A stretch of 64,000 nt of DNA, from the NCBI GenBank assembly GCA_040220235.1, contig JAVJTO010000123.1. The stretch is one strand, 5' to 3'. The translations under genes were made by a program, and so were the position numbers. The number at the start of each line of letters is the position of its first letter. Position 1 is the stretch's first letter. Origin of the DNA: Coleofasciculus sp. B1-GNL1-01 (lineage in GTDB: Bacteria; Cyanobacteriota; Cyanobacteriia; Cyanobacteriales; Coleofasciculaceae). Positions 1 through 64,000 of this stretch are shown here, in pieces. The notes beneath the pieces were generated by a model. The model was not told where the DNA came from. It searched no databases and saw only the letters and a list, made by a program, of their open reading frames with translations.

Positions 1-62
1 GCTCAAAAGTATTCAGTAGAGTTTCAGATCCTGTTTTTCAGATAAAAGTAAGTAAACTATAG

Positions 63-185
63 ATGGATATCAAACTGATTTTAGTGGTCTTAACCATTCT
101 TTTTACCGTATCCTCTCTCATTTTTGGCACTAAGAACGGGTTCTACGATTCAGATAACTATCACGGCAACGGTTCAGCCCACTAA
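63..185 (+). CDS. ndhP: NAD(P)H dehydrogenase (NDH-1L) small subunit NdhP, 40 aa
   Basis: Not in the ORF track. Manual translation MDIKLILVVLTILFTVSSLIFGTKNGFYDSDNYHGNGSAH: one TM helix plus the characteristic GFYDSDxYHGNGSAH tail. Confidence 0.88.
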   Translation: MDIKLILVVLTILFTVSSLIFGTKNGFYDSDNYHGNGSAH

Positions 186-433
186 TCTGGGATAAGCTAG
201 CCCAGATATTTACGACATCATATTGAGCAGTAGCATGCTGCTTATATACCGTCTGCTTGTATACCGTCAATACACTCGTTGATAGAATCAGCTTTTCTAG
301 ACAGTTAACCGAAAAGATTAGGCTAAAAATGCTGAGGAATAAGGTTTAGAAGCATTGTCGATGTATTTATCGTTCTTCAAGTGAGTTGGTTGTCAAGCAA
401 CTGGCAAAGCGCAGAACCGTCTTCTCAAAGTTC

Positions 434-2071
434 ATGAGCAATCAACGCCCAGTGACATCCTCAGCAGAGGATGATCAATTAGCCTGTTTTGCCTATGGTG
501 TTGGTCATGGTGCAGAGGGAGTTTGTTTGCTGGTGCAAATGGGACCCCACCGCATCCTAATCGATTGTGGGTTAGAAGACCTTTCGCCGCTAAAAGCTCA
601 AGCTAATTTGCCGGCGGATGTGGTTTTATGTAGCCACGCCCATAGCGATCATGCCCAGGGGTTGCTAGCACTACACCAAGCCTTTCCGCAATTACCAATT
701 TACGCCAGTGAAGTCACAACTCAACTCTTACCCCTAAACTGGACGCATTTACCTCCCAAGGAGATTCCCGGATTCTGTCAAGCACTTCCTTGGCGATCGC
801 CGATTGAATTCCGCGAAGGATTAAGCGTGCAATTGTTTCCTGCGGGACATCTACCGGGAGCCGCTGCTTTTTTATTAACCTATACCAGTCCAAATCGCAC
901 CTATCGACTCCTGTATACAGGTGACTTCTTTATCTCAAATTCGCGGTTGGTCGAAGGGTTGTCCATTGAAGCCTTACGAGGTACAAACCTAGATGTCTTG
1001 ATTATCGAAGGGAGTTATGGTACAGCGCGACACCCCCATCGGCGCCAACAAGAGAATCAACTTGTCGAACGAATTGATCAAGCATTGGCGGCAAATCGCT
1101 CTATTTTGCTACCTGTACCTACCTTGGGTTTGGGTCAAGAAATCTTGATGCTGCTGCGGAGTCATCATCAGTTTACGGGACGCAATCTAGATATTTGGGT
1201 AGATGGTACGGTTGCCAAGGGATGCGATGCCTACTTAGAACTCCTACCTCATCTCCCCCCATCCGTACAAAACTTTGCTCGCCATCAACCCTTGTTTTGG
1301 GATGAACGGGTGAAACCGCGTGTACGCCGCTTAGATGAGCAGCAACGAGGGGCGATCGCTCAAAACACCAGCATTGTTCTAACGGACGAAACGGCTGACT
1401 TGAGGGTTTACTGTCATCCTAACCCCACATCTTGGACAGTGCTGCAACCTGAACGCCTGAGATATCCGCCTCCAACCCATGACTTGGGTAGTACGGATAT
1501 AGAAACTTATCTATTAACTGAGCATAGCGATTGTTTAGGAACCACTCAGTTAATCCATAATCTTCGTCCTCAACATATTATTTTTGTTCATGGCTCTCCC
1601 ACGTATCTAGCTGACTTAACTGGATTGGAGGAGTTACAAAATCGCTACCATCTCCATACCCCATCATCAGGAACTCTGATCGAACTGCCAATTGGAGAGA
1701 CATTTATACAGCCAGCACCACCACCAGAAACTAATTACGAAGGAGAGCTAACTGAGTTGGGTACGGTGGTTTCTATCACGTTACCCGAGGCAATTGCGGC
1801 TGACCCGCGCTGGCAAGATTTTGCGGATACAGGTTTAGTGGAAGCGCGTTGGCAAGGAGAGGAACTGGTCTTACGGGGTTTGTCCCAACGTGAACTGCTC
1901 AATCAGGGCAGTTCGGTAAAGATGCCTGCTAATATCGAGTGTTGTGCCAACTGTCGCCATCAACGGGGTCAGCGCTGCTGGAATTCTGCCTCTCCCCTCT
2001 ACTCCTTTAAAGTTACACCAGAGGGATATTGTCCAGTGTTTGAGCCGACCGCACCTCCCACAGAAACTTAG
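434..2071 (+). CDS. MBL-fold metallo-hydrolase, beta-CASP RNA-processing nuclease-like, with C-terminal Cys cluster
   Basis: SHAHSDH, AGHLPG, YTGDF, IEGSYG and FVHG motifs; C-terminal CxxCxxxxxxxC...C. ATG at 434 preferred over TTG at 386. Confidence 0.85.
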   Translation: MSNQRPVTSSAEDDQLACFAYGVGHGAEGVCLLVQMGPHRILIDCGLEDLSPLKAQANLPADVVLCSHAHSDHAQGLLALHQAFPQLPIYASEVTTQLLPLNWTHLPPKEIPGFCQALPWRSPIEFREGLSVQLFPAGHLPGAAAFLLTYTSPNRTYRLLYTGDFFISNSRLVEGLSIEALRGTNLDVLIIEGSYGTARHPHRRQQENQLVERIDQALAANRSILLPVPTLGLGQEILMLLRSHHQFTGRNLDIWVDGTVAKGCDAYLELLPHLPPSVQNFARHQPLFWDERVKPRVRRLDEQQRGAIAQNTSIVLTDETADLRVYCHPNPTSWTVLQPERLRYPPPTHDLGSTDIETYLLTEHSDCLGTTQLIHNLRPQHIIFVHGSPTYLADLTGLEELQNRYHLHTPSSGTLIELPIGETFIQPAPPPETNYEGELTELGTVVSITLPEAIAADPRWQDFADTGLVEARWQGEELVLRGLSQRELLNQGSSVKMPANIECCANCRHQRGQRCWNSASPLYSFKVTPEGYCPVFEPTAPPTET

Positions 2072-2173
2072 GGTTTGCTGAATCAGTGAAAGCGGTGGGA
2101 GTAGAGAGCTGGGGAAGATGGGGAAGATGGGGAAGATAGGGAAGATGGGAGACCAAATTTCTGTAGTCTATTA

Positions 2174-2325
2174 CCCTATTCCCTATTCCCTATTCCCTAT
2201 TCCCTATTCCCTATTCCCTATTCCCTATTCCCTATTCCCTATTCCCTATTCCCTATTCCCTATTCCCTGTTCCCTGTTCCCTGTTCCCTGTTCCCTGTTC
2301 CCTGTTCCCTGTTCCCTGTTCCCTG
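2174..2325. repeat. Heptamer short tandem repeat (CCCTATT)n/(CCCTGTT)n, STRR-type
   Basis: About 21 tandem 7-mers between convergent genes. Confidence 0.95.
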
Positions 2326-2344
2326 ACGAGTGACACCTAATTTT

Positions 2345-2656
2345 TTACTCTTGATTTGACTCAGGGAAACGTGGATGAATTTGTTCCGCTTCTGGACAAT
2401 CGTCAGACACGAGCGGGTCAAAATTTCCTCGCGTCACAGAAGCCAGTTTTTGAGTAACTGAACCGATGCTTTCTAAGCGAACCATTTCCTCCCAGGAGCA
2501 AATTTCGTCTTCTTCGTCAGTTTCGTAGCGAATGGTGACTAAATCCCCTTCAATATCAACAATATGAGCGCGTTCAATCCAACGTTGCTGATCCCGCAAG
2601 AAAATACAGACCTCACGACCATCGCAACACAGTTGATAAATCTTGCGGTGTAGCAT
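2345..2656 (-). CDS. Conserved cyanobacterial hypothetical protein, 103 aa
   Basis: AGGAG RBS upstream; MLHRKIYQLCCDGREV... resembles a widespread cyanobacterial small protein. Confidence 0.8.
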   Translation of the reverse strand: MLHRKIYQLCCDGREVCIFLRDQQRWIERAHIVDIEGDLVTIRYETDEEDEICSWEEMVRLESIGSVTQKLASVTRGNFDPLVSDDCPEAEQIHPRFPESNQE

Positions 2657-3627
2657 ATTTGGCTTCTCCTAAGCAGATAACTCTTCCAATACGTCTGGGA
2701 GCAAGTCGCCCCGGTCTTTAGGATAATTCAGGGAAAGTTTTTATCCAAGCTTAACTTCGGATAAGGTGACTCAGTTTTCCCTCGTCAACGACGATATCCC
2801 TACTATTGTTATACTTCTCGGTCAATCCTTAAAAGTTTAGCTGGCATTTCACCGGAATTTTGATCATCAATTCAGGATATTTTTCACTAGACAGAAAAAA
2901 CCTTGAGATCTTCAACGGAATCGGGACAACATTGGCTATAATTTTGCTCAAGGTAAAGGTGGAGAGCAATTTCACCTGTGAGCAAATAACCGATAGTTGA
3001 GGGATTGGCATTGGTAAAGAGCCACACAAAGGGAAGAAAACCGTGTATTTCGCCATTGAGACTAGCGCACTTTAATCCAGGTTATACATCCTGGTTGATA
3101 GGTACTATGTAGGTGTTTGAAGTTTAGACATGCCCGGAAAAATGTAAATTTTATCAGGATCGACTGAGTAAAATTTGCTTGGGCGAATGTCCATATATCC
3201 CGGCGCTGAATCTTTAATTACAGCGCCAGACTTATAGCCTTCCCCCACCTTTAGTTAAGGGTTGTGTTAAGGGTTTACTTTCACCGCTGACTTGCCAGCC
3301 TTTTGTTGCTTGACAAATCACACTTGAAAGGAATTAACCCTTTGGTCGCATTTTAGCACATTAAACTGGTGATTTATAGGGGAATTGAGCCTCACTCCGT
3401 TAACTGACTCAATGGAAAAACCACGCCGTGAGATGAATCGCCGGACAAGTCAGCTAACGCTATTCCGTTTCGCGGTGCTTAAATCCAGATTTTTGCTAAC
3501 CGACGACTCCCTTGATTGGCTTCCAGCCCAGCCGATTTTCAATCTTTCCCTGAAACGTGAGGTCAAACCTGCTGTAAATTCTTAGTTACTGATCACTCTA
3601 TGCTGATCCCGGTTGAATCGGGGGGAT

Positions 3628-3861
3628 TTACACGCTTGTTGCAGCGCTTTGCCTGTGCAGCTCAGGAAATGACAGAAAACGAGTATCATGAGCCTCCCGC
3701 TCTATTTGACCCGACTTCACCGCCTCATAAAGAACAGTCAAAGCCTCAAGGTCTGATGTTTGATACCCTTTTATTTCCAGAATTTGGCGAATTAGCCCCT
3801 CAGAAGCAACGCTGAGGCAGCCAGTTTTAAGAGCCGATTGGACAAGAGTGCGAAGAATCAT
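3628..3861 (-). CDS. Small helical hypothetical protein (~77 aa), paralog of 41443..41658
   Basis: MILRTLVQSALKTGCLSVASE.. aligns with MLSIRDLVQKALTIGYLTLAAE..; start moved to the ATG at 3861. Confidence 0.7.
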   Translation of the reverse strand: MILRTLVQSALKTGCLSVASEGLIRQILEIKGYQTSDLEALTVLYEAVKSGQIEREAHDTRFLSFPELHRQSAATSV

Positions 3862-4173
3862 GGTAACCAAGCATTTGTAATCATAGGGGGTACTTCTAAC
3901 ACTATCGACGATCTTCCCGCTAAAGACCTTGATAAGTGTCAGTTGCTTGATGTGATTCTCAACACATTTTAGAGTGATGTGTGTCACTCTAAAACCAACT
4001 TATCGCCTGTAGGCACCCCTGAACCCTAAAATTACAAGAATTGCTTATGTACTATCCTAAAGGCTTTTTGTTAAGAATTTGTAAAATTAGCACCGTTTTT
4101 TTGAGAAGAGTTTGTTAAAGTTAGTCGTGCCGCTAACTCCAGCCGCTCAATTATTAAGGAAATCAACAGACAG

Positions 4174-5043
4174 ATGTTTACGATCGCCCTGAAACAGGAG
4201 CAATACTCAACCTATATCCTCACTGCCCAAGACTCTCAGTCTCGGCTGGAAGTCGTTCCCGAACGCGGCGGTCTGATTTCTCACTGGAGTGTTCAAGGTC
4301 AGGACATCCTCTACTTTGATGCCGAACGGTTTCGAGACCCGACCTTGAGTGTGCGGGGGGGTATCCCGATTTTGTTTCCCATCTGCGGCAACTTACCGGA
4401 CAATACCTACACCCATCAGGGCAAATCCTATCAACTCAAACAGCATGGTTTCGCCCGTGATTTGCCCTGGCAGGTCACAGAACGAGTGACGAATGATTTG
4501 GTTAGCCTTACCCTAGTCTTGAATAGTAATGACCAAACTCGCGCTGTTTATCCCTTCGACTGGCAACTCTCCTTCACGTACCAACTTCAGGGCAATACCT
4601 TGACACTAATCCAGCGCTATACGAATCAGTCGGCTGAGGTGATGCCCTTTTCGACAGGAGTGCATCCGTACTTCTTAACCTCAGATAAAACCCAACTCCA
4701 ATTTGAGATTCCGGCTTCAGAGTATCAGGATCAGCTAACTGGACAAGTTTCCCCCTTCACGGGCGGCTTTGATTGGAGTAAGGATGAAATTGATGTCGCC
4801 TTTCGCCCACTCACGGGTCAATCAGCAACGGTGACCGACCAGCAACGGCGGTTAAAACTAACCCTGACCTACGGTGAACCCTACTCAACTCTCGTCTTCT
4901 GGACGGTTAAAGGCAAAGACTACTACTGTTTGGAACCCTGGAGCGCTCCCCGTAACGCCTTAAACACAGGAGACCATCTCACCAAATTGCCTCCTGGAGA
5001 GAGTTTGGAGACTTCGATCCAACTCAGCGCCACTTTTTTTTGA
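4174..5043 (+). CDS. Aldose 1-epimerase family protein
   Basis: RGGIPILFP, HGFAR, GVHPYF and YCLEPW motifs. Confidence 0.9.
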   Translation: MFTIALKQEQYSTYILTAQDSQSRLEVVPERGGLISHWSVQGQDILYFDAERFRDPTLSVRGGIPILFPICGNLPDNTYTHQGKSYQLKQHGFARDLPWQVTERVTNDLVSLTLVLNSNDQTRAVYPFDWQLSFTYQLQGNTLTLIQRYTNQSAEVMPFSTGVHPYFLTSDKTQLQFEIPASEYQDQLTGQVSPFTGGFDWSKDEIDVAFRPLTGQSATVTDQQRRLKLTLTYGEPYSTLVFWTVKGKDYYCLEPWSAPRNALNTGDHLTKLPPGESLETSIQLSATFF

Positions 5044-5111
5044 AAAACCCTCTACATTTTTGGTGATTTCTGCTATTGTAGAAAACGGCGCTTGAAAACG
5101 CGCATGACTTT

Positions 5112-5183
5112 GGGTCGCTAGCTCAGCGGTAGAGCACTCGGCTTTTAACCGATTGGTCTTGGGTTCGAATCCCAGGCGACCCA
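5112..5183 (+). tRNA. tRNA-Lys(UUU)
   Basis: Cloverleaf GGGTCGC...GCGACCCA, D-arm AGCTCAGCGGTAGAGC, anticodon loop CTTTTAA, T-loop GGTTCGAATCC. Confidence 0.95.
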
Positions 5184-5361
5184 TTCTGTCATATTTATTT
5201 TTCTTTATAGTCAGGCACTGTGGAGTTGATCAAGAAGACTAATTTTAGAATCTTGACAAGATAATTTCCTATAAACTGAAAAATATCTTAAGATTATTCT
5301 AAGAATTAAGTTTCTAGAAACGACTAGCTGACAAAACACCTAAAGTTAGGAGGACTTTTTT

Positions 5362-6441
5362 ATGGCGCTCGTACCCATGCGGCTGCTTTTAGATCATGCG
5401 GCAGAGAATGGCTATGGCATTCCAGCATATAACGTTAACAACATGGAGCAGATCCTGGCAATTATGCAGGCTGCTGATGAAGCTGACAGCCCCGTGATCC
5501 TACAAGCCTCTCGCGGCGCTCGCAAATATGCAGGTGAGAACTTCCTGCGCCACTTGATCACGGCAGCAGTGGAAACTTATCCCCATATCCCCATTGCTAT
5601 GCACCAAGACCATGGGAATGGTCCAGCGACTTGCTACTCAGCTATCCGCAATGGTTTCACCAGTGTGATGATGGACGGTTCACTGGAGGAAGATGCCAAA
5701 ACTCCAGCTAGCTTCGAGTACAACGTGAATGTCACGGCTGAAGTGGTAAAAGTTGCTCACTCTGTCGGTGTCAGCGTTGAAGGGGAACTGGGTTGTCTCG
5801 GTTCTTTGGAAACGGGTATGGGTGACAAGGAAGATGGTCACGGTGCAGAAGGTAAGCTGTCCCGCGAACAATTGTTGACTGACCCGGATCAAGCGGTTGA
5901 GTTTGTTGAGCGCACCCAAGTTGATGCTCTCGCTGTAGCCATTGGCACAAGCCACGGTGCTTACAAGTTTACCCGTAAGCCCACGGGTGAAATTCTTGCC
6001 ATTAGTCGGATTGAGGAAATTCATAACCGTCTACCTAATACTCATTTGGTAATGCATGGTTCCTCCTCTGTACCCCAAGAGTGGCTGGATATGATCAACC
6101 AATATGGTGGTGCAATTCCAGAAACTTACGGTGTGCCTGTAGAAGAGATTCAAAAGGGCATTAAGAGCGGTGTGCGTAAGGTTAATATTGATACCGACAA
6201 CCGTTTGGCAATCACAGCAGCAATCCGTGAAGCGGCTGCCAAAGATCCCAAAAACTTTGACCCGCGCCATTTCATGAAGCCTTCTATTAAGTACATGAAG
6301 CAGGTTTGCTCGGATCGTTATCAGCAATTCGGTACGGCTGGTAATGCGAGCAAGATTAAGCAAATCACATTGGATGAGTTTGCGGCTAAGTATGCCAAGG
6401 GCGAGTTAGCGGCTGTTACTAAGCAAACTGTAAAGGCTTAA
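5362..6441 (+). CDS. fbaA: Fructose-bisphosphate aldolase class II (Calvin-cycle type)
   Basis: [49 protein letters not shown]. Confidence 0.97.
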
Positions 6442-6471
6442 TCGTTAACCGGGTAACACCCATTTATAGCG

Positions 6472-6499
6472 AATCCCCCGTTAATAGGCGGGGGATTTT
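6472..6499 (+). terminator. Rho-independent terminator after fbaA
   Basis: AATCCCCCG-loop-CGGGGGATT followed by T residues. Confidence 0.7.
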
Positions 6500-6659
6500 G
6501 CTGGTTGGGGAAGCTGAGAGAACAGGGGAAGCTGGGGAAGAAAACAAGAGGAAATCTTCTACTGGGAAGGGAATAATCGCAGGATGAATCACCATGCGAT
6601 CGCGTCATCATCACGATTTTGCCTTTACCTACACATTCTGTTCATTTTGTCAAGGTTTC

Positions 6660-7286
6660 CTAAATTAAACACCCCAAGTGCTTCAAGATTCTCAACACTT
6701 CATAGAGATTGTTACGATAGTGCGATCGCGTGGCGAACAAATCCGAAATTCCATACTGTTTGCCTAATGTTTTGATAAACAAAAAGCTGCTACCATTGGC
6801 TACCATACCATAGAGCGGTTGTTCCGGCTCTGGATGTGCTGCCATGTAAGCCAATGTTTGCGGAATCGCTAGTTCTAAATCAAACGTCGTCTTTTTGGAT
6901 TCAATGAGAACAATCCACAGTTTACTCTGCAATACCAGCGCATCAATTCGTCCTCGTAAAATTTCTTCGTTGTCTCCTTCTGCCTCAATTTCTACGGAAA
7001 CTTCTGTCTTGAATTTGTAAGGTGATTGATAGAAACCTGCTAACTCCAGCAATGGCGACAGGACAACCATTTTAATTGTTTCTTCCAGCAGAATACCATC
7101 GGATATTTGGTAGAGATAGTTGCGACGTACCTGATCTAAACGAGATTGTTCTACCTCGCTCAATGCAGGGAATTCAGCCATCCATTCGGTAAAAAACTGG
7201 CTATCTTCTGTCAAGGTTAACCCCAGTTTTTCCTGGACTTGACGGAATGTCGTAATATCGTCTCCAATGGCTAGACTTCTGATCAT
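6660..7286 (-). CDS. Type I restriction HsdR N-terminal-like / PD-(D/E)xK domain protein
   Basis: GRIDALV...LIESKK...PQTLAYM...YGMVANG pattern, a common cyanobacterial family. Confidence 0.75.
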   Translation of the reverse strand: MIRSLAIGDDITTFRQVQEKLGLTLTEDSQFFTEWMAEFPALSEVEQSRLDQVRRNYLYQISDGILLEETIKMVVLSPLLELAGFYQSPYKFKTEVSVEIEAEGDNEEILRGRIDALVLQSKLWIVLIESKKTTFDLELAIPQTLAYMAAHPEPEQPLYGMVANGSSFLFIKTLGKQYGISDLFATRSHYRNNLYEVLRILKHLGCLI

Positions 7287-7446
7287 GGATCAACCCTGTA
7301 GAGATTTCTTATTGTATCGCGTCATAAACTTGGATGACACTGAAATAAGCATTTAGGGAGCATCAAAACCCTTAATATACCGTAGGGTGGGTTGAGCGAA
7401 GTCGAAACCCACCAGCCTTAAGGAGCATGACATCCACCTTAACTTG

Positions 7447-8963
7447 CCTAGACTCCGCACTTCAACTTGAAGTACAAGAAGCTACATATCCAATCAAGGG
7501 AAAAAGTCTGAAAAATTAAACACTTGAATATCTTTTCAGGAAACCGTAATTGTTTGGGAGATTCTTATGAGCTTTTTTAAGCAGCAGAAATTGAAGAGTA
7601 TCTACTCTCCTGACACGGATTTATCCATTATCCAAAAATCCCCCAATTGCCACGAATGTGAGTCAAGAAAAAATCACAGATAATATTTTTGACAAGAAGA
7701 TGGCAAGAATTCCAAAATAAATTGACGTTCGTCCGTCAAGTTAACTATCTGTTTGACTCCATCGATAACTACTGCATGAATCCCTTGAAAACATTGAAAT
7801 ATCCACCGTAATGTTGGGCGATTAATCAATTTACCCACTTGATTTTTTATCCCAACTTTAGCTCTTTGTAAATTCTTCCTGATTTCTCTTTGTCCTAAGT
7901 TGTAGACTAAGAGGCACAAGGTCATAACAAAGAGCATCGTTTCTACTCTTTGGGGGTTTTCGACGAATAGACTATCGGCAAAAAATACCGGGTCTTTCAA
8001 AAATCTAAATCCTCTTTCACAAGATTGTTGATTTTTGTAATTTAAAAGGATTTCGGCTGAATTCAGAACGTCTTGTTCGAGAACATTCGTCGCTAGGATA
8101 AATCTTCCGGCTTGTTTTTCTCTCGCGGTAATTTCTTGCTCCTATCTTTCTGGCTTGGCTTTGATTTTATAAGCGGTTTGACCCGACTTAATTATTTCCT
8201 TGCCGATCTGGACTTCAGCTAATTTAAACAGTTTCAGTTTTCGGTTTAATTCTTTTAACTTATACTTGGCTTGACTGGGATGCTCAAACTCTTCTTTCTC
8301 TAATTGCTTGATGAGTTTAGCGGCTTTTTCTTCTTCTTTTTTTATTTCTTTAATTAAACCTTCTGAAGGATTGCCTAACTCCCCATACTTATAATTATAT
8401 TCCCCATGAAGATGAAATGATGTGATATCTGCATGATTGAAATTTACCTCTATCTTAAATGTTTTCGTTAAAGCAATTGCTATTTCTAGAAAGAGTTGAG
8501 TCAATCCATATTTATAGATTTCATCCATCACTCGACCGAGTTTATCATCATTTAAATAGTCACCCTTGACTGAACCTCCTAATAATTTTTCTATGTCTTT
8601 GTCTTCAAAAAAATTGCTAAATAAGTATAAAGGCTTAGAGACAAACCCTAAACCATTGAGAATCATCGCTTTAACGACTTGTCCCGATGAGATTTTTTCT
8701 CGCTTGTCTATTCCTAATTTTTCATTGATGATATCCACTATTCCTATTTCATCAATTAATCCAGCTATAATCCCCAAATGGTCTAGGTTTTTGACTTCTA
8801 TTGTTGTTGATGTAGACAAGGTAAATCTCTCTTTTAAATAGCCACAGGTAACTGGCTAATTATCTCAAGGTATCAATTCTTAGTAAAGTAAGTATTTATG
8901 CTTAGTGTTCTCAGAGACAAGTCTGTAACCTATCGTACTACGTTTTGAAGTGCGGAGTGTGGG
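7447..8963 (-). mobile_element. IS1634-family insertion sequence, degenerate copy
   Basis: Imperfect 19-bp inverted repeats CCTAGACTCCGCACTTCAA (7447-7465) and TTGAAGTGCGGAGTGTGGG (8945-8963) enclose transposase fragments. Confidence 0.85.
7674..8819 (-). pseudogene. IS1634-family transposase pseudogene (in-frame stop at 8142-8144 and probable internal deletion)
   Basis: KNLDHLGIIAGLIDEIG, LNDDKLGRVMD, HADITSFHLHG, then GRFILATN...ERGFRFLKDP...PTLRWIFQCF in the same frame across a TAG; shorter than a full transposase. Confidence 0.85.
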
Positions 8964-9553
8964 TTAATTGTCAACAACGGCGGCGCTTGCGGATTCGTCG
9001 CACTAAACTCACTCCCATCAGGAAACGTAAAACTATTGTCCGTACTCGCCACAAACGAACCGCCAACATCCAACCGCGCATTCTCACCAAACACAATCCC
9101 ATTGGGATTAATTAAAAACAGATTCGCTGTACCATTTGCCCAAATCCAGCCATCAATATCGGAAATATTAGTCCCCGTCACCCGCCCCAAAATATTCTCA
9201 ATATCCAACCCATTATTAAAAAACGCCTCACCCCCCGTCTGTACGGAAAACTCCTCAAAACTATGGAACAGATTCACTCCCCGCACTGTTCCCCCTTCTA
9301 TCAAACAAACCGGACATCCCGTCACCTGAGAATTAACCGGGAGTGTATTATCCGGGACAATTTGCGCCCGCACCGCGCTTGGGGTGATGAGTACAAGCAG
9401 CCAGAAGGCAGAAGGTAGAGAACAGAAGGCTTTTTGGTTTCTGGTGTTGGCGTTTAATCTATTCTTAACAGTTGGGTGGTTGAAGCCGCGCTGCCCTAGA
9501 CACTCTAAGACCATGCGACTGACGACTTTAAGATAGGGAATAACTGACTTCAT
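8964..9553 (-). pseudogene. FHA/TPS exoprotein 5' fragment truncated by the IS
   Basis: Signal peptide plus [28 protein letters not shown] secretion domain; the frame runs into the IS inverted repeat after APPLLTIN. Confidence 0.8.
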
Positions 9554-9819
9554 AAACCTTAATCCTACCGCGTTGTTTACCTGTTTCTGTCTTCTGTGCT
9601 ACATGAGTTTCTATAATTAAACAGTCTGCCAACTTTCCCCAACATCCCCCCTGGCTGGATTCAGGAGAGCGAAACGTTTTCGGTTGAGCTAGTTCCAGAA
9701 TCTGATCAAAATCATTGGCTAATTTTACGTATAATCTGATACCTTTACCCAGTAATTTTCCTTCTTTCTCCACTTCAGGTTGTAGCTAGGTTAATTTGTC
9801 GTACTCTAAAGTCCAGTGG

Positions 9820-12800
9820 TTAAGGTACAGCAACAAAATCATAGCCGTAACCGGAACGAGAACCTGGCTCAATCGTGACAAGTTGACTCAAAGGATTGGT
9901 TAACTGATTTTTGCGATCGCCTGATGGTAAGAATTGTACCTTACCCGTTGCCCCATCAACACTAAAACTTTCTGAACGTAGGGTTTCAGCCACCCCTTGG
10001 CGAGTCGGATTCTGCTTCAGTGCCGCAATCAGGGCTTGGGTGGCATCATAAGATAAGGCGGTGCGCCAGCTTACATCTGCCCACCAAAGCTTTCTTGATG
10101 TTTCTGCAAAATTGGACTGAGAATTGCTAATATGCCAGGGAACGGCAATCATCATATCTTTGACATTTTCTTCGTCCTGAGCAACCTCCAAGAGTTTCGT
10201 ACCATAGAACGCATCTCCCCCTAAAATAATTTGGTTCCCCCGCTTTTGTTTAATGATCTCAATCGCGTCGTCGATTTCCTCCCTGTCGAGCAACAATACC
10301 AGCACCTTAGCGCCTTGCTGCGTGGATTCTTGAACCGTTTGTTGGGCATCAAAATTAAGATCAGACAAGTCAAAGTCTTGCAAAACTTGCCCTCCTGCTG
10401 AACGCACAGCATCACCAAATGCTGACTTCAGGGATTGGCTATACTGACTTTGAGAATTATAGAAGACAACCGCGTTTTTCTCCTGGAGTTTATTTAGCAT
10501 AGACTTAGCCAACGTTGTCGCCGTGGTATTATCGTCGGGTGCGGTGCGGAACCTATATTGATCGGAATACCAACGGGGTTTAAACCATTGCGTCGAGGTA
10601 CTAACTGGAGAAATGGCGGCTAATTTTTGGGCTTGATAAACCTTTCCCGCCGCTAGAGTAACATCACTGGCAAAATGTCCGACAACCCCAAGCACGTCCG
10701 GATTTTTGCTCAATTCTTGGGCGATTTGTTTCCCGACTTTGGGATCGTTATTATCATTAGCAATTAATACCCGCAAGAATACACCATTAATCCCCCCTTC
10801 TCGGTTAATTTCATCTTGAGCTTGAGCCACACCGCGCAAGACTTCCAATCCATGATTTACAGTATTCCCTAGGGGAACCGATACGGCAATAGTGTAAGAT
10901 TTTTGAGTGCCAATGCGAGCATTATTCAAGTAAATTAAAGCTTCGGGATCATTGCGGTTTTCCCGTAGGGATGTGGTGAGTTCATCAATCGCGGTGGGAA
11001 AAGCACCAGCGGCGATTCCTTGCACTCCGGCTTGCTTGTCCCGATTGGTGAGGCTGGGAACTAAGAGTTTATCACCCCCCCGACTTAGGATTCTCTGGGT
11101 GGATACAGCAATTCCACCACAAAGTTGGCGATTAGGGTTATTCTGAAAATAATCTCCGATTGTATTGCAGATTCCTGCCTTGAGAGCGTCTACATTACCT
11201 ATTTGCCGCAGTTCAATCGAGCCATTGTTTCGACCAATTGCTAGGAATTTGCCATCCTGACTAAAGGCAACATTTGCAACACCTTGAGCCTGATGGGTGG
11301 AAATTAGGGACAGTTTCGCTTCAGATTTATCCGATGTATCCCATAGATTGAGTGTGCCATTCTGACCAATGGTAGCGATGATGTTACTATTGGGACTAAA
11401 GACTAAACGGGTAATACTGGTTTGCTGTGTGGGAATTTGGTCAAGTAAGTTCCCCTTTGTGTCCCACAGTTTTAGCAACCCTTGATTTCCAGCCGTTGCT
11501 ATTTTCTTATTGTTGGGACTAAACGCTACACTTTGAATGGGTTGCTGGGTTTGGAATTGATCCACTGACTGATTGGATAGTTTACCCCATGAGACAGTCC
11601 ACAGGTTCAGGATATTACCTTGTGCGGTTGCCAGTTGTTTCCCGTCTGGACTAAACGCTAAACCATTGATTTGTGTTCGACTTAGTTGGCTATTGGAGAT
11701 ATCTATAGGATTGAGAGTGTCATTCTGAATTTGCCACAGCTTGAGTTTACCATTACTGCCAATTGTGGCTAATTTCCGCTTATTGGGACTAGCAGCGAGA
11801 CTCTGGATTTGTTGTTGCTGAGTGGCAAAGGACTTAATTTGGTTAGTGGAGATAGTCCAGAATTTTATCGTATCATCGTTGCCCACAATAATCAACGTCT
11901 CACCATCCGGACTAAAGGTTACATTCTTCACCCCTCCCTGTTGCTGTTGGACGATTTCAGTAGCCGGATTTAAGCTTACTGTACCATCCTCTCGGACATT
12001 CCAGAGATTGAGTTGATTGTTTTTACTAATCGTGGCGAGGAGTTCCTGACTCGGACTAAACTCCATACGTTGAATCGTCCCCTGTGTAGTCGAGAATTGA
12101 GCCGGACGGTTACTAGATATGTCCCATACCTTGACCGTACCATCTCCTCCCCCGGTCACCAATTGCCTGCTGTCTAAGGGACTAAAGGCTACACTATAAA
12201 GTTGTCCTTGTCCGGTGTCAAATTGTTCGACAATGGCGTTCTGGGTGATATCCCATATCCGGACTAACCCCGTCTCATCTTCCGCTGCACTTGCACTTGC
12301 GATCGCGAGTCGTTTTTCGTCTGGACTAAATGCTACGCTGGTGAATGTCTCATTGTCTGTTTTTGGAATGGGAAGTTGCTGAAATTGATCACTTTCTTCA
12401 TCCCAAAGATTGATAGTGTCACCGTCTTTTCCCACGGTGACGAGATGTTCCCCATCGGGACTACTGGCTAAACCTTTAATCAGTCCTAAATCCTTGGGAA
12501 AAGATTCGGTACAATGTTTACCCGATGCTGTTTTTTTGAAGTCTCCCTCGTGAAGGGGGAAAAAGCGCGTCGTGCCATCTTCAAAAATAGTCATCATTCC
12601 AGCATATTCGTCGTCTTCAAGTTTATTATATCGCCAGTTGTCTTCATCCGGTTCAGTCCCATCATTGGTATCGATGAAGGCGAACACAATCTGAGTGATA
12701 GGATTGGGTAATGATTCGGTGTTCTCATCCGTATTGTTGTTTTCCTCATCACAGACTGGCATATCTGGCAGTGAAATTGTATCAATTTCCTCACCTGATG

Positions 12801-15800
12801 TATCTCGGATACTGATCTCACTATTCTCTCCACTGGTTAGCCAGAGATTCCCTTCTGGACTAAAGGCGATACTTTTAATATCTCCTGCATCTGTTTTAAA
12901 TCGGGCAGTTTGTTGACCCAAATTATTCCAAAATTTTACAGTATCGTCTCCTGCAATAGTTGCCATTGTCTTGCCATCAGGACTAAAAACTGCACTCGTA
13001 GCGGTTATCCTTTGATTACTGGCTTCAATTGGTGGTATTTCTACAATAGGCTTGTCAAAAATCCGTTTGATGAATGACTGCCAAGTTCTATCGTGTAGCC
13101 TTATCGTACTATCTTCACCAATGGTGGCTAACCAGTTTTTATCTTCACTGAAGGCGATATCGTAGACAAGGGTTTGTTCTGTTTGAATTTCCTGCGGCGT
13201 TGGGTTGGCGAGGGTAGCTGTTCTACCATTCGTTTGAATTGTCCATAGTTTAATTGTGCCGCCATCACCACTGGTTGCCAATTTCCCGTCAGGGGTGAAG
13301 GCTAAGCTATAGACATTTCTTTTATCAGTGGGAAATTCTCCCAGTTTGTTGCCTGAGATGTCCCATAATCTGACAGTATTGTTTTGTCCAACAGTGGCGA
13401 TAATATTCTTATTAGGACTGAATGCTATGTCTTTAATAGGTACTGTGAGTTGGTTGTTTTGAGTAGGTACTGTGAGTTGATTTTTTTGACGAGTTGCTGT
13501 CTGTTGGTTGTTTGGAAGTTGACCTTCTTGACCCAGTGGTGTGTTGGCGATATTTCTTGGGATACACTTACCCTGTTTAATATCCCATAGATTAACGGTG
13601 GTGGTTGGATTGTTCTGAGCGTCTTTTCTCTCTATAAGGGTTGCCAATAGCTTATTGTCATGACTAAAGGCTACACCAGAGATATTCCCTAGGTTAGCAC
13701 CAGAAGGATTGGCTGGGTTAGTTCCAGAAGTATTGGTTGGATTAGCTTCAGAAGTATTGGTTGGGTTAGTTCCAGAAGAATTGGCTTGGTTCGCAATTGA
13801 ACAGATTGTATTGTTTGAATTGTAATCTACGATGCCATCTTTTTTCAGATTCCACAGCTTAACTGTACCATTTCCGCCCCCCGTTGCTAATCGTTTGCCA
13901 TCTTGACTGAATGCTACACTATAGAGCCGAGTTTGACCTGTTGAGAATTGGTCAACTTGATTGCCTGATTTATCCCAAAGTCGAATTGTGTCGCCATCAC
14001 CAATGGTTACCAATTGGTTAGTTTTCGGATTGAAAGATACCTGCTCAAACGTCGCGCGATCGCTCTCTATGCGGTTGCGTTCTTTTACCGTATAAAAAGC
14101 CTTGTACATTGTTTCTTGAACTTCGGCTAACGCGGTATCAGGTGAGGGAAGCCACAGCAGTGGGTGTTTAGAAATCTTGACTGCCCGTAAAATATCGAGA
14201 AAGGCGCGGATATCGCGATCGGATTTTAAATTGCCTTCTGCGGATTCTCTCCACGCCAGCATTTCTTCAATTTTCGCCTGTCTTTGTCCCCAAACTGCAA
14301 CAATGGTTAAAATGGATAATCCTGCGCCTATCAAAGCAAAAGAACACCAAACCCGATACGTATTTCTCCCTTTGTGGATGACACTTTCCCGTACAAACTC
14401 ATCTTCGGTTTTATTGAACCAATTGTCTTGGGAATCCAGGAATAAATCCAACTGAGCCAGTCGAGGATCATTGTGCCAAAGGTAATTTTTTGAGAGCCCA
14501 CTGGATTGCTGTTTAGCTAGACGAGCCTTTTTAACCTTGCGGATTGGATGCTGGGCTTGAGCAATGAGAAAAGCTTCAACTTTTTCCAAGCAATAAAAAA
14601 AGTATTTTATTCTAAATTTAGCTTTAGTTTTGCTATCTTTTTCTGGCTGATTGATTTCATGCCAATCATTCGCTACAGGAGTTAACTTGCGTTGTAAAAT
14701 TAAATTTTCTTCCTGTTCATTTTTCCACTTCTGCAATTGAGCCCAGTTTTGTACTAAAGCATCATGTGCTGGCTCAACATAGGATTTACCTTCAGAATTC
14801 GTTCCCTGAACCAATAAACGTACCTCACAAAATTTGTCAATCACATTTTCCGCACGTTGATGTTCTGCCTCATCTGGATACTCTAGTTCCGATAAAAGTA
14901 CCCGACGGCGAGCTTCATCACCCACAGCAACCATCCGTAGCATCACCTGACGCACTGTTTTTTCGTAGGCTTTATCTTTTTTAACCAGAGTTTTATACTC
15001 CTCATCGGCACGCTTGGTTACAGAACCAATGACTTTTCCTAATGCTTTATAATCCGCATCAGTTAAGGCTCGGTTTTCTCTTCTTTCTTTCACAGACTTC
15101 AGGTATAATTCACTGAGCGTGAAGGAAAGTAAGGGTAATCCTCCTGGCATCTGTACAACTTCGTTAATCAGATCATCAACCAGACTGGGAGGCTCAAAAT
15201 ATAATACTTTTTCCGATGCAGGTTTTTCAATGACTTCCCGCAATTCATCCTGAGTCATCGGTGGCACGACAAACCTGGCATTTTCCCAGAATTCTTTGAG
15301 GATACCCTCTTGAAACTGTGCTTCAAAGTCAAGCCGCAATGTAACCACGACATCGAAGCAATCTGGACATTGTTTAATCGCTTCTTTGAGGAGTTCCTGG
15401 AATTGCTGTTGTTCTGTGTGACTATCACCCGTTTTGTTTTCTGGGTTACTATCACTTTGACTAAGAGTTGCCAACTCTTCAAACTGGTCAATGACTAGCA
15501 ATAATTGGTCGTTTGGATACCTTTTATGCCAGTCTTTAATCCAAATTACTAGAGCTTGTGAGTCTTTGGCAAACTCTTCAGCTATTTGAGTTGCATTTTG
15601 ACTCGTTTTATCGGGAGTTGGCAAAACCTTTGCCAAAGCAGTTAGGGGACTGTCCCCCACGCGCATCTCTAAAATTTTATACTTATGATCCGCCACCAGA
15701 CGCGGTAATAATCCAGCTTTCATTAAGCTGGATTTCCCAGTGCCAGAAACCCCTAAGATGACGGTGAAGGCTTGCTCTTCAGAAGCAACGTGAGCGCAAA

Positions 15801-16824
15801 GTTTATCGATTAGTTTGCTTCTGCCGTAGAATAATTTACTATCTTTTTGGTCATAGGATTCCAATCCTCGGTAGGGATTATTTTCTAGATTAAGGGGTGG
15901 TGCATCCTCTAAATTATCTCGGTTAAATCCGGGCAAAAGGAAAAAGAATTCTCCTTTTTGATGTTTTTTCAGCGGACACAATCCTGGGGTTTGGCGCTGG
16001 TAATGTTCTTCTGTGGTTGTCTCAACTTTTTCCCGTAGGTAATAATGAATCTCAGTCGCCGTGAGGATGTGATCTTGATTGAGATCAAAATTCAGATTAG
16101 AATTTTCATCAGTGGTTCCCTGTAAAGCCTCAAACAGAGCTTGAGCAAAGGGAGAATGTTTGCCATCTGAGGTTTTACCGCGTCGCGCCAAGGAATCCAA
16201 GGCTTTTTGATCGTCTGCGGCTGAGGTGATGACTTGCCATGCGCGATCGCTAATGAAGCGATCAAAACGTTCTTTATAGATTTTGACTCTCGGCTCAAGA
16301 TCGCGACTGAGGCTTGCCCAGCGAAATGCTCCAGCAAAACAGCAGTCTAGAATGGTTAGCAAATGCCGACAGGGAAGTTCGAGTAAAGCATCGTGTAACT
16401 CCTGCATGGGTAAGTACGTGTTGTTTTGGTCTAAGATGGCATCTTGAGGAATCAGGTAGCCTGCTGGTCCATCCTGACTTTCTAGAGCATCTGAGGCAAT
16501 TCCATGTCCAGCGAAGTAGAAAAGGATGCGATCGTCTTCACTAACATCTACTTTCCCTTGAGGAAGCGTTATTTGTTTACGTTTAAAGTCCTCAAGAAGT
16601 TGTTTGAATTTGTCAAGGGTTGCATCTTCGTTTAACAAAAGCAAAACTTCATACTTTTGTTGCTTTTGATACTTTTCAGTAAGCCGCTCATGTTGTTCTT
16701 TGAGAATGCGGGCAAGTTCTTCAGCATCAGGAGCGGCAGTCTGTAGGGGTGGGATGCGATTGTGATAGGTATTGATTCCGATAACGATAGCAAAATTCCG
16801 CTGAAAATTTTTCGATTTCGGCAT
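9820..16824 (-). CDS. Caspase-like (peptidase C14) - STAND NTPase - TM - WD40 repeats - periplasmic-binding (LIV-type) domain protein
   Basis: YFAGHG/ILDCCFAG dyad; NPYRGL, GVSGTGKS, LVIDQFEE; hydrophobic helix VWCSFALIGAGLSILTIVAVWG; many AFSPDG..LWD repeats; C-terminal LRGVAQAQ/GVVGHFAS/YDATQAL. Likely start MPKSK at 16824. Confidence 0.9.
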   Translation of the reverse strand: MPKSKNFQRNFAIVIGINTYHNRIPPLQTAAPDAEELARILKEQHERLTEKYQKQQKYEVLLLLNEDATLDKFKQLLEDFKRKQITLPQGKVDVSEDDRILFYFAGHGIASDALESQDGPAGYLIPQDAILDQNNTYLPMQELHDALLELPCRHLLTILDCCFAGAFRWASLSRDLEPRVKIYKERFDRFISDRAWQVITSAADDQKALDSLARRGKTSDGKHSPFAQALFEALQGTTDENSNLNFDLNQDHILTATEIHYYLREKVETTTEEHYQRQTPGLCPLKKHQKGEFFFLLPGFNRDNLEDAPPLNLENNPYRGLESYDQKDSKLFYGRSKLIDKLCAHVASEEQAFTVILGVSGTGKSSLMKAGLLPRLVADHKYKILEMRVGDSPLTALAKVLPTPDKTSQNATQIAEEFAKDSQALVIWIKDWHKRYPNDQLLLVIDQFEELATLSQSDSNPENKTGDSHTEQQQFQELLKEAIKQCPDCFDVVVTLRLDFEAQFQEGILKEFWENARFVVPPMTQDELREVIEKPASEKVLYFEPPSLVDDLINEVVQMPGGLPLLSFTLSELYLKSVKERRENRALTDADYKALGKVIGSVTKRADEEYKTLVKKDKAYEKTVRQVMLRMVAVGDEARRRVLLSELEYPDEAEHQRAENVIDKFCEVRLLVQGTNSEGKSYVEPAHDALVQNWAQLQKWKNEQEENLILQRKLTPVANDWHEINQPEKDSKTKAKFRIKYFFYCLEKVEAFLIAQAQHPIRKVKKARLAKQQSSGLSKNYLWHNDPRLAQLDLFLDSQDNWFNKTEDEFVRESVIHKGRNTYRVWCSFALIGAGLSILTIVAVWGQRQAKIEEMLAWRESAEGNLKSDRDIRAFLDILRAVKISKHPLLWLPSPDTALAEVQETMYKAFYTVKERNRIESDRATFEQVSFNPKTNQLVTIGDGDTIRLWDKSGNQVDQFSTGQTRLYSVAFSQDGKRLATGGGNGTVKLWNLKKDGIVDYNSNNTICSIANQANSSGTNPTNTSEANPTNTSGTNPANPSGANLGNISGVAFSHDNKLLATLIERKDAQNNPTTTVNLWDIKQGKCIPRNIANTPLGQEGQLPNNQQTATRQKNQLTVPTQNNQLTVPIKDIAFSPNKNIIATVGQNNTVRLWDISGNKLGEFPTDKRNVYSLAFTPDGKLATSGDGGTIKLWTIQTNGRTATLANPTPQEIQTEQTLVYDIAFSEDKNWLATIGEDSTIRLHDRTWQSFIKRIFDKPIVEIPPIEASNQRITATSAVFSPDGKTMATIAGDDTVKFWNNLGQQTARFKTDAGDIKSIAFSPEGNLWLTSGENSEISIRDTSGEEIDTISLPDMPVCDEENNNTDENTESLPNPITQIVFAFIDTNDGTEPDEDNWRYNKLEDDEYAGMMTIFEDGTTRFFPLHEGDFKKTASGKHCTESFPKDLGLIKGLASSPDGEHLVTVGKDGDTINLWDEESDQFQQLPIPKTDNETFTSVAFSPDEKRLAIASASAAEDETGLVRIWDITQNAIVEQFDTGQGQLYSVAFSPLDSRQLVTGGGDGTVKVWDISSNRPAQFSTTQGTIQRMEFSPSQELLATISKNNQLNLWNVREDGTVSLNPATEIVQQQQGGVKNVTFSPDGETLIIVGNDDTIKFWTISTNQIKSFATQQQQIQSLAASPNKRKLATIGSNGKLKLWQIQNDTLNPIDISNSQLSRTQINGLAFSPDGKQLATAQGNILNLWTVSWGKLSNQSVDQFQTQQPIQSVAFSPNNKKIATAGNQGLLKLWDTKGNLLDQIPTQQTSITRLVFSPNSNIIATIGQNGTLNLWDTSDKSEAKLSLISTHQAQGVANVAFSQDGKFLAIGRNNGSIELRQIGNVDALKAGICNTIGDYFQNNPNRQLCGGIAVSTQRILSRGGDKLLVPSLTNRDKQAGVQGIAAGAFPTAIDELTTSLRENRNDPEALIYLNNARIGTQKSYTIAVSVPLGNTVNHGLEVLRGVAQAQDEINREGGINGVFLRVLIANDNNDPKVGKQIAQELSKNPDVLGVVGHFASDVTLAAGKVYQAQKLAAISPVSTSTQWFKPRWYSDQYRFRTAPDDNTTATTLAKSMLNKLQEKNAVVFYNSQSQYSQSLKSAFGDAVRSAGGQVLQDFDLSDLNFDAQQTVQESTQQGAKVLVLLLDREEIDDAIEIIKQKRGNQIILGGDAFYGTKLLEVAQDEENVKDMMIAVPWHISNSQSNFAETSRKLWWADVSWRTALSYDATQALIAALKQNPTRQGVAETLRSESFSVDGATGKVQFLPSGDRKNQLTNPLSQLVTIEPGSRSGYGYDFVAVP

Positions 16825-17053
16825 GGGTACAGCCCTCTGATAAGAATGCCAATAAATTAAGATTTGCCCACGGATATCACACCCGTTACGGATAAAATAA
16901 ACACCTGTGGGATCTGTGTAGGGGCGAGCCGCTTGCACTAATTAGAAACTCTATTTCACTCAATTTGCTCGGCTCGCCCTCTAACGTATCATTCTGAGCT
17001 TGGGAATGGTGCGTTACGCTTCGCTAACGCACCCTACATTTGGTTACATTTGG

Positions 17054-20000
17054 CTACCTTTGGGTTACCATTAAATTTGGCAAGATGTGAGATTTAGACT
17101 CTTGCGTCAAAGTTGTCAGTAAAGCCTTTAAGCCTTCTGGATGATTGAAATACGTCAAGTGATCACAAGCGACTTCTTGGATAAAGGGAGAAACACTCCA
17201 TCCATCTGGAAGAGACTTAATGCTATGCACCGTTACGGCTATATCATTCGGTTCACCCAAGAACGGTAAAGCAACGGCTTTATCAAATAGCTTTTTCATT
17301 AACCGTTTGAGCAGAGTCGCTTTTTCCCCGTCTTCCTGCAACGCTGCTGGACTAATCGATGTATTCCCGGCAATAATGGAATAGGGAATACCTGGATCGT
17401 TACTGGTAGCTAGAGCCTGAATAAATTGAGAGTTGGGCTGCATTTGATCGAGCGCTACCTCAACGGTGTTCATCATCGCCTCACTCAGACTACCCAGCGC
17501 TTTCACTGGCAATGGTGTTTGGGAAAGACTATTTATACCTACAGCCATAACCATTGTTGCCCATTCTTTCACCGTTGCCCAAGGAGAACCAGCATTTGGT
17601 GTCCCCAACATAATCAAATGTTGGACAACTTTATTGCCTCCCTCTTGTTCAATAAACCAACGGGACACTAATCCGCCCATAGAATGGGCAACAATGTGCA
17701 GAACTTTACCATGGTTGGCTCCTAAACCGACAGCTTCCAGTTGCTTTTTCAACAATCGAGCATTCTCTTCAATTGGCGTGTTTAGGTTCTCATAGTCAAA
17801 GGTTAGAACGAGATCGTAAAGCTCCCGAATAGAACGGTTGTTATCCTCTACTTTTAGGGTCTGTTGCAGGCTAGATACCAAACTTTTCGTATCGCCAATA
17901 ATCCCATGAATGTAGAGAACAATTCGCTCGGATTGGGCAACTCGCTTTTTAACCTCAGCGACATCGGTTTCATCCGTTACTTTCTGATCATCTCCGACTT
18001 CAGCTATGGCGAGGAGAGGATATTGAAATTCCAAACCTAGCTGCTCTCGCACCACTTTCTGAAAACAGATCCGAATCGCCCCTTTTAGATCGCGTTTTCC
18101 TTGACTCACGGGTTCTGGTAATCGCTCTAGCTCAATTTCTGTCTTGCCATTTTGAGTGGTTTTTCCTAAACCTAATGGCATAAAAAACTCACCGTCATAG
18201 CCAATTGGCAAAACATATTCATTGTCCTGTAATGGAGTGTCAACAACTAATTTCAGCGGGGCATCAGGGGTAACAACTGTATGGTTTTCTACATTATCTA
18301 GTTCCAGGATACTCAACTCTGGAGCCGTGCCACGACTAACGGCAAATTTAAAGGATTGAGTCACATGGGGATCGTCTTGAAAGATAGGTGGCACAATCTT
18401 ATTTCCCACATCCCGACTTACCTGAGGTGCGGTGGTTAAACGCACATTAGCTTGTAAGCTAGGATGCGGCTGCAATTGGACACCTGTCTTTAATTCTTGC
18501 GGTTTTTTACTAAAAACTTTAATCGCATCCAGGGGACGAACTGTGGTGATAACAACTTCCTCTGTGTACCAATTGTCAAACCTTCCTTTGCTTCTGGGTT
18601 CCAGATCACGACTTTGAACCCGATTCATCAAACGATCAAGAGTACTTTGATTCGGAGATGATACATCTCTTTTTGTCAGTCGAGGAGTGTCAAGCGCCTC
18701 CTGAGTCATTAACCGGGCGTCAAACTCAGTGGTGCTGACAATTAATTTCATGATATCTTTGAATTCGGTAATCCCCTGCTCCCATAACTCGTCTGGCACT
18801 TTGGGCGCTATACCACCGTATTCTTCTAGAACCACAACTTCCTCCTCCGGCTGAAGCCGCACACTACCTGTGTCAGAAAACAGGGCTTGAACAGCGAAAA
18901 GGTCTGTAAGATCAACTAAGGTAAGGTAAAGTGTTTTCTTACTTGTATTAGTGAGTTTGAGGTTAAATGCAGGCTGTTCCCACTCACCGTAGCTGTCACT
19001 GTACTTGTATTCCAAACGAATTTCCTTGGATTGAGATAATTCCTCACCCTCCTCTGACAAGAACGTCATCTTTACATCATCCGGTTTTATTGAACTGGTA
19101 GGAGGACTGTGAAGTTTAACAATTGCATTCCATCGGGCAATATGTTCGAGGCGTTGAATTGCCTTTTCTGCATTCTCACTCGTATAGCCGTCAATTTGCT
19201 CTACTAGAGGGCGATCATCGGTGGGTCGAACAATTAAATATTGTTCATTACAGCACAGCAGGCGAAACTCTGCCTCAGCGAGTTCCTGTTCTTCACGCAC
19301 ATAGGCTGAGGGCTTGCCAAAACTTGCTGACTGCAAAGCTTGACGTGCTAAATTAACTCCCGCTTCTTCTCCCTGAAAATAAACGCCTAAAGGTGGTAGT
19401 GGTACGCTGGTAACAACGGCTTTAAACGTTCGCTCTTTGGTCAAGTTTTCAATACCGCTGATTTTCACCTTACTCAGCGATGGCAACACCTGAGTTACTT
19501 TAGCTTCACCAACAGATTGTGACGGATCATGCAAGTCTTGACAATCAAGTGGAAACAGGGTTAGGAGAGTTGTTTCCCCTTTAGCAGAACCTTTAACACC
19601 GTGGACAGCCCCCCCATCAATCACCCAACCATGGTCTTTGGTATACTGAACTGTGAAGTAGGGTTTACGTTCTGCGATCGCACCATCTAGGAAAAATCGG
19701 GTTTCATCCTCTGGATGGGTTACTTCAAACTGAGGGGATTGAGCTGAAACCTTGCTGCGGACTAAGGCATTGGCTTGCTTAAATAAGTCCCGATACGTCA
19801 ACTTGCCATTGTTTCGCAAGGTTTCCATCAAGAGATAGGAAAAGGCTCCCTGCTGTTTGCCATCTACGGCGTCACTTGCTGTTTCGCAGTCCTGACAAGC
19901 GGCTAGGAGAATGTGGCGTCCTTTGGGTATCTTCCAACCACTCAGGTGATCTTTGGCGTCACCACGATTCACTGATAAACTTTCTAACTCTTTTGGTGAA

Positions 20001-20539
20001 AAGATGTAGCTATCCCGTGGGCGTTCGCGCTCATCTTTGCAGAAGCGACGCACCCCCGTTTCTTGCAACAAGTCTCTTGTTCCATTACCGGAATGACAGC
20101 AATCCAAGATAATACAAATGTGGGGATTTTTCTCGGCAACTTTAGCAATCAAGTATGCCAATTCTTTATCCGCTAAACCCCAGCAACCTTCAGCACGACT
20201 GTCATAACAAACTAACGTTTCTTCCAGTCGGTCTGGCTCTAAATGCCAAAACTCTTTGGGCGTTTTTGCTTGAGAACCATGACCACTGTAGTAGAACAGA
20301 ACAATATCTTCGCTTCCTGCTTGACACAAATGCTGTCGAAAGCCATCAATAATTGCTTTACGGGTAGCCTCTTGGTTTAAGAGCTTGCGTATATGAGGCT
20401 TGTATCCGTCTGGTTGAGCAATCCGCTCTTTCAAGTACTCTTCTACGGCATTAATGTCATTCACACAGCCAGATAAGCTAGAGATGGGTTTAGGGTATTC
20501 GTTAATTCCCACTAGCAGCGCATAAAGATGGCGACTCAT
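17054..20539 (-). CDS. Caspase-like (peptidase C14) protein fused to a C-terminal PGAP1/lipase-like alpha/beta hydrolase
   Basis: ALLVGINEY, YYSGHG, ILDCCHSG; C-terminal YIHGIIG, VAHSMGGL, LGTPNAGS, NDIAV, CDHLTYF; RBS AAGGAG. Confidence 0.88.
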   Translation of the reverse strand: MSRHLYALLVGINEYPKPISSLSGCVNDINAVEEYLKERIAQPDGYKPHIRKLLNQEATRKAIIDGFRQHLCQAGSEDIVLFYYSGHGSQAKTPKEFWHLEPDRLEETLVCYDSRAEGCWGLADKELAYLIAKVAEKNPHICIILDCCHSGNGTRDLLQETGVRRFCKDERERPRDSYIFSPKELESLSVNRGDAKDHLSGWKIPKGRHILLAACQDCETASDAVDGKQQGAFSYLLMETLRNNGKLTYRDLFKQANALVRSKVSAQSPQFEVTHPEDETRFFLDGAIAERKPYFTVQYTKDHGWVIDGGAVHGVKGSAKGETTLLTLFPLDCQDLHDPSQSVGEAKVTQVLPSLSKVKISGIENLTKERTFKAVVTSVPLPPLGVYFQGEEAGVNLARQALQSASFGKPSAYVREEQELAEAEFRLLCCNEQYLIVRPTDDRPLVEQIDGYTSENAEKAIQRLEHIARWNAIVKLHSPPTSSIKPDDVKMTFLSEEGEELSQSKEIRLEYKYSDSYGEWEQPAFNLKLTNTSKKTLYLTLVDLTDLFAVQALFSDTGSVRLQPEEEVVVLEEYGGIAPKVPDELWEQGITEFKDIMKLIVSTTEFDARLMTQEALDTPRLTKRDVSSPNQSTLDRLMNRVQSRDLEPRSKGRFDNWYTEEVVITTVRPLDAIKVFSKKPQELKTGVQLQPHPSLQANVRLTTAPQVSRDVGNKIVPPIFQDDPHVTQSFKFAVSRGTAPELSILELDNVENHTVVTPDAPLKLVVDTPLQDNEYVLPIGYDGEFFMPLGLGKTTQNGKTEIELERLPEPVSQGKRDLKGAIRICFQKVVREQLGLEFQYPLLAIAEVGDDQKVTDETDVAEVKKRVAQSERIVLYIHGIIGDTKSLVSSLQQTLKVEDNNRSIRELYDLVLTFDYENLNTPIEENARLLKKQLEAVGLGANHGKVLHIVAHSMGGLVSRWFIEQEGGNKVVQHLIMLGTPNAGSPWATVKEWATMVMAVGINSLSQTPLPVKALGSLSEAMMNTVEVALDQMQPNSQFIQALATSNDPGIPYSIIAGNTSISPAALQEDGEKATLLKRLMKKLFDKAVALPFLGEPNDIAVTVHSIKSLPDGWSVSPFIQEVACDHLTYFNHPEGLKALLTTLTQESKSHILPNLMVTQR

Positions 20540-20945
20540 TTAAATTTCTCCTTATCAAAAATACAGAGTATTAGAAAAACACAAAAATTAGTGTTTTTGC
20601 TTAAACAAATGAATCAAGCTCGTATTTTTTTGTCTAGCTAATATTGCACCTCATTAGCCACTTAATTACTACAATAATTTAGAAAATCTCTAACATCATG
20701 CTGCTTTGTGTAAACAAAATTGCTTAATTCTGTATTTTGTGTTTCTTTTTAATACAGTTGTCTTTGCAGAAATCTGCAAGACAGAAGACAAAAAAATAGG
20801 GTGACGCGCCAGTCGTGGCATAGTACACCTGATTTGATGAATTAAGCTTATGTCCGAAAACTGTAGGGGTGCAAAGCGTTGCGCCCGATTTAAGGGTAAA
20901 GTCTATTCTGATTAACCCTACCTATCGTTGGCAGTTCTCGATATC

Positions 20946-22685
20946 TCAAAAGGGTTGATAACGCAGGGAAAAGTAGAGTCCATTGTCTTGCAGCGAGTCC
21001 CCTTCGTCATCAACGTCAATTAACGGGATGCCATAGTCGAGACGTAACGATAAATCGGGTGTAATTAACCAGTTTAACCCCAGTCCCAAGCCAGCAATCG
21101 TGGCGGGTTCAAGGGTAATGCCTTGGTTATTCCAAACGGTGCCAATTTCAAAAAATGGGGAGAATTGGAGTATATTAGGATCTGAGGTCACAGGCAGGCG
21201 AACCTCCACAGCACCCATAATCCCATTATCGCCCACCCGTTGATTGTGGGAATAGCCTCTGACGGTATCCACACCGCCGATGGTGAAGCGTTCTAGGGGA
21301 AGTAAAGCATCGGGGGTGAGTTGGGTATTGATTCGGGCGACGAGTAAGGCGCGGGGGGATAATTGTTCAACCCATTGAAATTGTCCAATCCAGGTAAAAA
21401 ATCGCCCATCAATGCCGATATCATTAATCGTGGCATCAAAGGCATCAATGCCAAAACTAAATTGCGATCGCGCGGCTAAGACTCGTCCAGGACTACGATT
21501 GACCCAATCTTGATAAAATCGAATCACCGTTACTTTCGATTCCCCATCGTCGGGACCTTCGGAGAAGGAAAAGGGAATATCATCTAGGATATAGGTTTGG
21601 CTGCGACGCAAGTCGAAGGCTACACCAATCCCTAATTCTCGTTCTGGGGTGTAGATCAGGGGTTGGCGGAAATTGGCGGAAAGGTTGCGGCTTTCGCCTC
21701 TAATCTTTATGTCCTCGAAGGGTTCTTCAATAATCTGGCTGTTGGTATTGCTGTAACTTAGGGTTAAAGTGCCATCGCGGGCATTGAGGGGTAGGGTATA
21801 GTTCAGGTTGTAGAGGTTGACTCCTGAGGTGATGCCGTAGGTGGCACTGATGCGATCGCCAAATCCTAAGAGGTTATTATGACTGGCGTTAATACTATTC
21901 TGCACAGAACCCAGGCTGGAAGATTGGGTATTGGCGGTAGCTATACCAGCGCCAAAGGTGGGGGCTTCTTGGAGTTGGATTTGGAGGATATTTCGCCCTG
22001 GGGTACTTCCAGCAGTTAATTCAGCGTTGACTTGTTGGAAGAGGGGATTGAGTTGCAACAGTTGCAGGGTGGTTTCGAGGCGTTTTTGGTTTAAGGGGGG
22101 ACGAGTAGCAAGTTCTAGGCGACGGCGGACATAGCCTTCTCGGAGGCGGTTTAATCCAGTGATTTCAATCTGTTCGACTTCCCCTTCGACGACTTGGATT
22201 TGAACGTCACCTTGGCTAAGTTCTTGATTATTGACGAGGAAGGCGCCAGAGGTGACATAGCCGTTTTCAATGTAGAGTTGAGTGATTCTTGAGCGGAGGT
22301 TGAGTAAGTCCTCGAAGCTGGCTTCTTGGTTTTGATAGGGTTCGATTAAGGCGGTAATTTCTGGGTGTAAGACGGTATTGCCAAGAACTTCTATGGTTTT
22401 GATCAAGATGCGATCGCGATCGCTTTCTGGGGAGGTAATATCTGGTGGGGGTTGGGAGGGTGGGGTTTGCAGTTGCGGTTGGGGAGGGGGTGTCGGGGGT
22501 TCTGAGGGGAAGGGTGAGGCGGGGGGTTGAGGTTGGATTTGTTCGATGGTTTCGGGTGTTTCTGGGGGAAGGGTGACGCCCGGTGGCGGTAGGGATTGGG
22601 CTAGGGTATTCTGGGTTAGGCAGGTTGAGAGAGTCAGGATCGAGATTGGTATAAGTATCCATCTTACTGTTGAATTGACCGTCAT
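20946..22685 (-). CDS. ShlB/FhaC/HecB (TpsB) outer-membrane secretion protein
   Basis: Pro-rich N-terminus, POTRA domains (YIENGYVTSGA, VVEGEVE), GGVDTVRGY motif, C-terminal aromatic beta strand. Confidence 0.92.
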   Translation of the reverse strand: MTVNSTVRWILIPISILTLSTCLTQNTLAQSLPPPGVTLPPETPETIEQIQPQPPASPFPSEPPTPPPQPQLQTPPSQPPPDITSPESDRDRILIKTIEVLGNTVLHPEITALIEPYQNQEASFEDLLNLRSRITQLYIENGYVTSGAFLVNNQELSQGDVQIQVVEGEVEQIEITGLNRLREGYVRRRLELATRPPLNQKRLETTLQLLQLNPLFQQVNAELTAGSTPGRNILQIQLQEAPTFGAGIATANTQSSSLGSVQNSINASHNNLLGFGDRISATYGITSGVNLYNLNYTLPLNARDGTLTLSYSNTNSQIIEEPFEDIKIRGESRNLSANFRQPLIYTPERELGIGVAFDLRRSQTYILDDIPFSFSEGPDDGESKVTVIRFYQDWVNRSPGRVLAARSQFSFGIDAFDATINDIGIDGRFFTWIGQFQWVEQLSPRALLVARINTQLTPDALLPLERFTIGGVDTVRGYSHNQRVGDNGIMGAVEVRLPVTSDPNILQFSPFFEIGTVWNNQGITLEPATIAGLGLGLNWLITPDLSLRLDYGIPLIDVDDEGDSLQDNGLYFSLRYQPF

Positions 22686-23498
22686 AAAAGCCTCCTAATA
22701 AAAGGCGTCAGCTTCTGTATTCTTGTTTTTCCGTGGAATCGGGCAAAACGGTAACGGCGCGATCGCACTGAACTCTACTATCAGGATAATCCCGTTAAGT
22801 CATTCAATGATAAATAGTTTGTGCCAAAGTACTGGTCTCAATTGGACAAAGTAATCACCCACATGACATCCTGTCTGTCTGATGGGAACAATTTTGATAT
22901 GACGGGTGGATAATTGCATCCCCATTCCCTTTTGAGCCGGAAGTAGATGCATTAAACAGCTTTTTTGTCAAATATGCCTCGAAATGAGTCGATCAAATTG
23001 GGTAATGAAACCTGATTGTAGTATTTTAATTTTTCCGGCGCTAGGGATAATAAAATAACGCATGATCAAGGCGTTTCCGGAATAGTTGGTTAAAAATGGT
23101 TACAAAAATAACCCAATACAGCATAACAATAACGTTATACTACACCCTCAAACCCAAGTCAAATCAGGATTTGCCTGGGGCATTTTCTGCCTGCCCGAAT
23201 TCCGCTTATCTTTAGACTATTAAAACCTAAACGTCAAAATTAAAAGTTTTACTTATATAGAGGGGCTTCGTCACCATGAAGCTAAGTTAAAAAGGAAGAC
23301 AGCGCCCCAACAAACTAAATTATCAGAGTTGGTGGGGTGGTGCGATCGCGCGAGGATGCGAGAGCTTTTGTTGCACGGGAGAAGGGGAAGCAGATTTTCT
23401 TGCTCCCCTCTTGCTCCCCTCTTGCTCCCCTCTCCCAAGCTTGGGAGAGGGGCTGGGGGTGAGGGCTGGCGTGGGTGAGGGGTTCACCTTAAGTTGAC

Positions 23499-23585
23499 GG
23501 GCGCACGTCGGTGGGGATTGGGCGCACGTCGGTGGGGATTGGGCGCACGTCGGTGGGGATTGGGCGCACGTCGGTGCGCCCCTAC
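23499..23585. repeat. 21-bp tandem repeat of a REP-like GGGCGCACGTCGGT element
   Basis: GGGCGCACGTCGGTGGGGATT x3 then GGGCGCACGTCGGTGCGCCCCTAC; related copies near 36392, 47252-47313 and 54479-54538. Confidence 0.85.
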
Positions 23586-23616
23586 GTGGATAAACGGCAA
23601 AAATCTGTTGCCAATA

Positions 23617-26600
23617 TTATTGATCGCATTCCCGACTCATGATCAATTCCCCATTGGGGAGTCGATATATCCCTGTGGGTTCGATAATCGGATCACCGAT
23701 TTTCCAAGGGCGACGAGTTGAGGAGGAAGAGTCTTCCCCATCTCCCTCACGGGGAATTGACCGCACCGTCCCCATCTGATACCGTGTAACATAAGCATCC
23801 CCAGGGCGAAACGGGATACCCCCCGTACCCGTAATAAAGAAGCTACCCCGTTGCGGTTCATGGCGACGGGCGATGCAACTTTCGGCAATTAGTTCGTCGG
23901 TGTCGATTCCATTGCCCGATAACTGAATGAAGCTGTTCTCGATAAAGCCAGTGTCGGATGTGATGGTGATGACGCCTTCAACAGCACCGGTGGCATTGAT
24001 ATCCACGCGATCGTTATGATCTAAGGTACGAGGATCAGTGCCTTTGGGCGCAGGTTTGTAGTTTTGACCAAAGAAAGCGGGAGTGGTGAGGGTGATATCG
24101 CCGCCTTTTCCATCCTGGGCGAATGCCAGGATATCGCTGTCATTCAGGGCGATAATCGAGTCAGCCGTGAGGGTAATATTACCGCCACCGCCAGCACCTG
24201 AGGCAACGCGGCTGGTGATATCGCTATCTTCAAACAGGTGGATATCCGCAGCGGTAATCGTAATCGCCCCCCCCGCCGACTGTTCGGTTGAGGTGGCAAT
24301 GGTGCCATTGGTGGCGGTGAGTTGTCCGGTATTAATCGTGATATTCCCAGCTTTAGCAACACCCGTCGATTGGGCGGATAACTGGGCTTGATTCAGGGTA
24401 AAGGATTCTGTGGCGTTGATGGTGAGATTACCGCCTAAGCCAGATGAGTTAGGGGAGGCGGTGGAAGCTGAGATGGTTGCACCATCGGCAATGGTGAGAT
24501 TTTTGGTATCAATCGTCAGGTTTCCTGCTGCACCCTCACCCGTGGTTTCCACCGCAAGTGTACCTTGTCCGCGAATGGTGATGGCTTCCGGTGCGCTTAC
24601 TTCCAGGTTTCCACCTCTACCACTGCCAGAGGTGGAGGCAGAGATGCGGGATTGGGGCGCTAGGGTAATGTCTAGGGTGGATTGATTCTCATAAGGTTTC
24701 AGGGTTAAAGTGCCGGCGGGGGTTTGTCCTTGGGTGTCGGCAAAGACACCGACGATTCCGGCTAAATTCATGGTGGAGGCGTTTAAGGTGATACTACCCC
24801 CGCCTTCGGGATTCATCGCGTCTTGGGTGGCGGTGGCGGTGATGCGGGCGGTGTCGGAGAGGGTGAGGCTGGGGGTATTCACAATAATATTGCCGGCTTT
24901 GCCCGTGTTACTTGTTTCTACAGACAGAACCGGGGAAAAATCATCCACACCCAGACCGAGATTTACGGCGGTGGTAGCATTAACGGTGATGGTGCCACTA
25001 TCGCCACTCCCCTCGGTGAAGGCGAAGATTTCTGCTCCCTGGGCAATGGTTAAGGTGGAGGTATCTAGGGTAATCGTGCCGGCGTTTCCAGTTCCTCTGG
25101 TTTCTGTGGTAATCCTGCCTTCTCCCTGGATTGTGATCGCATCTGGCGCTTTTATCTGGATGTCTCCCCCGGTGGCTTGGGTGAAGGGGGAATTAGTGGA
25201 AGCCGAAATAGAGGTTTCTGGTGCCAGGTTAATCGTGAGGTTTTCTTGGGTGGGGTGGGATTGAAGGGTAATATTCCCCGCCTTGCCAGAACTTTCTGTG
25301 GTGGTGGCTATTTGAGCGCCGTTTTCTAGGGTTAATTCGGGGGTGGTGAGGGTAATGTTTCCAGCATTGCCAAAGGTTTCTGGGGGGGTTTGGGTATCGC
25401 TATTTTCTTCTGGGATGGTTTCGGCAAATAAACCGCCGCGTTGAGGTGTGTCTTGGTAGGAATATAAGCCTTGGAACGTTATGCCATTTCCGGCATTGAT
25501 GAAGATATCTCCTGCATCTCCGCTATTGCTGGTGTTACTGATAATTTGACTATTATTGAACGTGACTCGACCTGGGCTAGTAATCTTGACTTCACCAGCA
25601 TTATCGCTACCATTGGTGTCACTTTCAATAGAACTGTTGTTGAAGGTGAGATTGCCTGAACTGGTGACGGTGACATCGCCGGATTGTCCTTCACCGCCAA
25701 CATCTAAGATTGTGGATACACTAGAAAATGGTACATCTACTTCCACCCGCCTGCTAGTGAGGATGCGGGTATTGGTCACGGATAAATCCCCAAACCCTGT
25801 TATTTCAACCGTTCCAGCTTGATTTGAAGACGATAGGGTTAAAATTTCCAGGTTGGTGATAGCGTTTCCAGCTTTTAAGGTGACATTTCCACCATTTCCG
25901 GCTTCTCCTGCTTCTGAAAGGGCAAAGGAAGCTAGGAGTAAGTTAGCAGAAGTGCCGATAATATCGCCATCTCTAGCAATGAGGGAAATCTCTCCCCCAT
26001 TTCCGGCATCACCCTCCCTCGAGTAAGAGTAGGAGTTCACCCGTGAATCATCGCCAAAAGAGATATCGCCACCGCTCAAGCTGATTTTTCCCCCATTTCC
26101 ATTGCCAGAATCAGAGGAAGAGCTGGAGTCAACCAGTGAGTCATCGCCAAAGGAGATATCGCCGCCGCCCAAGCTGATATCTCCCCCATCTCCTGCATTG
26201 CCATCACCAAAAGAGGAAGAGCTGGAGTCCACCCCTGAGTGATCGCCAAAAGAGATATCGCCGCCGATGAAGCTGATATCTCCCCCATTTCCATTGCCAG
26301 AACGATAGGAAGAGCCGGAGTACACCCATGAGCGATCGCCAAAAGAGATATCGCCGCCGATGAAGCTGATATCTCCCCCATCTCCCCCATCTCCAGCATT
26401 GCCATCACCAAAAGAGAAAGAGCTGGAGTCCACCCATGAGTTATCGCCAAAAGAGATATCGCCGCCGATGAAGCTGATATCTCCCCCATCTCCCGCATTG
26501 CCATCAAAAGAGGCAGAGGCGGAGATCACCCATGAGTCATCGCCAAAAGAGATATCGCCGCCGATGAAGCTGATATCTCCCCCATCTCCAGTATTGCCTT

Positions 26601-28269
26601 CAATAGAGAAAGAGTAGGAGAAAACCCATGAGTCATCGCCAAACGTGATATCGTTACCTGCACTCAAGCGAATCTCTCCCCCATTTCCGGTATCACCCCC
26701 ACCCGAGTAGGAACCAGAAACTATCTCTTGGGAAACAATATTCCCCTGTGCCATCAGAATAATTGCTCCCCCATTAGCGGCATTCTGATTAAAATTGGGT
26801 TCAGGCTCAATAAAACCAAATTCATCTTTAACAACAGCACCGGATGCGGACAAGAGTTCTGTACTAAAAATATCCCCCCGACTATCAATCGTAATCGCGC
26901 CCCCATCCCCGCTTCTATTCATCGTATCAATCCGGCTAACTCGAATATCCCCCGCTAAATTCGACTGATACTGATTGGTTAAAAATACCACTCCCCCAGG
27001 ATTCGTCACATTACCATCAATCCTTATATCTCCCCTCATCCCCATCCCCCCTGTACCGGGAACCATGGGCGAAAAACCAGCCGTTTCCCCTGTCACCCCC
27101 ACTGTATCAAAAGCAGTTGTCCCCGCCCGAATATCCAGGGTTGGCTGTTTTGAACCATCAATCTCTATACGTGTCTCATCCGATAAAATCACCGTCTCCT
27201 GAATCGAATTATCAGAAGTATCTGTCCCCGTAATCTCCACATCCCCCGTAATCCTGACACTCCCCCCCGCTAAAATATGCAGAGAAGCTCCTTGATAACT
27301 ATCAAAACTTACATCCCCACTGGCACGAATAATGGGATCTCCAGGACTAAATAAACGCCCCAAATTCCCATTCAACTGTTCAATCCGAAAACTTCCCCCA
27401 CTCCAATACTGAGCATCCCCGCCCACATCAGCCGCACTTCGCAGCACCATATCCCCACCGGAAAACAACCCCGAATCGGGATGATTCAAGGCAAAAATAT
27501 CAATCCCTTGATTTCCCGTTACCAGCAGATTTCCCCCAGCATCGGCGATAAACGGATTGGTCTGACTATCCCGAATCGTTACTGTATCCTGTGCTTGTAG
27601 GGTTAAATCTCTCCCCGAACCTAACTGTCCCTGTAAATCCAAATTCTCCCCATCTAAGGTCAGATTTCGTCCCGTGGTTAAATTCCCCCGATTCGTAATC
27701 TTACCCCCCGCCGCTTCTACCGCATTATAAAATAGCGCCCCAGGACTTACTGAGAGTAAACGACTACTCTTCGGTTGAGTCGCACTAAAAACCCCATCCT
27801 CCCCTAACTCTATCCCTGATGCTGTGGTGGCGACAAAAGACCCTTCTATATCTAAACTGGCATTTTCCCCAAATAAAATCCCATTGGGATTGAGTAAAAA
27901 TAGATTCGCTTCACCCAATACCCCTAACCTGCCCAATATAGTCGAGACATTATCCCCAGTAACACGGGAGAGGATATTTTCTATCCCATCAGGATTGGCA
28001 AAATAAACCCCTCTGCCTTCGGCAATATTAAACTCTAAGAAACTATGAAACAGATTCGCGCCGCGAGTGGCGCCCCCATCAATTCTGTCGCTGAGTATCT
28101 CTCGTATTACATCAGGGGTAACCACAGAACTTTCCGCCCCCAGGGTATCATCCGGTATCACCTGGGCGACGACTCCCTCATTTCCCCCAGTTGAGAACAT
28201 CCCCACCAACACCACACTACCGACAACCAAAGACTGCCAACGGCGAGTGAACCAGTCTAGAGTAATCAT
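23617..28269 (-). CDS. Filamentous haemagglutinin-like TPS exoprotein (~1550 aa)
   Basis: NLFHSFLEFN, NILSRVTG, NLFLLNPNG; Gly-rich GGDISF repeats; conserved C-terminus SCIARR..GSFFITGTGG..WKIGDPIIEP; RBS CAGGAG before the ATG at 28269. Confidence 0.92.
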   Translation of the reverse strand: MITLDWFTRRWQSLVVGSVVLVGMFSTGGNEGVVAQVIPDDTLGAESSVVTPDVIREILSDRIDGGATRGANLFHSFLEFNIAEGRGVYFANPDGIENILSRVTGDNVSTILGRLGVLGEANLFLLNPNGILFGENASLDIEGSFVATTASGIELGEDGVFSATQPKSSRLLSVSPGALFYNAVEAAGGKITNRGNLTTGRNLTLDGENLDLQGQLGSGRDLTLQAQDTVTIRDSQTNPFIADAGGNLLVTGNQGIDIFALNHPDSGLFSGGDMVLRSAADVGGDAQYWSGGSFRIEQLNGNLGRLFSPGDPIIRASGDVSFDSYQGASLHILAGGSVRITGDVEITGTDTSDNSIQETVILSDETRIEIDGSKQPTLDIRAGTTAFDTVGVTGETAGFSPMVPGTGGMGMRGDIRIDGNVTNPGGVVFLTNQYQSNLAGDIRVSRIDTMNRSGDGGAITIDSRGDIFSTELLSASGAVVKDEFGFIEPEPNFNQNAANGGAIILMAQGNIVSQEIVSGSYSGGGDTGNGGEIRLSAGNDITFGDDSWVFSYSFSIEGNTGDGGDISFIGGDISFGDDSWVISASASFDGNAGDGGDISFIGGDISFGDNSWVDSSSFSFGDGNAGDGGDGGDISFIGGDISFGDRSWVYSGSSYRSGNGNGGDISFIGGDISFGDHSGVDSSSSSFGDGNAGDGGDISLGGGDISFGDDSLVDSSSSSDSGNGNGGKISLSGGDISFGDDSRVNSYSYSREGDAGNGGEISLIARDGDIIGTSANLLLASFALSEAGEAGNGGNVTLKAGNAITNLEILTLSSSNQAGTVEITGFGDLSVTNTRILTSRRVEVDVPFSSVSTILDVGGEGQSGDVTVTSSGNLTFNNSSIESDTNGSDNAGEVKITSPGRVTFNNSQIISNTSNSGDAGDIFINAGNGITFQGLYSYQDTPQRGGLFAETIPEENSDTQTPPETFGNAGNITLTTPELTLENGAQIATTTESSGKAGNITLQSHPTQENLTINLAPETSISASTNSPFTQATGGDIQIKAPDAITIQGEGRITTETRGTGNAGTITLDTSTLTIAQGAEIFAFTEGSGDSGTITVNATTAVNLGLGVDDFSPVLSVETSNTGKAGNIIVNTPSLTLSDTARITATATQDAMNPEGGGSITLNASTMNLAGIVGVFADTQGQTPAGTLTLKPYENQSTLDITLAPQSRISASTSGSGRGGNLEVSAPEAITIRGQGTLAVETTGEGAAGNLTIDTKNLTIADGATISASTASPNSSGLGGNLTINATESFTLNQAQLSAQSTGVAKAGNITINTGQLTATNGTIATSTEQSAGGAITITAADIHLFEDSDITSRVASGAGGGGNITLTADSIIALNDSDILAFAQDGKGGDITLTTPAFFGQNYKPAPKGTDPRTLDHNDRVDINATGAVEGVITITSDTGFIENSFIQLSGNGIDTDELIAESCIARRHEPQRGSFFITGTGGIPFRPGDAYVTRYQMGTVRSIPREGDGEDSSSSTRRPWKIGDPIIEPTGIYRLPNGELIMSRECDQ

Positions 28270-29082
28270 AGTAAACGTCTCCTGAGCGAGTAAGGGGATT
28301 GTTATCAACTTCAGCCGAGGGAAAATTAAGCTGTTCGGCATTTAAACCTTAATGTCAATCATGACGAAATCCTTGCCGTAGTGCGTTTAGCGAAGCCATG
28401 CCGCAGGCTTTAGCGAAGCCATGCCGCAGGCTTTGCATCTTGCTCGCTACATTGAGCATCTTGCTCGCTACTAATACCCAATTTAAATGCATGACAGCTT
28501 AGGTATCGGATACTACCAAATAACCCCAAAACCAACAGTGGGCAAACCAGCAAGGTTGAGTTGACACAAATTAAGGGAACCAAGCCCTGTTGATATAGAT
28601 TTTTATACTATAAACCGAATTATCCCATAGTTTGACAAAAAAAGTAGCTACGAATAAAATCCACCTCAATAACCCAATTTTCCCACACCAATACCCACAG
28701 GTATAAAATAACAACACCACTCAACTTAAGCCACAACCCCCTCACCCCCAGCCCCTCTCCCGACCCCCCTCGTTCCCCCCTACAAGAGGGGGGATGACAG
28801 AGGATGCTTCGCTTTTTTTGCACGGGAGAGGGGAGCAAGAGGGGAACCATGTTGCTTTCCTTTGCGTGATACCAAAAACGTCTTTATTTAACTAACTTTC
28901 ACAGTATGTGGCGTAACGAAGGGAGGTAAGTTTTGAGTGGGAGAGTGGGAGATTGTGTAGGGGCGGGTTTCACGACTATCTTGTCGGTTTCATCCAGATG
29001 TGACTAAACCCGCCCCGACCCAGGTTTCTAGACTTCCCTTAACAGTTCCCCTTCTCCCATAAAACAAAAGCGAAGCATCCTT

Positions 29083-29805
29083 TCACGTCAATCCTGCTTG
29101 ATTCAACTGCTCATATAACCACGCCTCAAACAATTCATTCAGCAACCGCTGGCGCATCGCTTCATTCAACTGTGCTGGAATCAACTTCTCTAATCGGACA
29201 ACAGTATACCCATCTCTTGCCGGTTGAGGCGACCAAACTTGACCCGATTGACTACTGCGAAGTAATCCCGCTAAATTAGGACTCAGACTACCCAACTCAA
29301 CCGGACCAATCAATCCCCCCCATTTCGCCTCTGACCCTTGAGAAAATTCACGAGCCAATTCAGCAAAGATTTGTTCCCCTTTCTTCAGACTCAAATAAAG
29401 TTGAAACGCCACCGCAAACTCTCTCGTCCTTAAACAGGAATAAACCACTCGATCTAACTCTCGTTTCCGCTGACGGAAATAATACTCCAATTGATGTCCC
29501 CAAGTGGCTTGTTTAAACATTTCCAATCGAATCCGCTGCTTGAACACCGCTTCTAATTCAGTCTGACCCATCCCACAACGCTTTAACCACGCTTGGAATT
29601 CATCTTCCCCCTTCAAATTATTGCGTTGACAGAATAACTGACAAGCCTTACGGACATCCTCATCCGTACAATCAAAGGGCGCGATCGCCTGATTAATCAA
29701 ACTCTCCCGTAACCCTGGCGGAATCAGCGATGCACGAACAACCATAGGCGTAACTTTTTTATCCGTACTGCGGCGGTTTGGGTGGTGTAAAAAGGTGGTC
29801 ATCAT
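29083..29805 (-). CDS. PpiC/rotamase-type peptidyl-prolyl isomerase-like protein
   Basis: FAELAREFSQGSEAKWGGLIGPV; family commonly adjacent to cyanobacterial type I / peptide exporters. Confidence 0.85.
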   Translation of the reverse strand: MMTTFLHHPNRRSTDKKVTPMVVRASLIPPGLRESLINQAIAPFDCTDEDVRKACQLFCQRNNLKGEDEFQAWLKRCGMGQTELEAVFKQRIRLEMFKQATWGHQLEYYFRQRKRELDRVVYSCLRTREFAVAFQLYLSLKKGEQIFAELAREFSQGSEAKWGGLIGPVELGSLSPNLAGLLRSSQSGQVWSPQPARDGYTVVRLEKLIPAQLNEAMRQRLLNELFEAWLYEQLNQAGLT

Positions 29806-29847
29806 CTTGCTTAAACCCTAAAAAAACAGGTAAAATTAACAAAGTAT

Positions 29848-30021
29848 TTAACGAATCAGAATCATCAAGGCTGAATTCAAAGACTGTCCTAGATTCCCGT
29901 TTCGCCCAAACACAAATTCACTGTAATCAGCTAAATTATCAAGTCCTAAAAGGTTGAGAATAATTTCCGTGACTAGCCAGAGTGTGGTAGTAAAAACGAG
30001 CTTCTTCCAATGAATGTGCAT
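29848..30021 (-). CDS. Small single-TM hypothetical protein (57 aa)
   Basis: MHIHWKKLVFTTTLWLVTEIILNLLGLDNLADYSEFVF; RBS GAGGAG. Confidence 0.7.
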   Translation of the reverse strand: MHIHWKKLVFTTTLWLVTEIILNLLGLDNLADYSEFVFGRNGNLGQSLNSALMILIR

Positions 30022-30076
30022 GGCTTTTGTCTCCTCAACTCCCTGGCTTCCTGCGTTTCCGGCTTTCAACAGCGTT

Positions 30077-30195
30077 CATTACTTAACACAATAAAAAAAA
30101 GAGCTGGATTAGACACCCCCCTCTTCTGCCAACTTCCTGACACAATTGTGTTAACCGACTTGCCGAAAACTGCAATAGCCATGGCTAAATCCTGT
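30077..30195 (-). promoter_or_regulatory. 22-bp-phased operator array with -10-like box
   Basis: TGACACAATTGTGT (30138), TTGCCGAAAACTGC (30160), TGGCTAAATCCTGT (30182); CATTACTTAACAC at 30077. Confidence 0.65.
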
Positions 30196-30324
30196 AATTA
30201 CTGGTTCTCAACCTGGCATTCAACCTGGTAGAAAACCTTAATCCCTTACCTCAACGAGTTGTTTATTGTAATTATCAAATGAATCCTAATAATTTAAACC
30301 CAACTCAACCATTCAGCCAAATAT

Positions 30325-30630
30325 ATGATGCAATTTAAACCCACTACTCCCTCAACCCTACGACCCAGCACCGTAGTACTCAGACCCAGTGGTTGTCTAG
30401 ATAGTTCTCGCAGTCCCGCGTTTAGGAAGTCTCTAGAACAAGCCTTAGAATTAGCAACGGATACCGTGATTGTAGATTTACTATCCGTCAACGTAATTAA
30501 AGCCGAAGGAATTCGCAGCCTAATTGCAGGGATGAAACAAGCCGCTGCATTGGGAAAAACCCTATCTTTAGAATTTGTGGACGCCGTGACGCGGATGATT
30601 TTAGAAGAACAATTGCAGAATTTAAGCTGA
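30325..30630 (+). CDS. STAS domain anti-sigma-factor antagonist
   Basis: VVLRPSGCLD...VIVDLLSVNVIKAEGIRSL pattern. Confidence 0.8.
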   Translation: MMQFKPTTPSTLRPSTVVLRPSGCLDSSRSPAFRKSLEQALELATDTVIVDLLSVNVIKAEGIRSLIAGMKQAAALGKTLSLEFVDAVTRMILEEQLQNLS

Positions 30631-30636
30631 TAAGTG

Positions 30637-30678
30637 TCATTCGTCATTGGTCATTCGTCATTCGTCATTCGTCATTTG
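30637..30678. repeat. Heptamer STRR (TCATTCG/TCATTGG)n
   Basis: Tandem 7-mers after the STAS gene. Confidence 0.85.
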
Positions 30679-30802
30679 TTAGGGAATGGGGAATGGGGAA
30701 TAGGGAATGGGAAAAAGGTAGAGTTTTGAGTTAACTTCCCTATCTCCCCCAGCTCCCCCTACTCCCCCTACTCCCCCAGCTCCCCCCATCTCCCCACCAG
30801 CC

Positions 30803-33499
30803 CTAAACCATTTGCCGAACCATCAACTGAGCAAATAACCCCTCCACCGCCGCCAACTCCTCAAACGTTCCCTGTTGCACGATCCGCCCCCCTTCAATAA
30901 CATAGATACGGTGAGCATGGCGAATCGTGCTGAGTCGATGGGCAATCACTAGCCGAGTCACCTGTAACTGATCCAAACTTGCACTGACAATCCCTTGAGT
31001 GCGATTATCTAACGCACTGGTCGCCTCATCAAAGAGTAAAATTCGCGGTTTCAAGACCAACGCCCTGGCTATCAATAACCGTTGCTGTTGTCCCCCCGAC
31101 AAATTCCCGCCCCCCTCACTAATTACCGTATGCATTTCCATCGGCATTGCTGCAATATCATCCGCTAACCCCGCCATCCGCGCCGCGTCCCAGGCTTCAT
31201 CCAACGTAATTTGAACCCCACTGGCAATGTTCTCAAAAATGCTCCCGGACAAAATCCGACCATTTTGCAGCACCACACCCAACTGTCGGCGCACGGCGTT
31301 AATATCTAGCCCCGATAAGGCTTGACCATCATAATCAATCGTTCCCGACTCCGGGGTTTCAAATCCCAGCAATAATCGAAACAGCGTCGATTTCCCACTC
31401 CCAGAACGCCCGACAATGGCAATAAATTCCCCAGGTTCGGCATGAATACTCAAATTATCCAGGATCAGGGGAGCATCATCCCGGTAGCGGAAGCTCACCT
31501 GATTCACCCTAATTCTACCCATCAGTTTACCAGGATCTGCCTTGCTTAAACTCACCTCAGGTCTCGTCTCGACAATCGGCTGGAGACGTTGCCATTGGGG
31601 AATCACTTGCAAAACGTCCAGCGTTGTGTTACTTAAATCCGTAACCCCTTTAATAAACGTGCCAAATGCAGTGTTGAACGCCAAAAACGTGCCAATGGAG
31701 AGTCCCACATTCCCTGGGGTTTCCGCCGCCTCCAGCCGTTGCATCGTCAACCCAAACAGTAATCCCGATGCTAGGGTAGGCATGACCGTATTGAACAGCG
31801 TCACACTATCCTTAATCTGCTGCGTACTCAGATTCAGCTTCACTTGGCGACTATAGTTGTTACTCCACGTCGCAAACGCCCGCCCTTGGGCACCGGCGAT
31901 GCGGAGTTTTGCCATACCGTTAATCAACTGCACCGTCTGTCCGAAAATTGTCCCCTGCAGGGTTAGCAGTCGATAGGTTTTACCCACCAGCAAGGAACTC
32001 GCGATGAGAGTCAAGGCAATTGCTACCACCGCCACGACAACCGCCACCCAAGCCAATGGTACACTATAGTAAAATAACAGCGCCAAATTCAGCAATGCCA
32101 ACCCAGCGCCAATAAAATGAATCACCGTCGTACCACCGAGTTGGCGGCGGATTTGACTAATGGAGGCGACACGAGACTGTAAGTTCCCCGCACTGTAGCG
32201 GCGGAAAAAATAGACCGGTAAATTCAGCAATCGCTCCCAGACAGCCGCTTGGGTAGAGGTATCAGCCACCGTTTCCACTCGCAGCAGCGCCAACCCTTGA
32301 GCAAACAGAAACAACGCCATTCCCATCGCCGCCACCAACAGTCCCGCCCCAACTTGCCATAATAAAGTGCGATCGCTATTCGGAATCGCCTGATCCATTA
32401 AAATAGCCGTAGCTTGAGGCGTCAGCATACCCAACACCGTTGCGGCTATACCGGTGCCAAGAACCATGGGCAAGTCCTGAACCCGCCCCTTTATGCTAAA
32501 CTGCAAGACATCCCACGCCGTCAGCACCTTATCCGGCAGCGTCCGATAAAACATCCAGGCAAAAGCCGTCAAGGTTGAGGCATTCCGGGCAGTTACCGCT
32601 GTACGAGTCCCCAGCACGGGGTCAAAGATATCATAGCCCGTGGCTTTCCTGGGCAACAGCACAACAAGCTGATTATCACACTGTCTGTAGGCAACTAAAG
32701 CCCCACAATCCTTTTTCCACCAATCCTCTCGCAACAACACCCGCCGCATCTGAATCCGAGAGGCTCGCATAATCGCCTCCAACGGTTCCCTCAGCCGCTG
32801 GACATCTTCCGATTGACTCCCAGGGCGGATGGGGACACCCAACGCTTTTCCCACTGCACCCGCCGCCACTAACAAGGGTGAAGGGTTCAGGGAATCGGAG
32901 GTGGCTGGGGTTGCCAAGGTTGATGCCAATTCCCCGATGGCTTGGGCATTTACCTGACGATTCAGACATTCCTCGGCTTCCAGGCGTTGCTGGTGTTCGC
33001 GGTACTCGCGTTCTTCCTGGCGCTGAATCTGGTCAAATAACTGACCATGAACCTGGGATAACGTTTCCACCAGCGCATCAGGTTTAGACGTAATTTCGGC
33101 AACTCCCTGACATCGGCTCTCGGTTTCGCGATCGCAGTATACCGTATAAACCTGTTGAAGCCAACCCGCTATCCAGTTCCTGACGTTATCATCCCCCGTG
33201 GTAATTAACTGGCGAAACCATGTCCCGTCCAATTTTAGCAGCTCGGTCTCCCCAATCGGTACAACCAACAACTGGCGAAAAGACCCAGAAGCGGTGCCAA
33301 AAAGTGCCGCGCCAGAGTCACAACTAAATAGATAACGCCGAATTCCTTCTATCACACCTTGGTTTACCTTAACGGCAAATAGGGCAACAGAACCCGACTG
33401 CACCAGCCAAACCGTCTGCGGGTCATCTAATAAGAATGGCTGATTTCCGTTAATTTTGTAAACTTGTCCCGGTAATTCTCGAATGGTTGGTGAAATCAT
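30803..33499 (-). CDS. NHLP-type bacteriocin export ABC transporter, permease/ATPase subunit
   Basis: N-terminal VWLVQSGSVALF region, peptidase-less, GRSGSGKST, LSGGQ, FDEATSALD. Confidence 0.9.
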   Translation of the reverse strand: MISPTIRELPGQVYKINGNQPFLLDDPQTVWLVQSGSVALFAVKVNQGVIEGIRRYLFSCDSGAALFGTASGSFRQLLVVPIGETELLKLDGTWFRQLITTGDDNVRNWIAGWLQQVYTVYCDRETESRCQGVAEITSKPDALVETLSQVHGQLFDQIQRQEEREYREHQQRLEAEECLNRQVNAQAIGELASTLATPATSDSLNPSPLLVAAGAVGKALGVPIRPGSQSEDVQRLREPLEAIMRASRIQMRRVLLREDWWKKDCGALVAYRQCDNQLVVLLPRKATGYDIFDPVLGTRTAVTARNASTLTAFAWMFYRTLPDKVLTAWDVLQFSIKGRVQDLPMVLGTGIAATVLGMLTPQATAILMDQAIPNSDRTLLWQVGAGLLVAAMGMALFLFAQGLALLRVETVADTSTQAAVWERLLNLPVYFFRRYSAGNLQSRVASISQIRRQLGGTTVIHFIGAGLALLNLALLFYYSVPLAWVAVVVAVVAIALTLIASSLLVGKTYRLLTLQGTIFGQTVQLINGMAKLRIAGAQGRAFATWSNNYSRQVKLNLSTQQIKDSVTLFNTVMPTLASGLLFGLTMQRLEAAETPGNVGLSIGTFLAFNTAFGTFIKGVTDLSNTTLDVLQVIPQWQRLQPIVETRPEVSLSKADPGKLMGRIRVNQVSFRYRDDAPLILDNLSIHAEPGEFIAIVGRSGSGKSTLFRLLLGFETPESGTIDYDGQALSGLDINAVRRQLGVVLQNGRILSGSIFENIASGVQITLDEAWDAARMAGLADDIAAMPMEMHTVISEGGGNLSGGQQQRLLIARALVLKPRILLFDEATSALDNRTQGIVSASLDQLQVTRLVIAHRLSTIRHAHRIYVIEGGRIVQQGTFEELAAVEGLFAQLMVRQMV

Positions 33500-33666
33500 G
33501 GGTTTTGAAGTAAATTGATTTTAAAGTTAACGGTTGAATAAATTCAAGTCATAAACTCGGCAAAAGGGGCGGGTTTAGTCGCATTTAGTTGCAACCAAAA
33601 AGATAGTTGTGAAACCCGCCCCTACAGATACATCCTGCCCAAAAAGCGTTGCGAAGGAACCCTTTA

Positions 33667-33766
33667 CAAATGACCAATGACAAATGACCAATGACAAATG
33701 ACCAATGACAAATGACCAATGACAAATGACCAATGACAAATGACCAATGACAAATGACCAATGACC
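33667..33766. repeat. STRR (CAAATGA/CCAATGA)n
   Basis: Tandem heptamers between the two ABC genes. Confidence 0.9.
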
Positions 33767-33769
33767 AAC

Positions 33770-35980
33770 TTATTGATTTTGAATCAAGGTTGAATACACA
33801 CCCTCCACCTGCCACAAATCTTGATGAGTCCCTTGTTGCACAACCTTTCCCCGTTCCAAAACAATAATTTGATCACAATCTCGAATCGTACTTAATCGGT
33901 GTGCCACAATCAAACAAGTACAGCCACGCCGCCGCAGATTCTCGTCAATCATCCGTTCCGTTTCAGCATCCAAAGCACTCGTCGCTTCATCCATAATCAA
34001 AATAGAGGGATTATTCACCAACGCTCTAGCAATTTCCAACCGCTGCCGTTGACCGCCACTTAAATTAGCCGCATTTGCGATCAATTGAGCATCATATCCT
34101 CCAGGTAGCGAGACAATCACATCATCAATAACCGCATCCTGACAAGCGCGAACAAGATTTGTTTCCGGGATTGTGGGATTCCAGAGGGTCAAATTATCCC
34201 GAACCGTGCCACCAAATAACTGAATCGTCTGCTCAACCATTGCTACAGAATGAGTGAGAACTTGATCCGGTATTTCAGTTCTAAGTTGACCATCAAAATA
34301 AATATCTCCTGACCAGGGTTGATACAGTCCACTGATCAGTTTAGCCAGAGTAGATTTTCCCGAACCACTACTACCCACCAAAGCAATGCGCTGTCCCGGT
34401 AAAACCTTGAGACTAAAGTTTTCAATCAGGGGGGGATCAACTCGGCTGTAGCCAAACGTAATCGCCTGTAACTCAACATAACCTTGTAACTTGGGATATT
34501 GACTCTTGAACTTAGCAGGTTTTGGCGCAACCTGGGGGTCAATTGGGTTACACAAAACATCATCAAGGCGAATTAAATTCCCCTCCAGTTCCTGAAGCAT
34601 ACTAGCAAAACTGACTAAATTATTCACAGGCAACAAAAAGCTCTGCATTAACCCTTGAAATGCCACCAGCATCCCTATACTCAGATATCCATCCATCACC
34701 CGCCACCCGCCAACCACTAATAAAACTAGGGACGAAAGCGCTGATAAAACGGTGGGTAATACCGAGAAAATCTGATTAGTAACATCCAATTCCTGCTGAG
34801 AATTAATCGCTTTCGTATAGTACCCCGCCCAACGAGAAAATACATCGGACTCTAAACCCGAAGCTTTAACCGTCTCAATACTTTGAAGCGCCGCAATAGA
34901 CGCCCCCGCTGCCTTACCATGCTCTTGAATTAAGCGTTGATTCGCATCTTTGCGTTTCCGGGAGACGGACTGTAAGATAAAAACATTCACCGCCGCAAAA
35001 CCAACAACAATTCCCGTCATAATTGGGTCATACTGTACCATGACTAGCCCATAAAAAATCACCATCACGGCATCAATTACCGTCGTCGTCAACCGTCCCG
35101 ACAGCACCTCCGCCACTTGGTCATTGAGACGACTACGATAAGTAATTTCTCCAGCAAATCGTTGGGCATAAAAATCAACCGGTAAGCGCAGGATATGCCA
35201 GAGAAAGCGACTGGACATTCCCACAGACAGTTTCACCTTCAGGCGGCGCAAATACCGCAAGCGTAGCTGAGTCAACAGTCCTTGCAGAATCGCTGTAATT
35301 CCTACACCAATAAGTAACGGACGCAGCCATTGTTGGCGTCCCTGAATCAAGATTTCATCAACAAAGATTTGGCTAAAGACGGGAATTGCCATGCCCACGA
35401 GGGTCAATAAAAATCCTGCCACTATGCAGTACATTAAAGCGCCCACTGTACCTTGTAGCCGTTCCCACAAGGCGAGAATTGTGCTAAATTTGCGCCCCCC
35501 TTTGACAAAATCAGAATTGGGTGTCATCACCAGGACGATACCTGTATAACTGGCATCAAATTCCGAGAAAGACACCGTTCGTGGACCTGTACCCGGGTCA
35601 TTTACGTAAACCTGTCGCTTACCAATTCCTTCTACAACTAAAAAGTGATTGAAATTCCAAAAAATAATATAAGGCGGGCGCAAATCTGGAAGGTCTTGGA
35701 TTTCCTGTTTATAGCCTTGGGCGTCGAGTCCATAGAGTCTAGCCGCTTTAAGAATATTCGCCGCTTTACTACCATCGCGAGACACACCACAGGTTTGCCG
35801 CAATTCAGGTAGGGGGACGATGCGACCATAGTAACTTAAAATAATACCCAAAGCAGCCGCACCACATTCCCCGGCTTCCATTTGCAAAAGTGTGGGCGTT
35901 TTTACCCGCCTATGGCGACGTTTTAGCCGTTTTTTAAGGGATTGAAAAGGGGTAATGAATGTCACGAATACAGTCGTCAT
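33770..35980 (-). CDS. NHLP-type bacteriocin export ABC transporter with C39 peptidase
   Basis: TPTLLQMEAGECGAAAL (catalytic Cys), WNFNHFLVVEG, NDPG; GSSGSGKST, LSGGQRQR; ATG at 35980 preferred. Confidence 0.93.
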   Translation of the reverse strand: MTTVFVTFITPFQSLKKRLKRRHRRVKTPTLLQMEAGECGAAALGIILSYYGRIVPLPELRQTCGVSRDGSKAANILKAARLYGLDAQGYKQEIQDLPDLRPPYIIFWNFNHFLVVEGIGKRQVYVNDPGTGPRTVSFSEFDASYTGIVLVMTPNSDFVKGGRKFSTILALWERLQGTVGALMYCIVAGFLLTLVGMAIPVFSQIFVDEILIQGRQQWLRPLLIGVGITAILQGLLTQLRLRYLRRLKVKLSVGMSSRFLWHILRLPVDFYAQRFAGEITYRSRLNDQVAEVLSGRLTTTVIDAVMVIFYGLVMVQYDPIMTGIVVGFAAVNVFILQSVSRKRKDANQRLIQEHGKAAGASIAALQSIETVKASGLESDVFSRWAGYYTKAINSQQELDVTNQIFSVLPTVLSALSSLVLLVVGGWRVMDGYLSIGMLVAFQGLMQSFLLPVNNLVSFASMLQELEGNLIRLDDVLCNPIDPQVAPKPAKFKSQYPKLQGYVELQAITFGYSRVDPPLIENFSLKVLPGQRIALVGSSGSGKSTLAKLISGLYQPWSGDIYFDGQLRTEIPDQVLTHSVAMVEQTIQLFGGTVRDNLTLWNPTIPETNLVRACQDAVIDDVIVSLPGGYDAQLIANAANLSGGQRQRLEIARALVNNPSILIMDEATSALDAETERMIDENLRRRGCTCLIVAHRLSTIRDCDQIIVLERGKVVQQGTHQDLWQVEGVYSTLIQNQ

Positions 35981-36055
35981 GATTCCAATTTTATAGGCTA
36001 CCAGTCTCACCCTGGGTTATCGAATCGGTTGCCAGATGGATAACTCATCACTGGG

Positions 36056-36174
36056 CTTTAATTAAAACAATAAGCCAATAAATTTTTCGATGCAGTCCCA
36101 GTTTCTGCCAAGGTTATGGTAAGAAGGGGACAGATTAATTACACAATCCGGTGATTGCCCTTACCGAAAACTGC
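36056..36174 (-). promoter_or_regulatory. Conserved operator/promoter of the peptide-exporter ABC genes
   Basis: TTACCGAAAACTGC at 36161 and CTTTAATTAAAAC at 36056; same 105-bp offset as the copies at 41203-41321 and 46691-46809. Confidence 0.8.
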
Positions 36175-36405
36175 CACCCTCGTTTACGTCGGGATTATGT
36201 CACCTTTGTCATGGTGTGGCACAGTAACAGTAAGATTCCCATCAGGGCGGGTTTTGTTGAGAGGTTATCGGTCAATATCAACATTAAATGGCTAAACCCG
36301 CCCCTACAATTGACCTCATACCCTCATCCCCTCTTATCCCCCTACTGGCTTGATACAGCTAAGATTGTGGAATAGATTTCACCATTGAATCGGGCGCACG
36401 TCGGT

Positions 36406-36657
36406 CATTGGTGTCAACTTAAGGTTAACCCCTCACCCCCAGCCCCTCTCCCACGCCGGGGAGAGGGGAGCAAGAGCATCCGATCCCCCTTCTCCCGTGC
36501 AACAAAAGCGAAGCATCTGCTGTCCTCCCCCCTCTTGTAGGGGGGAACGAGGGGGGTGGAGAAGGGGTTAGGGGATGAGGGGGAAATGTTGAGGAATAGA
36601 TAGACACGGTGTAAAACCTTGCCAGCATTGGTTTTCGACCTTAAGTTGACACGGATG
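36406..36657. mobile_element. MITE-like element with GTGTCAACTTAAGGT terminal inverted repeats
   Basis: GTGTCAACTTAAGGT (36411-36425) and ACCTTAAGTTGACAC (36638-36652); interrupts a GCACGTCGGT REP-like repeat; internal palindromes also near 23400-23497 and 28737-28845. Confidence 0.6.
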
Positions 36658-36732
36658 CACGTCGGTGCTAACCTACGGTTTCGGGGCTAATGGTTAATTC
36701 ATCAAATAAGGTGTGCCACACCATTACTCTCT

Positions 36733-38178
36733 TTAATAAATGCCACTACTCGACCTAAGAATCGGTAGAATAAACGTAATTGGCGCTCGTTCTTCTATCG
36801 TCACGCGAACGGTGGTGGTGGTTCCCGAAGAGATGTTGAGTTCAGGTCCTTTAGAAGATGACCATTTGTAACCACTAAATGTTGTAGAATCAGGATGGAG
36901 GTCAGCGACAACTTGCATCAGTCCTGCTGGCTGATTGGATACCAAATCGGCGACGATTTCTGGATTACCGACAACCTTCGCGGCGGCGGCTTGGGTGATG
37001 GGAAAGGTGGAAATATCTTTAACGGTACCGACGATACCGCCAAAGCGTTCCCGCTTCACGGTTTGGGGTGTGATTTGTAGCGTCATACCGGGTTTAATTT
37101 TTTTGCCGTCGCCAACGGAGAAATAGGTAATTCCCACCATTTCGCTGTCGGGATGTGCCGCGTCTAGGGTTGCCAAACGGGTTCCAGGGTTGACCACTTG
37201 TCCAGGATTAACCGCGAGTTCGACAATGCGTCCGCTGTGGGGGCTGATAATTTGGCTATTCTCATTTAATTGTACTTCCAGTTGGGCAATGTCGCGCTGA
37301 ACCGCTTGAATTTCTTTCTGGCGCAGGGTGACGGCTTCTAAGTCTTCTTGGGCGAGATTGGCTTGGCGACTCTCGAGGGCTTGGAGTTGCGATCGCAAGT
37401 TAGTAATAGTACTTAGGTTATCACGATAGGCTTTTTCTTGCTCGGTTGCTGTAACATCGAGTTCTGTTAACTGGGTTTGGAGTTTAGAGATGGTATCCTG
37501 GTTCTCTTGAACTTGCACTTGAGCATCCAGCAGAACATCATGAGTAATCACTCGTTCGGCAAAAAGTTGCTGACGGATGTCTAATCTCTGTTGATAAATA
37601 GGAGTCATCCCCTGAACTTGCTGTAAGCTTTGTTGCAGGCTTTGGCGTTGTTGTTTCAGAGATTCATTACTGGTAGTTTTAAGTAATGGGGTTAAGGATT
37701 GGAGTTCCTGAATCCGTTGCTGGAGGTATTGGCGTTGCTGTTGAATCGAGTGTTTTTCCTGTTCAATTCGCAGGGCTTGCAGTGAACTAACGGCTTGGTT
37801 TTGGGACTGGAGTTGGGCGAGTTTAGTTCGTTGCTGTTGGAGTTGTTTTTGGAGTTCAGTTTGGTTAATAGTTCCCAGAATTTGACCTTTTTTAACGGTA
37901 TCTCCTACTTCGACAGTTAAATCGGATAATTGCCCGGAATTTTTGGATTGAAGTGGGACAACGTTGCTAGGGTAAACCAAGACACCGCGCCCTTCAATCG
38001 TGATGGGAATGCGTCCGTAAATACTCCAGAATCCCGCAGCGGCGACTAAAGAGGTTAAGGAGAGTAAAGGAAGCCAACTTTTGGGGTTGACGACTTCCAT
38101 AAGTTGGTCTAGCCGTTCGGGAGAGGATAAACGTTCTAGAGATTTTTCTCGAAATAGAGTTTGTTTTTGAGTTAGCAT
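36733..38178 (-). CDS. NHLP bacteriocin system secretion protein (HlyD-type membrane fusion protein)
   Basis: LFREKSLERLSSPERLDQLM N-terminus, TM, long coiled coil, YKWSSSKGP. Confidence 0.92.
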   Translation of the reverse strand: MLTQKQTLFREKSLERLSSPERLDQLMEVVNPKSWLPLLSLTSLVAAAGFWSIYGRIPITIEGRGVLVYPSNVVPLQSKNSGQLSDLTVEVGDTVKKGQILGTINQTELQKQLQQQRTKLAQLQSQNQAVSSLQALRIEQEKHSIQQQRQYLQQRIQELQSLTPLLKTTSNESLKQQRQSLQQSLQQVQGMTPIYQQRLDIRQQLFAERVITHDVLLDAQVQVQENQDTISKLQTQLTELDVTATEQEKAYRDNLSTITNLRSQLQALESRQANLAQEDLEAVTLRQKEIQAVQRDIAQLEVQLNENSQIISPHSGRIVELAVNPGQVVNPGTRLATLDAAHPDSEMVGITYFSVGDGKKIKPGMTLQITPQTVKRERFGGIVGTVKDISTFPITQAAAAKVVGNPEIVADLVSNQPAGLMQVVADLHPDSTTFSGYKWSSSKGPELNISSGTTTTVRVTIEERAPITFILPILRSSSGIY

Positions 38179-38302
38179 GATTGATTCAGAAGCATCCCCC
38201 GATTTGACGTCGGGGGAGTGTTAATTACAATCTGGTTAGTGTCAGGACTAAGCTGTTATGCATTTAGTTTTTTGACCCGAAAATCTTGAAGGAGTCTGGG
38301 CT

Positions 38303-38539
38303 TCAGAACAGCGTATAAGGGTATTTACTGAACTGCGGTTTTGCAATATACCATCCACCAGATACGGTTTCCAACTGTTCATCGGATAGTTCTTCCGCCC
38401 CAAGGCTAGCCGTCAAATTTTGGGTAGATTTCATGGCTTGGACTTCATCTAAGTTTTTTCCTCCCGTTGTTAATGACAACGATTGTGGCTGAGTTTTAGA
38501 TTCAGACATCTTGGCAAAAAATGGATTGATGTTAGGCAT
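38303..38539 (-). CDS. Double-glycine leader peptide precursor 1; core WYIAKPQFSKYPYTLF
   Basis: ELSDEQLETVSGG cleavage motif; RBS CGGAG; adjacent to a C39 exporter. Confidence 0.85.
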   Translation of the reverse strand: MPNINPFFAKMSESKTQPQSLSLTTGGKNLDEVQAMKSTQNLTASLGAEELSDEQLETVSGGWYIAKPQFSKYPYTLF

Positions 38540-38788
38540 TTGATTTTCTCCGTTATTTTTGCGGGTTATGAGGACTCTTTTATTACAAAAAATAGAACAG
38601 TCTATTTTTTGGTGTCCTACTCCATTAATACTAATCGCAATCTATTCTAATTGAGTAGTACTATTTTTTGGTAAAATAGGATATTTATTTGAATAAATAT
38701 ATTGATTTAAAAAATAAATTACACAAAATAAAAGCCGATCATTTTCTGGAACTGCCGACTTCCCTAACTTGGCTTATTTTTCAGAAAA

Positions 38789-38842
38789 TTATAAACGCTC
38801 TAGCAATTTTTTTTGAAATAGCGTGTGTTTTTGAGTCAGCAT
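38789..38842 (-). pseudogene. Remnant copy of the first 17 codons of the HlyD-type gene
   Basis: MLTQKHTLFQKKLLERL* versus MLTQKQTLFREKSLERL; the upstream hairpin is duplicated too. Confidence 0.8.
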
Positions 38843-39023
38843 GATTGATTCAGAAGAATCCCCCGATTTGAGGTCGGGGGAGTGTTAATTACAATCTAGT
38901 TAGGGTCAGGATTATGCATTAAGCTATAGTCCATTGTTAGCGGCTCATAACGTATCATTACCTTACCGTTATAGATTGCGTAGATACGTTAATTGTGTTC
39001 GTTTAAATTTGGCTAAATTTCGG

Positions 39024-39242
39024 TTACCAAAAGGCAATCCAATAAGGATAAGATGAACCACCAGCTATAGTTTTCAACTGTTCATCAGATAGTTCTTCCG
39101 CCCCAAGGCTAGCTGTCAAATTTTGGGTAGATTTCATGGCTTGGATTTCATCTAAGCTTTTTCCTCCCATTGTTAATGACAACGACTGTTGCTGAGTTTG
39201 AGATTCAGACATCTTGGCAGAAAATGGATTGATGTTAGACAT
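39024..39242 (-). CDS. Double-glycine leader peptide precursor 2; core SSYPYWIAFW
   Basis: ELSDEQLKTIAGG; leader nearly identical to precursor 1. Confidence 0.85.
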   Translation of the reverse strand: MSNINPFSAKMSESQTQQQSLSLTMGGKSLDEIQAMKSTQNLTASLGAEELSDEQLKTIAGGSSYPYWIAFW

Positions 39243-39426
39243 TTACTTTTCTCCGTTGTTTTTTTGGTTTATAAGGACTCTTGTATTACAAAAGATAGAC
39301 TGTTCTATCTATTGGCGTCCTACTACATTAATACTAATCGTAATCTAGTCTGATTGAGTAGTATTGTTTTTCGGTGAAATAGGATGTTTTTTAGGGTTGA
39401 AATTTTCAACAAATGTGAATAACTAG

Positions 39427-39451
39427 AAAAAGAGGGTATAAACTACCCTCT
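39427..39451 (-). terminator. Rho-independent terminator after precursor 3
   Basis: Minus strand AGAGGGTA-GTTTA-TACCCTCT-TTTT. Confidence 0.65.
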
Positions 39452-39519
39452 GCTTTTGCAAAAATTCAGTCGCTTTTAAAGCGATTAAGCTGTATACCAA
39501 TTAAAATGTCATAACAGCT

Positions 39520-39678
39520 TCACTTGTACCACCAGAAAAATAGACCCCCGGCAACAGTCTCCAATTGTTGGTCGGATAACTCTTTTGCTTTTTCCTCTTG
39601 GATAGGTCGGGCAAAGACTGTTGTTTTGGAGCCCGTAATGGCGACTTTATTGGTCAAAAATTGATTGATGTTAGACAT
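39520..39678 (-). CDS. Double-glycine leader peptide precursor 3; core LFFWWYK
   Basis: Start MSNINQF (cf. MSNINPF, MPNINPF), ELSDQQLETVAGG; RBS GAGG. Confidence 0.8.
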   Translation of the reverse strand: MSNINQFLTNKVAITGSKTTVFARPIQEEKAKELSDQQLETVAGGLFFWWYK

Positions 39679-39988
39679 GATATTTTTCCTCTTGTAGTTT
39701 GGCATCGAGCATTTGGGAACTTAAAGCTATCTTGGGTTTTGAAAAGATAATCTTTTCATTTTTGCTTTAATTCTGCTCTATTAATAATCTTAAGGGTTAT
39801 AAGTACAGGTTTAATAGGACAAAATTTAGCTAATTAATTTAGACAAATACCTGTTATATGTAAGGTTTTGACAAAGTAAAATACCCAACTTTTTATAGAA
39901 GTTAGGCATTTAAGAGTAATGCAGATATAAGTTGATTTTTTAGTATCTCAACAGATCAAGAAATCAAGTTGTTGATTAAAGTCCATGA

Positions 39989-41125
39989 TTATTGCTTATT
40001 CTTGCGTTTCCGCAGAGTATTTGCTCCCCAAGTACCAAAGATAAGAATCCCCAAAATAGAAGAGGGTTCTGGCACCGAAGCCGTAGGGCGAACTTTACCC
40101 GCCATCACATCATCGATGAAACTGGCATAAGTGGATACTCGTGTAACACCAGCAAATTCACCGAAACTAGCATTAGCGACTCCTTCAATGACAACATCTG
40201 TAATTGGATTGTCTGGGAACAGGCGAATGTTAATAATGCCATCTCCATCAGTATCCCAAACGTCAGAAAAACCAAAAGAGGTAATTCCGGCAATCAACTT
40301 GTTCCCTTCGTCGTCGAGGAGGAATGAGGGTCCTCCTGAATCACCTGGTCCTGGAGTAACTTCGTTGAATCCTAACCCTAAGTCATGGATACCAAAGTGG
40401 ACACCAAAGGCATCATTTTCCGGATTGCCGTTGTCAAAATCAAACAACAACTGGCTTGTAGTATCTTTAGGAAAGAACTCTTCAGGTAGCTGAGAAGCAC
40501 CTTGAAAAATATCAATAAATGCATCAAATTGATTCTGTCCAAAGCGTTTCCTGCCATCAAATAATGATTCATCGAATCCTTCAGAGCCAATGCCAGTATT
40601 GCCATATCCTACTATTGTAAAAATCTGACTAATTTCATCTGACCCTCGATAAATATCATATTGTTCAATACTTGTGGGAGCTGGTTTTGCCAGCTTTAAT
40701 ATAGCAATGTCACCTTCTACAGAGAATGTATTAAAATCTGGAAACACAAAAAAATCAGTAACGGCGATTTCCTCAAACATTGCATTTGTATTGGGTAAAA
40801 TCGCAAAATCTGAAGAAAAAATTGGCTCGTTATCAAGATTAAAAATTGCTGTCGTACTTCCCACTGTATCTGGATAAAATTCTCCATCTTGGTTTATGAG
40901 ACAATGGGCAGCTGTGAGCAGGTGTAACCCTCCAGGTAGAAGTGAACTACTACAATAAAATTTTCCAGCTTCTGTTAGAGCGGCAACGCCACTAAAATCG
41001 AAAGGATCAACCAAAGCATTAACTGACTCATCCGGAGTAACAATGGCTTTGGCGACTTCTCCTGTGCCTAGGGTGACGAATGCTGTTCCCAGTACAGCGA
41101 TTGATGCTTGCTTGAGAATTGACAT
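39989..41125 (-). CDS. Secreted trypsin-like serine protease with PEP-CTERM sorting signal
   Basis: Signal peptide; LTAAHC, GDIAILKL, GDSGGP triad; C-terminal VPEPSS-TM-RKRKNKQ. Confidence 0.9.
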   Translation of the reverse strand: MSILKQASIAVLGTAFVTLGTGEVAKAIVTPDESVNALVDPFDFSGVAALTEAGKFYCSSSLLPGGLHLLTAAHCLINQDGEFYPDTVGSTTAIFNLDNEPIFSSDFAILPNTNAMFEEIAVTDFFVFPDFNTFSVEGDIAILKLAKPAPTSIEQYDIYRGSDEISQIFTIVGYGNTGIGSEGFDESLFDGRKRFGQNQFDAFIDIFQGASQLPEEFFPKDTTSQLLFDFDNGNPENDAFGVHFGIHDLGLGFNEVTPGPGDSGGPSFLLDDEGNKLIAGITSFGFSDVWDTDGDGIINIRLFPDNPITDVVIEGVANASFGEFAGVTRVSTYASFIDDVMAGKVRPTASVPEPSSILGILIFGTWGANTLRKRKNKQ

Positions 41126-41202
41126 TGATTCTTTATCTCCAAAACGACAATTTCCTGTTGTTCCTATCCTTGAGCGGTAATCTATCCGGGTGAAAACCTG
41201 TT

Positions 41203-41321
41203 CTTTAATTAATACGATAAGGAAACTAACTTAAGGATGCATTCCCTGTTTGTGCCAAGGTGATGGTAGAAACTGGACAAGTCAATGGCATAATACTGTC
41301 ACCACCGTTGCCGAAAACTGC
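41203..41321 (-). promoter_or_regulatory. Conserved operator/promoter of the PEP-CTERM protease
   Basis: CTTTAATTAATAC at 41203; TGGCATAATACTGT at 41286; TTGCCGAAAACTGC at 41308. Confidence 0.8.
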
Positions 41322-41442
41322 AAACCCTACACTTGAGGAGAGCAATCAGGATTTTCTGCATCTGAACTGTGGCACTATTGATTGGGTTTCGGCGCGTCAA
41401 CTCAACCTACGATTTCACGCAAGTTAGTTAAACTGTTATCAA

Positions 41443-41658
41443 TTAAAGGGTTTGGGAACGTAATTCCAATTGGAACAGTTCGCGAGATTCTTGTCGTACA
41501 TCTCCTTCCATTGCGGCTTGTTGCAACTTCATGAAGGCATTGAGTTCGTCTGGTTCATAAGTTTTGCTTTGTAAACGCTGCCGCAGTTGTTCTTCAGCGG
41601 CTAAGGTTAGATAACCAATTGTCAATGCCTTTTGAACTAAATCACGAATCGATAGCAT
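41443..41658 (-). CDS. Small helical hypothetical protein (71 aa)
   Basis: IRDLVQKALTIGYLTLAAEEQLRQ...GDVRQESRE, a recurrent cyanobacterial small-protein pattern; RBS AGGTGG. Confidence 0.8.
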   Translation of the reverse strand: MLSIRDLVQKALTIGYLTLAAEEQLRQRLQSKTYEPDELNAFMKLQQAAMEGDVRQESRELFQLELRSQTL

Positions 41659-41896
41659 ATTACCACCTAAACCTGAAATGAGCAGATGCTGGATTTTAGA
41701 AACAATTTTTATGTTATGTCCACTTGATTTATACTCTACAAAAACAAAAAAATGATGTACTTGTATTTTCGGTAAACTCTATGACTGAAATCAGATTATT
41801 CAGTTACATAAAGTGATAACTAGCTTGGCAGAAAAGTATAAGTAGCGACCAAGATGGTCGCACGACAAGGGTGTCGCAATTATTGACAATCCGGTT

Positions 41897-42094
41897 TACA
41901 GCGCTTTTCAAGTAAGTGGGTAAAGAGATCCCCGACTTCTCTAAAAAGTCGGGGATCTGTCTGTGTTCACTTATAGCAGTAGACACATCGATTAGGACAA
42001 ACAAACTGTTGTTCCAGACGTTCCGGCGGAACGTCTCTACCATAAGATGTGTCCTAACGGCTATGGCGGTTGCTATACTACCAAAAGCGCTGTA
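41897..42094. mobile_element. Nested MITEs: outer TACAGCGCTTTT..AAAAGCGCTGTA element containing an inner TATAGCA..TGCTATA element (41972-42077)
   Basis: Terminal inverted repeats visible for both; the inner element sits at a TA and recurs inverted at 46286-46392. Confidence 0.7.
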
Positions 42095-42109
42095 TCTGAA
42101 CTCTCAACT

Positions 42110-45100
42110 CTAATGGGATGGTATCTGCTGGGGAAATGCTATAGACTGGCTCTCTATTTGAATCTCAGTTGCAGCCACACCCGTTCGTTGATTCAGTTCC
42201 TCCACCACAAAGTTAGGCACTCCACCTTGAGCCAGACAACAATCCCGCACCGCCAGCAGGAAGCCTTGAATCGCAGCGGGGGTTCCTTCCACATAGTCGG
42301 CTTTGTTTAAGAAATTGCGCCATTTTTGCTCATCGCTACCGTAAATATCAACTAAGTGCAAACCCGCTAAATATTCGGCGATGGGATCAACCGCAAAACG
42401 GATTTGGTCTTGAGCCGGACCAATAATTTGAATTAAACCTAGACGTTCTTTAAGATAATTGAGGTGTATTTCGGGTTCATCACCTCCTAGGGCATTGAGG
42501 GTATCTTGGCGTTTGGCTGGTGTGGGTCGATATTTGAGTCTTAGACATTCCCAAGCGATGATTTTGGCATCTTTCTGTACTGTACAGTTATCCAATGTAT
42601 CGCTCACAACGTTTTGGTTGAGTTCATTCAAGTATGAAAGCATTAATTCAGGAATATTGTCGGGTAAATCCTGTTTACCTGTGCCTTCTTTAGCCGCAAT
42701 CATCTGTTCAGCAAACAGCCTTGCCAGCAGCACTGTAATATTACGTTGTCCCACCATCAGAGAAAGTTGCCGACAGGCATCAAAGTATTCTGCATCGTCA
42801 AATAAATCCCGCTTACCCTGTTGAGTGAGGTAAGCTTCCATAAACGAGGAAAGGCGATTACCAGCAACTCGCATCGGTTGAATTTTTGTCTTGGTCACGC
42901 CACCCAGTTTTTCTGCAAATCGGGAGGTGACAATTAAACTGTTAATTGGGAAATCAGGCTGAGCCGGACAGATTGCACGGCGGGTGTCTTCGTTCATTTC
43001 TGAAAGATGATCCACAATCACCAAAATCCGCCGACGTCGTAGCAGACGTTCCAGGAGTTTATCGGGTATTTTTTCTTCGATGTCGATTAGGTCTTGCAAC
43101 TGCCCATTAATGGTGTCTAACAGTAGGGATTGCGGTGATTTATCGGCGGCTTCAACATTGAGATCCTGTTCAATGAGTACAGGTAACATCTGGTGTTTGC
43201 ACAGACGTTCGGTTTCATCCTCTGACATTGCCCAGCGAGCAATTTGACAGGCGAGGCTGGTTTTTCCGGCTCCTCCTTCTCCCCAGATGAGTAAGCAGTC
43301 TCGTTGTTTTTTAAAGGTGGAGCGTAATTCTTTACCGGTGAGATTGGGGAGGGTTTTACCATTGAGAGTAACGGGCATGGAAATATAGACTTGGCGGTTT
43401 TTGACGGTTTCTTTGTCCTGAAATTCAGCTTGAGCGGATTGGATATGTGCTTTGACCCAGGCATCTAGGACTCTGGGGTGATAATGAAAAAACTGGATCA
43501 TCAGAGCCGTGCGAAGCGATATCTTAAAACCGCCCAGGTTTGGGGGCAATTCGATAACATCGGTGTGTTTCAGGATTTGGTTGAGATTCAACAACCACAA
43601 GGGGCGCAGCCAGAGGAGGATTGACCAAAGGGAGGGAACACAGATCAGGTAGACTATTACTCCCATTGCCCAGGGATTCTGGCGAATCAAATTGGAAACG
43701 TGAGCGTTTTGTTGGTCTTTCAGGTCTGCGATCGCCCGACGTACAGCGTTAGTCTCTTCCTCTGAGAACTCCGTTTGATTGGCTTCCAGAATCTTTAGGG
43801 CTTTCTCCAATTCAGATCTTGTAGACGCTAATTCTTTCGGAGATAGTGTGTTTACGTTGTCCTGAAGGCTATCAGCCATCAGCTTCAGAGCCGAAGCTGC
43901 ATTGCTACGAATATCCTTATCTGGGTCTTCGAGCGCTGCTGTTAAGTCGGGGATTGTCTCTTTGGCATCAGCGCCGATGCGCCCTAGAGCATAAACGGCA
44001 GAGCGACGCACCTGCACATCCTCATCGTTGTCTTTGAGAATTGCTCTTAACTCCGGAACAGTTTCTTTAGCCTCTGCACCGATTTTCCCTAAAGCACTAA
44101 CCGCATTTGATCGCACATCTGTATCGGAGTCTTTGAGTGCTGCTTGCAAGTCGGGAACAGCGTCTTTGGCATCAGCACCGATACCTCCCAAACCATAAGC
44201 GGCGCCGCCGCGCACGTACTTCTCTGAGTCTGTGAGAGCGGCTTGCAAGTCGGGGACAGCCTCTTTTGCCTTGGCACCAATTTCCCCCAAAGCATAAGCC
44301 GCATTTCCACGCACGTATTTATCGGAGTCTTTGAGAGCCGCTCTTAAGTCGGGGAAAGCTTCTTGAGCCTCAACACCAATGGTATACAAAGCTAAAGACG
44401 CACTTCTACGAACCTGTACTTCTTTGTCTTCTTTGAGCGCTACTCTCAATTGGGGAACCGCTTCTTTAGCGCCGATAGCTCCCAGCGCATCAGCCGCCCA
44501 GCTTCGCACCTGCGCCTCCTTATCCTCTTTGAGCGCTACTATCAAATCAGGAACCGCCTCTTTGGCATCATGACCGATCATTTCCAAAGCATAAGCCGCA
44601 CTTCTACGAATATCCTTGTCTGAGTCTTGAAGTGCCTGGATCAAATCAGGAACTACCTCTTTGGCATGACTGCCAATCCTTCCCAGAGCCCAAGCTGCAT
44701 TGCGACGCACATCCTTGTCGGAGTCTTGAAGTGCTGCCCTCAAATCAGGAACCGCCTCCTTGGCATCAGCACCAATGCCCCCCAGCCCATCAGCGGCACT
44801 GCTGCGTACTCGTGCATCTGTATCTTGGAGTGCCTGGATCAAATCGGGAACCGCGTCTTTTGCATCATGACCGATATTGCCCAGTGCTGAAGCGGCACTG
44901 CTGCGTACTCGTGCATCTGTATCTTGGAGGGTTTCTATCAAATCGGGAATAGCATCTTGAGCGTCATGACCGATACTCCCCAGCGCATCAGCGGCACTGC
45001 TGCGAACTCGTGGCTCTGGGTCTTTAAGCACTACGATTAAGTCAGGAACAGCATCTTGAGCCTGAGAACCGATATTCCCTAACCCATTCGCGGCACTCCA

Positions 45101-45718
45101 ACGGACTTGCTCTTTGTCTGATTTTAACCCTTCGAGTAGATCCGGGATAGCTGCTTTTCCAATTCTTCCCAGGGCATTAACGGCACCTTGACGAACTTGC
45201 AAATTCTCTGACTGTAAGGCTTCAATGAGTTGGGGGATAGCGGGTGAACCCAGTTTTCTTAACGCATCAACAGCGTCCTCAACTAGAAATTCATCCGCTT
45301 TTTTTAAGTTTTCAATTTCTGATGCAATTTCCGCCTTTGTGGGTTCTTGCGCCCAAGTATTACGGGTTACTCCGAATAGGGGAATAAGACAGAGAATAGT
45401 CGTTGCGATCGCGAGTTGGGTTGTCCAGGCTTTTTTTCCACTGAAACACCATCCTTGGTTCGACTGAAGCCTTGCTGGTAATGATATCTGATTTTGTGGG
45501 GGGCTCTCATGATTACTAGTGCAAGAAGGCAGAAATAACTGAACAGCTAATATCTCCCCCTGCTTCCCCTGCTTCCCCTGCTTCATTGTATCTACGAAGC
45601 TGCTCAAGTATTTCCGCAGCGCTGCACTAGGGGTGTCGCTGACAACCAAGCGATGAGATTTGGCTAGGGAGGGATTGGGTGTAATCCCTGAAGCATGAAG
45701 TCGTTTTGAGTTTTCCAT
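42110..45718 (-). CDS. HEAT (PBS-lyase-like) repeat - TM - STAND/NACHT-like NTPase protein
   Basis: About 15 'A.PDL..AL.D....VR..AA.ALG.IG' repeats; TM WAMGVIVYLICVPSLWSILLWL; GEGGAGKT and ILVIVDHLSE. True start uncertain; a signal-peptide-like segment lies near aa 95-123. Confidence 0.85.
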   Translation of the reverse strand: MENSKRLHASGITPNPSLAKSHRLVVSDTPSAALRKYLSSFVDTMKQGKQGKQGEILAVQLFLPSCTSNHESPPQNQISLPARLQSNQGWCFSGKKAWTTQLAIATTILCLIPLFGVTRNTWAQEPTKAEIASEIENLKKADEFLVEDAVDALRKLGSPAIPQLIEALQSENLQVRQGAVNALGRIGKAAIPDLLEGLKSDKEQVRWSAANGLGNIGSQAQDAVPDLIVVLKDPEPRVRSSAADALGSIGHDAQDAIPDLIETLQDTDARVRSSAASALGNIGHDAKDAVPDLIQALQDTDARVRSSAADGLGGIGADAKEAVPDLRAALQDSDKDVRRNAAWALGRIGSHAKEVVPDLIQALQDSDKDIRRSAAYALEMIGHDAKEAVPDLIVALKEDKEAQVRSWAADALGAIGAKEAVPQLRVALKEDKEVQVRRSASLALYTIGVEAQEAFPDLRAALKDSDKYVRGNAAYALGEIGAKAKEAVPDLQAALTDSEKYVRGGAAYGLGGIGADAKDAVPDLQAALKDSDTDVRSNAVSALGKIGAEAKETVPELRAILKDNDEDVQVRRSAVYALGRIGADAKETIPDLTAALEDPDKDIRSNAASALKLMADSLQDNVNTLSPKELASTRSELEKALKILEANQTEFSEEETNAVRRAIADLKDQQNAHVSNLIRQNPWAMGVIVYLICVPSLWSILLWLRPLWLLNLNQILKHTDVIELPPNLGGFKISLRTALMIQFFHYHPRVLDAWVKAHIQSAQAEFQDKETVKNRQVYISMPVTLNGKTLPNLTGKELRSTFKKQRDCLLIWGEGGAGKTSLACQIARWAMSEDETERLCKHQMLPVLIEQDLNVEAADKSPQSLLLDTINGQLQDLIDIEEKIPDKLLERLLRRRRILVIVDHLSEMNEDTRRAICPAQPDFPINSLIVTSRFAEKLGGVTKTKIQPMRVAGNRLSSFMEAYLTQQGKRDLFDDAEYFDACRQLSLMVGQRNITVLLARLFAEQMIAAKEGTGKQDLPDNIPELMLSYLNELNQNVVSDTLDNCTVQKDAKIIAWECLRLKYRPTPAKRQDTLNALGGDEPEIHLNYLKERLGLIQIIGPAQDQIRFAVDPIAEYLAGLHLVDIYGSDEQKWRNFLNKADYVEGTPAAIQGFLLAVRDCCLAQGGVPNFVVEELNQRTGVAATEIQIESQSIAFPQQIPSH

Positions 45719-45761
45719 GGTAGAGCAATGAATTAAGGGTAAACTATTGAACGTCTAAAAC

Positions 45762-46220
45762 CTAATCAGAAGTAAGTTGATAGGGTTTGCCATGGGATTG
45801 ATGCGCTTTTCTCCAGGCTTGGGGTGGTATGCCGTTAAGTTGGCGAAACTGTCGAATAAAATAGCTAGTATCGAAATAGCCCACAGCTTCTGCGATCGCT
45901 TGCACGGATTGACTGGTGACGAGAAGTAAGCGACGGGCTTCTGCCATGCGGCGCTTGATAATCCAGCGACATACCGACTGTCCCGTCTGGCGTCGCACTA
46001 AGTCGGTTAAGTAAGCGGGAGAGTAACCCACGGCTTGGGCGACATCGCGCAGGCTAATTTGTTGGTGATAATTCGCTTCGATAAAGTTAAAGCATTCACT
46101 GAGTTTGGGAATGGAGGGAAAGACAACTGAATGGTTGGTTGATGAAGGGGTGTGTGCCGTAAATTCTCTAACAATAGTTCGGGTTTGGGTATCATTTTCA
46201 ATGATTAGAATGGTTTTCAT
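45762..46220 (-). CDS. AraC-family transcriptional regulator with a vestigial receiver N-terminus
   Basis: ISLRDVAQAVGYSPAYLT and IAEAVGYFDTSYFIRQFR double HTH; MKTILIIEND resembles REC beta1. Confidence 0.88.
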   Translation of the reverse strand: MKTILIIENDTQTRTIVREFTAHTPSSTNHSVVFPSIPKLSECFNFIEANYHQQISLRDVAQAVGYSPAYLTDLVRRQTGQSVCRWIIKRRMAEARRLLLVTSQSVQAIAEAVGYFDTSYFIRQFRQLNGIPPQAWRKAHQSHGKPYQLTSD

Positions 46221-46285
46221 TAGAAACCTGATCCTGTTCTTTAATTTGAAGTCTAGGACGATTTAAATTGGGAATGGGTAGCAGC

Positions 46286-46392
46286 TATAGCAACCGCCAT
46301 AGCGGTTAGGACACATCCGGATCGTAGAGACGTTCCGCCGGAACGTCTGGAACAACAGTTCGCTTGTCCTAATCGATGTGTCTACTGCTATA
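46286..46392. mobile_element. ~107-bp MITE, inverted copy of 41972-42077
   Basis: TATAGCA..TGCTATA ends; internal palindrome AGACGTTCC-GGAACGTCT. Confidence 0.75.
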
Positions 46393-46653
46393 TCATCGAG
46401 ATGATGCGCGACTTTGAACCCCTTGTTTTGGTTTAGGGTTGAAGGGTAAAGGCGTGGGTTTTAAGCCCCAGACAGGGCTGATATAAGAAATGCTGCGATA
46501 CTTAAGTTGTCGAAATCCTGCCACGGAAAGGGCGTTTTTCAGGATAGATTTGTGCCAAGGCTTCCCTCGATAATTGCCAATTGTTGCGGATTCAGTGCTA
46601 GGAATTGCAGTGGGATTTTTCTGGTAAGGAACGCCACGATAACAGAGTTGCAT
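46393..46653 (-). CDS. DUF4278-like small protein
   Basis: MQLCYRGVPY...GNYRG...LKYR repeated YRG motif; RBS CAGGAG. Confidence 0.8.
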   Translation of the reverse strand: MQLCYRGVPYQKNPTAIPSTESATIGNYRGKPWHKSILKNALSVAGFRQLKYRSISYISPVWGLKPTPLPFNPKPKQGVQSRASSR

Positions 46654-46690
46654 TGGCTTGGTTTCTCCTGGGAATGGCTAAAAATTTGCT

Positions 46691-46809
46691 CTTTAATTAA
46701 TACGATACGGAAAGAAACGAAGCGATGCATTCACTGTTTCTGCCAAGTTGATGGTAAGAATTAGACAACATTATGGCGCAATCCTGTCACCGCCCTTGCC
46801 GAAAACTGC
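46691..46809 (-). promoter_or_regulatory. Conserved operator/promoter of the DUF4278 gene (and possibly araC)
   Basis: CTTTAATTAATAC at 46691; TGGCGCAATCCTGT at 46774; TTGCCGAAAACTGC at 46796. Confidence 0.8.
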
Positions 46810-47363
46810 AAATTAATACGCCAAACCTCTATTTGTAGGGTGTGTTAGCGCAGCGTAACGCACCTTGAACACTAGGTTTGAGGAAGGAGCGATCGCAAGT
46901 ATTAATGTTTGGAGAGGTTGGGCAGTTAAAAATTGGGCAAGGATGTTTGTGGCGGTGCAATCAGGGTGGGTTGGATTATACAAATACACATAAGATGTAG
47001 GGGCGCACCGACGTGCGCCCTCATCTTATTGGGGAATACCATAATGTGATAAATTGTGATTGGATAAATTTACCTATCCCCCTAATTTAACCTCTGGTGA
47101 AATTTAGCCGGAGATAGATAAATCGGGCACGGCTTAGGGATAATTGATTCGGTAGGGGCACGATAGTATCGTGCCCTGATCTAGTTCTCTTCAGGGGGTA
47201 TTTATTTGCTATGACACAGCCAAAATTGTGGAACAGATTTGACCATTGAATCGGGCGCACGGGGCGTGTTGGGCGCACGTCGGTGTGTCGGGCGCACGTC
47301 GGTGCGCCCCTACGGTTTCGGAATTCCTCAAATCAGGTGTGCCGAACTACTACCCTTTTACCG

Positions 47364-50300
47364 TTACTCCCCACATAAACGACCCATGATTAATTCCCCA
47401 TTGGCTAATCGATATATCCCCGTGGGCTCGATAATTGGATCACCGATTTTCCAAGGGCGACGAGTTGAGGAAGATTCTTCCCCAGCTTCCCCATCTCCCT
47501 GACTGGGAATTGACCGCACGGTTCCGGTCTGATACGGTGTAACATAAAGATCCCCAGGACGAAACGGGATACCCCCCGTACCCGTAATAAAGAAGCTACC
47601 CCGTTTTGGTTCATGACGACGGGCGATGCAACTTTCGGCAATTAGTTTGTCGGTATCGATTTGATTATTCGATAAGGGGGTGAGGCTGTTGCGAACTGCG
47701 CTGGTGTCGGGTAGGGTAATCACGCCTTCTACTGCACCTGTAGCATTGATATCCACTCGACCATTATGATCCAGGGTATCAGGATCAGTGCCTTTGGGGG
47801 CAGGAGCATAGGCAAAACCGAAGAAGACGGGAGTATTGAAGGTGATATCGCCCCCTTTGCCATCTTGGGCGAATGCCAGGATATCGCTATCGGCAAATGC
47901 CAGGATGGTGTCGGCGGTTAGGGTAATATTACCGCCACCGCCAACACCAGAGGCGACATCGGTTCTGATGTCACTGTCCCCAAATAGGCGGATGTCAGAA
48001 GCGGTGATGGTAATCGCACCGCCTGCGGATTGAGTTGCGGAGGTTTCAATTGAGCCATTGTTGGCACTGAGTTGTCCAGTGTCTACTGTGATAGTACCCG
48101 CCGGGGCTGCACCTGTGGATTGGGCGAGTATACGGGCTTGGTTGGTGAGGGTGAAGGATTCGCTGGCGTTGATGGTGAGATTACCGCCTAAGCCTTGGGG
48201 GTTGGGGGAGGCGGTGGAAGCGGATATCGTTGCGCCGTCGGTGATGGTGAGATTTTGGGTGTCAATGGTGAGGTTTCCGGCGGCACCATCGCCTGTGGTT
48301 TCTACGGAGAGTTGTCCTTGTCCGCGAATGGTGATAGATTCGGGTGCGGTGACGCTTAAGCTTCCCCCTTCACCGCTACCGGAAGTGGCGGCAGAGATTT
48401 TGGCGTTATCTTGAAGGTTAATGGTTAAATTCTGTCCATTGGCAAAGGGTTGCAGGGTTAATGCACCAGCGGGGGCGACGCCTTCGGTTTCGGCTAATAA
48501 GCCTATTTCTGTGCCTTTGAGGTTGATTTGAGAAGCGTTGACATCGATACTACCACCTTCTCCTAAGCTGGTGGCAGTGGCGCTGGTGGTGATGGAACCG
48601 TTATCGGCGGTTAGTTGTTCGGTGTTTATGGTGACGTTGCCAGCTTTGGCTGCACCTGTTGATTGGGCGAGTAAACTGGCTTGATTGGTGAGGTGGAAGG
48701 ATTCGGTGGCGTTGATGGTGATGTTACCACCGACGCCGGAGGGATTGGCGGAGGAGGTGGAGGCGGAGATAGAGGCGCTATCAGATATGTTGAGCCGCTG
48801 TGTGTCAATGGATAGGTTGCCAGCAGCGCCATCACCCGTGGTTTCTACCGAAAGTTGACCATTACCGCGAATTGTTACCGCTTCGGGTGCGGTGACAGTT
48901 AAGTTTCCTCCCTTGCCACTACCGGAAGTGGAAGCAGAGATTTGAGCGTTATCGGTTAAGTTGAAGTTGGTTGTGACAATTTCTATATTGCCGCCGTTGC
49001 CAGTGGAGTCAATTTCTGTATTGGCAAATAATCCACTATTAGGTCCTGTTTCTGTGATACCGTTAGCAACAAACGGATCGATGGGGTTGGGAAATTTGGC
49101 AATGCGGTTGGCGTAATTCGGGTCACTACCAGATATAGTTATCTGGTCTGTTGCATTAACAAATATATCGCCGGCTTGTCCTTGACCAAATGTTGTTGTT
49201 ATTAGCTGTCCGCCACCCGTCGCCTCAAATGTACTGCCGACATTCACTGTGATATCGCCTCCCTGCCCATCCCCTTTGCTGCGGGCACTTAAAGCGGCTC
49301 CATCTGCAATTCGGAATGTTTGAGTGTCAATAACAATATCGCCAGCGTCAAAAGTGGTATCGGTGCTGGTAAATAACCCACTGGGCAATCCACTACTGGG
49401 AACACTACCTAAGATATCGACAACATCAGCATTGACATAAATATTGCCTGCATCTCCCTGTCCCTGAGTACTGTTTTTGATAATAGCGCCATCTGTCAGA
49501 ATTAGAGAACCAGCCCTGATATTCAGGTCTCCACCAGAACCTGTTCCACCCGTGAGTACACCTAGAGTAATTCTGGTTGATTCCCCAGTTGGGGCAGTCT
49601 CTCCACCAGTGAGCGAGAGTGTACCTTTGACATTTAAGTTGATATCTCCCCCCCGTCCTTCTCCACCTGGATTTACATCCCCAATAAGTGCGGCATTTGA
49701 ACTCAAGGAGAGCTGATCGGCTTCGATACTGATGCTGCCCCCATTCCCCCGTCCAGAGGTGGCGATAAACAGTTCAGCATCATTAGTTAACGAAAGCGAC
49801 CTTGCGGTGATGTTGATGTCGCCACCTTGACCCACTGCTCCCTGTGCTACGCTGCTAAACACCTTACCATCATCAAAGGAGACAGTATGACGGGCATTGA
49901 TATTCACGCTACCTGCATTCCCTTGCCCAAAAGTGGGGGCGGATAAGGAAGCACCAGTGTTTACAGACAGCGATCCAGTGGTGATGTTAATGCTGCCACC
50001 ATCACCCTCTCCTTGTGTGTTGACTTGGCTGAATATATTACTGTCTTTATCAATAATAACCGTATCGTAGGCAACAATATTTACGCTGCCTGCATCCCCC
50101 TGTCCAAACGTTGTAGCACTTAGCCTAGAATTATTACTAATAAAGATCGATTGCCCTTCAAGATTAATGTCTCCCCCTTTACCTGCTCCAAAGGTTCTAC
50201 TTCTGATCGTGTGATTGTTCTCAACCCGGACTACTCCATTCTCACTAACAATAGTTATATCTCCGCCACGAGCCAATGGATCAGACGAATAAATAGTAGA

Positions 50301-53300
50301 GATAATTTCTCCGGGAATAATGTCACCAAAGGCATCAAGTTGAATATCTCCCGCGTTGCCACTTCTGGAATCAGTTGCCAAATCTCCCTCAGTAGTGTCT
50401 ATTGTTCCATTTGTACTGGTAAGGTGGATAAGTGAGCCATTGCCCGATTCGGCACTCGAGTTTAAGGTAGCCGTGCGAATATCACCTCTAGCCGTGAAAA
50501 TAATGGTTCCGGCATTACCTGTGCCACCTGAATTATCCCGAATTTGAGAGGTGACATTCCCCCCAGTGGTGTCAATCTCTCCCGCCGTGCTAGTGAGGGT
50601 GATGTTTCCACCATTGCCTGCACCCTCTGTCTGAGAATCTATCTCACCCGTTGTGATGTTACCGTTGGCAAACAAGGTGATCAACCCACCATTTCCGGCA
50701 CTACCAGAACCAGAGTTCGCGGCAGATAAGAGATTGCCCGTGTTAATGCTGCCGTTGGTGGCGCTAATATTAATCGCGCCTCCATTTGCGGCACTCTCAG
50801 AATCCGAGCGTGAGTCAGAACTCAAGTTGCGCGTGTTAATGCTACCGTTCGTGGTATTCAGGGTAATCGCCCCCCCATTCCCGGCATCGCCCGAATTAGA
50901 GCGTGAATCAGACCACAAGTTGCGCGTGTTAATGCTGCCGTTGGCTGTGACGAGACTAATTGTGCCTCCATTTGCTGCTGTTCCCCCATCATCAGAGACC
51001 GAGTTAGCGTATGCATCATCATCGATAGTGATATCATTAGCGGCACTGAGATTAATATTTCCCCCATTTGCTGCATTACCCGAACTAGACCACGAGTCAG
51101 ATAACAACAAACCTCTGATATTAATTCCATCGCCGCTTTCAATGCGAATATTCCCCGCATTTCCTGTATTGCCAGAAGAAACAGAACGAGCTCTAGAATT
51201 TAAGGTATTTGTGGAAATGTTACCGTTAGTGGCACTGAGGCTAATATCTCCCCCATTCCCGGCATTGCCCGAATCAGACCACGAGTAAGAATCTAAACCA
51301 CCAGTGATAGTGATATCGTTAGCGGCACTGAGGCGAATATCTCCCCCATTCCCGGCATTGCCATCTACAGACTGCGAGTAAGAGAACAAATTCCCAGTAA
51401 TATTGATGCCGTTTGCGGCAGTTAGACTAATTGCACCACCATTGTCTGTATTATTGGATAAAAAAGAGTACGAGTGCGAGTACAAATAACCAGTAGAAAT
51501 GCCGCCCTTAGCGGCACTCAAGGTAATCGCGCCACCCTGACCCGCACGACCTGAATTAGAGCGAGAGACAGATTCCAAGTTACCCGTGTTAATGCTGCCG
51601 TTCGTGGTATTCAGGGTAATTGCGCCACCCTTTTCTGTATTGCCAGAATCAGGAGAGAACGAGTAAGAGAACAAATTCCCGGTAATATTAATGTCATTAG
51701 CGGCATTCAAGGTAATCGCACCCCCATCTCCAGCATTGCCCGAATTAGAGCGCGAGTAAGAGAGCAAATTCCCAGTAATATTGATGCCGTTAGTGGCACT
51801 GAGGCGAATATCTCCCCCATTCCCAGCATTGCTATCTACAGACCGTGAGTAAGAATCTAAACCACCAGTGATAGTGATATCGTTAGCGGCACTGAGGTTA
51901 ATATCTCCCCCATTTCTGGCATTACCCGAATTAGAGAGAGAGACAGAATTTAAACTGCGTGTGTTAATGCTGCCGTTCGTGGTATTCAGGGTAATTGCGC
52001 CACCCTTTTCTGTATTGCCAGAATCAGGAGACCACGAGTAAGAGAACAAATTTCCGGTAATATTAATGTCATTAGCGGCAGTTAAGCTAATCGCCCCCCC
52101 ATTCCCGGCATCGCCCGAATTAGAGCGAGAGGAAGAGAACAAATTCCCAGTAATATTGATGCCGTTAGCGGCACTGAGGCTAATAGCTCCCCCATTTCCG
52201 GTAGTGCCCTGATTAGAGGAGTATGAATACAAAAAGCCATTGATGTTGATATCATCAGTAGCTTCCAGGCTAATATCACCCCCATTTCCTGCACTACCAG
52301 CAGAATAAGAACGTGAGTTAGATGCTAAAAAACCAGTGGAAACGCTGCCATTGTTGGCTTCAAGGCGAATTGTTCCTCCATTTCCGGCGATGCCAGTATC
52401 AGAGTATGAGGAAGAATTCAAATTCCCCGTGGTAATACTGCCGTTGGCAGCTTCCAGACTAATCACGCCCCCGTTTCCTGCATTCCCAGAATTAGACCAC
52501 GAGTCAGAAAACAAACCCTCGGTATCAATGCTGCCGTTAGTGGCACTAAGGCGAATATCTCCCCCATTTCCTGTATTGCCAAAAGAAACCGAACGAGATC
52601 TGGAGTTCAAGATATTTGTGGAAATGTTACCGTTAGCGGCACTCAAGGTAATCGCACCCCCATCCCCAGCATCGCCATCTACAGACCGTGAGTAAGAATC
52701 TAAACCACCAGTGATAGTGATATCGTTAGTGGCACTGAGGTTAATATTTCCCCCATTTCCGGCATTACCCGAATTAGAGTACGAGTAAGATAACAAACCA
52801 CCAGTGATAGTGATATCGTTAGCGGCACTGAGGCGAATATCTCCTCCATCCTCAGCGTTACCAGCCTTTTCTGAACGTGAGTCAGAGATTAAAGAGCCAC
52901 TGTCAATACTGCCATTGGCGGCACTGAGGCTAATATCTCCCCCATTTCCTGCATTACCTAAGGGAGAGAACGAGTAAGAAAACAAATCGCCAGTTTTAAT
53001 ACTACCGTTGGCGGCGATGCTAATTGCACCCCCTTGGGCATCATTGTCAAAGTTAGAGACTTGTTGTCCATTGGTGCTAATGAGTTGGGTATTCACATCC
53101 CCCGATGCCGCTTCCAGATCAACTATCCCCCCAACCCCATTAAACGGCTGTAAGACAACATCTCCACCAATCGTAATTCCCTCTGGCACATCTGTCGTAC
53201 TATAATCAGGTGCTGGAACCGAATTAACCCCCCCATAAGCCAAAGTATCCTGCCCCGATCGCATAATTAAAGCTGTACGTGTACTCAGTGTTTCCGTATC

Positions 53301-54386
53301 CGGTCCATCCGGTAACACATTCCTATCATCAGGTCCAGTAATGTTGATATCACCCTGAAATTGAATATTACCCATTGCTTCCACTAATAACGATGTCCCG
53401 GTATAGTTAGCTGCAACATCCACATTCCCAGTAGCACTAATAATCGGGTCATTAAGGCTGACAAAATTTGCCAGTCCCCCCGACACACTTTGAATCACAA
53501 AACTGCCACCACTGGCAAAACGAGCATCCCCAGAAATAATTCCATCACTCCTTAAGATTAAATCACCCCCACTCACAAATGGTGTCTGTGTCGGATGATT
53601 CAGCGCCCAAATATCAATACCGCCATTCCCCTGAATCGTTAGATTTTCACCCGCTTGTGCCAAAAACGGTGTCGCCACACTATCCCGCACTTTCACAGTA
53701 TCCTGGGCAAAAAGGGTTAAATCACTGCCAGAACGTAACTCTCCCTGTAAATCCAAATTCTCCCCATCTAAGGTCAGATTTCGTCCGGTGGTTAAATTCC
53801 CCCGATTCGTAATCTTACCCCCCGCCGCTTCTACAGCATTATAAAATAGCGCCCCAGGACTTACCGAGAGTAAACGACTACTCTTCGGTTGAGTCGCACT
53901 AAAAACCCCATCCTCACCCAACTCTATCCCTGATGCTGTGGTGGCGACAAAGGAACCTTCTATATCTAAACTGGCATTTTCGCCAAATAAAATCCCATTG
54001 GGATTGAGTAAAAATAGATTCGCTTCACCCAATACCCCTAACCTGCCCAATATAGTCGAGACATTATCCCCAGTAACACGGGAGAGGATATTTTCTATCC
54101 CATCGGGATTCGTAAAATAAACCCCTCTCCCTTCCCCAATATTAAACTCTAAGAAACTATGAAACAGATTCGCGCCGCGAGTGGCGCCCCCATCGATTCT
54201 GTCGCTGAGTATCTCCTGAATCAGCACATCAGGGGTAACCACAGAACTTTCTGCCCCCAGGGTATCATCCGGTATCACCTGGGCGAAGACTCCCTCATTT
54301 CCCCCGGTTACCAATACGCCGATTAAGCCGACAGTGCCAATGATAAACGACTGCCAACGCCCAGCCAACCTGTTTATTTTGATCAC
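47364..54386 (-). CDS. Filamentous haemagglutinin-like TPS exoprotein (2340 aa)
   Basis: TPS domain near-identical to 23617..28269; many GNAGNGGxIxLSAxN repeats; same C-terminal module; GTG start with RBS CAGGAG. Confidence 0.92.
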   Translation of the reverse strand: MIKINRLAGRWQSFIIGTVGLIGVLVTGGNEGVFAQVIPDDTLGAESSVVTPDVLIQEILSDRIDGGATRGANLFHSFLEFNIGEGRGVYFTNPDGIENILSRVTGDNVSTILGRLGVLGEANLFLLNPNGILFGENASLDIEGSFVATTASGIELGEDGVFSATQPKSSRLLSVSPGALFYNAVEAAGGKITNRGNLTTGRNLTLDGENLDLQGELRSGSDLTLFAQDTVKVRDSVATPFLAQAGENLTIQGNGGIDIWALNHPTQTPFVSGGDLILRSDGIISGDARFASGGSFVIQSVSGGLANFVSLNDPIISATGNVDVAANYTGTSLLVEAMGNIQFQGDINITGPDDRNVLPDGPDTETLSTRTALIMRSGQDTLAYGGVNSVPAPDYSTTDVPEGITIGGDVVLQPFNGVGGIVDLEAASGDVNTQLISTNGQQVSNFDNDAQGGAISIAANGSIKTGDLFSYSFSPLGNAGNGGDISLSAANGSIDSGSLISDSRSEKAGNAEDGGDIRLSAANDITITGGLLSYSYSNSGNAGNGGNINLSATNDITITGGLDSYSRSVDGDAGDGGAITLSAANGNISTNILNSRSRSVSFGNTGNGGDIRLSATNGSIDTEGLFSDSWSNSGNAGNGGVISLEAANGSITTGNLNSSSYSDTGIAGNGGTIRLEANNGSVSTGFLASNSRSYSAGSAGNGGDISLEATDDININGFLYSYSSNQGTTGNGGAISLSAANGINITGNLFSSSRSNSGDAGNGGAISLTAANDINITGNLFSYSWSPDSGNTEKGGAITLNTTNGSINTRSLNSVSLSNSGNARNGGDINLSAANDITITGGLDSYSRSVDSNAGNGGDIRLSATNGINITGNLLSYSRSNSGNAGDGGAITLNAANDINITGNLFSYSFSPDSGNTEKGGAITLNTTNGSINTGNLESVSRSNSGRAGQGGAITLSAAKGGISTGYLYSHSYSFLSNNTDNGGAISLTAANGINITGNLFSYSQSVDGNAGNGGDIRLSAANDITITGGLDSYSWSDSGNAGNGGDISLSATNGNISTNTLNSRARSVSSGNTGNAGNIRIESGDGINIRGLLLSDSWSSSGNAANGGNINLSAANDITIDDDAYANSVSDDGGTAANGGTISLVTANGSINTRNLWSDSRSNSGDAGNGGAITLNTTNGSINTRNLSSDSRSDSESAANGGAINISATNGSINTGNLLSAANSGSGSAGNGGLITLFANGNITTGEIDSQTEGAGNGGNITLTSTAGEIDTTGGNVTSQIRDNSGGTGNAGTIIFTARGDIRTATLNSSAESGNGSLIHLTSTNGTIDTTEGDLATDSRSGNAGDIQLDAFGDIIPGEIISTIYSSDPLARGGDITIVSENGVVRVENNHTIRSRTFGAGKGGDINLEGQSIFISNNSRLSATTFGQGDAGSVNIVAYDTVIIDKDSNIFSQVNTQGEGDGGSINITTGSLSVNTGASLSAPTFGQGNAGSVNINARHTVSFDDGKVFSSVAQGAVGQGGDINITARSLSLTNDAELFIATSGRGNGGSISIEADQLSLSSNAALIGDVNPGGEGRGGDINLNVKGTLSLTGGETAPTGESTRITLGVLTGGTGSGGDLNIRAGSLILTDGAIIKNSTQGQGDAGNIYVNADVVDILGSVPSSGLPSGLFTSTDTTFDAGDIVIDTQTFRIADGAALSARSKGDGQGGDITVNVGSTFEATGGGQLITTTFGQGQAGDIFVNATDQITISGSDPNYANRIAKFPNPIDPFVANGITETGPNSGLFANTEIDSTGNGGNIEIVTTNFNLTDNAQISASTSGSGKGGNLTVTAPEAVTIRGNGQLSVETTGDGAAGNLSIDTQRLNISDSASISASTSSANPSGVGGNITINATESFHLTNQASLLAQSTGAAKAGNVTINTEQLTADNGSITTSATATSLGEGGSIDVNASQINLKGTEIGLLAETEGVAPAGALTLQPFANGQNLTINLQDNAKISAATSGSGEGGSLSVTAPESITIRGQGQLSVETTGDGAAGNLTIDTQNLTITDGATISASTASPNPQGLGGNLTINASESFTLTNQARILAQSTGAAPAGTITVDTGQLSANNGSIETSATQSAGGAITITASDIRLFGDSDIRTDVASGVGGGGNITLTADTILAFADSDILAFAQDGKGGDITFNTPVFFGFAYAPAPKGTDPDTLDHNGRVDINATGAVEGVITLPDTSAVRNSLTPLSNNQIDTDKLIAESCIARRHEPKRGSFFITGTGGIPFRPGDLYVTPYQTGTVRSIPSQGDGEAGEESSSTRRPWKIGDPIIEPTGIYRLANGELIMGRLCGE

Positions 54387-54745
54387 GGCAAATGTCTCCT
54401 GAGATTAGTAATGAATTAAGCCATCGGGTTTTGATGTTTATCAGACGCACGTCGGGGTTTGGACAGATGTTGGTGATTGGGCGCACGTCGGGGAAAGGGC
54501 GCACGTCGGGGAAAGGGCGCACGTCGGTGCGCCCCTACGAATCTGGCAAAAGCGGGATGCTACGTCTGAATTCAAACCTAATCGTAAATTTGGTATCAAA
54601 TATGACAAAATGCCCCTGAATAATATCTTGGCAAACCCCAAGACTTGATCCCAATTATGCCAGTAAAGTTGATGGTTTTCTAGCCTTATTTTCCAACAAT
54701 ACCAGAACGCGACGGAACCTGTGATGCAGTTAAGTGCAAGCTGGA

Positions 54746-54803
54746 TTGCCGAATTCTGACAAGTGGGTTGCACAATTCAGCCAGGGGTATTGCCGAAAAC
54801 TGC
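54746..54803 (-). promoter_or_regulatory. 22-bp-phased operator array upstream of the large FHA gene, divergent from the CHAT gene
   Basis: TTGCCGAATTCTGA (54746), TTGCACAATTCAGC (54768), TTGCCGAAAACTGC (54790). Confidence 0.75.
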
Positions 54804-55142
54804 ATGGCGACAGGAAGACACCTGTTCCAGTTGTTGTCGGAAATGTCTGGAACAATCGGGAAGGGTATCTATCGATAACCTCTCGACAAAAGCCGCCCTG
54901 GGTTATTCAAGGGGTTTTTGTAGCTTGTGTTACTGTTTTGCTCTTTCTCGTTTCCAGCATCCCTCTAGGAAATGCTCTTGAAGAGTGGTTATTATTAAGA
55001 GGCGAAGTCTCCCTGAGCTCATTCCCTTCTCAAAACTGGGAATGAAGTAAACGAGGCAAAAAGCAAGTGTTAGTAACAAAAATTAATTTAATTGGAGAAC
55101 AAGCGGAAACCGATTAGAATTACAGTTAATCCGACGGTCACT

Positions 55143-55743
55143 AACTTGGACGCCGGGAAATCAATTTCCGGCTGAAAGCTAAAGTAAGCTAAAGCTTACT
55201 AAATTAAAGGCGTTGAACCCGTTTCAACGGGTTTGAGCTTTTAGCCCGAACTTGAGTTCAGGGCTTCTTGCGTGTTTGTCGTGAGTGTTTCAACTTGGAC
55301 GCCGGGAAATCAATTTCCGGAACCAACGCTAAAGTAAGCTAAAGCTTACTAAATTAAAGGCTTTGAACTCGTTTCAACGGGTTTAAGCTTTTAGCCCGAA
55401 CTTGAGTTCTGGGCTTCTTGCGTGTTTGTCGTGAGTGTTTCAACTTGGACGCCAGGAAATCAATTTCCGGCTGAAAGCTAAAGTAAGCTAAAGCTTACTG
55501 GATTAAAGGCTTTGAACCCGTTTCAACGGGTTTAAGCTTTTAGCCCGAACTTGAGTTCAGGGCTTCTTGCGTGTTTGTCGTGAGTGTTTCAACTCGGACG
55601 CCGGGAAATCAATTTCCGGCTGAAAGCTAAAGTAAGAATCGAGCTTACTAGACTAAAGGCTTTGAACCCGTTTCAACGGGTTTAAGCTTTTAGCCTGAAC
55701 TTTAGTTCAAGGCTTTTCAAGTGTTTGTCATGAGTGTTTCAAC
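55143..55743. repeat. Four tandem ~149-bp palindrome-rich repeat units
   Basis: Units start at 55143, 55292, 55442 and 55591; each has CCGGGAAATCAATTTCCGG, AGTAAGCTAAAGCTTACT, AACCCGTTTCAACGGGTT and AGCCCGAACTTGAGTTCAGGGCT-type hairpins. Confidence 0.92.
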
Positions 55744-55779
55744 GTTTATGGCGCTAAAGCGCAACTACGAACGAACGAA

Positions 55780-58404
55780 ATGAAAAGCCAACACCGCCGA
55801 TTCCGAATTCGCCCCTTTCTCCTGATTCTATTCCTGTGTAGTCTCACTTTCAGTTTGAGTCTAAGTCAGGTTTCCTTAACCCTTACCCCCCTCAAACTTA
55901 GCCCCATCGCCACCGCCCAAACACTGAATCCCGATCAACTCGTGGAACAAGGTATCCAACGCTACAAAAACGGTGATATTTACGACGCCATCGAACCTTG
56001 GCAAACCGCCTTAACCCACTACCAAGACACCAACAAAAGAGCCAGCGCCGCCATAGTTCAAGAAAACCTCGCCCGCGCCTATCAACACCTCAAGCAAAGC
56101 GAAAAAGCCCTCACCTATTGGGAAAATGCGATCGCCTATTATCGCCAAATCGCTGATACCCCCCAAGTAGCAAGGCTTCTCGTCGAAAAGGCACAAACCT
56201 ATACTAATATAGGACAACCCAGAACCGCGATCGCACTCTTATGTAATCCCTCCCCGAACGACTGTACCCCCGATAGCGCCCTCGCCCTTGCCCGTACCAC
56301 CCAAGACAAACCCACCGAAGCCGCCGCCTTGGGAAGTTTAGGTGAAGCCTTGCGGCTGCGAGGCGACTACAAAAGCGCCCTCACCCATCTGCAAGCCAGC
56401 TTAGATTTGGCAACAGAAATGGGTAATATCGCCTATCAAACCTCAACCCTAACTCATCTAGGCAATACCTACCTTAGCCTTGCCAACATCCATTATCGCC
56501 GCGCCAACTCTGCAACCATTCGCGGCGATACCATCGAAGCCGATAAACTCAAAAAACAAGCATTAACCTACGACACCGAAGCCCTCACCGTCTTTCAAAC
56601 CAGCCTCAACCTCGCCCAAACCCACAACGATCGCCTAGGACAACTGAGATCGCTCCTCAATACCATTACTCCAGAATACCGCACCCAGTCTACCCGCCAC
56701 GCCCTCAAACAAGCCCTCTCCCTCCTAGAAACCTTACCCGATTCCCGTGATCAAGTCTATGGGGCGATTGACTTAGCCCACTTCCTCAGTCAAGGAAACA
56801 CAAAGGCGACAACCCAATGTGTCACCCCAGAATCCCCCAGCCAAACCCTACACCTCCTGCAACAAGCCGTCGCCATCGCCCAACGCCTCCAAGACAATCG
56901 CGCCCAATCCTTTGCCCTAGGGGAACTCGGTCATTTCTACGAATGTCAGCAAGACTACTCCCAAGCCCTCAACTTCACCCAACAAGCCCGATTAGCCGCC
57001 GACCAAGACCTGCTAGCTAAAGATAGCCTCTATCTGTGGGAATGGCAAGCCGCACGCCTGTATAATGCCCAAGGAAACCCAACTCAGGCGATTGACACAT
57101 ACAACCGCGCGATCGCAACCTTAGAAAGTATCCGAGGTGATATTCTCCTCGCCAATCGCGACATCCAATTCGACTTTCGTGATACCGTTGACCCCCTTTA
57201 CCGACAACTCATCGAACTCAGATTAGAACGCGCCTCCCTCTCCTCAACTCCAACGTCTGAGAAAACCAAAACCCTCACCTCTGTTCTCAACACCGTTGAC
57301 TCCCTCAAATTAGCCGAACTTCAAGACTATTTTGGCGGCGATTGTGTCTTAACCGCCTTCAACCAAGAACGAGTAGATTTAGTCGGAGAAAACACCGCCA
57401 CTGCCGTCTTTAGTTCCATCATTTTACCAGACCGCACCGCAATTATCGCCAGTTTTCCCAACGGTGAAAAACGACTCACCTGGATAAACATTGACCGCGA
57501 AACCCTCAGACAAGAAATCAACACCTTCCGTCGCGGACTCGAAAGCTTTTTTAGAACCTATAACCCCCAACCCGCCCAGAAACTTTACGACTGGATTATT
57601 CGCCCCTTCGCCGCCGATTTAGACCAAGCCAACATCAAAACCTTAGTCTTCATTCAAGATGGTATCCTACGCAGTATCCCCATGGCAGCCCTCCACGATG
57701 GCGAGAACTTTCTAGTGCAAAAGTATGCCATTGCTACCACACCAACCTTAACCCTAACTGACCCCAAAACCCTCAACCGCGAAGACCTGCTAGCATTAGC
57801 TTTAGGATTAACCCAACCCGCGATTATCGAGGGTCGCGAATTTCCCCCTTTACCGAATGTTTCCTGGGAAATTAATCAGGTCAAAACCCTACTCCCTGGA
57901 AGCCAAGGATTACTGGATGAAGACTTCACCTCAACTCGCCTACAACAGGAATTAAACCAAACCGTTTACCCCATTCTTCATATTGCCACCCACGGCGAAT
58001 TTGGTGGTGATCCAGAAAACACATTTATTGTCACAGGAAACAATGAAAAACTCACGATTACTGAGTTGGATAGAAAGCTACGGACGGTTTCAAAACGTTC
58101 TGACCCCGTAGAACTCCTCACCTTAACCGCTTGCCAAACCGCTGCTGGAGATGACCGCGCCGCCTTGGGTTTAGCGGGTGTCGCGGTGCAAGCGGGTGCT
58201 AGAAGTGCTTTAGCTTCCCTTTGGTTTATTGATGATGCTACAACTGCCCAAATTGCCACGGATTTTTATGCTAATTTACGCGATTCTAGGATTAGTAAAG
58301 CCGAAGCACTTCGCATGGCTCAAGCCTCATTAATTGAAGCCGGAGGAAAAACCGCTCACCCCGCTTATTGGGCAGCATTTATTATGATTGGTAATTGGTT
58401 GTAA
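55780..58404 (+). CDS. Signal peptide - TPR - CHAT (caspase-HetF-like) protease
   Basis: N-terminal hydrophobic segment, TPRs, ILHIATHGEF and LTLTACQTA dyad, ASLWFIDD, HPAYWAAF. Confidence 0.92.
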   Translation: MKSQHRRFRIRPFLLILFLCSLTFSLSLSQVSLTLTPLKLSPIATAQTLNPDQLVEQGIQRYKNGDIYDAIEPWQTALTHYQDTNKRASAAIVQENLARAYQHLKQSEKALTYWENAIAYYRQIADTPQVARLLVEKAQTYTNIGQPRTAIALLCNPSPNDCTPDSALALARTTQDKPTEAAALGSLGEALRLRGDYKSALTHLQASLDLATEMGNIAYQTSTLTHLGNTYLSLANIHYRRANSATIRGDTIEADKLKKQALTYDTEALTVFQTSLNLAQTHNDRLGQLRSLLNTITPEYRTQSTRHALKQALSLLETLPDSRDQVYGAIDLAHFLSQGNTKATTQCVTPESPSQTLHLLQQAVAIAQRLQDNRAQSFALGELGHFYECQQDYSQALNFTQQARLAADQDLLAKDSLYLWEWQAARLYNAQGNPTQAIDTYNRAIATLESIRGDILLANRDIQFDFRDTVDPLYRQLIELRLERASLSSTPTSEKTKTLTSVLNTVDSLKLAELQDYFGGDCVLTAFNQERVDLVGENTATAVFSSIILPDRTAIIASFPNGEKRLTWINIDRETLRQEINTFRRGLESFFRTYNPQPAQKLYDWIIRPFAADLDQANIKTLVFIQDGILRSIPMAALHDGENFLVQKYAIATTPTLTLTDPKTLNREDLLALALGLTQPAIIEGREFPPLPNVSWEINQVKTLLPGSQGLLDEDFTSTRLQQELNQTVYPILHIATHGEFGGDPENTFIVTGNNEKLTITELDRKLRTVSKRSDPVELLTLTACQTAAGDDRAALGLAGVAVQAGARSALASLWFIDDATTAQIATDFYANLRDSRISKAEALRMAQASLIEAGGKTAHPAYWAAFIMIGNWL

Positions 58405-58474
58405 GGTATGCACAAACGCTATATCTATATACAGGGGAAGGGTACGGCAATGCCGTACCCCTACAGGTAGGTTA

Positions 58475-59269
58475 TCACCTATCTAATACCTCAACAATTT
58501 GTGTCAATCGCTGACCCTGTTCACTGCCATTTTCTGCTGCTTGTAAGTTTTCTAACTCAGCTAAATCCTTGAGTAAATCTTCAAGTAAAATACTTGCCTC
58601 ATTTCCTGATGCTAAAACTTCCGCTAATGCATCATACCATAACCCTGCCTCTGCATATCGCTTCGCTCTTTCTAGGGGATCAAGACTATCAGAAAATGTC
58701 CCTGGCGTCTGGACAACATCAATATCCGCCCCCGCTACTAAAGCGCTAGAGGGGGAGTTGGGGTTACACAGAAGCACAACTCTCCAACCATATCTTTGTC
58801 CAATTGATAAACCCGGTTTATCCTTTGGTAACGATAATGTCATGATTCCCGGAGAACTTTGTAGCGGAATTTCCTGGATTACGTTACGACTCCCATTTGA
58901 CCCATATTCATAGAGTTGAAAGATTATCTCATAAGATTGAGTATCCGGGACAAACCAAGCGAAGGTAGGGTGAGTGGAAGCCGTTTGTCCCACATGGCTT
59001 TGAGGGGCGAGGGCTGTTAAACTAATTTTTGCATCACCCGTACAACCGCCTCGTCTACCTTCTGAACCATCGCCAAAGGGCGACAGCAAATCATCAGGAG
59101 GTTGGTATAGTCTTGTTCCCGTTGAACCTGTATGAGCTGGATCAGGTGCGCCCTCTCCGTTTTTATCATCAGCTAAAGCGACACCACCTATTACCAAAGA
59201 TAAACTGAGAACAGCACCGATTACGAGTTTACCATTAAATTGTTTTGTTAGCCGCCATAAAAGTTGCAT
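58475..59269 (-). CDS. DUF928 domain-containing exported protein
   Basis: Signal peptide; RRGGC..LTALAP..T..HPTFAWFVP; YAEAGLWYDAL. Confidence 0.85.
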   Translation of the reverse strand: MQLLWRLTKQFNGKLVIGAVLSLSLVIGGVALADDKNGEGAPDPAHTGSTGTRLYQPPDDLLSPFGDGSEGRRGGCTGDAKISLTALAPQSHVGQTASTHPTFAWFVPDTQSYEIIFQLYEYGSNGSRNVIQEIPLQSSPGIMTLSLPKDKPGLSIGQRYGWRVVLLCNPNSPSSALVAGADIDVVQTPGTFSDSLDPLERAKRYAEAGLWYDALAEVLASGNEASILLEDLLKDLAELENLQAAENGSEQGQRLTQIVEVLDR

Positions 59270-59290
59270 AATTGTCTTAGTTATTTAACG

Positions 59291-59408
59291 CTTTATTTAC
59301 AGCCTACAACCCAGGACTTGTGCATCTGATGCCTATAAGTGTAAACCTAATGACAGAATTGGGATGGTTTGCTCACAAGTTCCCGTTATTGTCCTGGCTG
59401 AAAACTAC
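59291..59408 (-). promoter_or_regulatory. Degenerate copy of the operator array upstream of DUF928
   Basis: CTTTATTTAC at 59291; TGACAGAATTGGGA at 59351; TGGCTGAAAACTAC at 59395 (44 bp from 59351). Confidence 0.55.
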
Positions 59409-59763
59409 ATAGCCTGTCCTGTCCTAAAGATTACCCAAAATTGCAATTCTTTAAACCCTATTGTTTCAGGCATTTTTTTCAGAGTGTTTGACCGGACAGG
59501 ATAAGCTACACGGCTGTTTCAGACGTAGCAGGCTACGTCTAAAACAACGTTACCCCAATCTAGGATAATCTTATCGATAAAAGTTCAGGAAATGTTCAGG
59601 AAAGTTCAGGAAAGTTCAGGAAAAGTTGACAGCTAATATTAAGTTGCGTTAAATAAATAGGGCTAAAACCTTTATCAATGACCTTTTTTAAATTATTTTG
59701 ACGAATAACCCTCAACAGGTTATGTATCTTTGTTGAAACTCAAAGGGTATGACTTCCTCAACA

Positions 59764-61668
59764 TTACCAGAACCACGCTTTTGCCACAGACCAAGTTAAT
59801 TCACAAACGGTTCCTTTGGGAGAATTAGGAAACCGCCGAAACGTTCCTCGCAGTTGTCGAGCCAGATTTTTTGCCTGCTGCGTTCCCCGACCTCGATATT
59901 GATCTAAGTTATCAGATAATGCGTCTAAACCTACCCCATTATCGATAATGCGAATAACATTCTTACCGTTTTCTTGAGTACAAATTACACTCAGACGAGT
60001 CACCCCAACAGCGTATTTCCCTACATTACACAACGCCTCTTCTAGAAATCGACACAACCCCCGCTTTTGGTCGAGGCTTAGATATCGACTTTCTAGAGGT
60101 TCAAATTTATTAATTTGAAGTTTAATGGTTTTAAAGCAAGGAAAATCACGAGTTATCGTATTATCGTAAACTTGATAGAGTATTTCATGAATTGGCGTCT
60201 GTAAATCTAATTCTAAATTACCGCCCAGATAAATATGTTCCCCTTGGGTTAACGTTTCTCGACGAACGGATTCATAGACTGTGCGAATCTCTTGGTTCAA
60301 CTGTTTAAGTTCAGACAACAACAGTTCAGAATATAAATGGTTTTCTTGAGCCGTGCTTAAAATCCTTGCCAGTCTTTGCAACGGTCCATTGTGGATGGTA
60401 TCAAATGTATGGTCAATAATAAATTGCCGCTCTTGCAGCCGTAACCGCAAATCCTGTTGATGTCGATAAAATAACCCAGCGGTGAGTCCAGCACCATTAA
60501 AAACAAGAGGAAGAATTGCCGGAATAAGGGGAATCCACCACCCTAAAATCAACCCGAAATAACAAATACCGATTAATCCCACACTAGCCATCCCCAATCC
60601 CATCAGAATCTTGAAAGGGGATTGAAATAGCCGACCCAGACTAATACCTAAAAACCCCCAGGCAAAAATCCACAAATATTCCCATCCATCTGACCAAACC
60701 TGCAAAAGGGGACGCCCATCCAGAACAGCACTAATAATTTGACTCACCGCATGAGCTTGAATTTCCGCCCCATAAACCAGTTTGGGGTTAACACCCGTAA
60801 TCGCCGCCGAATTTACGATATCCTTGACACTAGCAGCCGTTATCCCAACTAAGACAATGCGATCGCGAATCCAGTTGGGATCAACATGTCCACTTTTGAT
60901 ATCATTAAGTGAGATCACTCTAAACGGTTCTCGACCACCGCGAAAATTGAGCAAAATCTGATTTCCGCCAGCATCGGCTCTCACATATCCCCCAGAATTG
61001 GGTTGAAACCGAGTCAGTTCAGTGGAACCAAACCGGATAGCATTGGGGTCATGAATTCCCTGTTCTAGGGGAATTCCTTGACTAGATAAATAGGTTTGAG
61101 CCAGACGTAGCGTCAGAGACAATTTACGCTCTCCCTGGGGAGTAGAAATGCGAAGCAGGCTGCGTCTGAGATACCCATCTCTATCCAGAACCGCATCAGC
61201 AAATCCAGCTTGATCAGGGGGCAAATCGGGTGGTGGACTAACAGTAAACCCCTCGCGATCGCGCAACGCTTTCTCAATCGCAATTAAGTTTTTGCTCTCT
61301 CTAAATACTTCAACCAATTTAGCATGACCGGGCTCAACGGGTAAGTCTCTAAAGATATCAAGACCAATGACATTCGGCTGATAATTCTGCAATAGTCTCA
61401 GGAGTTCAGCAATATCTTGATCAGGAATAGGATACGTTCCTATCTGCTGGATATCTCCTTCATCAATCCCAACAATCACAATTCGTTCATCCATAGGTTC
61501 AGCTGGACGCAGCCGCAGAAAATTATCCAGCACCACCCATTCCAAAAATTGTAGCGAACCCGTCAGACGAGCCAGCATGACCAGTCCAATAATAATCAAT
61601 CCTGGCAAAGCCCCAACCCGCCAGATGGCAAGTTCCGCTTGAATGTTTCGCCAAAGGTTACGCTGCAC
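59764..61668 (-). CDS. CHASE2-domain sensor histidine kinase (HisKA_3-like)
   Basis: RIVIVGIDE, IGLDIFRD, GAEIQAHAVSQI; three TMs; H-box TIHNGPLQ; EEALCNVGKYA, IIDNGVG, GRGTQQA. Confidence 0.9.
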   Translation of the reverse strand: MQRNLWRNIQAELAIWRVGALPGLIIIGLVMLARLTGSLQFLEWVVLDNFLRLRPAEPMDERIVIVGIDEGDIQQIGTYPIPDQDIAELLRLLQNYQPNVIGLDIFRDLPVEPGHAKLVEVFRESKNLIAIEKALRDREGFTVSPPPDLPPDQAGFADAVLDRDGYLRRSLLRISTPQGERKLSLTLRLAQTYLSSQGIPLEQGIHDPNAIRFGSTELTRFQPNSGGYVRADAGGNQILLNFRGGREPFRVISLNDIKSGHVDPNWIRDRIVLVGITAASVKDIVNSAAITGVNPKLVYGAEIQAHAVSQIISAVLDGRPLLQVWSDGWEYLWIFAWGFLGISLGRLFQSPFKILMGLGMASVGLIGICYFGLILGWWIPLIPAILPLVFNGAGLTAGLFYRHQQDLRLRLQERQFIIDHTFDTIHNGPLQRLARILSTAQENHLYSELLLSELKQLNQEIRTVYESVRRETLTQGEHIYLGGNLELDLQTPIHEILYQVYDNTITRDFPCFKTIKLQINKFEPLESRYLSLDQKRGLCRFLEEALCNVGKYAVGVTRLSVICTQENGKNVIRIIDNGVGLDALSDNLDQYRGRGTQQAKNLARQLRGTFRRFPNSPKGTVCELTWSVAKAWFW

Positions 61669-61764
61669 AAGGAACAGGGAATAGGGAATTAGGGAGCATG
61701 TAGAGACGCGCCATGGCGCGTCTGGGGAGCAAATGACTAATGACTAATAACCAATGACCAATAA

Positions 61765-62448
61765 CTAATCAATTAAACCCTCCTCCTTAGCACGCATTTG
61801 GGTTTGAATCCGAATATTTTTCCCCGGTTCCGGATAAACGCCCAAAGCGTCTTGAACCTTCGTCCAATAATGACGCACAGTTCGTTCAGCAATATTCATC
61901 TGCTGAGCGATCGCTTTATCTTGTAATCCTTCTTGAAAGGCGAGGGTCAACAGTTCCAACCATTCCGGCTTAACTTCCAACCCCGTTCGCATCTCTCTGG
62001 GCGTGTAAACCACTCCCTGAAGCGCCCAATCAACCTTAGTTAACATTTCCTGGAGGGGCAGACTTTTGTCTACAATCGTAAAACCCCCTTCATGAGTCGA
62101 GATCGCAGGTTTGAGACGCACCAGTGAGCGGACATGAGCGCTTTGAACTACAATATTCAAGGTGGGATACTGCTCCATCAACGTTCTCACCAGTTGAATC
62201 CCTGTCTCCGTTCGCGCCATGTCTCCAGGTTGCTCTGGAATAGAAAGATCCAGAATCGCCAAATCAGGTTGAGCGCCCTCCACTTGTTGTTGAGCGCCTC
62301 GTGCGGTTTGAGCGGTGATCACATCGGCTTCTGGGTACTGCTTTGTCAGCATATTCACAGTTCCATCCAAGACAGCTTCGTGATCATCAACCACGAGAAT
62401 TTTTGACTTGACTAGCTTTGGTGATTTTAGACTCATATTCAAATCCAT
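61765..62448 (-). CDS. NarL/LuxR-type DNA-binding response regulator
   Basis: ILVVDDH, LAILDLSIP, C-terminal GLQDKAIAQQMNIAERTVRHY HTH; start may be 62436. Confidence 0.92.
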   Translation of the reverse strand: MDLNMSLKSPKLVKSKILVVDDHEAVLDGTVNMLTKQYPEADVITAQTARGAQQQVEGAQPDLAILDLSIPEQPGDMARTETGIQLVRTLMEQYPTLNIVVQSAHVRSLVRLKPAISTHEGGFTIVDKSLPLQEMLTKVDWALQGVVYTPREMRTGLEVKPEWLELLTLAFQEGLQDKAIAQQMNIAERTVRHYWTKVQDALGVYPEPGKNIRIQTQMRAKEEGLID

Positions 62449-63304
62449 CGCAGTCTAGGGTTAATTTTGGGAGCTGAGGTTGGGGTGATTGCCAACGGAA
62501 GTGCCACGTTACCATCAACTCCTTTCTCTTATAAAAGCACTGTCCGCCGGTGACAAAGTGAAAAGCTTCCTTAAGATAGTCCAAATCTTTGAGACTTGAT
62601 GGACAGACCACTGTTGATTCATTAGGATAAGAGAGTTGAACTCTAATATCACCGAACTTCCCCTGTTTCTGTAAGCGGACATGAATCGATAGTTGAGTGA
62701 ACACCTCTGAGGGAAGCATACCAATTTTTTCAGTCTGGCATTGTTGAAACCCTCTGAGTACGCCTTTGGTGTCGGTGTCGTTGCTCCAACGGGATGTACC
62801 TCCTTGAGATAACGTAATTCGCAGTAACTCATCTAAGGCGATTAAAATCACTCGAGAGCACTCAGGAGACTCATCCTGCCAATCCCCCGGCAGTTCCATC
62901 TGAATGTTAAGGTGAGGATTGTAAGTTTGCCACAGTTCGAGCAAGTACTGTACAGCTAGGGGTAAACTTTCCTCAACAAAAGGAGGCGATAGGCGATCGC
63001 TCAATTGTCCCAGAGAATGATGGAACTTTTCAATCCCCTTTAACCAGTCTCGGACATGCTCCAAAGAAATCTCATGACTATCTCCCAGCCATAACTCTAA
63101 GCTGCGACGCATCGCCAATGACTCTTGCAACAACCCATTACGAATTCGCTCAGTTTCGCAATACAGTTGAAACCCTCGCCTGCGTTCCCACCATCGCAAA
63201 GCTCGTCGCGCCCTAGAGTAGGATAGGAATAGTCCCACACAGATGAGTACACCAGCAATCGAAACTACGCTCTCTAAAACAATAAAATAGGAAACATTAA
63301 CCAT
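62387..63304 (-). CDS. Membrane-anchored degenerate histidine-kinase-like protein (pseudokinase)
   Basis: N-terminal TM; RIRNGLLQ aligns with the H-box TIHNGPLQ but lacks His; LSP..ESLPLAVQYLL and LIALDELL resemble HisKA_3/HATPase. Confidence 0.65.
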   Translation of the reverse strand: MVNVSYFIVLESVVSIAGVLICVGLFLSYSRARRALRWWERRRGFQLYCETERIRNGLLQESLAMRRSLELWLGDSHEISLEHVRDWLKGIEKFHHSLGQLSDRLSPPFVEESLPLAVQYLLELWQTYNPHLNIQMELPGDWQDESPECSRVILIALDELLRITLSQGGTSRWSNDTDTKGVLRGFQQCQTEKIGMLPSEVFTQLSIHVRLQKQGKFGDIRVQLSYPNESTVVCPSSLKDLDYLKEAFHFVTGGQCFYKRKELMVTWHFRWQSPQPQLPKLTLDCDGFEYESKITKASQVKNSRG

Positions 63305-63615
63305 TTGGGGATCATCAATTTGCTTGGATTAGTGGATTCAGACCCGAGTAGAGAGAACGCAGCACTGACTCCTCGCGTAAGCGGGATAGCAGGAACAAGA
63401 AGACGAAAAGCTTCACCTAATTGTATGCCAGTACGGTTAGCTGTACTTTTTGGCTTACAGCACATTGCTTAAGGCTTACAGCAGTTTTCAAGTTAGTAGA
63501 CTACAGACGATGATTGCGCCCAAAAACCAACCGATACAATTTTCTATTCCATAAACGTGAAAAGCGCTGTAAAAGCGTTTCAAGTCCATACTAGAAGTCT
63601 TAAAGCAGTCGCCCA

Positions 63616-63695
63616 TTACCGAAATTTACCAAATTGCTTGCCGTTTTTGGATTCATCTATGACACAATCCTGCCAATCCGTTTGCCGAAAACTGC
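63616..63695 (-). promoter_or_regulatory. 22-bp-phased operator array upstream of the pseudokinase-RR-CHASE2 operon
   Basis: TTACCGAAATTTAC (63616), TTGCCGTTTTTGGA (63638), TGACACAATCCTGC (63660), TTGCCGAAAACTGC (63682). Confidence 0.78.
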
Positions 63696-63749
63696 AAAAA
63701 ACACCATTTCGAGTGAAGAGGATTTAACCGCTCAGTATTTTCCTTCAAA

Positions 63750-64000
63750 CCCACACTCCGCACTTCAAAATGTAACATGACAGGTTACAGACACGTCTCC
63801 GAGAACACTAAGCATAAATACTCACTTTACTGAGGATTGATACCTTGAGATAATTAGCTAGTTAGCTGTAACTATTTAAAAGAGAGATTAACCTTGTCTA
63901 AATCAACAATAGAAGTCAAAAACCTAGACCATTTGGGGATTATAGCTGGATTAATTGATGAAATAGGAATAGTGGATATCATTAATGAAAAATTAGAAAT
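63750..64000 (+). mobile_element. Second IS1634-family copy: left end and transposase start (TTG at 63894), runs off the window
   Basis: CCCACACTCCGCACTTCAA inverted repeat; IEVKNLDHLGIIAGLIDEIG; DNA closely matches the reverse complement of ~8710-8963. Confidence 0.88.

Follow-up and report, generated by a model that had tools for sequence, protein, structure and literature searches.

A short element that recurs ahead of unrelated genes in one region of the Coleofasciculus sp. B1-GNL1-01 genome raises the question of which protein reads it and to what effect. Within the 64,000-nucleotide stretch of contig JAVJTO010000123.1 analyzed here (the window), a first-pass annotation had listed six copies of a 14-mer, TTRCCGAAAACTGC, and had proposed that one local activator bound to phased sites switches on the whole region together with its own operon. 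All six sites (30160, 36161, 41308, 46796, 54790, and 63682) are confirmed, each exact copy lying on the plus strand, and no further exact copy occurs in the 8,664,607-base genome, where a fifth-order Markov model predicts 0.34. The heptamer RCRYAAT lies 20 bp ahead of the 14-mer at 6/6 sites, all of them in this region in a genome-wide search allowing at most two mismatches in the 14-mer, and both the 22-bp steps between boxes and the 13-mer CTTTAATTAAWAC at 36056, 41203, and 46691 are present as reported. Comparative genomics supports the proposal of a single local activator, and our analysis favors a model whereby the NarL/FixJ-type response regulator encoded at 61765..62448 is the likely binder and activates its own operon and about nine neighboring promoters, a reading to which we assign, from sequence, a probability of about 0.88. 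The regulon is real, apparently undescribed, and of a known kind.

The repeat unit in the Coleofasciculus region is a 16-bp palindrome, TKGCAGAAAASTGCAA (TTGCA-N6-TGCAA), in tandem. The direct-repeat half-sites first proposed were rejected because the box is palindromic, occurs in both orientations, and is shared by divergent promoters; nor is a fixed orientation a general trait, boxes in homologs being oriented 31 versus 21. Palindromes are arrayed two to four per promoter with a period of 22 bp, and a further 22 bp separates the last box from a TAN3T −10 hexamer, which gives a promoter rule, box-N22-TAN3T, with TAN3T at +60, +82, or +104 for two, three, or four boxes. About ten array-type promoters lie within the window, one array being bidirectional; no consensus −35 was found at them, and the arrays stop 22 bp 5′ of the −10, covering neither it nor the start. 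The 13-mer CTTTAATTAAWAC was rejected as the −10 in favor of TATYGT at +104, which overlaps it by 2 bases only. Because TATYGT is the likely −10, the starts expected near 36050, 41197, and 46685 shift by some 10 bases, to ~36060, 41207, and 46695. The three promoters carrying the 13-mer are duplicates of one cassette, with a mutual spacer identity of 0.57–0.65; in the other 18 promoter pairs, spacer identity is 0.18–0.45, flanks are near random, and box identity is 0.39–0.69. No Rfam family matches the arrays, the sole Rfam match being a tRNA at 5112–5183. As a side observation, the genome contains 29 copies of a dispersed repeat resembling the arrays in geometry, and a degenerate genus-wide pattern mostly picked up a dispersed repeat.

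The host is a mat-forming cyanobacterium, and about ten genes in one region are marked by arrays (minus strand below unless stated). The array at 63616..63697, with four boxes and its primary box at 63682–63697, precedes the two-component operon and has its −10, TAGTAT, at 63588–63593 (+104; predicted start ~63581). Two overlapping weaker arrays at 59329..59446 (primary boxes at 59395 and 59431; −10 TAGGCT at 59301–59306, +104, predicted start ~59294, with a TAN3T also at +103 from 59431) lie ahead of a likely target, a DUF928 protein with a signal-like N-terminus (58475..59269); the same two sites are present in L032, L033, and L034, and a box precedes DUF928 in 23/68 homologous loci. Every box of the four-box array at 54724..54805 is a good palindrome; with TATTGT at 54696–54701 (+104; predicted start ~54689), it would drive a two-partner-secretion (FHA-like) exoprotein (47364..54386). 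No in-phase −10 was found from 54790 toward the plus-strand TPR-CHAT protease gene (55780..58404), a profile-matched member of the conserved module. The claim that all sites are intergenic holds for 5/6, which are clear of four nearby ORFs checked; the site at 54790 overlaps a 103-aa plus-strand ORF that is probably spurious. The four-box array at 46730..46811 (TATCGT at 46702–46707, +104; predicted start ~46695) likely serves a small DUF4278 protein (46393..46653), upstream of which a box also occurs in G254 and G027, and an AraC-type gene (45762..46220; PF12833, receiver stub only) follows.

Farther along, the four-box array at 41242..41323 (TATCGT at 41214–41219, +104; predicted start ~41207) faces a likely target encoding a trypsin-like protease with a PEP-CTERM signal (39989..41125), followed by three ORFs for double-glycine-leader peptides with short aromatic cores (39520–39678, 39024–39242, and 38303–38539), whose leader-profile matches are mostly under cut-off. 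No box of their own was found in the window, and they are possibly read through from 41308. An NHLP-type HlyD secretion protein (36733..38178; TIGR03794 above cut-off) comes next. The four-box array at 36095..36176 (TATTGT at 36067–36072, +104; predicted start ~36060) faces the C39 peptidase ABC exporter pair (33770–36010 and 30803–33499; TIGR03796 and TIGR03797 above cut-off), a likely target; the HlyD gene and the three peptide genes lie upstream of 36161. The bidirectional array (30116..30241) shares one primary box, 30160–30175, between TATTGT at 30088–30093 on the minus strand (+82; predicted start ~30081) and TATTGT at 30264–30269 on the plus strand (+104; predicted start ~30276), a layout found identically in G254:C98. 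Its likely targets are a 57-aa membrane peptide (29848–30021) and a PPIase (29083–29805), and its plus-strand side faces a STAS anti-anti-sigma-like ORF (30325..30630, plus strand; Pfam STAS above cut-off) that the first reading had overlooked. Also overlooked, besides this plus-strand promoter and the pair ahead of DUF928, were the arrays with primary boxes at 20764 and 41826. The former, TTGCAGAAATCTGCAA (22 bits), belongs to an array at 20698..20779 with TATTGT at +103 and a predicted start of ~20664 that precedes a caspase-domain gene (17054–20539) and lies outside the coordinates first considered; the latter is a weaker candidate (41760..41841; TAGAGT at +103) ahead of a 71-aa ORF (41443–41658), and it did not pass the genome-wide composite filter. 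This filter places 11 of its 12 matches in the genome inside this one region.

The operon behind the array at 63616..63697 encodes three proteins. The regulator combines a receiver with a LuxR-type HTH (Pfam Response_reg at 6e-12, GerE above cut-off), has the helix ERTVRHYW, and finds its top PDB match in DevR (E=3.3e-12). The CHASE2 sensor histidine kinase (59764..61668) has an H-box, IHNGPLQ, that is kept in 72/72 parsed homologs, and N, G1, and G2-like boxes are present, the HATPase_c match being under cut-off. The third, a membrane-anchored kinase-like protein of 305 aa (62387..63304), gave no match to Pfam or NCBIfam profiles; it reads IRNG where the kinase has IHNG, and the phospho-His is missing from 28/32 parsed H-boxes of its homologs, suggesting that it is likely a pseudo-kinase.

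Exact 14-mers are confined to this region of the genome, but the motif is not private to it and is conserved across cyanobacteria. The regulator family was found in 81/251 sampled genomes of the class. When spaced palindromes were ranked in non-coding sequence from 76 regulator loci, TTGCA-N6-TGCAA came first, in 20 loci against an expectation of 0.61. Scored at a 16-bit threshold, a box precedes the homologous pseudo-kinase/NarL-regulator/CHASE2-kinase operon, at −1400..−700 of the regulator, in 48/66 loci, the remaining 18 having no 16-bit box there, as against 0–4 of 48–76 in 11 control windows. A matrix built without Coleofasciculus recovers 6/6 window sites. In homologous loci, a second box appears at +22 (z=8.4), TAN3T stands at +60/+82/+104 in 38/52 loci (null mean 2.3), and 94/126 strong boxes have an in-phase −10 near these positions (null 17). 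By hand count, the pattern occurs in 35/81 genomes with the regulator versus 11/170 without it. Exact 14-mers in other genomes lie away from any listed regulator hit in 48/56 cases. Since many cyanobacteria have this box next to the gene for the same regulator, the box is probably where that regulator binds.

In agreement with this, the box follows the regulator clade. Regulators with a His-to-Asn change at the position of His193 in the 227-aa regulator here, which aligns with DevR Asn183, a base contact (PMC4082495), have another palindrome, TTTCC-N6-GGAAA. The TTGCA type is found at 33/68 His-clade loci versus 0/32 in the Asn clade, and the TTTCC type at 0/68 versus 9/32, the other 23 Asn-clade loci lacking it under a strict test; the contrast is a single evolutionary switch on the tree, so its p-values are overstated. 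Two genomes, G046 and G197, combine the two box types, with a different paralog next to each. No strong box was found at three ERTVRNYWSK loci or at this genome's own paralog on C44. Regulators with an RM[VI]RHYW helix have canonical boxes at L087, L108, and L148 and a third variant at other loci, and there is therefore no simple helix-to-box code; a de novo exact-palindrome search of RM[VI]RHYW and ERTVRNYW loci gave no clear result.

Could another factor read the boxes? At NtcA and CRP class II promoters, the activator sits near −42, and N22 separates its palindrome from TAN3T. Both the N6 spacer and the box-N22-TAN3T arrangement seen here resemble these promoters, and, together with the matches in 11 regulator-less genomes, this would fit an unlinked dimeric factor, for example of the CRP/FNR family, controlling the loci. 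We consider such a factor unlikely, since the composite matches are concentrated in one region without genome-wide spread, two box types in one genome adjoin different paralogs, arrays of two to four boxes are tied to a two-component operon, and the arms, compared by eye, are unlike the familiar CRP, FNR, and NtcA consensus. Alternatively, the regulator might bind the boxes and repress. Arrays that leave −10 and start uncovered, the missing consensus −35, and a geometry like that of DevR activation make repression quite improbable. Metatranscriptome contigs from four of 12 runs, compared with 29000–47300, are mute on starts and expression because intergenic DNA is covered as evenly as genes and DNA content is possible. 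The AraC-type protein was the other candidate first named. AraC-family activators bind repeats ~21 bp apart, and its gene, the genome's sole PF12833 match, lies inside the region behind a box. We hold it to be a very improbable binder, given a palindromic box that has no fixed orientation and varies with the NarL clade, and given that an AraC match occurs in 1/121 regulator loci and in 0/52 box-bearing homologous loci; moreover, G252 and G253, each 100% complete, have boxes and regulator and no PF12833 match. G255 and G257, from which the boxes are absent, do not discriminate because both regulators are missing there. Because the box follows the regulator clade and AraC-less genomes keep their arrays, the NarL-type regulator is the likely binder; the AraC gene is probably one of its targets and a regulator of the second tier. 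A mobile or structural repeat, or remnants of promoter duplication with no common regulator, is hardly credible as an explanation: the cassette duplicates and the 29-copy repeat fit it, but the 18 other promoter pairs keep boxes amid near-random flanks, and throughout the class the boxes keep their position and −10 phase, without an Rfam match.

We suggest that the NarL-type regulator acts much as DevR/DosR of Mycobacterium tuberculosis, a member of the same NarL/FixJ family. By inference from DevR-type systems, the regulator would be phosphorylated by the CHASE2 kinase and bind as a dimer to the strong distal box, from which further dimers would be loaded cooperatively onto the weaker boxes along one helix face. 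The final dimer, centered near −42.5, would bring RNA polymerase to a promoter whose −35 is poor; coupled with autoregulation, the cooperative arrays would yield a switch-like output. As described in the available passages of PMC3177182, DevR promoters carry a strong primary and weaker secondary palindromic boxes, two to four each and shared at divergent promoters, with boxes at −42.5 and −63.5 (tgs1-Rv3131) and a requirement for helical phase. The proximal box here is likewise near −42, a position derived from predicted −10 elements. In those passages, the Dev box is 18 bp with a GGGACT half-site and a 3-bp separation, whereas ours is 16 bp with a 22-bp period, and the operator matrix does not match it. 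DevR/DosR has heme sensors and a genome-wide regulon; here, a CHASE2 sensor and a pseudo-kinase accompany a local regulon of secretion genes. DevR-like cooperative activation is itself a mechanism of a known kind. Predicted outputs are the exoprotein, DUF928, the peptide exporter, and the PEP-CTERM protease on the envelope/secretion side, and AraC and STAS as second-tier regulators. For the input, gene neighborhood gives an even chance to an envelope signal via the DUF928/CHAT/TPS module, the main alternative being an exported peptide.

ComCDE, Agr, Pln, and ComQXPA are peptide quorum-sensing cassettes, and they resemble this locus in double-glycine leaders, C39 exporter, autoregulated two-component system, and phased operator repeats; they differ in that the regulator here is NarL rather than LytTR, the operators are palindromes, and peptide sensing by the kinase is purely hypothetical. 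We regard as rather doubtful, though worth stating, the idea that filamentous cyanobacteria use this regulator family as the center of a peptide quorum-sensing circuit with insulated paralogs. Double-glycine peptides, with cores here such as LFFWWYK, would then be exported and sensed by the kinase, the phased arrays would let the regulator turn on itself, the exporter, the peptides, and adhesin-like exoproteins, and three operator dialects, TTGCA-N6-TGCAA, TTTCC-N6-GGAAA, and DTGTATTTTTCGGAAA, would insulate the paralogs; if so, control of mat or biofilm building might be possible. Double-glycine small proteins with a C39 exporter and HlyD are known from the EbfG/PteB biofilm cluster of Synechococcus elongatus (PMC12267927) and from asr5139-alr5148 of Anabaena (PMC3140520); the available passages describe no adjoining two-component system or such an operator, PMC3140520 containing neither 'two-component' nor 'response regulator', and the literature searched has no mention of alr5149-alr5151.

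No account of the motif, regulator family, or CHASE2/NarL/DUF928/CHAT module was found in the literature searched, in keeping with the first-pass annotation. In the parts of it available, the one paper on DUF928 concerned WD40 proteins and was not relevant, and nothing relevant emerged on DUF4278, CHASE2 in Anabaena, or bacteriocin clusters, or in PMC4558948. The operator would be a first handle on an unstudied signaling system whose likely role is to control secreted proteins and peptides. With its 22-bp extensions, the box-N22-TAN3T rule allows targets and start sites to be predicted for any cyanobacterium, the operator offers a ready reporter for what CHASE2 senses, and the DUF928/CHAT/TPS module and double-glycine peptide export cassettes are joined under one predicted switch, so that peptide signaling and biofilm control in cyanobacteria can be tested directly. 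ABC exporter matches number 19 among 121 regulator loci, most loci having none, and the double-glycine-leader pattern matched 2/146 loci, being too strict and missing the peptides of family f5. The cassette combination is partial in the window, where the peptide genes lack a box to themselves, and the strict pattern did not recover it at L149. At the f5 loci L131–L133 and L138–L140, double-glycine peptide, C39 exporter, and two-component genes lie behind one array, which was first recognized on visual inspection of the DNA ahead of the peptide genes and then verified by pattern.

The repeats appear from sequence to be the real operator of a regulon governed by a widespread cyanobacterial NarL-type system, apparently undescribed: a literature search on motif and module found no description, with subscription papers and preprint supplements, which could hold one, outside its reach. 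The first-pass annotation had proposed an apparent new regulon; this stands as real and apparently undescribed, but the motif family is conserved at other cyanobacterial regulator loci and is probably DevR-like in action. Its six 14-mers (30160, 36161, 41308, 46796, 54790, 63682), their RCRYAAT element and three 13-mers (36056, 41203, 46691) are all in place. Exact 14-mers number six in the entire 172-contig, 8.66-Mb genome, all in the window (0.34 expected), and none of thirteen copies elsewhere with one mismatch has an RCRYAAT partner. In the non-coding DNA of 76 regulator loci, with four near-identical Coleofasciculus loci excluded, TTGCA-N6-TGCAA was the highest-ranking spaced palindrome (20 loci versus 0.61 expected). 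When 114 such sites were combined into a matrix (consensus TKGCAGAAAASTGCAA), it found all six 14-mer sites again and, in addition, 20764, 41826, 59395 and 59431. The 14-mer is the opening 14 bases of a 16-bp palindromic box, while the supposed half-site at -22 is an adjoining weaker palindrome; orientation, thought to be fixed, is mixed (31 versus 21 among 52 boxes upstream of the regulator's operon). Around these 52 boxes the neighbour-box signal is strongest at +22 gene-ward (z 8.4), followed by +44 (z 3.4), and weak at -22 (z 1.8). A separate dispersed repeat containing TGGCACTAAAGTGCC, with 29 copies genome-wide, has box-like geometry and scores only 10 bits; it is a possible decoy for boxes or source of them. 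Isolated strong intergenic boxes without phased partners lie at C70:75811 (22.7 bits), upstream of a gene whose N-terminus we take to be GAPDH-like, and C31:24821 (20.2 bits).

Of 52 loci, 28 have a TAN3T hexamer beginning exactly 60 bp downstream of the primary box, the strong distal member of each array, and 12 have it at 82 bp; counting +60, +82 or +104, 38 loci have one, against a null mean of 2.3, and the opposite direction yields 1, 2 and 0. Among 126 strong boxes from 116 loci, 94 have TAN3T at these positions or one base later (null 17, maximum 27). From these spacings we derive a predicted promoter rule, [box-N6] x2-4 with the final box 22 bp before the -10; given a start 12 bases after the hexamer's first base, the last box would be centred near -42.5. 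No consensus -35 was seen. All six 14-mer sites fit the spacing, five at +104 and 30160 at +82; box 30160 also opens a plus-strand array that faces a STAS gene and has TATTGT at +104, and this divergent +82/+104 arrangement recurs in the congener G254. Of 420 candidates genome-wide, a composite filter let 12 through: 11 from the window's region (9 promoters) and a weak one on C30; candidate array 41826 failed it. Among the promoters in the window, three are copies of each other and count as a single origin.

Several observations connect the box to the NarL/FixJ-type response regulator (61765-62448). Of 66 loci, 48 have a box scoring 16 bits or more in front of the pseudo-kinase gene, 700-1400 bp upstream of the regulator, and 18 have none there; 23 of 68 loci have one before DUF928, compared with 0-4 loci in eleven control windows. 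By hand count, 35 of 81 genomes with the regulator carry the box pattern versus 11 of 170 without; the reversed pattern occurs in 3 of 251. A single clade with support 100 unites the regulators whose helix reads xRTxRNYW[IVL]R, and their upstream DNA carries TTTCC-N6-GGAAA, frequently as TTTCCAAATTTGGAAA. Allowing at most one arm mismatch, 33 of 68 His-type loci have the TTGCA-type box and none the TTTCC type; of 32 Asn-type loci, 9 have the TTTCC type and none the TTGCA type. These counts exclude 4 near-copies and 6 duplicates, as well as 7 His-type loci whose upstream DNA is short; on the quick tree used, the contrast is a single switch, and a TTTCC box is absent from most loci of the Asn clade. 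G046 and G197 each carry both box types beside different regulator paralogs, which an unlinked factor explains poorly. Regulator residues R189, R192 and H193 align with DevR K179, K182 and N183, base contacts according to PMC4082495. RM[VI]RHYW regulators accompany more than one box type, and boxes of the C44 paralog (helix TRTVLHYW) reach only 8-13 bits. That paralogous set (C44:116132-133850) comprises regulator, CHASE2 kinase, DUF928, CHAT, TPS and FhaC without a pseudo-kinase; weak boxes at 129239, 129260 and 129282 precede a 709-aa gene.

The AraC-type protein (45762-46220) is an unlikely binder of the arrays, with a match in 1 of 121 regulator loci and 0 of 52 box-bearing loci, and with boxes and regulator but no match to its family PF12833 in the congeners G252 and G253. 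AraC-type matches are present in three further congeners and in four other genera examined; because a full-length AraC regulator stands behind a +104 array in G254, AraC genes look like targets. Adjoining that regulator, within the equivalent region (C58:57057-70484 and C98:3036-25443), are polyketide-synthase-like genes, so called from N-terminal sequence alone. Downstream of the window's AraC gene lies a HEAT-repeat/NACHT gene (42110-45718) that may share its transcript from the 46796 promoter.

Work on DevR (PMC3177182) describes primary and secondary boxes at -63.5 and -42.5, a required helical phase, and three or four boxes at some promoters. By analogy, binding of the phosphorylated regulator would begin at the distal box and extend cooperatively along the array, with contact to polymerase made from the last box; the mode of action would be alike, yet the system is distinct from the DevR regulon. 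In other species, in-phase boxes precede the pseudo-kinase operon (47), DUF928 (17), FhaC (3), two single matches and 34 genes outside the query set. Neighbours of the regulator across 121 loci of unequal length are kinase (104), pseudo-kinase (76), DUF928 (64), CHAT (41), TPS (34), ABC transporters (19) and FhaC (18). These counts point to a conserved core that is a feedback loop acting on a secretion/envelope module, over which the window's region seems to have gained peptide exporter, protease, caspase-domain, STAS and AraC genes. The neighbourhood favours, as a candidate input, a signal linked to the DUF928/CHAT/TPS module. The kinase-like protein without phospho-His (62387-63304), encoded ahead of the regulator at 76 of 121 loci, is a possible pseudo-kinase partner; among 32 parsed homologs, 4 do have a His close by. 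Apparently behind the 20764 array are a caspase-domain/lipase-like gene and, after it, a gene for a STAND-WD40-periplasmic-binding protein (9820-20539).

Three GG-leader peptide genes (38303-39678) without a box of their own lie between the window's trypsin and HlyD genes; two of them form a tandem duplication in which the leaders are nearly identical and the aromatic cores differ. In family f5, GG peptides, C39 exporter, HlyD, pseudo-kinase, regulator and kinase stand in one row. Six of seven loci (L131-L133, L138-L140), closely related to one another, have a 22-bp array ahead of the peptides, ~6 kb upstream of the regulator; its first box is a third variant, DTGTATTTTTCGGAAA, and TAN3T follows at +83 or +105. 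L149 has no such array by the strict pattern, and L150 has a similar one ahead of its operon. The row is a quorum-sensing-like cassette, its layout being that of peptide quorum sensing. The peptides could equally be output, as EbfG biofilm proteins are; PMC12267927 gives asr5139-alr5148 as the best Anabaena counterpart. The kinases of L138, L139 and L140 (303-314 aa) keep the H-box and have lost the CHASE2 region, which argues that CHASE2 (in the window's kinase, 59764-61668) is not always the input.

The regulator's closest named homologs are from Coleofasciculus (96-99% identical); it is absent from two of eight congeners, and in G254 the region's genes are rearranged and split over two contigs. 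GC of the region is unremarkable. The stretch from the 54790 array to the CHAT gene contains about four tandem copies of a ~150-bp repeat (55100-55600). A DUF4277 transposase fragment (8142-9553) adjoins a truncated TPS gene, and at the end of the contig (63800-64000), beside the operon's array, a similar transposase begins. The sole Rfam match in the window is a tRNA gene (5112-5183).

Follow-up and report, generated by a model that had tools for sequence, protein, structure and literature searches.

Gene content of the locus

The 64,000-nt stretch of DNA analysed here, referred to as the window, carries the features collected in Table 1. A Pfam scan covered 27 of its 57 open reading frames of at least 90 aa, most of the others overlapping longer genes.

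Table 1. Genes and operator sites of the window (position 1 is its first letter).
Feature	Position	Strand	Remarks
Single box, caspase gene pair (17054-20539, 9820-16938)	20763..20779	-	consensus box at the equivalent place in G454
TpsB/FhaC	20946..22685	-	no operator found
TpsA-1, 1574 aa	23617..28341	-	no operator found
Rotamase, SurA/PpiC-like	29083..29805	-	profile match
57-aa conserved membrane protein	29848..30021	-	no family
Operator 6	30137..30175	-	upstream of 57-aa membrane protein and rotamase; beyond the span of the first-pass annotation
Second ABC subunit	30803..33499	-	TIGR03797
C39 peptidase ABC transporter	33770..36010	-	TIGR03796
Operator 5	36138..36176	-	upstream of C39 transporter; kept in G587
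NHLP-type membrane-fusion protein (MFP)	36733..38178	-	TIGR03794
GG precursor 1	38303..38539	-	core WYIAKPQFSKYPYTLF
GG precursor 2	39024..39242	-	core SSYPYWIAFW
GG precursor 3	39520..39705	-	core LFFWWYK
PEP-CTERM protease, trypsin-fold	39989..41125	-	triad intact; Thr, not Asp, six residues before catalytic Ser
Operator 4	41285..41323	-	upstream of protease
Weak single box	41825..41841	-	upstream of 71-aa ORF (41443-41658)
HEAT-repeat/NACHT protein	42110..45718	-	domain search
AraC HTH, receiver domain reduced to remnant	45762..46220	-	in 1 of 80 regulator loci
DUF4278 small protein	46393..46653	-	overlooked in the first-pass annotation
Operator 3	46773..46811	-	upstream of DUF4278-AraC-HEAT/NACHT
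TpsA-2, FHA-like, 2340 aa	47364..54386	-	boxed (Operator 2)
Operator 2	54767..54805	-	upstream of TpsA-2
TPR-CHAT caspase-like protease, exported	55780..58404	+	His/Cys dyad intact; no operator in this genome
DUF928 protein, exported	58475..59269	-	Ig-like sandwich and helical tail; conserved R-G-G-C motif
Weak operator, DUF928	59372..59410	-	DUF928-preceding boxes recur at 16 of 153 intergenic sites
CHASE2 sensor histidine kinase	59764..61668	-	H-box His intact
NarL/GerE-type response regulator	61765..62448	-	phospho-Asp intact; likely operator binder
Pseudokinase, membrane-anchored, HisKA_3-like	62387..63304	-	one predicted TM helix; Arg replaces phospho-His
Operator 1, tandem boxes	63659..63697	-	393 nt upstream of pseudokinase-regulator-CHASE2 kinase operon; position kept in 50 of 72 distant loci

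A first-pass annotation, made from the sequence alone, had described a complete NHLP-type exporter. Its three genes do pass the NHLP cut-offs and the transporter has the C39 Cys and His motifs, but the window has no TolC-type channel; contig C84 carries one full-length OEP gene. The three GG precursors were confirmed, the first being a tandem duplicate of the second that includes the upstream region (89% over 300 nt). Their leader, of 62 aa, is genus-specific and scores below the NHLP and Nif11 cut-offs. Among 19 precursor proteins we counted 16 distinct, hypervariable cores of 7-19 aa (median identity 6%, vs. an average of 81% for the leaders), composed of 30% aromatic, 13% basic and 1% acidic residues, with no Cys. 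Twelve of the 16 end in F or W, and one core, WGILWIAYH, is common to four clusters.

As annotated, the 27 scanned frames include no RiPP-modifying enzyme other than the rotamase, nor did we recognise any gene that would confer immunity to the peptides. The surface-anchored protease likewise stood, with its trypsin fold, PEP-CTERM signal and intact triad; it also occurs without peptides at two other loci (L121, L122).

The genes of the two-component module (CHASE2 kinase, REC-GerE regulator and pseudokinase), as well as those for DUF928, TPR-CHAT, two TpsA and one TpsB, are all present as first described. The nearest solved relative of the regulator is DevR/DosR (E 3e-12). The pseudokinase is HisKA_3-like by the Atlas, its profile comparison with the kinase being weak (probability 33%, E 4.5e-4). 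Of 63 aligned homologues, 58 have Arg in place of the phospho-His, and the gene precedes that of the regulator in 67 of 80 regulator loci. In these same 80 loci the linkage counts are 69 for CHASE2, 67 for the pseudokinase, 50 for DUF928, 35 for CHAT, 30 for TpsA, 16 for FhaC and one for the NHLP MFP. A Foldseek search of the PDB with the CHASE2 sensor model (pLDDT 90) gave no match, and the best fold match of DUF928 was MtxA (4Z29; Z 9.1, 142 residues aligned, rmsd 4.0). Genome-wide, CHASE2 gives 24 hits and DUF928 gives 26, with 17 of these lying no more than 10 kb from one another.

A tandem operator shared by six units of the window

The operator consists of two 16-bp near-palindromes, TTGCAG-TTTT-CGGCAA and a weaker copy, 22 bp apart. 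It stands ahead of six transcription units (the pseudokinase-regulator-kinase operon, TpsA-2, DUF4278/AraC, the protease, the C39 transporter and the 57-aa ORF/rotamase), and the best score elsewhere in the 8.66-Mb genome is lower than any of these. When each of the six sites was held out of the matrix in turn, no other genome position reached it, which puts the motif far outside what chance would give. Weak sites lie upstream of DUF928, the 71-aa ORF and the caspase pair. The earlier statement that most of the genes carry the same operator thus stands for six strong sites but not for several of the genes it named, as the operator scan of the window gave no site directly upstream of the precursors, the MFP, CHAT, TpsA-1 or FhaC. 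Putative read-through from Operator 4 into the precursors and the MFP is possible.

Outside Coleofasciculus, the box lies within 500 nt upstream of the pseudokinase or regulator in 50 of 72 loci (mean 0.76, maximum 3, in 50 shuffles), and a matrix from distant-locus sites places five window sites at ranks 1-5 genome-wide; since the pattern was widened after hits in those 72 loci had been seen, and the matrix was trained on sites chosen by it, both tests retain some dependence on the window. The exact box occurs in 22 of 66 regulator-positive vs. 2 of 184 regulator-negative genomes (two hits for a reversed control pattern), a presence/absence count in which related genomes are not independent and significance is therefore overstated. 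The module's NarL-type regulator is present in 22 of the 24 exact-box genomes. Intergenic positions account for 153 of 169 sites; a second box is most frequent at +21/22, and TANNNT at +60/61, where 40 of the 153 have it.

In several genera the box precedes adhesins, surface proteins and GG-peptide exporters (the latter at L124, L125, L104 and L057), and in G591 it lies directly upstream of GG precursors. Cargo under the box in relatives comprises a peptide exporter, a halogenase-PKS-NRPS cluster, subtilase-RTX, LysM-GH19, and RTX and PEP-CTERM proteins; the paralogous regulator locus on contig C44 is boxed as well. We found no published description of the box. Judged from its distribution, it is likely the docking site of the module's NarL-type regulator. 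As one operator, which travels with the regulator, stands before exporter, protease, one of the adhesins and the two-component operon itself, coupling of the regulator to exporter and adhesin, together with autoregulation, is well founded.

Exporter and sensor across strains

The annotation had interpreted the locus as a pheromone circuit. Its output arm has support in the box on adhesins, surface proteins and GG-peptide exporters; its input arm, with the peptides as CHASE2 ligand, lacks such support, given that the exporter is sparse beside the regulator, the sensor does not change along with the peptide alleles and the protease occurs without peptides. Among four congeners with an orthologous regulator the exporter passes the cut-off in one, two of the three exporter-less genomes being weak witnesses (G588, in 1440 contigs; G454, with CHASE2 apparently frameshifted near its start). 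In G586, which is 100% complete, a polyketide cluster follows the 71-aa ORF in the exporter's position. An NHLP MFP was found in 28 of 66 regulator-positive genomes, the other 38 giving no hit, vs. 41 of 184 regulator-negative ones, with the same overstatement by kinship, but in only one of the 80 regulator loci. At the same time, CHASE2, DUF928, TpsA or CHAT lies within about 20 kb of 10 of 19 other NHLP loci, vs. 19% of 20-kb windows drawn at random from this genome; on both the genome and the locus counts, exporter and module are associated more often than chance would give.

The sensor domain is 96-99% identical between strains: 276/284 residues in G587, which has different cores, and 275/284 in G586, which has no exporter. 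It is conserved equally to the cytoplasmic part of the kinase (229/235 and 225/235, respectively). In P0030 the identity is 279/284; P0008 and P0010, under its source strain name, have unrelated cores.

A probable surface-colonisation regulon and competing explanations

We consider it probable that the locus is an autoregulated regulon for surface colonisation whose secreted cargo can be exchanged, the GG peptides being likely outputs and the NarL-type regulator the likely box binder. Two regulator dimers would occupy the boxes 22 bp apart, the second on or close to the -35 region, and switch transcription on, repression via the box being a possible alternative; autoregulation would make this a positive feedback. 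The input likely enters through the DUF928/CHAT/TpsA module, as gene linkage and fold suggest, and would be generated in the periplasm by these always-linked parts. TPR-CHAT may read the state of the TpsA filament, whose C-terminal domain is conserved, and bind or cleave DUF928, and DUF928 in turn would dock on CHASE2. The pseudokinase, lacking the His, could modulate the kinase or target the regulator. The peptides, likely outputs of the switch and not its trigger, are likely competition effectors that would be exported past both membranes and hit neighbours in a strain-variable manner, an EbfG-like matrix role being our second choice for them.

The loop first proposed, in which cores re-enter the periplasm, bind the CHASE2 kinase and induce the regulon on the ComABCDE/Blp pattern, with the PEP-CTERM protease clearing them, is unlikely. 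It would agree with short, unmodified, aromatic cores, with the operator common to kinase operon and exporter, and with boxed GG exporters or precursors in other genera (the four exporter loci above, L155 and L161). At what we take to be the position of trypsin's S1-pocket Asp the protease has Thr, which could allow cleavage after aromatic residues. Yet the sensor stays the same among strains with unrelated cores or no exporter, two or three unrelated cores per strain face one sensor, the window's precursors have no box of their own, and the exporter is found in one of four congeners and within 10 kb in one of 80 regulator loci; the protease, too, exists elsewhere without peptides. Moreover, the MFP/TolC route would bypass the periplasm, so that peptides of 1-2 kDa would have to re-cross the outer membrane. 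Signalling to a different receiver (another CHASE2, an intracellular regulator after uptake, or neighbours' receptors, as in kin recognition or jamming) would suit the 24 CHASE2 and 26 DUF928 hits, the terminal F or W and the sharing of alleles such as WGILWIAYH despite hypervariability; we hold it improbable, as no receptor is linked and, in the comparison between strains, which covered the window's CHASE2, none co-varied.

To a structural matrix role, with the peptides helping the adhesins to build a mat like EbfG1-4, we also assign a low probability. The peptides share their regulation with TpsA and PEP-CTERM proteins, their aromatic, Pro/Tyr-rich cores resemble the EbfG1 peptide in composition (PMC4997328), and EbfG1-3 are cited as amyloid-forming (PMC12267927). 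However, swift core turnover under a constant leader suits conflict better than structure, cores have only 7-19 aa, and the exporter is NHLP-type; for the Anabaena NHLP cluster, PMC12267927 notes no significant homology with its S. elongatus counterpart. Very improbable, finally, is binding of the box by another factor, either the locus AraC or a global regulator, with the two-component operon as one target among several. A distance of 22 bp between repeats would fit AraC-type proteins too, the exact box occurs in two regulator-negative genomes and G586 has a boxed full receiver-AraC gene, but AraC is found in one of 80 regulator loci, the box is restricted to regulator loci and genomes, and a global regulator would scatter its sites over the genome.

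Comparison with known systems

In the ComABCDE and BlpABCRH systems of streptococci, GG-leader peptides leave through a C39 exporter under a repeated operator, and the kinase/regulator operon is autoregulated. The window shares the short unmodified GG peptides, C39 exporter, repeated operator and autoregulated operon, but has a NarL/GerE instead of a LytTR regulator, a periplasmic CHASE2 sensor on a HisKA_3-like kinase and an operator of two tandem palindromes, and its peptide shows neither obligate linkage to the receptor nor covariation with it. Patchy linkage, near-invariant sensor, peptide-less protease and regulator type together make the likeness functional at best. Tandem palindromic sites and autoregulation are also features of DosR/DevR-type NarL regulons, with which the window shares in addition the NarL-type regulator and HisKA_3-like kinase; box sequence, sensor and targets all differ.

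The three-gene NHLP transport cassette is known from cyanobacterial bacteriocin clusters (Wang et al. 2011, PMC3140520), which likewise combine a C39 transporter, a peptidase-less ABC subunit, an HlyD-type protein and GG precursors; a rotamase has been recorded in clusters of this kind as well. In contrast to those described there, the window's leader is genus-specific and non-NHLP/Nif11, and its cores are very short, aromatic and free of Cys; "response regulator" and "hemagglutinin" have no occurrences in that paper. PteB/EbfG1-4 of Synechococcus elongatus resembles the window in GG peptides, C39 export and biofilm context (PMC4997328, PMC12267927), but the transporter subtype differs, control is via a secreted inhibitor, and the portions consulted describe no CHASE2 system.

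The Burkholderia BiofilmReg operon encodes a regulator, whose disruption abolished biofilm, an exported LysM-FecR protein and a CHASE2 kinase (PMC5192318). It thus matches the window in kinase, regulator and small exported partner, but has a CreB/OmpR-type regulator, FecR-LysM in place of DUF928 and, as far as the consulted part of the account goes, no TPS, CHAT, pseudokinase or known operator. Magnetotactic bacteria have an mtx cluster in which a CHASE2 cyclase gene follows mtxA (PDB 4Z29; PMC4439547); the output there is a cyclase, not a kinase/regulator pair, and DUF928 and MtxA are 13% identical. The window's DUF928 protein resembles MtxA in its Ig-plus-helical fold, and a CHASE2 gene lies beside both genes.

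Operator sites in the window

Six operator sites, all on the minus strand and of the form TGCAGTTTTCGGCAA-N13-ATTGTGYCA, were found in the window 154-419 nt ahead of genes. The units behind them are the pseudokinase-regulator-kinase operon, TpsA-2, DUF4278/AraC, the protease, the C39 transporter, and a 57-aa ORF with a rotamase. In leave-one-out scans the held-out sites scored 32-45 bits vs. a maximum of 26-30 bits elsewhere in the genome, and no other position matched any of them. Weaker boxes were observed upstream of DUF928, a 71-aa ORF and a pair of caspase genes. The operator is a solid finding and is undescribed in the literature searched; among the matches listed for the box sequences there was no relevant description and no 15-16-mer.

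The first-pass annotation had stated that most of the exporter, signalling and adhesin genes carry the same operator. This holds per transcription unit, with read-through assumed, but not per gene, as no site in the window lies directly before the precursors, the MFP, CHAT, TpsA-1 or FhaC. Read-through from position 41323 into the precursors is possible, and in another genome (G591) a box stands directly before GG precursors. The exporter and the kinase operon each have an operator, to which binding of the regulator is predicted. The box upstream of the caspase pair is a consensus match in the congener G454, and the pair may belong to the regulon. Boxes were also present near the second regulator copy of the genome on contig C44, where the paralogous module has variant boxes before a 709-aa gene.

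A generic promoter/terminator scan of the window performed at chance (35 vs. 29.1; 27 vs. 21.4). Eight mat metatranscriptome runs contain 28-36% of the words of the region 36000-41700. Because the contigs assembled from four runs cover genes and intergenic DNA equally, and the runs include contigs of 57-109 kb, DNA carry-over is possible, and we draw no inference on expression or operons from these data.

Location of features in the window and in compared genomes (G000, this genome; G454 and G586-G588, congeners with an orthologous regulator; G585, genome with only a paralogous regulator; G521, a further genome; L, locus; C, contig)
Feature	Location	Observation
Heptamer-type arrays	2174-2331; 33659-33768	Tandem repeats
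Truncated TpsA	8142-9553	207 aa, TPS domain only; adjoining DUF4277 transposase-like fragment
Caspase pair, in tandem	9820-20539	Caspase(C14)-lipase-like protein; caspase-nSTAND1-WD40-periplasmic-binding protein
57-aa membrane protein	29848-30021	Conserved; no Pfam/NCBIfam family; boxed here and in G586, G587, G521
Operator of exporter	36138-36176	
Decayed MFP-start copy	38780-38880	Between precursors 2 and 1; trace of tandem duplication
AraC protein	45762-46220	Retains just the first residues of the receiver domain
Tandem repeats	55143-55769	Four repeats, 150-bp period, before CHAT
Regulator	61765-62448	
Operator of kinase operon	63659-63697	
Paralogous module	G000 C44:116132-133850	Regulator-CHASE2-DUF928-CHAT-TpsA-FhaC, without pseudokinase or exporter
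CHASE2 kinase gene	G454 C105, L171:3161-4818	Apparently frameshifted near start; DUF928 shortened
Box of caspase pair	G454 L173:4715	
Orphan operator	G585:C44:213233 (L142:8233)	Exact copy of the pseudokinase-promoter operator; regulator module absent beside it
Receiver-AraC gene	G586 L136:10724-11596	Full gene, with box
Polyketide cluster	G586:C58:56952-68732 (L134)	PUFA-synthase-like; in place of the window's protease, peptides and exporter
Halogenase-PKS-NRPS cluster	G587:C28 (L138/L137); G588:C467 (L121)	Flavin-dependent halogenase; boxed insertion in the same region, with DevBCA-like exporter

Conservation of the operator and its presumed regulator

We examined the surroundings of regulator relatives at 80 loci; as many contigs were short, the linkage counts are lower bounds. 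CHASE2 was found in at least 69 loci, the pseudokinase in at least 67, DUF928 in at least 50, CHAT in at least 35, TpsA in at least 30, FhaC in at least 16 and the NHLP MFP in at least one. The first box reads TTGCA(C/G)-TTTT-C(T/G)GCAA and is nearly palindromic. Of the 76 loci from outside Coleofasciculus, 72 had enough flank, and 50 of these carried the box, in either orientation and with up to two mismatches, no more than 500 nt ahead of the operon (mean of shuffles 0.76). The test was not blind, since the pattern had been widened after the first hits. A matrix built from 53 of these distant sites, when applied to the whole genome, gave its five highest ranks to window sites.

In the loci, 153 of 169 sites were intergenic. 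The second box peaks at +21/22 relative to the first, and the motif TANNNT at +60/61 (40 of the 153 sites) and +55 (10 sites), a layout from which we infer a putative activator binding as two dimers on one helical face. In a sample of 250 genomes from the order, 66 had the regulator and 24 the exact 15-mer; 22 of the latter also carried the regulator, and a reversed control gave two matches. The full two-box pattern without mismatches was found in one of 400 other genomes; it is the single box that is conserved.

The regulator is the likely binder of the box, because the box precedes its operon, co-occurs with it and is also found near the C44 copy. As in NarL-type autoregulation, a palindrome stands upstream of the regulator's own operon (50 of the above 72 loci) and co-occurs with the regulator (22 of the 24 box-bearing genomes). 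AraC was considered as the cognate factor and rejected, being present in only one of the 80 loci.

Signalling and surface proteins of the module

The window (C123:9809-73808) belongs to an 8.66-Mb genome, and the closest relatives of the regulator (96-99%) come from records under the name Coleofasciculus, a filamentous cyanobacterium that forms mats. Gene identities were assigned with Pfam and NCBIfam, and these bore out the gene list proposed earlier: a PEP-CTERM trypsin-fold protease, a CHASE2-HATPase kinase, a REC-GerE regulator, DUF928, an exported TPR-CHAT protein, two TpsA and one TpsB.

Catalytic residues are well preserved. The H-box His of the kinase is kept in 61/61 aligned homologues, with conserved N and G boxes, the phospho-Asp of the regulator in 80/80 and the His/Cys dyad of CHAT in 35/35. 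In the pseudokinase, Arg replaces the phospho-His in 58 of 63 homologues. This protein looks HisKA_3-like by language-model features and weakly so by hhalign; BLASTP gave no match to the kinase, and its profile gave none to PDB sequences.

A TPS-domain exoprotein together with a POTRA/ShlB transporter places the adhesin genes in two-partner secretion (type Vb). Contact-dependent inhibition (CdiA/CdiI) was set aside, as both TpsA end in a nearly identical conserved C-terminal domain and gave no Pfam toxin match. In a further genome (G559; C19, L150) four TpsA genes form a tandem array, with identical boxes upstream of two.

NHLP-type exporter and a family of hypervariable peptides

The three-gene NHLP exporter claimed by the first-pass annotation is present as adjacent genes, all of which exceed their cut-offs (TIGR03794, 454/156 bits; TIGR03796, 1160/853; TIGR03797, 989/709). 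The C39 transporter has the catalytic Cys and His motifs (residues 43 and 121). These features are shared with NHLP bacteriocin clusters, unlike the leaders: the window precursors scored at best 17.7 bits with TIGR03793 (cut-off 50.9) and 13.2 bits with TIGR03798 (cut-off 32.3), the NHLP/Nif11 leader models, and have a generic GG motif only. In gene content the window resembles PteB/EbfG in pairing GG peptides with a C39 transporter for their predicted export. A TolC-type gene lies on contig C84. Upstream of many NHLP exporters there is a conserved gene unit that includes a HAMP-cNMP protein and DUF7005 (L088-L095, L104, L124, L125).

The three GG precursors were located, as claimed, between the protease and the MFP. 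Precursors 1 and 2 arose by tandem duplication (89% over 300 nt), which also left behind a remnant of the MFP start. The family comprises 18 clusters, and every named member is from Coleofasciculus. The leaders have a mean identity of 81%, the cores a median identity of 6%. Nineteen proteins (P0001-P0018, P0020) contain 16 distinct cores of 7-19 aa, with 30% aromatic, 13% basic and 1% acidic residues and no Cys; 12 of the 16 end in F or W, and we take these ends to resemble outer-membrane-protein C-terminal signals or PDZ ligands. With them a new family of GG peptides comes to light, genus-specific, very short and hypervariable. Short aromatic cores were seen beside other NHLP exporters too (L105, L131, L125), and related peptides may stand in the precursor table of PMC3140520. 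Four short metagenome contigs with precursor loci had no box before the precursors.

Consistent with the earlier remark that no modifying enzyme is encoded, none was found among the 27 window ORFs scanned for RiPP enzymes (the rotamase lies downstream). Three LanC-like and three YcaO genes are on other contigs, and SPASM gave no match. The peptides do not fit a modified RiPP (lanthipeptide, azole, cyclophane), there being no linked enzyme in the window and no Cys in the cores; modification of Ser/Thr in trans is possible.

Regulon content and exchange of secreted cargo

The commonest neighbours of the 153 intergenic boxes were the pseudokinase (55), DUF928 (16), TpsA (10), FhaC (6) and CHAT (4); the remainder include RTX, subtilase, PEP-CTERM, LysM-GH19 and TPR proteins. 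Boxes were found upstream of the NHLP MFP in two genomes (G589, G591), of a unit leading to the MFP in G002, of a different C39 exporter in G521 and of a GG-like ORF in G011, and at locus L057 boxed precursors are divergent from the pseudokinase. Six of 33 examined NHLP loci were boxed, a count that leaves out L117 from the matrix scan and includes several contigs ending close upstream. Judged from sequence, GG exporters and precursors are recurrent regulon cargo.

Cargo is swapped between congeners. G587 retains the protease and the exporter with two precursors, and has a boxed halogenase-PKS-NRPS cluster in addition. In G588 the protease is followed by a boxed halogenase, and in G586 a polyketide cluster follows the 71-aa ORF, with boxed subtilase-RTX and LysM-GH19 genes. 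The operator appears to link an orphan signalling module that is widespread with adhesins and with swappable secreted cargo. It predicts a surface-colonisation regulon in a major mat-building genus and, with halogenase-PKS-NRPS genes and peptide exporters under the box, hints at a route to activate silent natural-product clusters.

Relation of the peptides to the CHASE2 sensor

In ComABCDE/Blp a LytTR regulator acts with a membrane-embedded peptide-sensing kinase, and pherotypes have linked, co-varying peptide and receptor; a cognate pheromone is expected to be obligately linked to its receptor and to co-vary with it, as ComC with ComD. The first-pass annotation had proposed a peptide-to-CHASE2 feedback on this logic. 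The window shares with it a GG precursor, a peptidase-containing exporter and a presumed regulator operator (binding predicted) before both exporter and kinase operon. It has a REC-GerE regulator and a CHASE2-HATPase kinase instead of the LytTR pair, and this sensor does not co-vary with the peptide cores. TIGR03796 exceeded its cut-off in only one (G587) of the four congeners with an orthologous regulator, a count excluding G585 (paralogous regulator, 55%). The cleanest congener lacking the exporter is G586 (100% complete, with a long contig spanning the locus); G588, which is fragmented, and G454, with its apparently frameshifted sensor gene, are weaker witnesses. The sensor domain is identical at 276/284 positions in G587 (different cores), 275/284 in G586 (no exporter) and 279/284 in P0030, whose strain encodes two unrelated cores. 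In G587 and G586 this identity is the same as in the cytoplasmic part; across intact alleles it is 275-280/284. Since the exporter occurs in one of four congeners and the sensor is near-invariant despite different cores, the linkage and co-variation of a pheromone were not found, and the feedback is the weak link of that proposal.

Co-occurrence of exporter and CHASE2 module across relatives, a check named in the first-pass annotation, is above chance: 28 of 66 regulator-positive genomes carry the NHLP MFP (no match in 38) vs. 41 of 184 regulator-negative ones, and 10 of 19 other NHLP loci had a CHASE2, DUF928, TpsA or CHAT match nearby vs. 19% of random windows, L104 having been removed from the 20 as it was chosen for its regulator link. 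Obligate it is not, given the single congener and the 38 regulator-positive genomes with no MFP match; nor does the box track the MFP, which is carried by 10 of 22 boxed and 18 of 44 unboxed regulator-positive genomes. This pattern fits repeated recruitment as cargo and leaves room for some signalling role. One such role would be a strain-identity circuit in mat-forming cyanobacteria: a CHASE2/DUF928/CHAT/TpsA contact-sensing relay would fire the autoregulated regulon, and the hypervariable aromatic peptides would feed back on the relay, or on paralogous CHASE2 receptors of self and neighbours, as agonists or jammers. We consider this unlikely; if true, a cyanobacterium would be using peptides for quorum or kin sensing, and CHASE2 would have a first ligand class. 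No cyanobacterial pheromone loop of this kind was described in the literature searched, by title or abstract start of the matches listed. The system probably operates as a colonisation regulon under an autoregulated NarL-type regulator, and falls outside the ComABCDE class.

Candidate input to the CHASE2 kinase

Of the 26 DUF928 genes in this genome, which also has roughly 24 CHASE2 paralogues, 17 lie within 10 kb of CHASE2 and none within 10 kb of the exporter. The DUF928 model (pLDDT 84) has an MtxA-like fold, an Ig-like sandwich followed by a helical domain, and matches MtxA over 142 residues (model residues 50-231; Z 9.1, next best 6.7; Foldseek E 1.7e-4). The gene after mtxA codes for a CHASE2 cyclase (PMC4439547), and in Burkholderia biofilm is controlled by a CHASE2 kinase that has a small exported partner (PMC5192318). 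Linkage and fold suggest a possible periplasmic relay, in which a signal would pass from TpsA via TPR-CHAT and DUF928 to CHASE2. The CHASE2 model (pLDDT 90) had no Foldseek match in the PDB, hence its fold gives no clue to a ligand.

In 2016 the factors recognised by CHASE2 were reported as not known (PMC5192318). The literature searched, mostly outside subscription papers, contained no CHASE2-DUF928-CHAT, cyanobacterial TpsB/CHAT/CHASE2 or CHASE2/double-glycine/hemagglutinin/response-regulator combination; for DUF928 alone nothing relevant was found, the sole match being on WD40 proteins. The module is present in 66/250 sampled genomes of the order, and the operator would provide a direct read-out of it, bearing on the CHASE2 signal and on the roles of DUF928 and exported CHAT proteases. 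A box-driven reporter would allow screening for the CHASE2 signal and epistasis ordering of DUF928, CHAT, TpsA and the pseudokinase.
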